From the NCBI GenBank assembly GCA_033442325.1, contig JAWQFM010000014.1, positions 835,792 to 899,791 of the forward strand: a stretch of 64,000 bases of DNA. The letters run 5' to 3'. A program made the translations under genes and the position numbers. The notes below the pieces were generated by a model, which was not told the DNA's origin, made no database searches, and saw nothing but the letters and a program-made list of their open reading frames with translations. This DNA is from Salpingoeca rosetta (lineage: Eukaryota; Protista; Choanoflagellata). This document shows, piece by piece, positions 1 through 64,000 of the stretch; position 1 is the first letter of the stretch, and every line of letters begins with the position of its first letter.

Positions 1-851
1 GCCGCCAGCCTGCCGTCCTCAGCATCATCGACATCAGCGTCCATATCCTCGCTGCCCAAGCACCAGCTGGGCAATGGGCGCGCCACTTCCACCAGCAGCG
101 ATGTCACCACGGCCTCCCCTGTGACCAGCGCGCCCGAGAAGGATGATGGCAGCAATGGCGACAATGATGATGACGAGCAACAAGGCAAGAGGGCCAAGCT
201 CGAACGCGCAACCACATCACAACATCAGCAACAGCAGCAGCCTGCTGCTCTCGCAGCATCAACCACAGTAGGAGCCACAGATACCCCGCAGGAGGACCCG
301 CAAGAAGTGGCATTAATAAGGTGTGCGTATGCGTGTGCGTGTGCGTGTGCGTGTGCGTGTGTGTGTGTGTGTGTGCGTGTGTGCGTGTGTGTGTGCGTGC
401 GTGCGTGGCGTGTTTGTGAAGAGAATTTGTGTAGAGGATTTGTGTGTGTGAGTGAGTGATGCAGTGCAAGGCAACGTGGGAGATATATGTGTCAGCGAGT
501 GGGTGGGAGCGTGGTGCGTGTTGTGTGCGTGTGTGAACAGACAACACAACCTGTGAGTGGTATTGCGCACTCACCTGCTGACGCGCGTCGACGTTTGCTC
601 CGGCATGACCAGCTTGCCAGGGCCTGATTCGAAGCGACCAAAGCGTACAGAGGACACAGAGGACAACAGCAACAACGCCGATCAACGCAGCGCAACTGGC
701 ACGACTCTCAGCGACGATAACAGGAATACCAGCAAGGACACGCAACCGTCTTCTCCAAGAATACGACAACAAGAAGACAAGGAGCAGCAGCAACAGCAAC
801 CGCAAACAGAACAACAGCAACAACAACAACCTGAACAACAACCGCAAACAG

Positions 852-889
<38 letters not shown>

Positions 890-899
890 CCGCAAACAG

Positions 900-973
<74 letters not shown>

Positions 974-983
974 CCGCAAACAG

Positions 984-1021
<38 letters not shown>

Positions 1022-1859
1022 CCGCAAACAGAACAACAACCGCAAACAGAACAACAACCGCAAACAGAACAACATCACCACAAACAACAACCGCAGCAGC
1101 AGCCGCAACAACAACACGACGAGGCGGATGATAGCGCCGACGTACTGGCGAATGCACGAACTGTCGGCCAGGAGTTGAGTCGCACACAGTTGTCCCGGCG
1201 CTTCAACGAGCTGCGGTTTGGTGACAGGGTGAGTCCACACATTGGAGTTTCTGCTCTGACTTGCGTGTACCTGGCTGCTGGGTGCATGCGTGTTTAGACG
1301 TTCATTCTGCGTGAGCTTGTCCACTGACAACACATGCCAGATTGTGTGTGTGCGTGTGTGTGTGTGTTTGTGCACTTGTGTGTGCACGGTGGGAGAGTAC
1401 GCAGTGGATACCGCAGGGCTTGAACAGTGAACATGGTGGTGGTGGTGGTGGTGGTGGTGGTGGTGGTCGCGTAGTGAATTGTGTGCGCATGTGTGTGTGT
1501 GTGTGTGTGCATGCGTGTGCATAGCCATGATGGACTTACCTACTTCCTGACACATGCACTTGTCCATGGTATGCTCGTGCTCATGCTCATGCTCGTGCCC
1601 CACACAGGTGCGCTTGAAGCCCACTGGCACAGGCAGCAAATCGGACATCACTGTGAAGCGTCCGGAGCTGCTGGGCAAAGAAGGCACCATCATATCCGTG
1701 CCGACATACCCCACAACCTGGCTTACCATCAAGATCGACGAGACGTCCGAGTCCATCAAGGTAACGTGTCCATTTCCAGCCTCTCCGCCACCACCACTAG
1801 AAGTGCATGCATGCATGCATGCGTGCGTGCAAATGCATACACACCAACGCTTGCTCTCT

Positions 1860-1953
<94 letters not shown>

Positions 1954-4900
1954 CCCTCCCAATTACCCATTGTTCTCCTTTTTATCTCTGCTTGTTATTC
2001 GCCCCCGTTTGTTTGTTATTTGCTCTACAACTGAGGGGTATTGTTCAAGCCTCCACGGCAGCTTTCAGCTGACTCAGCATAACTCCACCACAGCTGTGGT
2101 TGGCAGCATGAACCTGACCCCATGTGCACACACGTGCGACGTCGCCCCTTTCTCTCTTCTTGTTCTGCCTGTTTTCCTGACCGTTCTTCCCCTTCTACAT
2201 ACACCCCTCTCCTTCCCTGGTCACTTGTCCCTCTCCCCCAAGTCTTTGTCCCCTCCTCTCGTTGTCTCAACCACACACTCTCGCACAAACAAGGTGCTGC
2301 TGAAGCAATCTCGCTTTCTCCCACCACGTCCACTGCACAATCTCTTCCCCCCGCTCTCTCTCTTTGACCCAATCATACTGACCAAAGACAAGACATGCTC
2401 GCCTCTCCCCCCTCCTTCCCTCCCTTGTCAGTTGGCGCTGAATTATGCTTGCTTCTTTGCAACCGTTGCGGTTGCTGTTGTTATCGCTGTTGCTCATTTC
2501 CATCTTCTCACCTTGTGCTCTTATGACCATCACCCACCAACCCACCCACCATGTGGCCGCCGCCCGCAATCTACCCTCCTGTGCCTGTCCGTGGACTGCG
2601 CCCCGGTTATGGCTCGCACCCGCCTCCCTCCCACGCGCCCGCTTTGCATCCCTCACCCTCCACGCACTTCACTGTGCTTCCTTCGTCTCACCACAACCCC
2701 CACCACTCAACACTTGCCACCAACCGCGTTTCCACCGTCATTCCCGTTCGTCCCTTTCCTGCTCCGCGTCCTGGGACCTCCTACTTTTACGCCGCCTATC
2801 GCGCACACCGCGCATCTGCTTTTATTTCGGTTTCTTCCTCTTCCTCCGTGCTTGCACGCACCGCTGTTCCCTCGCGCCGTGTTGGCAATGCTGCCAATCT
2901 TCGCCGTGTCAATTCTCGCCGTGCCTCGCGTGTGTTCTCGACTGCCCCATCGCGTTTCGTTCCCGTGCGCCGCCCAACACCAACCACAACATCTTCCGCT
3001 TCAACTGCGCCACTTGTCTCTCCTGATCCTCCTGCTGTTTCATCACATCTGATGGCATCTACTGTGGCGCCGTCTCTGCACATTCCACCTCATGTGACCT
3101 CCCCTTCTTCGGGGCCACCCTCGCCCGTGATGCGTGTGATGCCTTGCCGTCCACGAACACCGCCCCGTTTTGCATCCACGACAACTGGCTCCTCATCCCC
3201 TTGTGCTTCTACCCCGTCATCCCCCACCTCAATCACCGCCATTCCTTCTCCCTCCACTGCTGCCACTGCTCCCCCGCCGCGCACACGTCCTTCTTCGTTT
3301 TCTGCTGCTTCTTTTTCTGCTGCTTTGTTTTGTGCTGCCGCTGCCGCTGGTGCTTATCCCACTGATTTTCCTGCATCTTCCATACCCCTGCACCACCCAC
3401 CCATCTATGTTTACCCTACACCTACCCGCAATCCGCTCTTCCCCACCTTCCTCCCTCCCCACGTGCTCGCCCCTGTCCCTGCTCCTGCGCCTCCTCTACA
3501 ACGCGGCCCGCAGGTTCGCTCAAGCAACATCCGCCTCACCGACCCACGCCTTGCCAAGTACGTGCACACGGAGCGCCTTGCGCGCTCCATTTTCTTCAAC
3601 CAGCTGCGCGTCGGCCTTCGTGTGTATGTCCTGAACAAACCGCGCGACTCGTACCCGCAAGGCACCAACTTCAGCAAGCAAGGCCAGCTCGGCATCATCG
3701 AGAACATCCCAGAGTACCCCGGGTGCGTGCATGCAAACGCTTTCGAAGACGCGCGCGTGTGTATGTGTAAATGCACGCGTGTGTGTTTGTATGACTGTGT
3801 GTGCGTGTGAGAGTGTGTTTGTATGTGAGTGAGTGTGCGTGTGAGTGAGTGTGTGTGTGTGTGTGTGTGTGAACTGGAGATGTTTGCAGGCCTTTACACC
3901 CGGGTCTACTTCATATCTCCTCTTGATGACTGTCTGTTTTGTGTTGCTTGCTGCTTTATCTCTGCCCCTCTGTGTTGCGTGCTTGCATGCATGCATGCAT
4001 GCATGTATGCCTGCGCATGCCATATGCCCTCACGGTGCCAGCATGTCGCCCACAATCTCTTGGTCTCACCACGCCATGCTCCTGCGTGCCACTCAACGAT
4101 GCATTCTCCAACAGCACGTGGCTGACAGTGCGGCTGGACGGCAAGAACACGTCTGTCAAGGTTCGCTCCTCCCGAATCTCCATCGCCAATCCCGAGGACC
4201 TGCCCTCCGATCGTGAGCTGCGACTTGCGCTCGAGCGCGCGCGCCAGAAGGCCGAGGAAGCCCGCAAGCGCCCCGCACCATCAAGCGGCCGCAGGCGCCG
4301 CACACAGGGCGGCAACAGCGACAACGACGACGACGGTGGTGACAGCGGTGGCGACGAGGGTGGTGCTGCTGCGAACGGAGCTGCATCTGGACGTGCGCGC
4401 GGTCGTGGTCGGCGCAGCAGCGGTGGTCGTGGCCGTGGCCGTGGCCGTGGCCGTGGCCGTGGTAGCACGAAAAAGGGGCGTGCTGCTGTCCGTCGTCGGG
4501 CGAGTGAGCGAGGCCAGGCAGCTGTGGGCGCACCGGCGTCCTCTGCTCAGGGCCAGCCTCCAGCTGCTGCCACCGCCAGCAGCAGCGCCTACCCCGCCGA
4601 TGGAAACGTGAGCACTTCCTTCATGTGTCACGCTGTTGCTTCCACTGTGCTCAGCATGTGTCACGGCCATCTTTACTTGATTGATTGCACACCCTCAGCA
4701 CACGCTCACACCCGCTCACGCGACTCATCACCCGCTCACGCCATCTTGCAAACACACACATGTCACATCCCACGCTCACGTCACACGCTCACGCGTGTCA
4801 CAGATGGCGATGATGACGCAGCAGGTGATGATGGCGTACCAGCCATACACGATGCAGCAGTTGTCGCAGGTGTACCCAGGCATGAGCCATCAGATGTCGC

Positions 4901-6572
4901 CGTTTATGCCTCCTGGCTGGACTGTTCCTCCTCCCCAACAGGACGATCCGAACATGCATCACGCCTCGGTGCTGCCGCTGCCACAGCAGCCACAACAGCC
5001 ACAGCAGGCGGCTGAGCTTCACCAGGCTCCCCAGCATCAGGTGTCGCCACAGCACCAACGGACACCACCGCCGCCGCATCACATCCCGTCGCCGCCGCGT
5101 GGGGCTGTTCCCCACCCTGCAGCTGCCCATCTCCCGCCAGTGGGCATCTCGCCGCAGCGCCAGCAGCAGCACTCGCAACACCCCCACGTGCAAGGCTCGC
5201 CCCAGCACCACCGCCACCACCACCACCACCAGCAGCAGCAGCAGTACCAACAGCCACCACCACCGCATCAGCCTCCTCAAGCTCATCTTCACCATCCCCA
5301 CCATCATCAGCAACCGCCGCAGCAGCACACCTCGCCTCAGATGCCACAGCCAGACATGCACCCGCACCACGCCCCAGACAACTGTGAGTGAGGTTGCTCA
5401 CACACTGTGTGTGTGTGTGTGTTTGCATTGACGTTGGTTGTTGTCCTTGACGCGTGCTCATTGCGCTATTGCGTGCGTGTATATTCTGACTAACCCTCTC
5501 ACCACGCACCTCACAATGACCACGGCTTGCACTGCCATCCCCGTCTTCCAACAGACGTGCCCCCAAACCCGGCCATGCTGTCCCCACGTCGGCCCATGCC
5601 GCAGGACACCGCTCTTCTCTATTGCCGCGACATTGTCATGCCAGCCCTCATCAACCACCGCCTCTCCTGGCCGTTCCTCAACCCCATTCCCCAAGAACAC
5701 CTGGTGCGCGTGTGTGTATGTATATGTGTGTGTACGTGTGTGTGTGTGCCGTTTCGCGTGCAACATTTACTGTTCTTGTTGCTGCTTGCATTGTGTCTGT
5801 GTGACACCTCTGCCCACCACCTTTGCACAACTCACGTCCCTCTGCACACAACTCACGTCGCCGACCCACTCTGAACAGGAGCGGTTTGAGACCGCCCGCC
5901 AGCTGCAGGTTGCGTACAACACCAACACGCTGCCGAGCTTCAACTTGCTGCACAGCCGCATCCAGAGTGGCGCGTACACCAATGCCCTCTCCTTCATCAA
6001 CGACATTCGAGAGTGCGTTGGTCGCAGGGCTGGCGCGTGCTTGATATGTTGAGAGTGTGATGTGTGGTTTCTGTGCTGTGGTGGAATGTTGAATGTCACT
6101 TGTGCTTGCAAGCATCGTTTCATGCGCTCACAGCAAGACCCCCTCCTGTTGTTGCACTGTTTTGTGTGTTGCTGGGTGGCTGAACTTGCCTGTCCGTCCG
6201 TCTGCCTGCCTGACCACTCATCTTCGTCTGTGTCTCCCTGTGTCTTCAGGCTGTTCCGCGCGTGCTATCTCTACTTCTCTGCCGACCAGTCGTTCATGGA
6301 GCTTGTCATTGAGCTTGAGATTGTGCTCGACCACTGTCTCGCCCGCGCTCCAAGGGTGAGTAGTGAAACGCATGATGTGTGTGTGTGTGTGTGTGTGTTG
6401 TGTGTGTGTGTGTGTGTGTTGCGGTGTGGTGATGGTGCATCGTTACTTTCTTTTTTTCGCCACGTCTTCCTTGCTCACTCTGCTGGCCATTTGCTCCTCC
6501 CTTCCCACAAACTTCCCACCACAATCGCTTCAGGACATCATGACGGCATCGTCTGGCCCACACGAGATGTAA
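1..6572 (+). CDS. 5'-partial multi-exon gene: polyQ region, two tandem SH3/KOW-like repeats, RG-rich segment, Q/H/P-rich region, atypical C-terminal bromodomain
   Basis: Phase-compatible GT-AG exons <1-320, 613-1228, 1608-1760, 3514-3722, 4115-4607, 4804-5383, 5555-5703, 5879-6012, 6250-6355, 6534-6572 (TAA). The C-terminus reads LYCRDIVMPALINHRLSWPFLNPI...LPSFNLLHSRIQSGAYTNALSFINDIRELFRACYLYF...FMELVIELEIVLDHCLARAP, which follows the bromodomain helix pattern including the WPF motif. Confidence 0.8.
782..1115 (+). repeat. Coding (CAA)n polyglutamine array punctuated by CCGCAAACAGAA (PQTE) spacers
   Basis: Directly visible; translates as repeated Q(n)PQTEQ inside exon 613-1228. Confidence 0.95.
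1862..1950. repeat. Intronic (CT)n microsatellite
   Basis: About 90 nt of pure CT repeat in intron 1761-3513. Confidence 0.97.
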
Positions 6573-7305
6573 CTGCTGGAATGCGCCATCGGCACGTTCT
6601 CTCTTTCGGTGCTGCTGACAGGCACCCATGACAACCTGTCGATGACGCACCTGCGCTGCTCTACGTACACTGCGCTTGCTTCGGTCTGTCCTCGTGGTTT
6701 GACTGCTTCCCTCGTCTTTCGTTCTGTCTTTCCTTCCTTTATGGATGTGTGGTATTTGCGGCTGTGCTGCTTGACCTGCCCTCCCTCGTTCTCCCCTCCT
6801 TCCCCTTGTTTCATTCACTTTACTTCTTCCCCCTCTTTCTACCTGACCTACATGCCAACATGCTTGCTTGCTTGTGTCTTGTGTTTGTTGTGCACAACGT
6901 GTGTGTGTGAGGTTGTGTGTGAGTTCTTGAGCTCTCGTGTCGGCATGTTGTTGTCTGCCAGCTGGTAGCATGTTTTGGTGCACCACTTCGTCACACGTCA
7001 CACAACACACAAACTGTAAACCCTACCACCCGTTGGGATGACCACGATGAAGAGGGTGAAGCGGTGAAGGACAGGGAGCAGATGCAACGAGCTGGAGGTG
7101 TCAGGTCAGTGTGAGGTGACAGTGAGTGAGTGCACAGCTTGTGCTCTTCGCTCGGTCCACTGTCCTCCATTCCCCACTGCCGTTGCGGAATATTCGATGG
7201 AAGTGTTCATAACTTTCTACAATTCAAGGCACGAAAGCTGCTGTTGGTTGCTGCTGTGTCTTGTTTGACGACGAGTGGTGCAGTGGCAGCGGACGACAGG
7301 AGGAA

Positions 7306-9087
7306 ATGAGCTTTACATCGCGCCGTGTGCGGCGATTGCATGTTGGTGAAGCAATTCACCGCATGCAGGAGTTGCTCAAGCGCAGTCCCACAGCTCTTCC
7401 CTTTACAGACGTGAGTGATTCTGTTCGTTTGCTATATGTGTGTGTGTGCCATGTGTGTGAGTGTGCTTGTGCGTGAGTGAGTGTGCTTTGTGTGTGTGCT
7501 TTGTGTGTGTTTACGTGGTTGCGTTTGTGTATGAGTGTGCGTTTCTGTGCATGTATCCGTGTGTCTGTCCCTCTTTCTGTGCAAAAGTCTCGTGTTGGAC
7601 GCATTTTGCAGGCAGGCATTGGTCTCACATGGCCTTTTTTTGGCTCGCCATGCATTCCCGTTATGTGGTGCAGGTGTTGCAACAACTTGAGCTGACCGAG
7701 TACCCAGAACAACAGATTGAGAAGCTCAAGCACGAAATCAACGAGCGAGACTCAAAGCTGCACTTGGAGGTGAGCGTCAGTGTGAGCGTCGTGATGATCA
7801 CGAGCACGCACGGATCTGTTGCGTCCATGTTTCCAGAAGATGCTGGTGCTCACACGCATGCTTTGTCCCTGATTTGCGTGGGCGCATGAGCAGGATGGGT
7901 ATGTTGCATTTCAACCGACATATGACGTCAAGAACAAGCAAGAGCTGTTGGACAAGCTGAAAGAGTTTGATCAGAAGGGCCTCGGCGGCATGCGTGTTGA
8001 CGAGCTTGACGTATGTTCAGTGCTCTCTATCGTTGTTTTATTTCTGCAAGCGCTGTATGCCGCTGACTGATCCTTACTGACTGACTGACTGACTGACTGA
8101 CTGACTGACTGACTGACTGACTGACTGGATGACTGGATGACTGACTGACTGACTGACTGACTGGATGACTGGATGGCTGACCCACTGGCACACTCACCTT
8201 GTGTTTTACACCCATGTCACCCATGACACATACACACACACACACACACTCTCTCTCTCTTGCTTGATGTCCTTGTGGATAGGGGTCATACGATGGAGTG
8301 TTGTTGGATGTGGACGAGCTCAAGGCAAAGGATTTGGTGTACTGCATCCACAACAAGACGGATCGTGTAGATGTGCTTTTCTTCAAGGACCCGGCACTGC
8401 GGGTACACATTGACAAGGCAATTGTGAAGCGATGGCGCATGGGTAAGCAATGTCTGCAGCTGCATGTGAAAAGCCATCAGAGCACATGGCAGGGGAGGGC
8501 GGATTAGGTTGCATGTGCGAGGGGTGTGTGGGGTGATAGAGGGATGACAATGGAAGTGTGTTTGATTGATTGATTGATTGATTTGGGAGTGTGTGAGTGA
8601 GCCCAATTCATTTGCACCATACCAACGAGTGTGTTGTGTGTGTGTGTGTGTGTGCGTGTGTGTGTATGCTTTGCAGAGAGTGTTCAGGGCAAGACAGACA
8701 AGGAACTCAAGCAATATCTAATCAATGGTATGTCAGGCAGGCTTGAGCGCACTTGTGTGTGCGCATGTTGTGTCTGTGTTGTGTCTGTGTTGTGTTGTGC
8801 TGTGTTGCGCGTGTTGCATGGTATGTGCTGGTACTCCTTTCCCTCCCCTGCTCACTGACAGCACCATGCATGTGCCTTTGTCTGTGTTTCATTCGCCCGT
8901 GCTCTTGCGTCTTCTCCAGCCCAAATGAAGCCCCTACAAGTCGAGAAGATACCAAAGGTGCGACATGCTCGCTGCTGGCATTGCTATTGTGTGCGGTTGC
9001 TGTGTGCTGTTGGTGTTGTTCAACCTGCTTCTTCTTCTCCACCCAACGCACACACACACACACACATACACACACACACGCACACAC

Positions 9088-9139
<52 letters not shown>

Positions 9140-9348
9140 GCACACACACACACACACACACGCAGAAGCCCGTGGCGAAGGACGGGAAGAAGAAGCGGAG
9201 ACGACGGCGCGACGCAAAGCGGTCGCAGCGCGTGCTTGCGGGCGTGCACCAGTTCATCAACGCACCAAAGCCTGTCTCTTCACCGCCGCCATCATCGTCG
9301 TCTGCAGCGTCAGCGTCCTCGGCACAAGCAGCAAAGGCCAGCAAGTAG
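7306..9348 (+). CDS. GTF2E2: General transcription factor IIE subunit beta
   Basis: About 7 exons. The spliced product includes [69 protein letters not shown] and a basic tail [20 protein letters not shown]. These follow the TFIIE-beta motifs (FKPKYNV.DK..LL..L...DQRGLGG; LFFND....VDEEF.KLWR; HLAGV). ATG 7306, TAG 9346-9348. Confidence 0.9.
8077..8180. repeat. Intronic (CTGA)n/(CTGGATGA) tetranucleotide repeat
   Basis: Directly visible in a TFIIE-beta intron. Confidence 0.9.
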
Positions 9349-9366
9349 TGATCGCTGCACCGTCAA

Positions 9367-9406
<40 letters not shown>

Positions 9407-9725
9407 CCTTGGTTCATCAACATATGCGACTTGGCGTGTCACTATCTAATGTAAGCAATCGAGCAAGCAAGCAAGCAGAGTTGCAAGTGAAAGGTGCGAT
9501 GAAAGGTCGTTCGTGGAATCTCATTGTCGGAAACAACACACAAACACAAACACAAACGCCCAAGCCTAACTGACGACCTTGCAATCGTTGTGTTACATGT
9601 TCGGTGGGTGTGGCAGCAGCAGCAGTAGCAGCGTGCAGGTAAGGTCCCAGCCCGGCAGGAAAGAGAAGAAGGACAACAGCAGGAGATACAAGGGCAGCAG
9701 CAACAACCCCAGCAGCAGCAGCGCG

Positions 9726-11644
9726 ATGTTCAGGCGTAAACACCAAGAGGGCGGCGATGAAGCCAAGCAGTCGCAGCAGTCGCAGCACGGCGACGACGGC
9801 ACCATGGTGATGCCGACGGCAGTGGCAACGCACCTGTGGGAGGCCGACGTGGCCACCCTGGAGAAGGTGGGCGAGCTGTTCACGGATGTGGCGCCACACT
9901 GGCGGTTCGTCAACCACAGCAGCGGCGAGACCATCGCCCTGCGGCTGTTCCAGCAGGGCGAGGACGCACTGTACCTGAAGGAGCTTGGCGGCCCGCGGCA
10001 GGTGCGCGTGGACGACGCCTGGCTGGCCATCTCCGAGGACCCGGACGAGAAGTGGAACATGGCTCGCATGGGCCTGCGCCTGCGCTGGGGCGCCAACATC
10101 TGGGAAGGATCCTTCAACGAGGACAAGACGGTGTGGTCGAGCACAACCGGTTACCTGCGTCACTGCTCGGACAAGTACGTCTGGCGCGAGGTCCTGGGCA
10201 CGGGCAAGACTTTCACCTTTGTGGAGACACGGCGCGACGGCCCAGGCATCGTGCACCTCCACGACCCGTCCCGCCACCTCCACGTTCGCCTCACGCCGAC
10301 AGTGATGCAGTTCAACACGGCCATTGGCCAGGTTGGCCAGGAGTCGGAGTGGCAGGTCATCAAGCGCGGTGCGTGTGTTTGTTCATGCGTGTGTGTGTGC
10401 GTGTGTGTGTGGATGTATGTGTGTGTGTGGATGCATGTGTGTGTGGATGCATGTGTGTGTGTGTGTGTGCGTGTGTGTGTGTGTGTGTGCGTGTGTGTGT
10501 GTGCGTGTGTGTGTGTGTGTGCGTGCGTGTGTGTGTGTGTGTGGATGCATGTGTGTGTGTGTGTGTGTGTGCATGTTTGCTTGCCCCTGCTTGTGTACAT
10601 ATTCGCGTTCATCCATACCTGCCTGCATCTCCTGTGTGTATGTATCGTTCACTGAGAGCTCAGTCTGATCCCACCTCCCTTCCACTTCAACTCCAATACA
10701 CTCATCATATGCCGCGTGCTTCCGTGCTCACACCTCGCCCTCTCTCCCAATACCCACACGCCACCTCTGCGCACACACGCTCGCAGGCCACTGGACAGAT
10801 GACGGCGAGAGTGCCCTGACGCAGCAGCGGCTGGGCCAGATGTGCCTGTCCACGTGGTCTGTGGACGACGTATGCGACTTCTTCACCGCGCTCGGCCTCA
10901 AGACGTGCGTGCCAAAGGTGCGGCAGCTTTCGCTCGACGGCCTGACCCTGCAGCGCATCGACGACAGCGACCTGAAGGATGAGCTCGGTGTCACCAGCGG
11001 CATCCTCCGCAAGAAGGTGCTGGCCAACATATCACGCGCCGTGCACACCACCCAGTACGAGCAGCTTGCCCCGCGCCCCGCCACCGCCAGCAACGCTGGC
11101 ACCGGTCCTTCGGCCGTGTACACGGCAACGGTCAGGACCACCACGCCCGCAGCCCATCCGCCAAGCACAAAGGCGGCTGCACCAGCGCCACCACAGCCGG
11201 CATCGAGCGACGACAACAACGACGAGACCAGCGCAGGTATTGGCTCGCACGCGTCGCGTGTGGCGGCCAGCCAAGCCGCGCGCAGTGACGGGGACAGCGG
11301 CCGCGATGGTGCGACGAAGAAGGAGGGCACGGTGTTCCTGTCGTACACGTGGAAGTACCAGGAGCGAGTGCGCGCGGTTCGGGACAAGCTTGCGGACGAA
11401 GGGTACGCCACGTGGATGGACATCCAGCAGCTCTCTGGCGGGGACAACCTCCTTGCGCAAATTGATCACGGCATCCGCACGTCAGACGTGGTGGTCTCGT
11501 TTGTGAGCTCCGAGTACTCCAAGTCGGACTACTGCCGCAAGGAGGTGATGCTTGCTGAGAACCTGCAGAAGCCAATCCTCTGTGTTCTCGTGGAGCCCGC
11601 GCCGCGCATTCCCTGGCCGCCGACCGGCCCAAGTGAGCACTTTG

Positions 11645-11708
<64 letters not shown>

Positions 11709-11984
11709 ATGTGTTTGTGTGTGTTTGAGTGCGGCTGTGTATGTGTGTGTGCGTGTGTGGTTTTATTGCAGTCACGTGACACTTGATATCCGTCTGACCA
11801 CCCCACTTGTCCTCACCATCACCGTTGACCCTCTCCTTTCCGTCCACCTCCAACAGTGGGCCCCGTGTTTGCCGGCGCGCTGTACATCGAGTACTTCAAC
11901 GAGGAGACGATTGCTGCCGTTGTCCGCGGTGTCACCGATCGCATCAAGCAGGCCCGCGCTCTCAAGGATGCTGCCAAGGACTGA
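9726..11984 (+). CDS. Protein with an uncharacterised N-terminal beta-rich tandem domain, a SAM domain and a TIR (TIR_2-type) domain
   Basis: Exons 9726-10368, 10787-11632 and 11857-11984 join in frame (phase 1/1). SAM: [64 protein letters not shown]: [88 protein letters not shown]...[19 protein letters not shown]. An upstream in-frame ATG near 9597 is an alternative start. Confidence 0.88.
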
Positions 11985-12335
11985 TGCTGCCCTGCTTGGG
12001 AAGCGCAGGAGGCCGGGGGTGTTGGGTTGTGGTGGTGATGTTTGTGCGTGATTCATGCATATCCGTGCGTTTGATTTACTTGTGTGGGTGTGCTGTTATC
12101 TCAGTGTTTTCCATTTGCTTCACGTGTGATTGTGTTGCGGATTAATGGTCGGTTATTATGTTACAGCAAAAGAGGGGAGTAACGCCAAAACACGGCCTGT
12201 ATGATGATGCAATAGTTTGTGTACATGTATGCGTGTGCGTTTGGGATGTATGTGCTTGTAAGAGTGTGTACATGTGTGTGCATGTGTGCGTCGATCAAAA
12301 TAAACCGTATGTTCCCTTCGACACCAAGCCGAACA

Positions 12336-15295
12336 TCACGGGGATGTGTTGAGCATTGGCACGAGTGTGCAGCGGAGAAAGGAGAGAACGCCATCGCCAG
12401 CAACCAGCGCAGCCGTCTGTTCAACAAAGTTGTGCACATATACGCGCCGCACATGCGCACCTGGTGTCGTTGATGGGAAGTGGAGAAGCCGTGGTGTGTG
12501 CACGTGCGAGTGAGTGAGTGCGAGTGAGTGTGTGTGTGAGTGAGTGAGTGAGTGAGTGAGTGCGTGAGCGAGTGAGTGAGTGAGTGAGTGAGTGAGTGAG
12601 TGAGTGCCGTGGCGGCCTTCCTTCCAACACAGTCACAAGAGCACACTAGATGTTCGACGACCTGCACCATCACATAACTCCGACAGCAAACACGTGACAA
12701 GACAACACACAGGGCAGGTCAACATGGCCCTCCGTGCCACATCACATGGCCCTCCGTGCCACATCACATGACACCACCACATCATGTGACCACGCACGTT
12801 TGATGCGTCGAAGACAGGCAGCGAGTGTGTTGAGGTGCTGGCGCTCGTTCGCATTCAGCGCATTGTCTGCAAGCGGCAGTGGCGGCCATGAAAAACACCT
12901 GAACACAACACGTTTGGCGCAAGCAGGCGGGAGGGAGCGAGTGTTGTGTTGTGTTGTGAGTGAGCGAGTGAGCGAGTGAGTGAGGGTGAGGATATATATG
13001 TGTGTGTGTGTACGCGCTGTAACGTGCAAAGTGAGAGTGAAGAGCATGCGATAAAGTGTGTGAGCAAATTCCAGCACGCATGTTGCACATACGCGGTGTA
13101 TCTCATCCGCCACCTTCACGCGTGCGCACCTGTCATTTGCATGGCCGTCTTCGCCCTTTGTTCGATCATGGAATCGGAAATTTCGTCCACCCAACTTCGC
13201 GTTGAGCTCTTGCAGGTACAGCGCTGTCTTTCCCATCTGCACATTGTCAGACAGGGGGGGGGGGGGTCGTGTCAGCTCACACGAGATGGAGATTGGTACA
13301 GGTGGGAAAGTGCAGTAAGAAACGAAGTACGCACACAGACACAAACAGACAGATACGCAGACACGCAGACACACACACACACACACTTACATACACACGC
13401 ATATATACTTACACACACACACACACACACATACACACACCAGCTTGTGTCGGGGCCAGGTGGCGTCAAAGGGGAGCGGGAGAGCAAAGCATTCTTCGCT
13501 GGCCATAAATTCCTGCGAATCGCTCCACACGTTGACAGCGAGAGACCACGCGCTGTTAGAGCGCACGCGGTGCAGCCAATACGGGGGTAGGTACAGGAGG
13601 TCGCCCGGGTGGAGGGTCACGTGCATCATGTCGCGCGCATAGGCGGCCTCGACGTCACGCCACGCGTCCTGTGGAAAAAATGGGGGAGCGGGGAGGGGCA
13701 CGTGTGTCAATAGGCAGGCCGGGGGGCGGGCGGACGGGAGCCATCGACGCACGAGGCACAGTCGGGGAGGTGAAAGCGCTACGCGGCAGGCAAACACGCG
13801 AACACACAAACATGGACAGACAAGTGGAGAGCTGTCTTCCTCGCACACAAATAATATTGCAGACAGACAGACAGACGGCTAGCCAGACACACAGAGAGAC
13901 AGACACACAGACAAGCAGACAGACACACATACATACAGACAGACATACATACAGACATACATACAGACACACACACATGCACACACACAGACACACACAC
14001 ACAGACACACAGACAGACAGACAGACACACACACACACACAGGCGCAGTCATCTCACGGCAGCCTGGCGATAGAGCGGGTGCAAGCTGGAATGAAAGCGA
14101 ACACGCGCATCAATGAAGGTGGGCGGGAGAATGGTGAACGTCTTGGTGCCTGCAAGCACTGCATAGACGTTGTGGCTGGTGTCGTAATGCAGGGCCGCCG
14201 TGGTGTTGCCGTTACCGATCCACACATTGATGTGAGCAGGGGCATCAGCATCCTCCCGCACGGCCAGCGTGCTCAAGTTTGCCACGTCTCGCAGCCGCTG
14301 TTTGTCAAGCATGACCTCAGCCGGGCCCGATGCGTACCGATACATGCCCTCGATGGTGTCCCACTTGCTGTCATCCAAGATGGTGGTCAGCCTGGCCAGA
14401 GATTCCTTGTACGCCTTTCGAGTCACTTTGCTCCCATACCGATTGCTATCCTCCAGCAGCATGGCTTCATTAAAGTACAGGAACTCTGACGATGATCCCT
14501 GGAACGACGACGGTATTGAGCAGAGACAATATCGGCGGAGACATCAATGCATGTGTGTGTACGTGTGTGTATGTGTGTGTATGTGTGCGCGAGAGAGAGG
14601 ATGGTCGTGAAGCAAGAGAGCGCTTGTGGCAAGCAAGTCACGAAGGGAGAGAGAGAAGAGCAGACTACAATGCAGTTGAGAAGCACACCGTGGTGTCACA
14701 AAGCATCCCGCAGCCAGTGTGGCCAGCAGGCGTCACCGAATTCCGCCTAGTATCTCCACATACCTGGTATTTGACGGGAACCGCCTTTGACAACTTGGTT
14801 GCCAGAGACAGTAGTGTCCAGCCGAAGCAAGGCGCAACCTCGTGCAGTGGAACCCCCTCAATCACAACTGGCGCGTTCATGCCCTGAAGCTGTGCATGCG
14901 GAAATCAAAGGGGGATGGTGATGTCGGGAACAGAAGGTGACAAGTGGGCAGAAGTACACAGAGGTGAGCGCATCGGTGAAAGCATGTCACGCACACACAC
15001 ACACGAACATACAAAACACGGACACAAGCTATACATAAGCTGTGCACAAGCTGCACGGACACACACATCGACAGACAGACAGACAGACAGACAGACACAG
15101 ACACAGACAGACAGACAGACACAGACACACAGATACACGAACAGAAATACAGAGTCATACCTGTTGAAAGATGTCTGGCTTGTAGGAGACGCGCAACTCG
15201 GACGCTGTGCCAGAGGTAAAGAACAAACCCACTACCCAAGCCACAAAGGTGACACCTAACAGCATCAACACTGACCTGAACGGTGTCATCATCAT
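12336..15295 (-). CDS. JmjC (cupin-8-like) Fe(II)/2-oxoglutarate oxygenase with N-terminal signal peptide/anchor
   Basis: Exons give [26 protein letters not shown]..., [44 protein letters not shown] and [22 protein letters not shown]...SLAVNVW. The HxD...H triad and the 2OG-binding Lys are intact. The C-terminal exons and the stop at 12336-12338 are less certain. Confidence 0.85.
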
Positions 15296-15424
15296 CTGCT
15301 GCTCACCGCCTTCGCCGTCGCCACAACCACGTCTGCCACCGCCACCGACAGGTCTGCCAGCCACTTCAAGTTCTGAACATTGTTGGAAATCATTCGCGAA
15401 AATTCAGCAACATAACGGAACGTG
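15296..15424. promoter_or_regulatory. Putative bidirectional promoter (JmjC gene / CAMKMT)
   Basis: About 130 nt between divergent start codons, with a locally AT-richer core (GGAAATCATTCGCGAAAATTCAG). Confidence 0.55.
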
Positions 15425-17542
<2,118 letters not shown>

Positions 17543-17915
17543 CATCTCAACTCTTGTCAAACCAGCCTCATATGCCTTGTTCTAGCTTGTGTATGTGTGT
17601 GTGTGTGTGTGCGTGTGCCTGTGTGTCTGTGTGTCTCTGCGTGTGAAGGCGCTGCGTCGCAAGCGTGTACAGTTTGCAAGTGCTGTGCGCTGTTGTTTTC
17701 GTTTATTTCCACGCACACACGCGTGACCTCCAGTCTTGTACACAAGCAAGCAGACGCCCCCTTTGCACACAAATACATAATCGACAAGCTGAAAAAGGCG
17801 ACTTGCTTCCTTGCTCGCTGTTTTGCTGACTCAAAACAAGACAAGGGAGGAAGCAGGAATTGATGTGATGGCACCAGTTGCTGCAGCACTACCAACACTA
17901 CTCTACACCACACGC

Positions 17916-20317
17916 TCACAACATGCAGAGCTGGAGTGTTGCGCGCAGCCTTGCTGCGTCCTCTCGCAGCAGTTGCATGGTGTTGTGCAGCGACTGCACA
18001 TGTACGCGCGGTGATCGGGTTGTAGTTCTCGCTGGGGTTGTGGCAGGCGGTGCGGTGGGCAGAGCCGTCACAGTGACGTGCATCGGTTGATGTATCCTGC
18101 TGTGTCGCATGCGCACTGTGTCGTTGGTCTGGCCACACGCTTCGGTGTCTCCAAACGCGTGTCGCCCATCCTTCTCACCAACACCTGCACACGTGATGCT
18201 GTGCCTGCTGTCATCGCTGCTGGCCACGCTGCCGTCGAGCTGTTCGTGGCAGCGACAACGACGACGACTGCTATCATCATCCCTCTCACACGGTTCATCA
18301 CCTAATCTCTCACCCTCGCCACCACGATCAATCTCACCATTGCCACCATTACCACCACCGCAATCATCTTCATCACCACATCCACCTTCACCACCCTCCC
18401 TGCCGTCCACACCACCACCACCACCACTACCAGCCATATCCAGCTGCCGCTGCTGCCGTAGAATGATCTGTCGCTGTACCTGCAATGCCATCCGCAGCTC
18501 GGCAATGGTCCGTGTCGACATCTGCAGCGCCTCCAACACGGGCTCCATGCTCTCGCTCACACCGCCAGCACCAACAGCACGTTCGTCGCCACCGCATCGT
18601 CCACCACAACAAACATCATCGTTCTCGGCACAACCGTGACCGTGAGCGCGCTGGCCACGGTTTGGTCCGCGCCGCTCGGCGCTGGTGCACAGCGATGACA
18701 ACGACGATGACGATGAACTTGACGATGGCGGTGGTGTTGGCGGCAACGATGCTGCTGACACGATGCATGGTGGGGAGGAGAGAAGTGCGGAAGTATTTGG
18801 TGATGATCTTGCACTGGATGGCGCTGGGGTGGGTGGAAGATTGTCTGCGAGCAACACCTGCTGCTCCTTCTTTTCAAATGAAGCAGACGCATGCTGTGGG
18901 TGCGGATGCAGCGAAGGGTGGCTGCTCATGCTGCGTTCATCCTCATGTTGCACACTGCCGTATCGTGTGCCGTGTGTGTCATGCGTGCGCGTGCGTCGTT
19001 TCTCCATTGCACGCAATTTGGTCACGAGTTTCAACAAGTCTGCGTTCTCCGCTGCCAGCCGCTGCCGTTCTGCGTTGCATGTCTCAAACATGGTCCTCCA
19101 AAACACAGCGTCTGTGTCTTCCTGCGACAGAGCTTCGCGCCTGCTGGCAGGCATGGGTGATGGTGGTGGTGAAGAACGCTGCGCACTGACAGGCAGTCGA
19201 AACAGCGGAGGAGAAGTGTGCGGTGTTGCTGTTGGTGGTGATGCTGGTAGTGGTGTTGGTTCTGATACAAGAGCTGTTGCAGCTTCCAGCGAGGCTGTGC
19301 CGTGTGATGCTTGGCTCAATGGGACAGGCTGAGGTGAGATGGAGTGCTGGCGGGAGGTATGCTGTGGGTCGGGCCACATCTTGAGCAGCTTCTGCGTGGA
19401 TCTGCTGCTCTCACGGAGACACGCGGTGACGAAGGTCAGCTTGTTGCAAGTGAGTTGCTTCGTCAACTCGAATACGTCGTGTGGCACCATGCCGATCAGG
19501 TCTTGCCCATTCATTGTCAGCAGCACTTCTCCTGCATCGAACATTGCCGAAGCAGAGACATGGAATGTACATGTGAGCGTTGTGGACTACTTTGCATCAC
19601 ACTCTTGATTCAAGAACACGAGCACTGCAAGCACGGTATCATTGAGCGTGGCGAAGGTGCAGCTACAGCGTAAAGTGCGCAAGTTCCAAAAATCGTGCAG
19701 TCACACACATCACAATGTCACAATCGATCGACGCATGCACCCCAGGAGACGTATGCTCTCTGGTACAAACCAACCTTGTTCGAAGCCAGCAGATGAAGCC
19801 AGCGTGCATCGGCGACAGCGCACAACTTCCACCACCAGATCTTGCAGCGCTGGCACAAAGGCAGATGCCAGCACCAACCCCTGTTGTATGTGTGCGCAAA
19901 TGTGTGTGTGTGTGTGTGCGTGTCGAGGGCAGGGTTGGAAGTGAGAATGTGAAGCAAAGCACGATACCCCGCTCGTACGAGCATGCGTTTGCACTCTCGT
20001 AGCGCCATACTCCCCCCTGCCCCAGGTCAAACGATCACAGTGGTGCGTACGATGGCGTCGTTGTGCTGGTGCTTCACGACGCTGCGAATCTGGAAGCCAG
20101 AGAACCCAGCGTGTTCCCATGCCGTCAGCTTGTCCTCGGGAACGCTTGCCAGTGCCACAGCGCTTGTTGCTCTCAGTGGTGTCAGGCACGCCTTCATCGA
20201 CGGTGAAGGACGCGACGCCGGCGTTCGAGGCGGCGTCCGCATCACTTTTGCCAGCATTCCCCCTGCTTGGTGCACTGCTTCCTCATCGCCGCTGCCGCCT
20301 TTCGCTGTCATCATCAT
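17916..20317 (-). CDS. Hypothetical protein with a degenerate PDZ-like domain and coiled coils
   Basis: First exon MMMTAKGG...FSGFQIRSVVKH. The long exon (ORF 17916-19544) starts ASAMFDAGEVLLTMNGQDLIGMVPHDVFELTKQLTCNKLTF, resembling the PDZ C-terminal half GD.IL.VNG..L....H. Coiled-coil segments AERQRLAAENADLLKLVTKLR and IAELRMALQVQRQ follow. The 3' end may splice on past 17916. Confidence 0.6.
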
Positions 20318-20419
20318 TGCTGGTTGGTCCTGCCACCAAAATTTCAAATTGCAGAATAGCTTGCATATCTTCACCTACATTTCTACAACCGCACCAGCGC
20401 TGATGAAGAGGATGAAAAG
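20318..20419. promoter_or_regulatory. Putative bidirectional promoter (PDZ-like gene / RCC1-repeat gene)
   Basis: About 100 nt between divergent ATGs, with AT-rich core CCAAAATTTCAAATTGC. Confidence 0.5.
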
Positions 20420-21061
20420 ATGACTTTGCGTTGGCCTCCTGCTTCATCGTCGTTGTCGCCGCCTTCGCGGCGGGTTGTGCTTGGCTCTGAGGAGCAGTGG
20501 CAGCCCAGGGCGACAACAGCAGCACCGCCTTCCAGTGAAGATGAGGTGATGTGCGTTGGGTGGAATGCGGTGGTATCTCGTTCCTGGTTGGAGCAGGAAC
20601 TGCAGCGCGGAGTGAGTCCAGTCCTGAAGGCTCGCAGACAAGAAGAAGCATTTATTGAAGAGGCTGTCAACGATGAGGACGAGGATGAAGAAGTCCAAGC
20701 GGGCATGCTGCTCCAGCAAGCCGCGTGCAGCTGGTCCTGTGTTTGTGCATTGACCACGAAAGCAATATTGAAACACAGGCCCCAGCAGGAAACGATCAGT
20801 GGTCCTGATACGGGAGCAGGCCGTACGTACGAAAACCAAGGGCGCTTGCACTTGACTGTGCTTCGGCCGGGCAAATCACCGCATGCGCCTGCAGCAGTGC
20901 TGACTCACAGCCCGCTTCCAACGTATGGTGCGTACGGGTTCTACAATGCTCCCGTTCTGTGTGTCAGCGGTTCCGTGGCTTTGTGGGGTTGAGAGTTTTG
21001 CAGTTCTGTGCATCAGCAGCTGTGCGGTTGCGGTATGTGTGTGTGTGTGTGCGCGCGTGCT

Positions 21062-21136
<75 letters not shown>

Positions 21137-21657
21137 AGTTGAAGTTTTGTGCACATAAGTGCCACTTGATGTGGCTCGGAAAAGGCATGTGTCTCCTCCA
21201 GTCCTGTTGACGTCTCTCAAACCATGCCTCTTGCTCATGTTTGGTTGGCGATGCTGCAGAGCAGCAAGTGCGGCTGTGCTGCCAGAGCGAGCGCATCGTG
21301 GTCGCGGCTGTTGAAGACGAACGCAGCAGCAGACACCAGCAGGGCGAAGTAGGAGCAGACGTCCTGTTTGAGGCCGCAATAGCCGCAGAGCAAACAACAA
21401 GCACAAGACCCACAGTCACAGGGCAAGCAGAGCAACGAAGTGAAGCGGGTATGCTCGCCTGGATTCCAGTTCCCTTTCCACGCTTTCGCAAGATCAAGCA
21501 GCTGGCTTGTGGCAAAACACACAGCATGGTGCTGGACACGCACGGCGATGTCTGGGCATGGGGACGCGGCGGTTTTGGCCAGCTTGGCCACGGCTCCATC
21601 CACGACGAGCCAACTCCAAGGTCTGTGTGTGTACGTGTGTGTGTACGTGTGTATGTA

Positions 21658-21688
<31 letters not shown>

Positions 21689-23116
21689 TGTGTGTGTATG
21701 TGTGTGTGTCGTGTATGTGTGTGTGTGTGTGCCTGTGCGTGTGAGCATGTACCCCTCAGTATGCAACCTGCAACTGCTCAATCCCATTCGGGTCCCTCAC
21801 TGCGCTGACCTCCAGGCCAGTGGAGGCGCTGCAAGGCATGTGCATGTCCATGATTGCTGCCGGTGGGTGGCACTCGCTCGTTCTCTCATCTTCAGGGGAT
21901 GTCTACTCATTTGGCTGGAACAACCACCACCAGCTCGGTCCGTTTGGTGCTGTGTTCATTGTGGCCATTGCATTGTGTTCATCGTGTGCATGTGTGTGCG
22001 CATGTATATGCGTGTGTATGCGCGTGTGTAGGTGTGTACACGTCGACTGCGTTGACGTTTAGCGTTTATCTTATATGTTACCGCGCCTGCAACTGCTCGT
22101 ATCTACTGCGCATGACAATTAACATCTCTGAACCATGCAGGCCGGGACACGACGGACACACCGCCTGCAGTGCCAGGGCTGATTGAGCTGGAAGAAAGCA
22201 GTGACAGCACGGCTGACAACGAACAAACTCATTCTCTCCGACATGGCGAGGACGGTGCGTGAGTTTCTGTTCGTTCTGAGTCGTGTTTTATGTTGGCTTG
22301 CGCTGCATTGCACTGTTTATGTATGGCACAGTGAATGTGTTGTGAGATCCGTGTATTTGCATGGCTTATGGTAGCTTGTGCTTCACCGATATCAATCTTG
22401 CTGACACTCTCTTCTCTCCCTCACCGGTCGTGCGATGGCAGTTGTTTCTGTTGCATGTGGATCTGCTCACAGCTACGCCGTCACATCTGTCGGGCAGGTG
22501 TTTGGCTGGGGCTGGGGTGAGTAAGCTGCCATGTTTGTATGTGTGCATGTACGTGTGCGCGTGTACGTGTGCGCGTGTACGTGTGTGCACTTGTGTGCGT
22601 GTACGTGTGTGCACGTGTATGTAAGTGTGCGTGTGTGTGCGTGTGTGTAAGAGTTGTGTAAGTGTGTATGATTGCGCTGAATAACCGTGCCTGACTGATT
22701 GATAAAACCTCTGCCGCGCTGCTGCTTTTGTTTCACAGCTGAGCATGGGCAGTTTGGCCCAAACACAAAGGAGAGTCATGTGATCAAACCAACCGTCATT
22801 CCCTTCCTTCAACAACACACTGTACGTGTCTCCCACCACGTACGCTTGCTGCAGTTCATGCTTGTGCGTTCGTGGGTGTGTGGGTGTTTTCGTGCGCGAC
22901 TGATGGTTTCTTGCTACGATACGCACACAGAGGCACACACACACGCGCGCACACACGCACACACACACAGACACACACAGACACACACTTACTCAAACGC
23001 ACACACACTTACTCAAACGCACACACAATCACATGTGCACGCTACAATGTCAGGTTCGCTGTATTCTGTCTCAGCATTCAAGCTGGGGAGGTGTTTGTCT
23101 CCTTGCCAAAGAATGA
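20420..23116 (+). CDS. RCC1-repeat protein (RCCD1-like)
   Basis: Three RCC1 repeats over several exons: IKQLACGKTHSMVLDTHGDVWAWGRGGFGQLG, MIAAGGWHSLVLSSSGDVYSFGWNNHHQLG and VVSVACGSAHSYAVTSVGQVFGWGWAEHGQFG. The last exon VRCILSQHSSWGGVCLLAKE ends at TGA 23114-23116. The N-terminal exon structure is uncertain. Confidence 0.8.
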
Positions 23117-23396
23117 AACCATGCCGTCAGCACAGACACCGGCGAACATGCACCCGCTATGGTTATGTAGTCCTTCTTCCTCCTCCGCCCCCACTCCCCT
23201 TTGTTTCTTCGCTACACGTATCTTGTTTACTTTACAACTGAGAAGAACAAAGCAAAGTGGTTGGCGAGTCAAGGTATGGTCGCTGCCACCATTTCGCGTA
23301 CGTACACGACTGGCCAATCAAGTAACGTTGCCAACAACAAACACAAGAGTGGCAAGCTTTGCTTGGTAAACGAACAGAAACCCTTTTGCTCCACAA

Positions 23397-23471
<75 letters not shown>

Positions 23472-23580
23472 CTCACACACACACACAATCCCTCTCTCTC
23501 TCGGTCTCTCAGCATCTTCTTTGAGCTTCTGCCTCACACACACACGTGTACACACACACACACACACACACACATACATC

Positions 23581-24354
23581 TCACATGTCTGCACTGGTGA
23601 CCTCCAGTGAGGCGTTGGCCAGCACGAGCGACACTTCATCCTCCGGGTTGCACGCCACGTGCGCTGCCGCAACCACCAGCCGATGCCGCCCGCTTTCGCA
23701 CAGGATCGGGATGGCAAGCGTGTGTGCCGGCTGCTGGTTTCCGGAGCTGTCGCGCAGCATCACGGGCTGTGCATCCCACACCATCTCAGGCCCGCCGTCG
23801 CTCGTGAACGACTGCGCAGACGCCGACGGCCCCAAGCTGGCCCCATCACCACCACCACCACTCGATACATCACCACCTGGCACAGCTGCGGTGTGATCGC
23901 TCCTGGTGCTGGTGCCTTCGTCCTCGTCATCTTCATCTTCATCAATGACGATAACAGTTGGATGCGCGGGCTTTGCTGGGTCCTCCACGCACCGCACGAG
24001 CAGCCGGACCGGTGTTCCGGGCTCTTCGCTGCCCTCCGCCGCCTGCAGCACCTGGTCAGCTCCAACCACACCTGCAGCATCAAGCTCAAGACCTGTAAAC
24101 GTAAACGCACAGGGCGAAGGGGGTGTTGTGTTTGAGAGAAGCAGCAGCAATGACAAGAGAACAGTGAGTTGGTGGGCAGGCACACGACAAAGGCCAAATA
24201 CAACGTTGAAGCGCGCACAGAGAGAGAGAGAGAGNNNNNNNNNNNNNNNNNNNNNNNNNNNNNNNNNNNNNNNNNNNNNNNNNNNNNNNNNNNNNNNNNN
24301 NNNNNNNNNNNNNNNNNNNNNNNNNNNNNNNNNNAGAGAGAGAGAGAGAGAGAC

Positions 24355-24401
<47 letters not shown>

Positions 24402-27400
24402 CCACACACACCAAAAAAAAAAACACACTCACACACACACAAGCAAGCAACACGCACCATGGAGAGGGAATTGGGCGAGCACTTTGCCGGGGCAGGAGAC
24501 GTGTTCGCTGACAATCTGCGTGAGGAATGCGCCCGTGTCAATGGCGAGCGCGGCAAACATCGCCTGTGGGAAGGCTGTCATGCGCACATCCAACTGTACG
24601 GTCGGGAGTCGAGACACAAGGAAAACGAACATGGGCCATCATTGGGGATGAGCGAGTGGGGTCGACAGCAGCATGCTCGTCAACAGCGCGACAATCTCAC
24701 ACAAACATGCAAGCGGCGTCGAAGAAATCAACAACCAACTCAGCTAAACGTATTCACACACATTCACACACTCACACATTCACATTCACACACGCACATT
24801 CACACACGCACACACACACACACACATTCACACACACAAGCTAACCATGGGCGTTGGCGTTTTCTGCTCAAGGCACTTGACCATCTGCCACAGGCGATTG
24901 CACGCCGCCTGCACATACACGCGCAGAGGCACTTCCTCGCGATAGGCCTGCACATCCCAGATGGGCGGCACCCGGTCTCGGCTCGCACACAGGACGGTCA
25001 CCGCCAGAGTCGACTGGAATTGGGGAAGAGACAGGCAAGGGGGGGGGGGTTTCGACGTTGGCGTGAGAGGATTGCAACATGGCAATATGGACAAGTGGAA
25101 TGCTCGAGGCGAGCAACATCAAGTGAACAAAGTGATTGATATCACACACACGAACGCGTACAATACACCACAAAACAACACCACGCAACACAAACCACCG
25201 CACGACACAGCACAACCGATTGCAAAAGCTGACGGTGCGTGTGTCATTACCTGGGGGAAGGTTGGTGACGCCACAATCTGGCGAATCACAGCAGCGTCCT
25301 CGGCCATGCGCTGCAGCTGATCATAGATGGTGACAGCGGCGTTGTGTGCCAAGGCAAACACGCACGGGTAGGTCGACTTGAGTCTGGACGCCGCCAGCTG
25401 CTTCAGGCGATCACGCGGCAGCTTCTCCTGCATGCTCTCCACGTGGCGTTGGCAGAATGCCAGCACCTCCAAGCACTGGTCCTTTGTCGCAGCCTCCACC
25501 ACCTTGGTGCCAAGCGCGCTGCCCATCTCCAGACGCTGCACAGCGAGGGCAAGCGACTCCATGCGCGTCGCCTCTGACGACCGCGAGCGCCACATGCTGC
25601 CGAGCGTTCGGTCCTGCAGCAGCATCTCCGCCTCGTGTGGCAGGCCGTGGTCCAGCGACGCCGCAGCCTTCCACCAGCTGGCGAGCGCACTGCCGTCATT
25701 CCCGAGCGAAAAGCTCTCGTCGAGCACAGACAAGCTCTTGAGCGTCGACAGGATGTCACCGCCAAGGAACACACCCATCATTGTCTCAAGCAGACGCTGG
25801 TCCCAGTCGCTCGCAACCGCCCTGTAATGGTCGTCGTGGTGTGGTGATGGCGGCGGCGTACAGTTCATTCGCAGGGGAGATGAGGAGGGGAGCAAAAGAC
25901 ACATGAGCACACGCACACAAAAGCACACACACACACACATGCACGCAAAAGGGCGGGCGCACACACATGCACAAGAACAGGCAAAGACAGGCAAGTGCGC
26001 AGCACGACGTACAGCGAGTAATCAGCCAGTGCAATCTGCATGAGCTGCTGCTGGAGGTCTTGTGACGTCTTCAGCGCAGCCGCTGACGGCGATCGGATAA
26101 ACTCAAGCAAACGCGTCGTTGCACACACGAGATCCGTGTCGCTCAGCGGCGATGGCAGGAACCATCCTGCAACCACGCGGTAATTGAAGAACAGCCATGT
26201 GCGACGAAGCAATTGTCAGTTTCAGAGCCAAACGCACGCACATACATACACAAACAGACAATCGAACAGAGGCACACACACACACACACACACACACAAA
26301 CGAACAGAAGCACACACACACACACACAAGCGCAGGCACGCACAAAGAGCAGGTACCTTGGTGGGTTTCACGGCTGACAAAGGCGGCGTGACAAAGGGCA
26401 ACGGTGAACAGGACAAGGCGGGTGGTTGCGTCCTGTGCAGTCTCAATCACATCCCTGAACGAAAACGTGATGCGTTGGAAGTGCTCCAGAATCGTCGTTT
26501 CCCGCGTGAGCGAAATTGTCACGCACGAGCGAACCAGAGCAACAGGCAGCCTGGCGTCCTTGTCGCACAGCAGAACCAGCCGCGACGGGAACGTGGGTGA
26601 GCTTCCTCCAATGGTGGTGCTGCTGCTGAAGCCGCCACCACCACCACTGACACCACTGACACCACCGCCAATCACACCGACATCGCTGTTGTTGCTCTGC
26701 AGTGCAAATGCCACCAGCAGCGGGAACAGCGAGGGCTGCAGCTCAATGCGTTCGCACACAATCCAGGAGCGCGCGGTCATGGCCTTGTCCAGCACCGACC
26801 GCACATACTCCTCAGAGAGACAGCCAAAGCACAGGCGTATCACGCCCACACCACCACCACCACCGCCATTGGTAGCAGCACCACTCGCTCCGGTACTCGC
26901 TGGTGATTCGCCATTTGCGAGCTCATACAGGGCAGACACCACCTGTTCCTCGGGTTGGGTGGCCGAGTCCAGCAACAGCAGCACGGGGCTGGTGGGTGTC
27001 GGCTGCAGCTCGTCAATGTCGCACAGCTGTCGGTGCGTGGGTCGCCACGTGTGCGTGACGGCATCTGTCACCTTCCTGCGGTTCACCAGCGGCGTGGGCA
27101 ACCCAATGCCAAGTGCCTGCTGCGGCAGGTGTGTCAGCACGTACGAGTGCAGCTGCTCCAAGAACAGGTCGGGACGTAGGGCCCCCAGCACCAACAACCT
27201 GTAGAATTCAAGCACGTCAGCGTTGTGGCGGTCCATGTCGTAGGCGAACGTTGTTGGCATGTCCTTGTATGTCGCCCGCACGCGTCCGCACCATTCTTGC
27301 CATTCGCTCGAGTGGCACACCTGCCCATGCATGTGTGAGAGTGTGAGAATGTGTGTGTGTACATGTGTGGGAATATGTACATATATAAATGTGTGTGTGT

Positions 27401-29409
27401 GTGTCGGCGTGTCTGCGTGCGATGGGTGTTGCTTGTGGTGTGCGCAAAACTTCAGCTGCACTCCACGCAGCAAACATTGCCAAAGGCAACTTACCCTCCA
27501 GCCAACCACACCCACAACCACACCCACAACCACACCCACATCAAAGCGTACCATGGAGCAGATATCGCGGAGGTTGTGCATTGACGTTGCGAGGGAATCC
27601 ACCTTCTGCAGCTCTTCCCACTGATCGGCACCAAGATCACGCATGTTGAATGTGAGTGGGTTGATGCCACAGCACAAGCAAGGCCAGCGAGCAGAGCAAA
27701 CATACAAACAATGCGCCCGGCTGCCCACAACAATACACACATACTCTGTGCTCATCTCATCTCCTCCACATTCTCCAAATCCTCCTCCAACATACACACG
27801 CAATCGCCCACTGACCTGCTGCGGCATGATCCACTCCACAGGTTTGGGCACGTCCTCGAGGGACACGCGAGGGCTGCGGCGAGTGGGCATACGGCCCTGG
27901 AGCTCCAGCGGCACAAACTCAAGCAGCAGCTCCGTAATGTGTGCCAGCTCTGCCTGACACGGCAAAAACACCGTCGAGGGACGGCGCTCGCGTCGCATGG
28001 GTCTGAACGACTCGCGACGGGAGTGGCGCCCGACGGAACGGTCACGGAGTGGCTCAAGCGTGTCTTGAAACGTCCCGCTTGCACGGCCCCTCTTGTCGGT
28101 CTCATCCACATCCTCTTCAGTAAACTCAATCGTGTGTTGCTGCTGCTGCTGTCGCTGCTGCTGCTGTGTGTCCTTGCGCTTTTCTTGCTGTTGTTGCTGG
28201 TGCTGGTAAAAGTCCTCCTCCATGTCAAAGTCCTGCTGATCAGTGAGCATGGGCACAACGAGGTGTACGTAGAAAAGCACATCAAACGCAGTGCAGTGCT
28301 CGTCCAACAGCGCGTCCCGGATGTGGCGAGCAGCAGCCAGTAGCGCAGCGGCAACAGGAAGCTCGCCCTCCTTTAGGTCCGAGACCATCTCTGCGATAGC
28401 GCTCTCTGGCCGTCGCGCAGATGTGGACGTGGACGCAGAGGAGGAAGACGTCTTTGCAGATGCAGTGGACGGGTTCTCGGGTATTCCCACTGCCGCTGCT
28501 GACGACGAGGATGGCCGTGCTGACGCTTGCTCCATGGCCTCCTCCAGACCCCGCATGAACAGCCGCACCACCATGCCGGCGGTGAAGCCGTAGTTTGGCG
28601 ACACGCGGTTCAACGCGAGAGCCAGCTGCACCAGGCGGCAGCAGTAGCTGCTGACGAGGTCGCACCTGTCCTTCGACTCCTCCAGCTCCTGCATCACTTC
28701 GTGCGTTTCGTTCAGCTGCCGGTCCATGTCCTGCTTCGCGTGCACGACCTCAGCAATACCGAGCGCGTCTGGCAGTCCGTTGGAGACGCGCAGGGCGTCC
28801 ACCACCTTCTGCCGCGCCACAACAATGCCTTCCTCGAGGCGGCTGGCTTGACGGATGAGCTCGTTGAACTGCGTGTTGTTCTCCGGCCAGTACAGCTGGT
28901 ACAGCATGGTGCCCACAAACTGCTGCATGGAGCCCAGGCTGATGTCTGCGTACGACACAAGCGACAGGTACGTCTGGCCGTGCCCCAGCCACGAGTCAAG
29001 GTTCAGCTGTGGCCCACAGATGTACACACGCGTGGGCAGCATATCGGGGACAACGTGGCCCGTCACGTCGTAGCGCAGCGTCATGCCGTGCGAGCTCGTC
29101 TCAGTCACACTCGAGGTGGACATGCCAGACTGCAGGTCGTTGAAGACAGAGTGCCGACCCGCGGTAGGACGGCCCTGTTCATCATCTCCTGTCGCTGCTG
29201 CACCCGCGTCCTGCTGTTGCCCGCCTTCCTGCTGTTGCTGTTGCGGTGGCAAGCCGTCTGCTTGTGCTACTGCTGTGGATCTGTCCTCAGCGCCAGACAC
29301 GAGGCTGGCAGCAGACGCACTGTCGCCGGCTGTTGCTTGCTGGCCAGTGTTGTCACCCTCCTGCTCGCTGGTTTCGTTTCCATCAGCGCCACCGTCCTGG
29401 TCACCATCA

Positions 29410-29451
<42 letters not shown>

Positions 29452-32400
29452 GTCGTTGTTGCGGACGCTGCCTGCTGCTGAGGCTGGGGCTGCTCGGGCG
29501 TATGTGCTGACGGCGCTTGCGATGTCATGCGCTGCCAGATGGACAGCAGGTAGTGGTGCAGGTTGTCATCCAGGTAAGCGGGCGCGTTCAACAACAGCAC
29601 CGGCAGCTGCGACGCGAATGCGTCCTCAAGCTCCATCTGCAGCTTCATCCAGTCCACCGTACCAAACTTCATGTCCACAATCGCCAGCTCGTCCTGGCTC
29701 GGCACGTGGTGGTGGTCCGCCATACTGGTCATGGAGGGGCGCGCGGTGCCCACACGGGACAGCCCCGCTGGTGACGGCGAGCCCCGTCCGGCAAACGAGT
29801 CTGTCGACAGCCGGTGCATGCCGGCGAAGAGCGATGCCGTGCTCTGCTGCTTGCTGCGGCGCTGCAACCGCGGTGACCCCTGGCTGCCCACGTCATCTTG
29901 CTGCTGCTGCACTTCGTGCGGGTTCGCGGTCGTGGATGCGTGGCTCTCTGGCGGGCCTGATCGGCATGACGCAATCTGGCCCGTCTCAATGCGAACAATG
30001 TGCTCAACACCAAACCCGTGGGGGTCAAGCACGAGGTTCCATGACTTGGGCCATGCGAGCACAGAGCGGTTGATGAAGAAGAACTCGTCGTCGCCGTGCT
30101 GCGCCCCTTGGATCACGGCCGGTTTGCCACACAGCTGCGGCAGAATCGTGTCCAGGTCAAGAATCTGCGTTTCGTCTTCCGCCTCCGGCACGGAGCGAGC
30201 CGATGCTGCCCGCAGAAGGGACTGTTCAAACCCTTGCGTGGACACGCGTCGCATCACGCTCGCGCGGCCGTGCACCTTCACCTCCGAGGCAATGCGCAGG
30301 CCCTTGTCCAGCATGCTCTCCACCCACAGCGAGATGATCTGCACGCGGCTGTCATGTGAGAGCGCAGGCAGGTATGTGCGGATGGCTGCGCTCATCAGCG
30401 CGTTTGCCTCAACATACAGCGCTTCCTCCTGCAACTCGGACAGGCTCTCGTGCCACGACGCCTGCTCATCACGTAGCGTCTCCAGGAACGCCTGGGCCTG
30501 CTGCAGCTCCTCGGCAATGTCGGCCAGCGCCTTGCGGTGGTCGTTCTTCACGCGCGTCGACGTGTCAAACGATTTCTGCAGCGCTGCCACGCGGTTTGCA
30601 ATGGCAGAGCAAGAGCGCTGCATGTCTTCAAGCCCGGCCTGCCGCCTGTCAATCTCCGCCACAAAGCCGTTGTACTCGTGCTCGAGTGGGCGCGCCACCT
30701 CGTTCAGGTGGTCGTGCAGCGACACGGCGTCCGCCAGCCATTGCAGCAGAATCTTGTACGCCTCCGGCTCCTCTTCCTCGTCCTGCTCACGGAACATGCT
30801 CATGCGCCGTGCAAGCGGTGACATGCTGCTGCGGCGGCGCAGACGACGCGCGTGTGCTGCATCCACATCGCTCGGGGACAGGTGCTGTGGTGATGATGAG
30901 CGGGGAGCAGGGGACGTGCTGCGCCCGCTGCGTTCATCATCCTCGCCACCGTCGTTGTCGTCAGCACCGATGCTGTCAGTGTCGCCAGCCTCGGTGTCGC
31001 CTTTGCTGTTCTTCTTCCCCTGTGTTTGACGTCTGGCTTTGCTCTTGCGCTTGCTGGTCTTGCTGCTGGCTTCGCTGGTCGTCTCCTCTTCGTCTGACGC
31101 GGCGTCGTCATCCCCTTTGTCATCTTTCGTTGCTGCGTCCTCATCACCATCATCTCCGCCATCATTGCCGTCGTCGGCACCGTCCGCGTTGGCACCGTCA
31201 CCACCATCCCCCTCCTCGCCCTTGGCACCGCCATCACCATCGCCATCGTCTTCATCGCCATCGTCATCGTCGTCGTCATCCCCCGCCGCAGCAAACGGCG
31301 TTGCAACAGGGAGGTCGATGTCCGACGACTCAAACAGCACCTTGATTTCAGACAGGGCTTGCGGTGAGATCTCGGCGCTGTGTGCGTCCTGCAGGCTCTG
31401 GCGCAGGCGGTTCACGTCACTGCACAGGCGGCGACCAGCCATGCGCCAGCTCAGGTCAAGCTCAGCCACGTCCTCGGGGCTGTAGTTGTTGAGGAGAATG
31501 AGGATGCACGCAAACACGAGCTCAATGTTGTCCGAGACCCGGGCCATCATCTGCAGCACGCGGATGTTGCTGTCGTTCAGCTTGCCCACGTGCCGGCGAA
31601 GCAGCTTCAACTGCGTGTGGAGAACAAGTGGTGGTCGTGCATGGATGGGGTGGAGATGGGGGAGTGACGATGGGATGAGACTCAGAGGAAAGGGACATCA
31701 GATTGGAAAACCTATCTCCGAATTGAGGAGGTGGGTCGCTTAGCGTCACCAGCAGGGATCACCCAACCAAGCAAGCAATTCAGCAAGCTGCTTCGTGTGC
31801 ATGCGAGTAACAGAGAGAGTGTGTGTGTGTTTGTGTTTGTGTTTGTGTGTGTGTGTGTGTTTGTGTGTGTTTGTGTTGTGTGTTTGTGTGTGTGTGTGTG
31901 TGTATTTGCTGTCTCGTGGATCACTGACCTTTTTGGTGGTGATGCTCATGGCGGCATCATACTTCTCCTTGAACGTGGGCAGTTGCTGCTTGAGTTCGTT
32001 GAGATCGTGCTCTTGCGTCGCTTGCTTCGCCTGCGAGCGCTTGAGCGCAGCCAGGTCCCGCCCAATCTGCGTCAGCAGCCTGGTTCGTATGCATCAACGC
32101 ACAGCAATGAGTGGTAATTGCAAGGAACAACCCATTGGAGGGCTTCAAAGGCTGCGTGCTTGAACAGTTGTTTGCATGTTTGCTCGAATGCACGTGCTTG
32201 CATGTGTGTTTCGTTTGCGTGATGTGAGTGGGTGTCGTGTGCTGTCTGTGTGCTTTGCTTGCGATGAGAGCGGCAATTTGGAACCGACCTTGTGGTGATA
32301 GCGTCCTTCTCGTTCCACACGCTCAGCAAATCGTCGTGCTGTCAACGTGAAAGAGAGAGCAACATCATGACGCGTAAGGACGTGAAGGAGCAAGGCATGG

Positions 32401-35400
32401 ACCTGCAGTAATCATGCATGTGCAAGCGCAGGTGACCAAGGCATTTGGCCGTGCACACAAACACAAACACAAACACACACTCTCAATCACAGAGACACAA
32501 ACACAAACACAAACACGCGCACTCAATCACACAGGCACAACACACACACTCAATCACAGAGACACAAACACACACACACTATCTCAATCACACAGACACA
32601 AACGATTTAACAAATACACACCTTCGATTTGAGCTCTTGCACATGTTCTTGAGCGTCGCGTGTGTGAGAAAGGCCTTGCTCACGGCTCACAGCTTCCTCG
32701 CTGCAGGAACGAAAGGCAGATGCAACCACAACGACAATGTAAGTAAAGGTGCCATTGCATCGTAGTGCAATATATCAGCAACAGTACACGTGTCCACATG
32801 CACACATCAAAACAGAGCACACGCGCACGCACAATAGCACACACAATAGAACCCACGCATGCACACAATAGCACACACATGCACCACGACGTGCGTTTGC
32901 GCACCTGATGTACTGCCATTGCAGTTTCAGCATGGCTGCTGCTTCGTTGACAAACGTGTCAAAGTGCGACGTTGTGACGTGCGCCAAGGCAAGCTGGTCG
33001 TTGAGGTGGGAGCATGTGTAGTCCGCGACAATCTTGTGCATGGTCATCATGAGCGGTGTCAGCCGCGTCACAACGGCCTCATCGTACAGCCCTTGCAGCT
33101 GACGTGAACATATGCGCGCATGGTGTAGGGAAGCACAGGATGTGAGATTGAGAGCGGCTGAGGGCGAGAGAGGGTGTGTAGGGGATAGCTGAAGACAATG
33201 ATGATGCGCACTCGCTTCGGCCGCAAGACACACAACTCATGTTCTACAACACACATGTATACGCACACGCACACGTGTATACACATGCACATTCATATGC
33301 AAACACGCACACGCACACATGAACACACGCATGCACATTCATATGCAAACGCGCGCGCGCACATCCACATACACACGCACACGCACACGCACACGCACCT
33401 ACACATACACATACACACACACCTTGTGGAAGGACGCCTGGAGAGACGACGCAGCCAGGTCGGAGAGGTCGTCTGGCACAGGCTGTGGTTGCGCAAACAC
33501 AAGCAAGTTGCTCACCAAACTGCGAGATTGAGCAAGCAAAGGGATACGCAATCAAAAAAGTGATTGGGATGAGAAACACACATCAAGGAATATGGCAAGC
33601 GGCAGAGAAAAGCGCCCTGACCCAACACTGGAAGGTGAGACAGAACGCACATGACGTGTACACACGTGCACACACACACACATACACACAAACACACACA
33701 CCACAATGGGCACACAAGAGCACGTGCTCACCTCGGGTTGAATGCAATCAGTCTGAGCTGGTGATAGACGGAAGAAGGCCCGCGCTCCGGCACATAGAAG
33801 ACCAGGCGAAGGTTTTGCCTGCAAGGGAGATTCAACACTCAGGAAACGTGAGGCCCGACACATGCTTGCGAGCGACAAGAACACAGGTGTCTCATGCTGC
33901 GTGTGTACACTGGTACACTGAGGGTTTTGGCACAACCTGACATCATGACCGCACCTACAAAACACACACAGTCACACACACACTCGCATTCACACACGCA
34001 GACAGACAGATACCCGCGCAAGTACACAGTCGTGGCATCACGTCTCCTTTCCTCTCTCTCTCCCTCTGCCAATGCACTTCATTGTAACAGCGAGCGACGC
34101 ACCTGATGGTGCGCTTGAAGAACGCCCACGAGTTCTTGAGCGATGGCTGCAAGCCGGCTTGGATCACCTTTGGTTGGCTCAGCGTGCTCACGGCGACGAG
34201 GTTGTCTGGCGAGAGCAGGTCACCAATCTCCCCGGATGTCACAAAGCTGGCAAGCATGGACAGCACGGGCGCGGGGCACTCTGCCAGGCTGACGGCAAAG
34301 ACAATCTTCTCATCGCGGGTGCCTGCACGCATGACAAGGTCCACAAACTGCGACCGCACACGCCTGTGCTCGGAGAGGTCCTGCGCAAACATGACCTCAA
34401 ACCCGGCCAGTGTGCCGCACAGCTGCACAATCTCCTTCACGCGAGGCATGCGCAGGAGAAAGTTGGTGCGATACTTTGCCTGTCGCATGTGCTCCACCAC
34501 CTCTGCAATGGTCACCACAAAGGTGCCGGGCAGCTTCATCTGCAGCGTCGACATGTGCCCTTCGCTGTCCATAAAGTAGCTGGACAGCGTGTTCTTGAGC
34601 GACTTGTACAGCGCACGCGCGCCAACGCTGGCTGGACGCACCTTGCCAACGCCGCCACCGCCGCCACCACCCGTACCACCCACGTAAGCATGCTGGTCGC
34701 CATCAAGCACCCTGGGTCCACTGCCACGGCCACTACCACTGCCAGCGCTGGTCGCGCTGCTGGCGCTGCCGCCTTTGCCCTTGTTGAGCACAGCATGCAC
34801 GAGCTCACGCGGGCACAGCATGACGCTCTCGTCGTGCTCGTGGTCAACGGGGATGTCGTGTGTGAGAAACGCGTCGTGCTTGCACAGCCACACGGGCAGG
34901 GCTGGCTCGCTCGGCAGCAAGTCGCGGAAGAAGCGCTTGCGCACAACATTCTGCAGTAGCGTGCGGAACCTGCAGAGGGAAGGGAGGGAGGGACAAGAAG
35001 AAAAGATGGGGGGATGGTGTGTGCGGCGAGAATATGAGTGTGAGCGTGAGTGAGTATGTGAGCGTGAGTGAGTATGTGTGCGGTGAGTGCGTGAGTGTGT
35101 GAGTGAGTGTGTGAGTGTGTGAGTGAGTGAGTGTGAGTGAGCTTGAGCGGGAATGTGTGAGTGTGAGTGTGTATGAGTTGGGGGGGGGGGGCAGAATGTG
35201 CACGGCAACAGCGGCGCATGACAACGAGCACCTAACACACAAGGGTGTGAATGCGCACCGTGTAATGTCGTTCTGGGACACCATGCGTCGGGAGTAGACG
35301 GTGGCCAGCACGGTGGACCAAACGAACACAACGAGCTCGAGAGACGCAAACGGCTCAAGGCGATTGGCAAACTCAACCAGCGAATGCTTCAAATCCCGCT

Positions 35401-38400
35401 CATCAAACCTGGTTGATGGCAACAAGCAGGGGGTGGGGGTGGTTGTTGTTGACGTGGGTGAGGACGTAGCATTGTTTGGACAACAAGCGCAGTCACACTA
35501 TCGGACGATCAGCAGTTTGCAATCACGCACACTTGTTACAAACCGTTCAACACCAAACGCACACACGCACGCACTCACAAACATCCACAAATACAGAAAC
35601 ACTCCAACACACGAGCACAGATACAAACCTGTAGAGGCAGCGTTCGCGGGTGCTGTTGTATTCGCTGCAGAGGAGGTCGTGCAGCTCCACAGCGGCGTGA
35701 ACAATGGGGCCAACCCATTCCGTGTAGTGGCGGGGATTGGCTGCAATTGGGTTGCGCTGCTGCTGCGGCGTCTGCTTGTGGTGGCGCGTCTCTTGCTGCT
35801 TCTTGGAAAAGAAGTGCGACGTGAGCAGCGTGTTGTACAGCGTGCCCCGTTCCTGCGCATCAGCCAGCGGCAGCACAAGCACCGTGCAGTTGCGGCTGAA
35901 CGACGGCGTCAGGAACGCGTTGTACACCTCCTCGTTCATGTCGAGCGTGGCAGACATGAGGCACGTCACCCCATTGACCTGCCGGCACCGCCCTTCCGCA
36001 TCAAACGTAAACCCGTGCACGCTCAGCTGCTCCATAAACTTGCCGGTCGACGAAACGCGCATCGCTCGCTTCTCCCGCAGCGGGTCGGCATCGGGCGCCA
36101 TGCCCTGCTCCCCGGCAAAGAACACATTCATGTCGTGCGGAGCGCTGCCGTCGCCGCTCCGACCAAGGCTCGCTTGTGTTGCAGCGGCACCACTGCCTCC
36201 GCCGCCGCTGCTGCTGTGCCGCCGCGTGTTCGCTGACGCGTCAACCGCGTGATCTCGGCCGTCACCAGCCGGCGGGCCACTCTGCAGCGCCTGTGTCGTG
36301 TCAATGTCATCAACGACACACACGAGCTGTCGCCGCGAACCCGCAGGCACATACGCCCGGCCAGAGGGGCTCTCAAGCTGCTTGTGCAGGCTGCGCCACA
36401 GCGCCGAGGGGGTCAGGCGCTCTGAACCTTGCAGCGACACAATGCCCGCATCGGAGCCGCCCGCGGTGTGCCGCGTCTGCGTCTCCACAATGTCCTGAAG
36501 CAGGGCAGACTTGCCTGCTGCCGGCTGGCCAAGCAGCAGCACGTTGCGGGATGCCTGCAAGGACAGCTGCGTCACGAACTTCGTCGCCTCCATGCGAACG
36601 GTCGGCACCATCGCTGTCTCAATCGGGTGCGAGTCAATGCCTCGAGCGGGCGGGAGCACAAACTCCGGCAGGTACTTGGACCAGTGGGTCATCCTGCCCG
36701 TCTCCTGGTCCACGCGGTACGACAACACGCTCTCCAGGGCCCCGAGCTTGTCCTCCTCTTCGTCCTCCTCTTCCCGCTCAGCGTTCAAGTCGGTGTCGTG
36801 CTGTGCCGCGTCATACCTTGCAGCGGCGTCTGCCCTCGTGTCTGGCCGCGTGGCTCCGCCGTCAGCGCGTCGCGGGCTCACGTCAGTGCCGCTGCCCTCG
36901 CCAGCGCTGTCAAAGTGCCTGTGTGGGGATGTGGACGCACCCCGGGTACGGTGGTGGTCGTGGTGTGCATCGTGGCCATCACCGGCCTCGCCACCGTGCT
37001 GCTGGTCATGGTGGTGATGGCGGTGGTGATGGTGGTGGTGATGATGGTGGCGGTGCGAGTGCTGTTTGGCGCGAGCAGCCTTAACCGCTGTGGGGCCGCG
37101 GTCTGCCTGCGCCATGCTCGCGTGCTTGTCGCTCGGAAACTCAACACCGGCAATCTGCGCGCTGCGAGTGCGCCACCAGTCACTTGCCTGCTGCTTGGCG
37201 TCGACCTGCTCGTCCAGCACCGTGACCAGCGGGCCGAGACACGCCCACATGAGGCAGAAGTTGAAGCAGGGCGCCAGGAAGCGCTCCGTCTGCGTTTTGC
37301 TGCCCTCCGGCACGCACGCGTCAATGCACGGTCCAAACAGCGCAGTGGCTGTTGAAATCACGCCCAACGCACAGTGCAGGCGGCGCTTGTGTGCAAGCTT
37401 GCCCATGAACTTTGCCCAAAACTCCTGAAACAGCTTCAGGTGCTGCTGAACTACTTTTGCCAGGTGCTCCGAGTACCGCTCCTCCACCGTCGTCACCCAG
37501 TGGCGCGCAACCTTGCACGCGTTTGCCAGGTCGTTGGCGTCGTCCAAGCGCAGCACGCCACAGTAGTCAGGCGTTGCCGTGTCAGTGCTGGAGTCAAACG
37601 CATCCGGCGTGGACAGCACAACCACGCGAATCTGCTCGTGCACGCGCAGGTAAGAGCCGTCTGGTAGGGGCAGGAGCCCTGTGTCCTCCAGCAGCACGAG
37701 GCGGGCGCGCACTTCGTCGGGGACAGGACCTTCAAGCACCAGCCACTTTGTACGCAGCACCTGCTGGTCCCGCGAGCGCACCGTGCCCTCGCTCGCTGCC
37801 TGCGCCTCCAGCGATTCGCGCAGCTGCTGCAGCAGCAAGGGGATGAGGGCGCCCTGCCCCTGACTGTGCATGGACTTGCTGGCTGGCCCCGTGCCCATGG
37901 CAGTGCCAATCAGCTCCTCCGAGGTGAGGTATCCGCAGGGGATGCTCGCTGTCTCCACGTCCAACCCTTGACGGCGCAGCGCTGCAGCCAAACCACGCAC
38001 GCACTCAGACTTGCCGCAGTTGGGCGAGCCAACCACATACACGACGCGGTGCGCGTGCAGCAGCGCGTTGAGCTTCTCCACGCTGGCGGGCAGGTGGCCC
38101 TGGAGGGACAGGCCCATCTCGTCCAGAACGGCGCTGATGTCTGGGCCGAGCGGGCGGTTGAAGCGGCGAAGCGTCGACGGCAGGTGCGTCACGTCCATGA
38201 TGAGCGTGGCGTCGTCCACGCGATGGGCGGCATCAAAGCACTGGCGCAGCGCCGCCAGGAACAGCTGGCGGTCTGTGGCGTTGTTCACGCGGCTGCCGAC
38301 AAGGGAGAGGATTGCCGAGGTGACCTCCTCCTCCTCGCTCAGACCAGACACAGCCGGCGGCTCTGGACGCGTGGCCATGACAAACGTGATGACCCGCTGG

Positions 38401-41400
38401 GTAAACGGCAAGCCCCACGTGCAGGAGAGCGGGTGGGGTAGCTGGTTTGGAAGCGGGCGCGGGGCGATGGACGCCATGATGGTGGCGAAGCGGTGCAGGC
38501 TGGTGGCAAGCTTGGATGCCTCGTGGAACCCGTGGGCCGAGAGCATGGCCTCCGCGACAAATGCGCTGTGTGGGAGGGACGCGGAGATGGTGCGGAACGT
38601 CTGGCGGACGCCGACCGGCAGGGGCTCGTGGTGCACGCTGGCGTGGCTAAGAACACACACGGGCTGTGTGGACACGCGCACGGGCGGGCCGCGGCCAATG
38701 CGCACGACATCGCTTGCCTCCGATCGCACGGCCTGCATGATGGACCGGACTGTGTCGGCCAGTGAGGCCAGCACGCTCTCCGGCAGGCACGACACGTTTT
38801 CCAGCACGAGCACGGAGTCCATCGTGGCCATGCCTTTGAGCGCCTGGGCCAGCAGCTGGAAGCTCGTGAGCTGCGTGCAGCACACGGTGTGCAGCGGGCG
38901 CCCAAGCAGGTACGCCAGCGAGCGCATGGTGTGTGCAGGGCTGCTGCGCGTCTCCGCCGTGACAATGGCGCCAAGCCCGAGGCTCGATGCGCGCATAACG
39001 CCAAACCAGTAGCGTTCCGACAGGTCTGTCAAGCACATGGCCTGGCTTGGCTCCACAACCTCGAAGCTGTATGGGGCGACGGTGGTGCCGAGCTGAACGA
39101 GGAGGTCGCCTTCCTCGTTGCAGTGGCAGCGCACGACGCTCGACGCCTCCCACGTCAGCGGCAGCGAGTCATCCACAGCGGTGCTCGGCGTGTTGGCCGA
39201 AAACTGAGGGGTGAGTGGTGCGGATGCAAGGCTGCTTGGGTTGTCGCTCAGGCGCGAGGCCACGTCGCGGAGGTAAATCAGAAAGGCAATGATGGTGGTC
39301 ATCTTCTGCCGGTCCGCGGTGCTGTGTGCACTTGCCAGTGTGCTCTGCATCTCGTTCACCTGCAGCACGCGCGCGTCGTGCAGCTCCTTGAGCAGACGAG
39401 GCACCTGCGCGGCCTCCTTCGTGTTCGCCTTGGCAACGAGCGCGTCAATCTCCTGCGTGTTCTTCACGAGCAGCGCCATCGCCACGCACTGTGCCAGGCG
39501 GTCCATCGTCCAGTTCATCGAGTATGCAGAGGCGGCGCGCTTGCGGGGGAGGTGTGCACCGATGCTGCCGTGGCTGCCGCGGCCGACGTGTGGCGGTGAC
39601 CGGCGCTCGCCGCTGGTTAAGTTGCGGGGCGAGGTTGCTCCACCACGGTCTCCTCTGCCCTCGTCGCCATCATCATCATCGTCGCCGACACCACCTTCCT
39701 TGTCGTCACCATCATTGCCCCTCTCCTCGTCATCAGCATCAGCATGGGCCCCTTCCAGCTGTTGCTGGATCAGGTTCACCGGCTCGCCAGGGATGGTAAA
39801 GGGCGACAGAATGCCTGCAAGCAACGAAAGCCGATGAAAGGAGAAGGGGGAGTGTTAGATCTCACCCAAACTCACACACACACACACGCACACGCACACA
39901 TGCACACACACACTCACACATACACACCTTCCATTTGGTCGTCACGCAAGAGAGTCATGATTTGGTTGCGCACAAACTCCTTGATCTTGCTTGTAAGCGT
40001 GTCCAGGAACACCACGGCTGGGCCCTTGAAGATGAACGACACATCAAACTCGACCTTCTCGCCCGTCGCAGCAGTCACGCCAGTCACAATGTTCCTGTCA
40101 TGTGTGTGGGTGTGTGTGAGAAGCGTGTATGTGGTGTGTGTGTATGGTGTGTGTGTGTATGGTGTGTGTGTGTATGGTGTGTGTGTATGGTGTGTGTGTG
40201 TGTGTGTGAAAGAGACGGATTGGCACGACGTGAGTTAAGGTTAACTGCACGATGACTCGAAACAATTGCGGAGGTAGCAACCAACACTGCCAGCGAAAGC
40301 ACCATCGAAAGCACCACCACTACGCCCTGACTGCTCAGACTCACGTTTGGTTCCGGTCCTCAATCTCAATGGCAGAGATGCCGGGGAAGACGAGATTGAG
40401 GGCGCGGGAAATAAGGCCTGGGTGGCCGCAGTACGTCTGCACAGCAAGCACGTCTGGCGGCGACAGAAAGTAGAGGCGTGGCAGCATGTCGCAGTGGTTG
40501 TAGAAGAACCGTTGCAGCGCCCCTTTGATGTGCGAAAAGTTCTGCGTGTGTGCGTGTGCGTGTATGCGTGTGTGTTTGTGAAATGTGTTGAGTGTGTGTG
40601 TGTGTGTGAAATGTGTGTAAGTGTGAGCGTGAGTGTGTGTGTGTGTGTGTGAAATGTGTGTAAGTGTGAGCGTGTGTGTGTAAACACTGCTGTGTGAATA
40701 TGCGGCTGAATGTGCGGTTGAATGTGTGATTGCGCCGAAAACGCATGCATGCACGTTCAGAGATATCCTCATCCCATGCACACCTCGCAAACGTCTGCCT
40801 GTCACCTGTTGGATGTTGTTGAGGAGATTGAGGACACCTGGGCGGAGACACAGACCGACCACTGCTGGGTCGCGCTGGATGGACGCCAGCAGCGAGCGAA
40901 ACTCGTTGTCTGTCGATTGGAACATCTGCAGCAGCAAAAACCGAGACACAACGAAGGAAGAGAAATGAAGATGCGATGGTCAATGAGAGGAGTGAGTGAT
41001 AAGGGTGTGTGCGATGTCCATAACGAAGAAAGAACAGTGGCAACAGCAGGCTGAGGTGAGCCGCGGTGGTTCACCACGATAGGCAATGTGTGCAGGTGGG
41101 ATCATACCTGGATTTCACGCTGCAGCTCGCGATCAAACGCCGTCTTCTTCTCGTTTGGATGAAGGCCATGGCGAAGGCTGCCCAGGCTGGCTTGCGTCAT
41201 GCGCATGGAATGCTTCATACCGGACAGGCGGCCCTCTGCTTGCTGCTGGTCGTGCATGAAGGTGACAAATGCCTCGGATGTTGTGATCCACAGCTCTTGC
41301 ACGCGGCGCAGCGTCGTGAGCACCTCGTCGATGGTCTTCAGGCGCGCCTGCGCACACCACAAAACCAAAAGGGTAAAAGGCAGAGGAACAATGAATGGGG

Positions 41401-44400
41401 TGAGGGGCAACGGGTGGCAGCAGCGTCGCCATGCTCCGCTTTGCACACAATGATGATGGCTGGCCAGCAGCAGCAATTGTCAAAATGGATCAACCAAGCA
41501 TCACCTTCCTCACATGAACAAAGCTCGACTGAGCCTGATTAACGGGAGAGAACACACGTCCATAAACCCCACGTACACCCATGCACACACGCACACGTAC
41601 CTCAGTGGAAGCGATTTCGCTGGCCATCACGCGGGAGCCATAGCCCTTTTCCGTATGCAGGAACTCAATCGTGCTGCGGTTGTTGGCCAGCATGCCAAAC
41701 AGGTCATCCAGCCCAGACACAAGCATCGCAGCTGCAGGTGTATGAAGGCACATGCATGCGTGAGTGTGAGTGGAACTGCTAATGTTATCTCCACAGGTGT
41801 CACACAAGACAGTCAGAACCAAGGCCGTCGTCAATATTCACCACTTGTACCACACACACACATACATACAGAGAGAGATAGATAGAGAGAGACACACACA
41901 CACACACGCACACGCACAACGCACGCACACACGCACAAAAGAAGGCCCGCAAGGGTGTACCTGTGAGCTCGTTTGAGCGCGGGCCCTTCTCGCTCATGAC
42001 AGAGCCTCTGCTCGAGATGCCGCTTGCCCGCCGGTCGCGCGAATCCGTGCGCAGTCGCGAATTGCGCCCGTAGCGCCTACAAATAGTGGTGCAGTGACGC
42101 AGTGGGTGTTGGGTGACAATTAGGCGGTGAATATGGTTGCGTGTGCATGCGTGTGCATGTGCTGTTGCGCTAAGCAGCGGCTTGAATTGGGTTGTGATGC
42201 ATTGTGCTGTGGAGGCAGGCCGTAGCCATAGTGCAGGGATGTGCTGACTGTGCATGTGCGAACGTACTGTGAGACAGTGGTTCTGCCTGTCCGAAGGGAG
42301 GATGTGACGCGCTCATTGATGCCAAGGCCCGGGTACCAAGGCTTGAGGGTAAACACAGCCGTCATCCACTTTTCCTCATACAGTCGCAATGCGTTCTCGC
42401 TGCGAATGTCCTTCGCCGCCAGCGCAACCACAGACTATCAAGCGCACGTGATGTGCAGTGAACAAGGGGGCATTGTGAGAACATGTCACACAGGCGAAAC
42501 GTCGTCATTTGTGTGTGTGTGTGTGTCTGTGTGTGTGTGTGTGTTATGCACTAGTAGATGTGCACGTGCGTGGTTTTGCTTCTTTGTCAACAAGTAATAG
42601 TTTGTCCTGTCACAAAGAGCTCCTTGCCACAAGCATGCCGTGACCAACGAGCCGAGAGAACATCATCAACACAGCATAATGTAACCAGGTACAAACAAAC
42701 CTCAACAAGGGATGGCTGGTCCTTTGGCAGCCAGTACAGCATCTCTCGCAGCGTCCAATTGCTGACTGTGCTCTCATCCAGCGTCTCAGTCACGCCTGTG
42801 AAGGTAACACGGGAACAACATCACAGCACCAAATGGTACCACGCACATGCACGCACACGCACACGTTAACACAGACACAAAGCATCCGTCAGTAAAACTA
42901 CATGCAAGCAAGCAAGATCGTCGTCTGCAACACGTTACTGAAGCCATCAAGCACGCATCATCACACAATGGGTGCCCTCGCTCTGAGTGCATGCACGCAC
43001 CAGCATCGCGGAAGAGTTTCTTCCAGTGGCTGGACCGGAGATCCTCTTTCTTCAGGTTTTCCAGCAGCGGCACACTCCTGATGAGCAACGCAACCGCGTT
43101 CGTGAGTGACGCAAACCACAGTCTTCTCCCCCTTCAGCGAAAGCTCGACATGCACAGCACAGCACAACACAGCATAACACAAACACACGACACAACCACA
43201 ACATGATATCTTCTTCTTCTTCTTCTTCTTCTTCTTCTTCTTCTTCTTCTTCTTCTTCTTCTTCTTCTTCTTCTTCTTCTTCTTCTTCTTCTTCTTCTTC
43301 TTCTTCTTCTTCTTCTTCTTCTTCTTCTTCTTCTTCTTCTTCACAGGAGCACACTCAATAAAAGCAAGCTTACTTGATAATGGCGTCTGTTGACCGCTGC
43401 AAGCCCTGCGTGACGTCCCATTCAAAGCAATCCTCCGGCAGGGCGTGGATCAACTCCAGCATGGACTCCGCCTTGGCCAGCGCCGTGTCGAGGTCCGCCT
43501 CTGTCCACCTGGCGGACAGCACACCACCAAGCTGCTCGTTGAAGTGCAGGCGGAGCGACGTGACCTCGTCCACGTGCGCCAGCGTCTGCTTGGCCGTGGT
43601 GAGCAGCCCAAAGTCGACAATGGACATGTTGGTGAGCTGTTGCAGCTGGCTCAGGTCGCGCGACTGCCGCTCCAGCTCGCCAAAGATGCGCGTCTGGTCG
43701 GCAATCAGCAGCCGGGACATGTCTGGTGGCGTCCCGCTCACAAACGCGTCGCTCGACAGCAGCGCATCAAAGGCGTCGCGCAGGCGCATGTCAAACTCCA
43801 CCAGCTGCTGCTTGATGCGCTCCGCCTCTTTTGAAATTCGCGGCGCCAGTCCGCGCTTGAGGTCCTCCAGCTTCTTGCGCATCACCTGCATGCGTTCGGG
43901 AAACGCGGCATACGCCTCCCGCTCCTCCACGGGTACTTGAAGGTCGTACTTTTCAAGCAGCGACAGCGTGCGCTGCAGGGGACCGAGCTTGCCGTCCGTC
44001 TCCTCCTGCCGCAGCGACACGTCGTGGAAGAAGTTCATGAGTTTCATGAACGAGAAGTGGGAGCCGGAGGACTTGAGCTCCACAATGCCGTCCTCTGTCC
44101 AGTCCAGGTAGTTTTTCAGCTTCTCGATGGTTCCCTCCGCACAGTCCAGGATAAATGTGCCAAAGGTGTAGAGCCACTTGGAAGCGAGTGCACGCAGCGT
44201 GGCGTTGATTGGCACCATATCCAGCTGCAGCCAACCGAGCTGGCGCGTGTCGGGCATGGCCCGCAGCCGCTGCTGGGCCGCTTTGAACACGTGCAAACAG
44301 GACGAAAACTCCTCCAGCGTCGGCACGTCGTCAACGTCCCTGTCGCTCAGCGTCGCCAGGTCGTGCATGCGCCCAAACCGGTTGGTCATGGTGAACTTAC

Positions 44401-46922
44401 GGGAGGCACGGTCAAAGCGCAGCGCCTGGCCCGTCACGTTCTTGCTCAGCACGCTGAGCTGCGCGTTGCTTGCAAGCATCCGCCTGTCCTGCAGGAACAG
44501 GTTGAAGAGGGCTGAGGGGTCCTCGTGGAACAGCAGTTGAAAGCTGTCGAGCACGTGCAGCTGTTCCTGGCAGTGGTTGGCAGACTCGGTTACGGCTTCG
44601 TGTATCGCATCCACCATCGCCCGCACGTTGTCCTGACGCGCAAGATCAAACACCTCGCTTGTTCGCGGAGACTTTACACACGTGGCCAGCTGCACACGTT
44701 AAAAAATCAAAATCACACCAAGAGGGGGACAGAATTAACACGGTTCACACGTGAGCGAGAGAGCGAGCGAGCGTGTGAGCGTGTGTTCAAAGAGCCGGGG
44801 GAGAAGTTTGGCACGGCCGGCAGAAGTAAAACGTCCATGCAACGCTGGCAATGGGGGGTTCAAGAACGCAACGGATGTGCATGGATTCACGATGCGCATG
44901 TGTACGAGCACACACGCGTGCAGACACGCACAAACGCACAAAAACACACACACACATGCACAAAAACACACACACGTACAAGCAAGCAAGCCCGTGTGTA
45001 CGCAGAAATCTACGCTCATCAAGGCAGCGGCCAAGTTCACACCTGAAGGACGTCGGTGACGGTGCGATCGACAATCTCAACGAGCGTGTTCTCTGCAGCG
45101 TGCTGGGCTTGGACCAGCGGTGGCTTCTGCACAACAGTGCCATTGGTCACGCTCACCTGTGTTGAAGGAAGGTGAGGGAGTGGGGGAAGGATGGGTTGTG
45201 TAAAGATCCGCGAATGACAGTTGCAGTTGCAGCAGCGAGTTGAGTTGAGTGCGATGGAAGTTTCAATCCTGCTGTGATCATCGTTTGCAGGTTCGGAAGT
45301 GACGCGTGACCCACAAACACACACAAGCGCACGAAAATCAAACACACACACACACACCTCGATGCCGATGACGGCCTTGACATTCGATTGTGGATCGTGA
45401 AGGCACTGGTACAGCTTGTGCAGCGCGGTTGACACCAGGTGATACACGCCTACATTGGACACGTGGGCATGCGAATGTTCAATCGGGAACGATGTGTCAA
45501 TTACGGCATGCAGATGAAATACGACACCACAGAGCAAGCAAGCGTGATGTGCTGCACGTTTGATCGCGACCCGCAACACCACAGACCTGATGCAATTTTG
45601 TCGTCAAGATGTGCGATGAAGGCTTCCCACGCCGGCGATGACTCTGTGACGTACGACGCAGTCAGGCACGACTGCACAAGCTCTTCGAGGCGATTTGAGT
45701 CGTGCACGAGCATCGATCGCACGCGCTTCATGCAGTCCAAATGATACTCCTGTTTGGATCAGACGAACAACACCACGTGAGAGCACGTGAGAGTACGTGC
45801 GCGCGTGGGCGAACTCCAAACACAACAGCACGCACAATGACAAAGACAGGGACACACGCACGCGCGCACACATGTGCACACACAGGCACACACATGCACA
45901 CGCACACATACACACACGCACACCTCGAAGGATTCTGCGGTGAACGGGCGCTGCTCGAGCGCGTCATCTGCAAATGCACTTTGTGGTGTTGTGATGGACT
46001 TCCACCGCTCCACAATCGCATCCATCTCCTTGCGGGCGCCAGCAACCTGCGCAGGGGGGTAGCAGCAGCAGCAGCAACAACAAAACAATCGGTGAAGATG
46101 GTGGTGGTGGTGGTATTTGAGTGGTGGAGCAAGTCATGGGAGCGGGTGTATCTGGTAAGTTCAGTGTCATGGGCAATGTTGAAAAACACAACCGAGTTGA
46201 ACAAAGGCTCGTTCCACGCACAGTGTCGAGGCGAGTTTGAAAGCCTTTGATGAGCAAATCCTCCAACGTGGCCAGATAGTCCTACAGCAACGCAACAAGA
46301 CGAAGAGGAACAAGCAATGCACGCAACACGTGCATTGGAGAGGGAAGATGCTGGTCAATGGTACGTTCGTGGGTCGCATCAACCAACACGTCAGTCAAGA
46401 GTACCAGCGCACAAACACATACACAAGCAAACAAACAAACACGCACAGAAACAAACAAACAAACAAACAAACAAACAAACAAACAAGTAGCTCGGTCTTG
46501 GATGGCTGCGTGCTCACGTGCAAGCTGGAGCTGCTGAAGTTGAAGTCGACGGTTCCCTTCGTGAGCGCCTCCACCAAGTTCGGGAACATGTCGTGGTACA
46601 GCGGTCGTTCAAACTGAACACAAACCACACGATGAGGGGACAAGGCGGGGGCGGGGGGATGGGTGAGGTGAGAAACATAATGACACTGAATCGTTTACAC
46701 GTGTGCAAGTGAACATACATAATGTGTGCGTGACAGTTGCAATCACACGGCAACGCTTCATCGCGCAGCGCACCTTGTCGAGTTTGACGCGGAGGTGGTT
46801 GTACATGCCCAGAACCATGTCCAGCTTGGCCACGACCACATGCAGCGACGGCTGCCGCTCGCACAGCATCTCCATCGTCTCCCCAATCTTGTACTACACG
46901 CAAGGTGACAGGGGGAGAAGGG

Positions 46923-46956
<34 letters not shown>

Positions 46957-48508
46957 GTGTGTTGATGTGTATGCATATGTGTGAGGATGACTGAGGATAA
47001 GCAAGGAAGTGTCTGGGGTGATCCATGAAAGGAGGGCATATCCCACAGCCTCATCGTCACCTCACGCTACTCAGCACCAGCGCACATCACATACCCCGCG
47101 TCGCTGGAGAAACTGGGCCTCTCGCAAGCGGCGAAGAAAAGCGAGCGGAAGATTGACCTGGAACACGGGCAGCCGGTGCCGCGATGCCTAATGGTCGCAA
47201 TGGGGTGGTGGTGGTGGTGGTGGTGGTGGTGGTGGTGGTGGTGGTGGTGGTGGTGGTGATGATGATGATGATATGGTCGCAATGGGGTGGTGGTGGAGGT
47301 GGTGGAGTGGTGGTGATGATGATGATGATGATGATATGGTCGCAATGGGGTGGTGGTGGTGGTGGTGGCGTGGTGGTGGTGGCGTGGGGAACACAGGTGA
47401 GCGTATGAGCGATTTGTGGTGTTGTCAAGACAGAGTGGACTTGGGTGCGTGCTTGTGGGCTAACACATGGGCATGTGAAAATACAGTTGAACAACACGAG
47501 CAGTCTGCCTGCAAGGGGCAAGGGGGGCATGACGGCATGAGCGAATGCGACGTTCATTCATACCAGGGCTGCTTCGTCGGCTGAGGAAACCATCATCTTC
47601 TGGCGCACAAAGAGCGTCGATGTCAGCACATCCCCAGGCTGCACAGACAGAACAATGGTGGCGGCGATGGAGGGGGTGAGGGAAACTTGGTTGACAAGCA
47701 GACACTGTCGCTGCATGAGCGTTGTGCTCGCAATACGAAAAGCATTCATGTACATGCACGTGCGCGCACCACACACACAAACACACACACACACAGACAC
47801 ACAAACAAACAAACAAACAAACACATCCCAAATCCCACGCCACGCAAGTACAAACACACACACACACGCGCGCGCGCGCCACACAAACAAATGACAGAGC
47901 AGCTGGGACTCACAATCTGTGAAGCGAGCATGTGCCACTGGCTGAGCGTGTGCTTGCGCATGTTTGCAATCTCCTTCTCTGCTGTGGCGTGCAGCACTTG
48001 CAAGTCGTGGCCAGCCTTGGACAGCAGGCACGCCTGGATACGGATCGTGTGAAGCGCAAGTGATGTGCCGTGAGCCAAGCGAGACACGAAGAAATCCGTC
48101 CCACACATGCAGAAAGGCAAGCAAACCAGCCCTCAGTTTCGCCTTTCACGTGCACACGCACACACACACACACAGGCACACACACACACACACACACGCA
48201 CGCACGCAAGCATGCAAGCAGTGTAAGGGGACCTGTGGCAGTTTCTCGATGACACGCCAGGGATCTTTGATGCGCTGCTCAAGCACAGACAGCTGCACCA
48301 TCTGGTGGCGACAACAGAGGTGGTGGCACATGAGGGTGTTGGTCGGCAGACGATACAGGACGGGAGGTACAGAGCAGCAGCAAGAGATGCTTTGTTGTGC
48401 ATGCGAGCACACAGTCACACAAGTGGAGACAACACACACGCGGATGTGTGCACCTTTCCACGATAACACAGGCGCACATACACACACACGCATACGCATA
48501 CACACATG

Positions 48509-48545
<37 letters not shown>

Positions 48546-50340
48546 CGTCAATAAACGGGGTCGCGCGGCGGTAGGTGAGAAACTCTGGGGGCGGGGTGGT
48601 GTCGGGGACGATTGAGCTGTCCAAAGAGAGCTTGCGGCTGGCGTGGCTGGGTGGCGCCATCACGGCTTCGTCATCGCGGAAACGGGACACGGGCGACGAG
48701 AGCACCTCCATCGTGTCGCGGTAGTGCTGCGTCGCCTCGTGGATAATCGCCATATGCTCATTCTCCAGGCCAGTCTGGCAACAGGCGGTGATGGGGAGCA
48801 GGGTCAGCAAAGGCCGAGGCAATTAACACTCAAGTTAAGAGTGCAGTCGAGAGAGAGAGAGAGAAGAGAGAGAGAGTGTGTGTGTGTGTGTGCGTGCGTG
48901 CGTCCTTGCGTCCTCCGCACGACCCTGAAGCATCATGACCAAACACATCACACCCGAATGTGCACAAAGCTGCCATGCCAAACAGACCCCCACAGCCACA
49001 AGCGCGCACACGCACCACGATGGCCTCTCGCATGGAGATGTTGTCAAACATGTCAAACACGTCGAGCCGCTGCTGCAGACTACTGCAGTGCCGATGCGCC
49101 TCCTTCAACACACGCACGAGCACGCGCTCGAGGTTGCGCACAGTCAGGCGCAGCTCAAAAAACTCCTCGTTGAAGCGCTCAACATCTGCGAGTGGGGGTG
49201 GGACAAGGGAACAAGGGGCGGGGGACAATGTGCGGTGGGTTGGTGGAGCGTGAGTACGACAGGGACGTGAAAAATGAGGAAGTGGGTGCGATGATATACA
49301 GGCATTGGTACTCGAGGGTATGTTGCACAGTGCGTAGATCCCAGGCATTGGAGCCGTGTGGTCAAGCGAGAGTTGACGAGCACAGACACACACACGCACA
49401 CACACACGCACACAACGCAGCAGTACACCAACTTGCCGTACCGTCATCAATGTTGACCAAATTCAGCCGCTGCGCTTCAAACTTCTCCAGCGCAGGCACA
49501 AATTCCGCGTACACTTGAGCAATGCCTGCAGGCAACGACGACAATTGTGTGTACGAGATGTTGGTGGGGTGTGGAACCAAACACAGGCATGCAGACACAC
49601 GTGTGATCATTGCCTGACTCACTAACCGACACCAAGCGCGCACAGGAGAAATGCACACCAATCGATGCCAAAGACACTCACAGCAACAGCCACGCTCAAA
49701 CACAAACACGCACACACACACACAAACACTTACACACATACAAACACGCACACACAAGGCATGAAGCCCCCAAGCCACCATACTCGCGGGCAATAGAAGG
49801 GTGTGCCGGACCTGCTGTGAGGCGCTGGCCGTGGGGACCGCCCAGGGCGAGATACCGCAGCTGCTTGAAGTGGTGCACGCTCTCCGCCAAGTCGAGGATG
49901 TCGTTGCACCTACCAGGTATGTGTTGTGTGTTGTGTGTTGTGTGTTGTGTTGTGTTGTGTTGTGTGTGTGCGTGCATGAGAACGGATGATATGACACGCA
50001 ATGAGACCTGGGCGTTCAAATGTATTCCACCACAATCACCAATCACCAATCACCATTGGCGTGCGTGCCGGCATAGGGTTTCACCTGTCGATGAAGCTGT
50101 TGAAGCGCTTGAAGGGCCCCTCGGAGCGCTCCGGCCACGCCGCCAGCGCAGCCTTGAACGTCTCTGGTGGACGAACGATGGTGATGGTGTGAAGACGATC
50201 GCGTAGAGGTGATGGTGTGATGACGTGAACAGGTTGTCGGGAATGTGGATGGGCGAGTCATTTGTTGAGTTGACCATTTGTGGGGAGCAGATGCAATAAT
50301 AGAAGGAAGCAAGATTGGCCATCAACTCCACACATAAACG

Positions 50341-50413
<73 letters not shown>

Positions 50414-51480
50414 CTGAACAATTGCAAACACAACGGGCACTGACGTTGCATGGCGACTTCCTGCTTTGAGGACATGGCAACGGAGATGTGGCGGTCATCT
50501 GTAAACTGCTGGCGCACCAGATTCAGCGCAACCGTCTGCGCCTGGTCACGCACGTCTGCACAGCGACAACGCGCACGGGTACAACGGTGGTGGTCGTGAT
50601 CGCGGTCGTGAGCGGTGTGATATATGCCCACAGACACGAAAAGCAACGATGATCGAGTTCCCACACGCACGCACGCACCCACACAACCACGCACACAACC
50701 ACACACAAACCACACACACACACACAACCACACACAAACCATATCCATGCCCTCTCCTCCGCCCTACCGAGGTAGGTGCCTCTGAATGAGGCGCAGAGCC
50801 TGAGCACGGTGCGCAGCTGGTCCTCAAGGCCGTGCGGGAAGTTGTTGTGCGGTGTTGTCGTAATGGTCTCTTGCGAGCGCCGGATAATCTGGTTGCACAC
50901 AAACCGCAGCAGCCGCTGGAACCTGGCGCGCGGCGTTGAGGTTTGGGGAGGGGGGTTGTTTGGAGGTGGAAGGGTGAGGTGTGAGATTCAGAGTTGCAAA
51001 GATACTGTGGATGTGTGTGCTGAAATGTGTGCGATTATGTGTGTTCGGTCAGTGCAACACACGAACATGCACGTACGATACTGTTGTTGGTTGCTGTGAT
51101 GCAAGTCACTGTGTTGGCTCAAATTTGTTTTCTACAAGTGCAAGCGCCGTGCGTGTCGTACCTCTTTGCCTTCCTGTACCAGTCCGAGTGCTGCCAGAGA
51201 AGGAAGAGGGAGTGCAGCATGGGCGGTACCTTCTTCACAGCCACGGGGATGGGCACAGACGAGTCTGCAAGGCAATCAAAGTACGGCTTGCACGCACGCA
51301 GCATCCTGTTGCACATTAGCGTGTGCGTGTGTGTGTGTGAATGAAAGCGGTGAGACTGAAGATCTGAAAACAGGGACGAGGTCATAAGCATGGGCGTCGC
51401 AGTCTCTCAACCCACATCTGCTCGCCTCCCCTCCCCGGCTTCATACACACACACACATACACATACACATGCAGATACAT

Positions 51481-51513
<33 letters not shown>

Positions 51514-52461
51514 CAAACACACATACACACACAGTACTGACTTGAGAAGGCGGCTGTTCTCGTCGAGGGCCGTCTTGACCTCTTGCAAGAGGTTTGAAAA
51601 GGACGTGACATAGTTGGAGGCTGCCGCGTCCAGCTCGTCCACGATGGCCTGCACCTCCATGCTGTGCAGCTGCGCGTGCACAGACTCCAGGTGTCGCTGG
51701 CGCAGCTCAAATGCCTGCAGCTCGACGTGCGGGCCCGGGTGCTTCACCTGCCGCACCACCTCGTTGATGTTGAGCTTGAGCAGGCCCTTGATGACTTTGC
51801 TCCAGGCAATGAGGGCTGACTCGAGCTGGTGGATGTGCTCCTTCATGAGGCCGTTGCTGGTGCTGGTGGCGGCGCTCTTGGCGACCGCGCTGTATGTGGA
51901 CAGGCGCCCGGTGCGCATGCGCTCGCTCAGGTCGCCCTCTGCGCCAGCCGCCACGGCCAGCAAGGGCAGCGGCAGCATCACCTTGCCCTGCATGTGGCCC
52001 TCGGTCATCTGCATGGTGGAGAGCAGCTTGAGGTGGGCCTCGTGCACGCGCTTCGCGTCGTTGAAGGGGAGGTGCGGCACGGGCGGGTTGTCCACGGCGG
52101 CGGACAGCAGCGGCAGGTAGACGTCGCGGGAGACCAGCCACAGGTGGTACCACGGGGTGGCCACCAGCTCGCACACGACCAGCTGCTTGGCGATGTCTGC
52201 TTCGGTGATGCTGCTGACGCCGAATGTTTTGCGGAAGACGAGCAGCTTTTGGTCTGCCGGCACCTTCATCGGCACGAGCGAGAGCTGCGGCTCGTGTGTG
52301 TCTGGATCGGCGGCTGCAAACAGCGTCCTGTAGTCCATGCGCTCGAAGAACTGGAAGATCTCCCGCAGCATCTGCGCATCGATGGAGGACAGGCTGCCCT
52401 TGCACTCCAGGGATGAGTGCAGCCGCTTGTCAATCCATGTCAGTCGGTCGTCCGTCGCCAT
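23581..52461 (-). CDS. Highly divergent axonemal-type dynein heavy chain (outer-arm beta/DNAH9-11-17-like tail) with degenerate AAA1
   Basis: Colinear dynein architecture over dozens of exons. N-terminal tail: [10 protein letters not shown]...RDVYLPLLS...GKVMLPLP...[19 protein letters not shown]...PGPHVEL (51540-52461). Linker: [35 protein letters not shown]1 region: [25 protein letters not shown]2: [11 protein letters not shown]3: GQPAAGKS. Then stalk/MTBD, AAA5 ([11 protein letters not shown]), AAA6 ([10 protein letters not shown]...[10 protein letters not shown]...[14 protein letters not shown]) and a C-terminus ending ...[15 protein letters not shown] at 23581. Confidence 0.9.
24235..24334. 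other. Assembly gap (100 N) within an (AG)n microsatellite in the last dynein intron
   Basis: Run of 100 N flanked by AG repeats; the true length is unknown. Confidence 0.99.
43209..43343. repeat. Intronic (TTC)n/(GAA)n trinucleotide repeat
   Basis: About 135 nt pure repeat in a dynein intron. Confidence 0.97.
47190..47385. repeat. Compound minisatellite: three units of ATGGTCGCAATGGG followed by (GGT)n and (GAT)n
   Basis: The anchor sequence recurs at about 47191, 47273 and 47336, inside a dynein intron. Confidence 0.9.
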
Positions 52462-52541
52462 CCTTCAACGCGGAGGTGGAGACGGAGACCTCTGCTGCTG
52501 TGGTTGTACGTGTGTGTGTGTGTGTGTGTCTGCCTATGGAT

Positions 52542-52780
52542 CTATAACTGCTGCCACTGCGTGTGTCTGTGAGTGTGTGTGTGAGTGTGTGTGTATGGTT
52601 GTGGATGGGGTGGCCAGCACGCCGCAGAGCGCAGCCCCTTGAGCGTCGTTCGTTGTGTTGCACAGAGTCACTGACGGGGAGGGTGGCGATGTTTGGTCCG
52701 ACATGGAGCGGGGTGCGGTACACGCGCGCAGCCGTCACAATCCCCTCCGCCTCAGCAACCACAGGCGGTGGCGGTATCGC

Positions 52781-52862
<82 letters not shown>

Positions 52863-53548
52863 ACATGGAACCGGTCGCGAAAACACTGAATTGGATGACA
52901 CTTCCAGTGGAGCTTGCGCATCGTCGAGGCCGCCCTGCATGGCTACATAAGGGGTGCAAACCTTTGTTGTGAAGTAGTGACGGGCCAGGATCTCAGCGCG
53001 CTGCACGTTGAATGTCTTCAGGGAGACAAATTTGGAGCTGTAGTAGTTGCCTCCAATGCTGGTCATGCAAAGGGATGCGTATGGGCGAGTAAGCAAGTGC
53101 GAGTAAGTGAGTGTGAGGGTGACGTGGTGAGTGCATATGTACACGTATCTGTGTATGTGCATGGGTGAGCACATGTGTACACGTATGTGTGTGTGTGTGC
53201 ATGAGTGAGTTCATTTGAGGGAATCGTGGTGAGAGTCGGTCACAATACAGCAACAGTGGCGTCACGCACCTGACGAGGGAGAGCGGGACGTAAGCTGCCA
53301 TCAATAGCGCCGCTTCGGTTCCTGCAGGCGATGATGCAGATTAAAGACATCATGTCAACCACAACAACATGCGCGCACGTAGATGCTGTTGTTGCTCACA
53401 TGCACACCTGTACACCAAGCAGACACACCCACATACAAGCGCGCACGCATGCCTGTTGCGGTTGTTGTTGTTGTTGTTTAAGTTGTTGTTGTTGTTGTTT
53501 AAGTTGTTGTTGTTGTTGTTTAAGTTGTTGTTGTTGTTGTTGTTTAAG

Positions 53549-53592
<44 letters not shown>

Positions 53593-55747
53593 CCACACCT
53601 GTCACCTTTGACACGAGGATACCCAGGCCCGTGCCGAAAACACTTGCGGCGATGCTCTGGGACGTCATCTTCGCCGTCACGTCCCCTGCAGCAACGTGTG
53701 CATCATGCGTGACGTATAAGCGTGGTGCATGAACGAAGAGAACAAGGAAGGCACCAACCAAACACAGTCGCACACACCAGCAAGCACAAACAATATAATA
53801 TTTCATGCACAAACGTGCACTTCCACGAACACACAACACCAATACACACACGCACAACCCCACAAAAATAACAACACCCCCGCCCACACCCACGTCGTAC
53901 AGACCGAGGTTTGACGTGCGGGTGAAACTGAGATTCATCTGCGCGCGCGTTGCCGAGCTGGCAAGATAGGACACGTTCTTGCCAAAGTTGGACACGGAGG
54001 CGAGGAGGAGGAAGTGGTGCGGGAAAAGCGGCGTGATGATGTCCACGATCCCGCTCACCTGTCATTTTCGTCGTCGGTTTGTGTTTTTTGCAGTGAGAGT
54101 GGGTGGGGTGGGCGGGAATTGTAGTGATGGTGTCGCTGATCGTATTGGTGATGATGATGGTGATGATTGCTTCCACATGTGCACACATGTTCATACAACA
54201 CACACACCACCACCACCACCGCCATCATCACCACCACCACCACACCTGCAGTGAGAGCACGGCGTTGAAGCGCTGCCGCTTCGGGTCGTCGTCGAACCGC
54301 GTGCCAAATATGCTGGAGGAATACAAGAGGAAAGGTGCGCGCGAGATGTGGTCGATGCGATGTGTTGTGCAGCAGCGGAGAGGATGGTCGGTATCAGCAG
54401 CAGCCGCTCGCTATGCACTTACGCCCGTCCTCAACCTCACGTCAGCTACCACCGCTTTGTTCTCCTCCTCCTCCTCCTCCTCCTCATCCTCCTTCTCAAC
54501 CTCCTCCACCTCCTCATCCTCCTTCTCAACCTCCTCCACCTCCTATCCCCAAAGACGCTGCACCCATCAGCACATGCGGGGGAGGGGGGGTCGTGCATGC
54601 GTACCTGCCATACAACATGCCGCCAAGCTGCCCGAGCCCATCCTTGAGAATCCAGTTGATGGCTGCAGCAAGAGGGACGCTCCCTGCATTGGCGATACAG
54701 GAGGCGAAGGACGTTGGGATCATTCAAAGTGCAAACGGATGCTGGCGGCGGAAGGCAGACGGGTGCGCAAAACACAAACATTTGCAAAGAGTGTATTCGC
54801 ATACCTTCAGGCAGGCACGAGAAGCATGCATGCACACACACACACACATACGCACACATACATACACGCACGCACGCACGCACGCACACATTCAAATACA
54901 TTGCAAAAACGCACCTGCACCCACGCCCACGGCGTAGAGGAGAGACTGCATAGATAGGACGCCCGATGCCGTCATCGTGGTCATATGTACAAACTGCCAC
55001 TGCAAACCCCCACCAGCAACCAAACATAATGGCAAAATGTCAAGACAGCCTTACACATTAATTTATGCTAGCATGGACGGGGCTACTGTTGACGCGAACC
55101 GAACTGATTTGATACCTTGCAGTAGTCGAGAAACTTTGGGGATACGCTCGCTCGGTAGTCACGAGGCAAGAATACGTGTTCCTGCAACACATAAATGTGT
55201 GTGTGTGCGTGCGTACGTGTGTGTGCGTGTATGTGTGTGTATGTGTATGTGTGTGTGTGCGTATGTGCGTGTGAGAGAAGGAACGGAATTCAGCTGCAGT
55301 CGTGCTTGTTCGAGGATAGGCAACGGCTGTTGGTGAACACGAGTGCGTCGCTGACATCGTCGCCCTGCAGCTTGCACGACATAAGCGAGGGCAGCTCACC
55401 AGTCGAGTTCGAAGAGGCTGCGATGTGAGAGACGACAGCATCAACGCTAGTCGTGACGGCATCTTCATCGTGGTTGTTTTTGTTGCGCCCTCTGCGGCGC
55501 TTGCATCCCTGCCAGTCACTGGCCGCTCCAACAACACATAGTGTACCACCGCCGTGCTCGCTCTGTTCCAACCATCCTCCCGTTGCCGACCCTTGTACTG
55601 GCCTCCACCCGCATCTCCTGCCTTCCCACTCAAACCACCACCATCCCTTGCTGCTGCAGCGCGTGGTTGCACCCGCACCACATGCTTGCCAGGCAGGTAC
55701 TGCCGCAACACCACCACCGCGCTCGCCAGCCGTCCGCTCCGCTGCAT
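52542..55747 (-). CDS. RUS1/DUF647 family (root UVB sensitive, C16orf58-like) membrane protein, apparently short at the C-terminus
   Basis: Motifs SVPLAAAINWILKDGLGQLGGMLY, FGTRFDDDPKRQRF, IITPLFPHHFLLLASVSNFGKNVSYLASSATRAQMNLSF...NLGDVTAKMTSQSIAASVFGTGLG, NYYSSKFVSLKTFNVQRAEIL and IPPPPVVAEAE match the DUF647 pattern. ATG 55747. The stop is uncertain (52544-52542, 52467-52465 or 52432-52430). Confidence 0.85.
53455..53592. repeat. Intronic (TTG)n repeat with periodic TTTAAG interruptions
   Basis: Directly visible in a RUS1-family intron. Confidence 0.93.
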
Positions 55748-55837
55748 TGCCGAAATTTACAACATATCATCAACCAATTTTCAGTAACCGCCGCTGCCAA
55801 TTTGAACCACAACCACAACAACCACAACACACACAAC
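55748..55837. promoter_or_regulatory. Putative bidirectional promoter (RUS1-family gene / coiled-coil gene)
   Basis: 90 nt between divergent ATGs; AT-rich (GAAATTTACAACATATCATCAACCAATTTTCAG...CCAATTTGAACC). Confidence 0.55.
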
Positions 55838-56912
55838 ATGCCGCTGCCACCAAGCATAAATGCTCAGCTCTCCCTGCAGGAACGAGTGGACAGGTGAGAA
55901 GAGAGGTTGTTCATGTTTCATGCACTGTTGTTTTGTGTGCGTATGAGTGTTTGTGTGCATGCATCTGTTCAAACAGTGAGCCTCGCCCTTACGCTCACAA
56001 CATGCATGCCTGACACAACATACGCCCACAACACACAACACTCACGACAACACACGACAACTAGGCGAGCAGAGGCTGCACGACGGGAGGCTGCAATGAA
56101 GTATGCGGCGCAACAACAAGGCATACAGGCGAGCAGTGACGACATTATCGCCTTGCGACGAAGCCACGGATCCCCTCTCAAGATTGTTCGCTCAGTCTCG
56201 GACATGTCAACAACCAACATCGCCAACAGCAGCGAGGACGACGAAGACAACGACGACGACGAGCACAACAACTTTGCCCTTGAAGAGGAACAGCCAGACT
56301 ATGATACTGAGGAAGAATCGACACAAGGACAACAGCAACACCGCAACACTGTTCAGACGCAGCACAGCGACCAGCACCCACCGCACTCGCACCCGGGCTC
56401 CCGCGACGTCACTGTCATGACAGACAATGTGAGCCACCTGCAGCAACATCAGCTGAGCATGCTGTCCACAACGTCGCGCGGAACACAGGCAGATGTGTCC
56501 GCGCTTGAACAGCACACTCTGACCAGTGACCAGAGCCACCTTGGTGGTCATGGTCATGGGGGAGATGAAGGAGACAACACCGCTCACCCCTCAGCTAGCC
56601 TGGGCGAGTCCCTTCCATCGGTGCATTGGGGAAGCCCAATCCACTCTGAGCACGACGACTCCACCCTCATTGCAGACGACGGCGACGACAACGACAACGA
56701 TACCATACATGGTGGTGAGCAGTTGATGGCGCGGAAGGATGCTGAGCGCGCCAAGGAACACATGAACCGCCTCGAAGCCCTCATCCAGGCATTTTCTCCA
56801 AGAAAGGTGCGCTCTCAAATGTGGGGCGCAATTGTGTGTGTGCGCGCGCGCGTTCGTGTGTGTGTGTTGTTGCTGCTGCTGCTGCTGTTGTTGTTGTTGT
56901 TGGTGGTGGTGG

Positions 56913-56943
<31 letters not shown>

Positions 56944-57655
56944 GCTGTTGTTGCTGTTGTTGCTGTTGTTGCTGTTGTTGCTGTTGTTGTTGTTGGACTG
57001 TACTTTCTTCTGTCCCGTCAAGTGATTGCGCGCTGTTTGACGCCCCACCCCCATAACCACCATGTTCCTGTGCTGGGTTTGAAAGGAGCCAAGCGAGGTC
57101 TCCCCGCCTTCGTCTCAGCGGCAGGCACCTTCAAGCACCGGCAAACACGAGCGGAGGAGATCAACAGGTGCGGGTGCAAACGGTGCCACGCGAACGCAAG
57201 ATGTATCTGGTGGCGGACACGACAGGAACGCGCGCCGTCGAAGTGGACCGGTGCCACCACCATCATCAGCATCGCCATCGCCGCCAAGGTCGACAGCAAC
57301 GTCGCTGCAAGGACGGCCTCAAGGCGGCATACTACGGACACCAAAGAGCGGGACGAGGGCTGTTGGCAGTGGCGGTGGAAGAAAGGGCCGAAACGCTGGC
57401 GCAGCAACACCTCAGCAAGGGCGCGCGTCCCAGCAGCAGCAGACGCGACCGACAGCGCAAACAGCACACTCGGCACCAGCATCCACAGCAAAGACAGCAG
57501 CACGACGGGCGGCATCCAAGACCAAGTCGCCATCATCGTCAGCACCGCTCTCCCACGTGGCGAGCCAGTGCAGCGCCACCGCCCGCGCACTCATTCAGGT
57601 ACTCGCGATGGGGGAAGTGAGGTCTCACATTTTACGTGTGTGTGTGTGTGTATGT

Positions 57656-57726
<71 letters not shown>

Positions 57727-58639
57727 GGGGTTGGGCGGGTGTGTCAAAATTATTTTCTCCTTTCCTGCACTGCACATGACTGCATTTCGTCCGACTTCCA
57801 TCTGTCCACATCCCCATCTCTCTTCTCTCTGTCCCCGAATCACCGCGACAGGCGCTGCGTGATATCTTTGACTTGGAGCACATTGTCGGCTCCTCCGTCC
57901 GCGGAAAACCAACGGCAGATATGGCGGAGAAGGTCGGCTCGCGTGGAAATTGCGTGTCTGACATGCAGAGTTGTGGCAAATTTTGACGCACGCGCGCACA
58001 CGCCGTTGCGCCCTTGCAGACAATGCAATGAGCATGCGGCAATGAGCAAACACAGACCGACTTGCAAGCACAGCCGCTGGCACGCACCTACCCGCACATC
58101 CATCGTGCATTCATGCATCTGCTCACTCCCTTCTGCTTCGCCCGTGCTGGTTCATTCACGCCACTGCCCACTGCTGTTGCTGTTGCAGGTGTTTTCCGAC
58201 CTGACGCGCGTGGTGGATGCGCTCGACTTTGCGTGTGACGGAACAGCGCAGGACGCCGACATCACCACGCTCAACCTCATCGACGCCCACAAGAAGGCGC
58301 AGGCGAGGGTGCGCTGATGTGTCGTGGCTGTGTGTGGTTGTGTGTGTGTGTGTGTTGGTCGTGGTGCGTGACGTGTATATGTGTGTGTGTGTGTTGGTCG
58401 TGGTGCGTGACGTGTATGTGTGTGTGTGTGGTGCTGTGCTCGCAGCGTCCTTGTGTTGTGGTGTGCTTGGGACAACACGCAATACCGCAGCGTTCACGTT
58501 CTTACGCTAGTTCACGAACTTTTGTACATGCGTCTTGGTTCAGATTGCGAGCTTGGAGAGTCAGCTGTCGCAGCAGCGGCGCCTCGCCGTTGGCTCGGAC
58601 GATCTCAACAAACTCCACACTACCATGCAGTGCGTGCTC

Positions 58640-58688
<49 letters not shown>

Positions 58689-59873
58689 GTGGGTGTGTGG
58701 GTGTGTGGGTGTGCTTGATGAGGTGAACTTCAGCTCATGCGTCGGCGCATTCACACTCATTCACACTCATTCACACTCATTCGCGCCTACTCACACTCAT
58801 TCACACTCATTCGCGCCCACTCACACTCATTCGCGCCCACTCACACTCATTCGCGCCCACTCACTCTCCTCTGGGCGCAGGCACGTGCAAGCCGAGCTGC
58901 ACCAGGTCACGGCACAAAACAAGCGTTTGCGGCAGGAAAACAAGAACCTGAAGCACGAAAACACCGAAGTGGAGACCAGGCTGCAAGACATGATGCAGGT
59001 GCGTGTATGTTTGTGTGTGTGTGTGTGTGTTTGTGAGTGTGTGTGTGTGTGTGTGTTTGTGAGTGTGTGTCTCACAGGTGAACACTTTTCTTGGTCCGCA
59101 TTGCGTAGAATTGATGCGATGATGTCACTGCTGAGAGCAACACATATGTGGTTGAATGCCCTCACCAGAGTTTCACTTGTACTACCGTGTCCCAAAATTG
59201 GTTGGTGCGATGGCAGGTGGCTGCACGCGACATATCAGTTGTTGTCAAGCAGAATGAGGAGCTGGTGGCGGTGGCAGAGAGGCGCACAAAAGGTACCGTG
59301 CTTCACACACACATACACACACACACACACAATACGTGAACATGCGCCAGCCTTTTTTTTTTTTTCAATGTGTGGGTGAACTGTGCTGAGATGCGGTTCT
59401 CATTACCGTTTTCGCCCAACAACGCTCACACCAACACCGACACCACCACGCACGCTTCGTCAACGGTTGCATTGCTGAGCAGAGCGCGACGACCTCAGCG
59501 CAAAACTGCAGCAGCACGAGCTTGCACTCAGCACAGGTGAGGCCCTGTTGTGCATGCTGATGAACGTACGATAATGGCTGTGTATGATGCTGGTTGGAAT
59601 TCACATCACCACACGCAGCAGACAGTAGCCCTCTAGCACAGTCCAGGTCGTTTTGCTACCCCCTCCCCACCCTCCCTGCTCACACGCGCACCCTCGCGTC
59701 AACACGCTCCCTCCCATGCAGCCAAAGAGACCATTCGATTGCACGAGCTGACCATCACCCAGCGCGATGCTGAGATTGAATCCCTTTCGCACAGCGTCGC
59801 GTCAGTATGCGCATGCTGCGCTCTGTGATGCATTCTCGCTTGTATTCGCGCGTGTCTGTATCTGTGTCTGCAT

Positions 59874-59908
<35 letters not shown>

Positions 59909-61507
59909 TGCGTCCTGCTATGTGTGTCAGTTTGTAGGCACTGCCAATTTCACGTCATGTGATTGTGTGCCTGTATTGCAGGAAACACTTCAAGCTGTTG
60001 GAAGATCTTGATCGCGTCGTGCACGCCCTGCGAAGAGAGAAGCAAGGTGAGCTATCTGTCGCGCAAGCATGCTTCCCGATTCAAATACATGCACGCACAC
60101 GTGCACACATGTCCAACACAAACAGAAACACACTTTCGTCGACATGTTGTCACGTCACACATTCACAAAGGCACATGCACTCACATTCACATGGGCCCCT
60201 CCTCCTCCTCGCCACCACAACCACCACCATTAGACCTGCGTGCGGAACTTGCGCGGGAGAGAGCGAAGCGAGCGGTGTGGCCACGCCAGCGACCGTCCAG
60301 TGGGGGTCGCAATGGCCGTCATCATCGTCACGATGACGATGGTGGTGATGATGACGGTGATGGTGACGGGAGGCGGGCACAGCGATTGAGCCGTGCGGGT
60401 GTTGCACCTGCTCGCGATGGTGATGGTGATGGTGGTGGTGGTGGTGATGATGATGACATGAGCGGCTCCGGAGATATTCACCGCCGCATCGAGCGGGCGA
60501 AAATGGCGCTGAACGCACACAGACACACGCGCATGAGCAGCAGAGGTGACCAGGCAACATCTGGCGACGATGAAAGTGTTGGGAGAGGCACAGCAGCTGC
60601 TCGTGTGGACATGAAGCAGCCACCAACACGCAGCAGCAACGGCAACAAGAGAGAGACGACACAGGAGGCAGATGAAGAGCTCAGTGAATCTGACGAGAGC
60701 GAGCGCGGGCGAGGCGGTGGGCGTGGCGATACCAAGGGGCAGATGCTTGCAAGCATGGCGCTCGCAGATTCGCTCGGTATTGATTTCGATGCATTCCCGT
60801 GGCGGCAGCAGTGGCGCGTTGACAGCAGCAACCCAAGCAACACGGCCAGCGACACAGAAACGACAGCAACCCCCGCGTACCGACACCGTGATCGGCGCGG
60901 AGACAGCACAGACGAGGAAGAGGGTGAGCTCCAAAACGACGATGAAGACACCGACAACGGCCGTGGCAACAGCGGCGGTGGTGATGGTGACCGTGATCAT
61001 GATCATGACCGCCACACCCCTGTCGCGCAACGCATCAAGAATCGCTGGCGTGGCAGTGGCGTTGCGCGTGCAGCTAAAACGCAAGGAAGCAGCACCGCAA
61101 GCTCGCGCAGCAGAGACGTTGGCAATGATTCGCTCAACGATGGCCGGGCCAAGTCGAAGCAGGGCATGACGGGGCGCGGCCTGAAGCGTAGAGACCTCAC
61201 AGCACACGGTGACAGACACGGGGATGAGGAAGAGGAGGTGGATGGTGATGATGGTGATGATGGTGATGATGGCGACGACACAGTCAGTTCGACGGGAGCC
61301 ACGACGACTTCGAGTAAGCGCTTGCAGCTGTACGCAACGAAGGGCGCACAGGCGGCGCTGTTGGAGTCGCAATCTGAGCTGTCGCTCATTGATGAGGAGA
61401 TTGCCAACTTGAGGGGCTCGCTGCAGAGTTTGCTGCAGACGGCAAACGCACTCGACAGTGGCGCCGTCACTTCTTCCCCGCTCTCCGCAGGCAGCAGGCG
61501 CCCGTAG
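55838..61507 (+). CDS. Hypothetical low-complexity/coiled-coil protein (about 12 exons)
   Basis: Exons from MPLPPSINAQLSLQERVDR through heptad segments (IASLESQLSQQRR, VQAELHQVTAQNKRLRQENKNLKHENTEVETRLQDMMQ, AKETIRLHELTITQRDAEIESL, DLRAELARERAKR) to the last exon ...SELSLIDEEIANLRGSLQSLLQ...SRRP* (TAG 61505-61507). No family recognised. Confidence 0.7.
56866..56994. repeat. Intronic (TTG/CTG/GTG)n repeat
   Basis: Directly visible. Confidence 0.9.
58750..58866. repeat. Intronic minisatellite of 10-nt modules TCACACTCAT / TCGCGCCCAC just before a 3' splice site
   Basis: Visible as aligned 10-mers in the lines starting 58741-58861. Confidence 0.9.
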
Positions 61508-61872
61508 CGAGGCTGTGTGTGCGTGTGTGTCTGTCTGTCTGTCTGTGGGTAGGAAGGCATCTTTGATGCGTCTCTGGTTATGTGCACTCTCGCCCAGCAC
61601 GCTTGTGCTTTGGGTGAATTGTTCTTGCTTGCCTTGACTTCTTGTGTCTATTCTCCGTCGCACTCCATTATTTACCATCAAGTAGAAGTAAAACCAAACA
61701 ACTCTAACACCAACACCAGAACTCGTGTAATGTACCTAATGCTAACGCCCTCAAAACACCTTGAACACTGCTCTCTGCTCATAACACCTCGCAACTCTTC
61801 AAACCAACAGCTTACTTGCAGGCAGTGCCACATTGAATCATTTGCACACGACCCTCGGAGAACATCCAGAGG

Positions 61873-63119
61873 CTATGCGCATGAATCAGCACGGGGCAGC
61901 GTGCCAAAGGAGGTAGTGGACGCCTGACGCGCTGGTGATTGTGATGAAGACGTGGCGCTGTCCTCACTACCCGCATCGTTGCTTGCAAGCAACGACACGC
62001 TCTCCCCATCACCACCATCGTCTTCTTCCTGGCGTTTCCTGCAAGCAAACGCATTGGAATATAGCCAGAAGCAATGCACGAAATATGGACAAGAGCATGA
62101 AGCGTGAGTGTGTTGCGTGAGTATGCCTCGCGTGCGCACATGTTGCGTACATGATTATGGTGTGCGACAATGTGGCGGGAAGGGTAAGTCGGTGTAAACG
62201 TTGTGGAACAGGTATTCAAAAAGATGCGTGTTACACGGAACAATGTGTTGTGTTGATGCAGAGCTGCCCACCTGGCGTATCTTTGTCGAAAGTAAAACAG
62301 GTACACGAGCAACCACAGCACCACCGCACTGCACGAAACACCCACAACTGTAGGAAGCATCATTAAGGAGATGATGGTCCGAGAAAAATGTCAGCACAAG
62401 CCTGTAGGTTGCACGAAACGGCAAACAGACATACACACACTGCGCATGCACACCACACACACACACACACACACTCACTCACTCACACACACACACATGC
62501 AGTCAACGCCAAAGCACGCTCCCTGCCTCTCTTTTTCCATCCCCTTTGGACACGACCTGGCCAGATTCCAGACGACTTCAAGAACGGGAGAACAGAGGCC
62601 GTCCACAGCCCGCCGCCAACAATGGGCTCGTGCAGCAGCTGACAGCGATGATTGTGGCGGTGGTGGTGGTGGTGGTGGTGGTGGTGAACGTGATCATGAA
62701 GCATTGGGATGAGAGGTGACACGTGTATTGCTGAAGAAAAAGAAGCGTGGTCACAGCAGCAGGGTAAATACACATGCAATCCATTGTCAAGGCATCCCAG
62801 CCACGTGCTCCAGCTTAAATGGCGATGAAAAGCAACCCACCTGCTTGTAGGAGAACGCAGCGAGTGCCGGTGTCTGGTTCTCAGGATCTGTCATGCGGAG
62901 GAGGAGGAGGCCCGTGCTGGTGACACCCATGGACTGGCCCAACTCTGCCAACGAACGCTGTACCCAATAGTCCGGCAGCAAGCTGGCACACGAAAACAGG
63001 GAGAAGATGAGGTTGGGGGATGGAGATCAGGAGACGTGTGTTCGTGTTGTGTTTCGTGCGTGTATGCTGTGTGTATGCTGTTTAATGTGTGTGTGTGTGT
63101 GTGTGGTTGGTGTGTGTTG

Positions 63120-63194
<75 letters not shown>

Positions 63195-64000
63195 CAGCCA
63201 TGGGAAGAGAGAGTTTGAGAAAGCAGACACATCCCTGCACGCACGAACATTGGGGCGAGGAATCGAAAGCAGAGGAGGTGCCAGATCCACGTGACGCCGA
63301 CGAGGATGAAGAACGGAAGAAGAGAGTCCTCAAGGCCCGTGAAACTCATCGTCTGCATGGCCAATGCAACGCACCACGATGGCGAGGGAATCAGCAACGA
63401 ATAGCGTCGTTTGCAAAGGGTGTGTGTGTGTATGTGTGTGTGTGTGCAAATGCAACACTTCAGTGTCCCCGCTCCCTCGGACGCACAGCAATGGCTGAGA
63501 CAATGGTGAAATCGAGAGCCAGGCCAGATATGCGCTCGATTGTGTCTCGATCAATGGGCGACGGATTTGCAAACGCGTCCGTGAAGAGCTGCACCTGTCG
63601 TGGTTGAGGGACAGAGACGACGAGAATCGGCGATGTGTGAACAGAAGGCGCGTGGATGCAACCCAGATGGTGATGACGTGGGATGCGCGAACAATTGTGA
63701 TCAACTGCACATTGCAACAAACAGACGTGCAAACACACACACACACACACATCGCACAACACCATGTCGTGTTTCAAGCACACGGACACACTGTACGCAC
63801 CAGGATTCCACCGAGCATGCAGAATGGGAACGTGGGAAAGGCCGAAAAGAAGTGATACTCTGTCAACCAAGCAGACTGGTCTGTGTGCACGCACACGCAC
63901 GCGCACGCGCACACGCACACGCACACGCACACGCACACAAGGAACAGAGCAAGACGTACGGGGGATTGGAGTGAGGTGTAATCAAACGAGCTGATTCACC
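61873..64000 (-). CDS. gltS: 5'-partial sodium/glutamate symporter (GltS/ESS family), C-terminal half
   Basis: Spliced exons read SITSFSAFPTFPFCMLGGIL|VQLF...IDRDTIERISGLALDFTIVSAIA|MSFTGLEDSLLPFFILVGVTWIWHLLCFRFLAPM|LPDYWVQRSLAELGQSMGVTSTGLLLLRMTDPENQTPALAAFSYKQ|LLHEPIVGGGLWTASVLP. This matches the bacterial GltS C-terminal signature (G.S.GVT.TGLLLLR..DP....PA..F.YKQL..EP..GGG). The gene continues beyond 64000. Confidence 0.85.

What the first reader, a model, noticed from the sequence alone, without database searches (positions are those of the whole stretch)
23581..52461. Full-length dynein heavy chain with a destroyed AAA1 ATPase site: a candidate pseudo-motor dynein
Seen: at the AAA1 position (about 38790-39000, minus strand) the protein reads [65 protein letters not shown]. 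Established: motile dyneins have a near-invariant GAPAGPAGTGKTET Walker A and WGCFDEFNR Walker B here, and AAA1 is the site that drives motility. Both motifs are lost although the flanking sequence aligns without gaps. P-loops survive in AAA2 (GSPNCGKS, about 38007-38030) and AAA3 (GQPAAGKS, about 36507-36530, with Walker B-like LVCVVDD). The AAA4 P-loop is gone ([18 protein letters not shown], about 34430-34470). Reading frames stay open across multi-kb exons and every domain through the C-terminus is retained, which argues against a pseudogene. Inference: a non-motile structural or regulatory heavy chain with an outer-arm-beta-like tail, acting as a brake, spacer, assembly scaffold or nucleotide sensor. 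It may parallel, or be orthologous to, degenerate animal chains such as DNHD1.
Basis: partly seen in the sequence, partly recalled or inferred. Interest (0 to 1): 0.82.

Follow-up and report, generated by a model that had tools for sequence, protein, structure and literature searches.

The report
Motor-dead outer-arm-type dynein heavy chain
This choanoflagellate gene encodes a full-length dynein heavy chain whose main ATP-burning site is destroyed but which is still under selection. Its closest relatives are a little-studied animal dynein class rather than DNHD1 or DNAHX, so this kind of non-motor dynein seems to predate animals.

Summary
A roughly 29 kb minus-strand gene (ATG 52461, TGA 23583-23581) is collinear from end to end with a 5,863-aa Salpingoeca infusionum transcript protein. 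AAA1 Walker A, Walker B and sensor I are replaced. The AAA2 and AAA3 P-loops survive and the AAA4 P-loop is gone. No hidden exon with intact motifs exists in the locus. The assembly gap lies inside a GT-AG intron and costs no coding sequence.

It is not a pseudogene. All homology-supported segments are open, and dN/dS against a marine-metagenome orthologue is 0.08-0.28. The AAA1 fold is predicted confidently.

The DNHD1 suggestion is not supported. Trees place the gene, with three choanoflagellate or environmental relatives, as sister to an animal family. That family consists of long, outer-arm-beta-like heavy chains that have also lost AAA1 Walker B and the AAA4 P-loop. It is most likely Kollmar's class-13, which was reported as metazoan-specific. 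AU tests reject the two alternatives I tested: a DNAHX grouping, and animal class-13 grouping with outer-arm beta without the choanoflagellate clade.

The most likely role is a non-motile partner chain in a two-headed, outer-arm-like complex. That role is inferred, not shown. This is a new member of a known kind and of moderate interest. Other notes of this scan report further dead dynein genes elsewhere in the same genome.

The parts
23581..52461 (-). Whole gene: ATG at 52461-52459 (in-frame TGA just upstream at 52467-52465), TGA stop at 23583-23581. At least 33 homology-supported coding segments; estimated product about 5,400-5,900 aa.
   Evidence: Collinear tblastn with P0002 residues 1-5861; start and stop read directly.
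51568..52461 (-). N-terminal tail (DHC_N1), outer-arm-beta-like dimerisation region.
   Evidence: Pfam DHC_N1 E 1.2e-13. Best PDB hits are Chlamydomonas, Tetrahymena and human outer-arm beta chains, residues about 77-305.
43376..44695 (-). Neck/linker exon, the best-conserved part of the protein (47% identical to P0002).
   Evidence: best PDB hits DNAH17 and DNAH9. The Xenopus class-13-like chain scores E 5e-38 here, against 3e-12 for a canonical beta chain.
35550..39824 (-). Single 4.3 kb open reading frame holding the linker end, AAA1, AAA2 and AAA3.
   Evidence: ORF list and translation; Pfam AAA_6 E 3.6e-23 and AAA_7 E 2.6e-12.
38937..38960 (-). Former AAA1 Walker A: TAETRSSP in place of GPAGTGKT.
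38790..38813 (-). Former AAA1 Walker B: VLVLENVS in place of WGCFDEFN.
38625..38648 (-). Former AAA1 sensor I: SHASVHHE in place of NPGYAGR.
38007..38030 (-). AAA2 P-loop GSPNCGKS, intact.
36735..37130 (-). In-frame low-complexity insert (poly-His, acidic, Arg/Ala-rich) between AAA2 and AAA3.
   Evidence: Translation; it lies between the homology segments 38138-37134 and 36731-35625.
36507..36530 (-). AAA3 P-loop GQPAAGKS, intact.
36300..36326 (-). AAA3 Walker B-like LVCVVDDID. The 'DD' form is also seen in the canonical axonemal chains of the alignment.
34102..34977 (-). AAA4 large subdomain. The P-loop is replaced at 34473-34420 ([18 protein letters not shown]).
26106..31697 (-). 5.6 kb stop-free stretch; coding matches to P0002 run from 31613 to 26355 and cover the distal stalk, microtubule-binding domain, CC2, AAA5 and part of AAA6, with several low-complexity inserts.
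30762..31292 (-). 177-aa acidic disordered insertion (net charge -32) between helices H5 and H6 of the microtubule-binding domain.
   Evidence: Alignment and composition. Shorter inserts sit at the same site in P0002 and P0004; there is none in P0006 or the animal relatives.
24093..24457 (-). Last intron (GT-AG). It contains the assembly gap 24235-24334, which is flanked by (AG)n and (CA)n repeats.
23584..24092 (-). Last coding exon. Its C-terminal motif EVSLVLANA is shared with P0002.

Best explanation
The gene encodes a real, selectively maintained dynein heavy chain of outer-arm-beta descent whose main motor site, AAA1, can no longer hydrolyse ATP and probably cannot bind it.

Shown here:
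- The gene is intact from the start codon to the C-terminus.
- AAA1 has lost Walker A, Walker B and sensor I, and AAA4 has lost its P-loop. AAA2 and AAA3 keep theirs.
- The linker-end and AAA1 fold is predicted with confidence.
- The sequence around the dead site is conserved in related organisms.
- The gene belongs to a clade with other choanoflagellate or environmental chains. That clade is sister to an animal family of long beta-like chains with the same AAA1 Walker B and AAA4 losses.

Inferred:
- That animal family is Kollmar's class-13.
- The hydrolysis-dead state arose before choanoflagellates and animals split.
- The protein uses its beta-type tail to pair with another heavy chain and with intermediate and light chains in a two-headed, outer-arm-like complex. 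There it would act as a non-motile partner (scaffold, conformational template or regulator), with AAA2 and AAA3 serving as structural or regulatory nucleotide sites.
- The large acidic insert in the microtubule-binding domain probably weakens microtubule binding.
For: Dynein identity and completeness: Pfam DHC_N1, AAA_6 and AAA_7; 61 solved dynein chains matched; collinearity with the 5,863-aa P0002.

Dead AAA1. There is no alternative Walker A or DEFNR-like coding potential anywhere in 23-53 kb on either strand.

Selection: dN/dS is 0.28 (NG86) and 0.08 (ML) over 647 codons against TARA scaffold L001. P0002 comes from a transcriptome and is a complete ORF.

Fold: pLDDT 84.8 and pTM 0.82. Foldseek TM is 0.7-0.8 to the AAA1 region of many solved dyneins, at 13-19% identity.

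Beta-type tail.

Clade with the animal family:
- IQ-TREE LG+C20 PMSF gives SH-aLRT 100 with a stem of 0.65-0.68.
- The same bipartition appears in 6 of 7 separately analysed blocks.
- The AU test rejects the animal family grouping with outer-arm beta without the choanoflagellate clade (delta lnL 102).
- In the linker, the Xenopus and Pleurodeles members beat canonical beta chains by more than 20 orders of magnitude in E-value.
- The AAA4 P-loop loss, the AAA1 Walker B loss and a one-residue insertion in the microtubule-binding domain ('W.KGAKR') are shared.

Class-13 identification: the vertebrate members carry low-complexity C-terminal extensions and a class-4-like tail, as Kollmar describes (PMC5100056).
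Against: - No RNA reads could be laid on this gene.
- Both sister clades are long-branched. The trees and AU tests share any long-branch pull of the model, and I named the tested groups after seeing the tree.
- I could not obtain Kollmar's class-12 and class-13 sequences or the sea urchin DNAHX accession. The labels 'class-13' and 'DNAHX' for my reference sets rest on described features only.
- The window protein and P0002 lack the C-terminal low-complexity extension listed for class-13.
- Kollmar reported class-12, not class-13, in choanoflagellates.
- The function, the partner chain and the location in the cell are untested.
Confidence: 0.7

Rival explanations
1. A lineage-specific, independently decayed paralogue of the choanoflagellate outer-arm beta chain. 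On this reading it only appears to be sister to the animal family because both are fast-evolving (long-branch attraction).
For: Both clades have long stems and end branches. The P-loop decay differs in detail between the clades. Kollmar found class-13 only in animals.
Against: Other long branches in the same trees (DNHD1, the DNAHX-like pair, P0010+P0094) do not join them. The grouping recurs in 6 of 7 blocks. A site-heterogeneous model keeps it at 100. The AU test rejects the alternative. The linker and tail, which evolve more slowly, also prefer the animal family.
Confidence: 0.12
2. It is the choanoflagellate orthologue of DNAHX (Kollmar class-12), the non-motile chain found in sea urchin sperm.
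For: Kollmar places class-12 in choanoflagellates. DNAHX is also long, has inserts, has a degenerate AAA1 and has an insertion in the microtubule-binding domain.
Against: The DNAHX-like pair (P0220, P0229) groups with outer-arm alpha/gamma-type chains, away from this gene. The AU test rejects a joint clade (delta lnL 127). The tail is beta-type, not DNAH5/8-type. Walker B is lost here but kept in DNAHX. The S. infusionum orthologue has no insert at the AAA4 small-domain site where P0220 has one.
Confidence: 0.05
3. It is an orthologue of animal DNHD1 (Kollmar class-11).
For: DNHD1 also has a degenerate AAA1 and disordered inserts.
Against: DNHD1 forms its own clade far from this gene. A scallop DNHD1 gives no tblastn hit on the window. 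Three of the four DNHD1 rows gave no match to the linker block, and the fourth only a weak partial one (score 33).
Confidence: 0.03
4. It is a pseudogene or decaying gene copy.
For: Catalytic motifs are lost at two AAA sites and there are many low-complexity inserts.
Against: About 4,000 homology-supported codons (a product of an estimated 5,400-5,900 aa) carry no frameshift or internal stop. dN/dS is 0.08-0.28. There are orthologues in at least three other organisms, one of them a complete transcript. The dead-site surroundings are conserved.
Confidence: 0.02
5. It is still a working motor that uses another site, such as AAA3, for hydrolysis.
For: AAA3 keeps its P-loop and an acidic Walker B, and AAA2 keeps its P-loop.
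Against: From established knowledge of dyneins, AAA1 hydrolysis drives the powerstroke. The AAA3 'DD' Walker B is the same as in the canonical axonemal chains of the alignment, where it accompanies an active AAA1. The acidic insert in the microtubule-binding domain argues against normal track binding.
Confidence: 0.05

Closest known systems
Kollmar class-13 dynein heavy chains (PMC5100056). Represented here, by inference, by P0111, P0167-P0177, P0179, P0181 and P0182 from gar, sturgeon, amphibians, molluscs and a hydrozoan.
   Same: Outer-arm-beta-type tail, great length (4,900-5,650 aa), loss of AAA1 Walker B and of the AAA4 P-loop, and a sister-group position in every tree.
   Different: The window protein has lost the AAA1 P-loop entirely; the animal members mostly keep a G..GK remnant. 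It lacks the low-complexity C-terminal extension. It carries a large acidic insert in the microtubule-binding domain. It comes from a choanoflagellate, whereas the class was reported as metazoan-specific.
DNAHX / dynein-X of sea urchin sperm (bioRxiv 10.1101/2025.01.18.633724); probably Kollmar class-12.
   Same: A long, insert-rich axonemal-type heavy chain with a non-catalytic AAA1 that is thought to be non-motile. It also has an insertion in the microtubule-binding domain.
   Different: DNAHX derives from the DNAH5/8-type chain, keeps Walker B and binds ATP at AAA1. It has a folded insert in the AAA4 small domain and inserts in the stalk coiled coil. This gene has a beta-type tail and groups elsewhere.
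DNHD1 (Kollmar class-11).
   Same: An 'orphan' heavy chain with a degenerate AAA1 and disordered inserts, needed for flagellum formation in mammals.
   Different: It forms a separate clade and has no detectable specific similarity to this gene. Three of the four DNHD1 rows did not match the linker block and the fourth matched it only weakly.
Canonical outer-arm beta heavy chains (DNAH9/11/17, Chlamydomonas ODA beta).
   Same: Closest canonical class for the tail, linker and motor. The overall domain order is the same.
   Different: The canonical chains have intact AAA1 GPAGTGKT and DEFNR motifs and an AAA4 P-loop. They are about 4,500 aa long and lack the large inserts.

Membership tests
Dynein heavy chain (general) | N-terminal tail, linker, AAA modules with stalk and microtubule-binding domain, and the C-terminal region, in canonical order. 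| tested here: met
   Pfam DHC_N1, AAA_6 and AAA_7; PDB hits; collinearity with a full-length relative and seven ordered homology blocks; AAA1 fold model.
Kollmar class-13 (animal long beta-like chains) | N-terminal tail similar to class-4 (outer-arm beta). | tested here: met
   The tail ORF hits outer-arm beta chains best, E 9e-18 to 2e-8; the best chain named as another class scores 5e-5.
Kollmar class-13 (animal long beta-like chains) | Groups phylogenetically with the class. | tested here: met
   It is sister to the animal set with support 100, in 6 of 7 blocks, and the AU test agrees. Caveat: the animal set is identified as class-13 by its described features, not by Kollmar's own sequences.
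Kollmar class-13 (animal long beta-like chains) | Unique low-complexity C-terminal extension. | tested here: not met
   Xenopus, sturgeon and axolotl members have it. The window protein, P0002 and the Hydractinia member end at the canonical C-terminus.
Kollmar class-13 (animal long beta-like chains) | Longer AAA5 domain. | tested here: inconclusive
   The AAA5/AAA6 region of the window holds several long low-complexity inserts, but I did not map domain borders.
DNAHX / class-12 | Descent from the DNAH5/8-type outer-arm chain. | tested here: not met
   Trees, AU test and the beta-type tail.
DNAHX / class-12 | Folded insert (PS2i) in the AAA4 small domain. | tested here: inconclusive
   It is absent at that site in the S. 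infusionum orthologue, while the DNAHX-like P0220 has about 40 extra residues there. The window's own small exons for this stretch (about 34100-31700) were not resolved.
DNAHX / class-12 | AAA1 keeps Walker B and binds ATP. | tested here: not met
   Walker B reads LENV and the P-loop is absent.
DNHD1 / class-11 | Groups with DNHD1 sequences. | tested here: not met
   It forms a separate clade and there is no tblastn hit.

The most novel reading that the evidence does not exclude
Class-13-type chains such as this one may be the unidentified second heavy chain of the 'dynein-X' complex. On this reading, a pair of AAA1-dead heavy chains, one alpha/gamma-type (class-12/DNAHX) and one beta-type (class-13), already existed in the common ancestor of choanoflagellates and animals as a non-motile, outer-arm-like complex. 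Kollmar predicted such a pair from the tails. Other notes of this scan report a second dead heavy chain in this genome.
Probability: 0.15. Interest if true: 0.75.

Novelty: new member of a known kind. Interest (0 to 1): 0.5.

Why it matters
Three published classes of aberrant heavy chain are relevant here: DNHD1, DNAHX and Kollmar's classes 11-13. Non-catalytic AAA1 sites have been described for DNHD1 and DNAHX. For the beta-like class, the nucleotide sites had not been analysed in any paper I could find, and that class was thought to be animal-specific.

This gene suggests three things. The beta-like class reaches back to the choanoflagellate-animal ancestor. Its whole membership lacks AAA1 Walker B and the AAA4 P-loop. 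It has nonetheless been kept under purifying selection since that split.

If the genome is Salpingoeca rosetta, as other notes of this scan say, the role of a non-motor dynein could be studied in a tractable single-celled organism rather than in animal sperm. That would also bear on the identity of the second chain in dynein-X.

Tried and rejected
- Read laying failed. The only hint of expression is that four runs guessed to be RNA hold 27-56% of the sampled words of a stretch that is about 61% exon.
- A word search with the AAA1-AAA2 part of P0002 found only P0002 itself.
- MAFFT alignments of 46 full-length chains timed out three times. I replaced them with HMM-guided block alignments.
- The AU test on the 46-row set did not finish. 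I redid it on 25 rows.
- I first labelled the gar/Xenopus family as DNAHX. The alignment of the AAA4 small domain and microtubule-binding region, and the AAA1 motifs, showed that the features published for DNAHX belong to P0220 and P0229 instead. I then relabelled the sets.
- No supplementary files of Kollmar's paper are held, so I could not check his class assignments for choanoflagellate genes.
- Pfam found nothing in the C-terminal ORFs. Homology there rests on P0002 alone.
Full report
**What is in the sequence**

The minus strand between 52461 and 23581 carries one large split gene. Two very long open frames dominate it: 39824-35547 (1,425 codons) and 31610-26103 (1,835 codons). Pfam finds DHC_N1 in the first ORF (51385-52461) and AAA_6 and AAA_7 in the 4.3 kb ORF. 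The scores are weak for a dynein (E 1e-13, 4e-23, 3e-12), so this is a very divergent heavy chain. The 4.3 kb ORF matches 61 solved dynein chains.

An exhaustive HMMER search of 1.84 billion representatives with the linker-end to AAA2 part gave only four hits below 1e-30. They are:
- P0001, 64% identical, a fragment on a TARA Oceans scaffold;
- P0002, 35% identical, a complete 5,863-aa ORF from the Salpingoeca infusionum transcriptome;
- P0003, a 656-aa fragment from ENA;
- P0004, a 4,986-aa environmental protein.

P0006, from an uncultured choanoflagellate (UC4), follows at E 4.5e-24. tblastn with P0002 is collinear with the window from residue 1 at the ATG (52461) to residue 5861 just before the TGA (23583-23581). 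The match falls into 33 ordered segments, and the only stop is at an HSP end that runs into an intron.

**Check of the observation**

In the alignment to the solved chain 9y6s_5c, 'TAETRSSP' stands opposite 'GPAGTGKT' and 'LVLENVSC' opposite 'GCFDEFNR', without gaps. In window coordinates these are 38960-38937 and 38813-38790. Sensor I 'NPGYAGR' is 'SHASVHH' at 38648-38625.

The AAA2 P-loop (GSPNCGKS, 38030-38007) and the AAA3 P-loop (GQPAAGKS, 36530-36507) are intact. The AAA3 Walker B reads LVCVVDDID, and the 'DD' form is also seen in the canonical axonemal chains of the alignment. The AAA4 P-loop is replaced by '...[13 protein letters not shown]' at 34473-34420.

A scan of all six frames of 23-53 kb finds only those two Walker A motifs and no DEFNR-like motif. 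The locus therefore holds no alternative exon that could restore AAA1.

**The assembly gap**

The gap at 24235-24334 is flanked by (AG)n and (CA)n repeats of the kind that fill the introns of this gene. It lies inside an intron with a GTGCGT donor (intron starts at 24457) and a CAG acceptor (intron ends at 24093). The flanking exons join in frame as '...FPLHG|[10 protein letters not shown]...'. This aligns to P0002 '...IPLSGLDLYAASVKNG...' with no residues missing. The gap does not touch the coding sequence.

**Not a pseudogene**

The TARA scaffold L001 encodes an uninterrupted orthologue of the AAA1-AAA2 part. Over 647 well-aligned codons, dN/dS is 0.28 by Nei-Gojobori and 0.08 by maximum likelihood, with synonymous sites near saturation.

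The surroundings of the dead site are well conserved between the two sequences ('[18 protein letters not shown]', '[26 protein letters not shown]', 'LLEN'). An AlphaFold2 model of the linker end plus AAA1 has mean pLDDT 84.8. It superposes on the same region of many solved dyneins with TM 0.7-0.8 at 13-19% identity. The fold is kept while the chemistry is lost.

**What family it belongs to**

One word search, seeded with a gar protein from the first hit list, returned labelled reference sets:
- DNHD1 sequences;
- canonical classes;
- a sea cucumber and frog pair (P0220, P0229);
- a family of 4,900-5,650-aa chains from gar, sturgeon, bichir, amphibians, molluscs, a flatworm and a hydrozoan, annotated as 'dynein beta chain-like' or 'DNAH9-like'.

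I first took this last family for DNAHX, which was wrong. The features published for DNAHX are a Thr-to-Val change in Walker A with Walker B retained, an insert in the AAA4 small domain, and inserts in the stalk and microtubule-binding domain. These are found in P0220 and P0229, not in the beta-like family.

The beta-like family instead fits Kollmar's class-13, which has a tail like class-4 (outer-arm beta) and low-complexity C-terminal extensions. I see those extensions in the Xenopus, sturgeon and axolotl members. Kollmar's class-12 (tail like class-3, abnormal stalk) fits DNAHX, and class-11 is DNHD1. These identifications are inferences from described features. I could not obtain the authors' sequences.

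**Trees**

Seven HMM-aligned blocks (linker, AAA1, AAA2, AAA3, AAA4, CC2/AAA5 and a further AAA5 block) gave 2,481 columns for 46 chains. Both FastTree and IQ-TREE under LG+C20+F+G4 (PMSF) give the same result. The window groups with P0002 (support 100), then with P0004 and P0006. This clade is sister to the animal beta-like family with support 100 and a stem of 0.65. The union sits next to the canonical outer-arm beta chains. DNHD1 and the DNAHX-like pair lie elsewhere.

The same bipartition appears in 6 of the 7 blocks analysed separately and in a reduced set of 25 rows. AU tests on that set reject two alternatives:
- a tree in which the animal family groups with outer-arm beta without the choanoflagellate clade (delta lnL 102);
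- a tree joining the choanoflagellate clade to the DNAHX-like pair (delta lnL 127).

Simpler comparisons agree with the trees:
- On the window's linker exon, Xenopus class-13-like scores E 5e-38, a canonical beta chain scores 3e-12, and scallop DNHD1 gives no hit.
- A word search with the P0002 linker finds a newt class-13-like chain at 1e-40, ahead of DNAH17 at 6e-17.
- The tail ORF hits outer-arm beta chains best among solved structures.

The clades also share derived characters. All eleven members lack the Walker B Asp-Glu of AAA1, and all lack the AAA4 P-loop lysine context. Most share a one-residue insertion in the microtubule-binding domain.

Caveats: both clades are long-branched, I named the tested groups after seeing the tree, and the test shares the model's biases.

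**How it most likely works**

Shown: AAA1 has no Walker A lysine/threonine, no Walker B acidic pair and no sensor I, so hydrolysis at the site that drives the powerstroke is excluded and nucleotide binding there is unlikely.

Inferred:
- AAA2 and AAA3 may still bind nucleotide.
- The beta-type N-terminal region, which matches residues about 77-305 of outer-arm beta chains, probably still pairs the chain with a second heavy chain and the intermediate- and light-chain block.
- The window's microtubule-binding domain carries a 177-aa insert with net charge -32 between H5 and H6 (31292-30762). P0002 and P0004 have shorter inserts at the same site, and P0006 and the animal members have none. Such an acidic, disordered insert probably weakens binding to the acidic microtubule surface.

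Taken together, I read the protein as a non-motile partner chain in a two-headed, outer-arm-like complex.

Kollmar proposed from the tails that class-12 and class-13 form such a heterodimer. Chai et al. found that DNAHX pairs with an unidentified second chain that has a normal stalk. Other notes of this scan report at least one more dead heavy chain elsewhere in this genome and name the organism as Salpingoeca rosetta. I tested none of this.

**Comparison with the literature, and novelty**

AAA1-degenerate dyneins are an established kind (DNHD1; DNAHX). Class-13 is a published class, although the paper says its ATP sites were not analysed and calls it metazoan-specific. A search of the held library found no later work on class-13.

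This finding therefore adds a pre-animal member and shows that the catalytic losses are shared across the class. It is not a new kind of protein.

**Limits**

- No RNA reads were laid.
- Exon borders were verified only for the last intron.
- The small exons between about 34100 and 31700, and three stretches of P0002 with no match in the window, remain unresolved.

Noticed in passing
window 43209-43342: A long (GAG)n tract, which would read as poly-Glu if translated, sits between the exons ending at 43376 and starting at 43085. P0002 aligns contiguously across it, so it is intronic. It blocked the first attempt to lay reads.
   Followed up: partly
window 23000-53000, for example 24340-24420, 33250-33750 and 48150-48550: Nearly every intron of this gene contains (CA)n/(TG)n or (AG)n microsatellites, which translate as CVCVCV or THTHTH. 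The assembly gap lies in one of them.
   Followed up: no
window 36735-37130: An in-frame insert between AAA2 and AAA3 has a run of about 20 histidines and acidic/Arg-rich low complexity. The S. infusionum orthologue has different sequence there.
   Followed up: no
window about 29100-29530: Gln-rich and acidic low-complexity inserts (a run of about 14 Gln) lie inside the AAA5 region of the 5.5 kb exon.
   Followed up: no
L001 (TARA Oceans scaffold, 2,943 bp): A marine metagenome scaffold encodes a 63-67% identical orthologue of the AAA1-AAA2 part, also without introns in that stretch. A fairly close marine relative of the window's organism therefore carries the same dead site.
   Followed up: partly
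P0220, P0229 and the P0111 family (reference proteins, not in the window): Frogs appear to have both a DNAHX-like chain (P0229) and a class-13-like chain (for example P0174). In my trees the DNAHX-like pair sits with alpha/gamma-type outer-arm chains and the class-13-like family sits with beta-type chains. This fits Kollmar's idea of a paired origin.
   Followed up: partly
hit list (P0010, P0036, P0094, P0142, P0143 and others): About a fifth of the 150 best library hits are other divergent heavy chains lacking the AAA1 Walker B Asp-Glu. They come from dinoflagellate transcriptomes and unnamed environmental contigs. AAA1-dead dyneins may have arisen many times.
   Followed up: no
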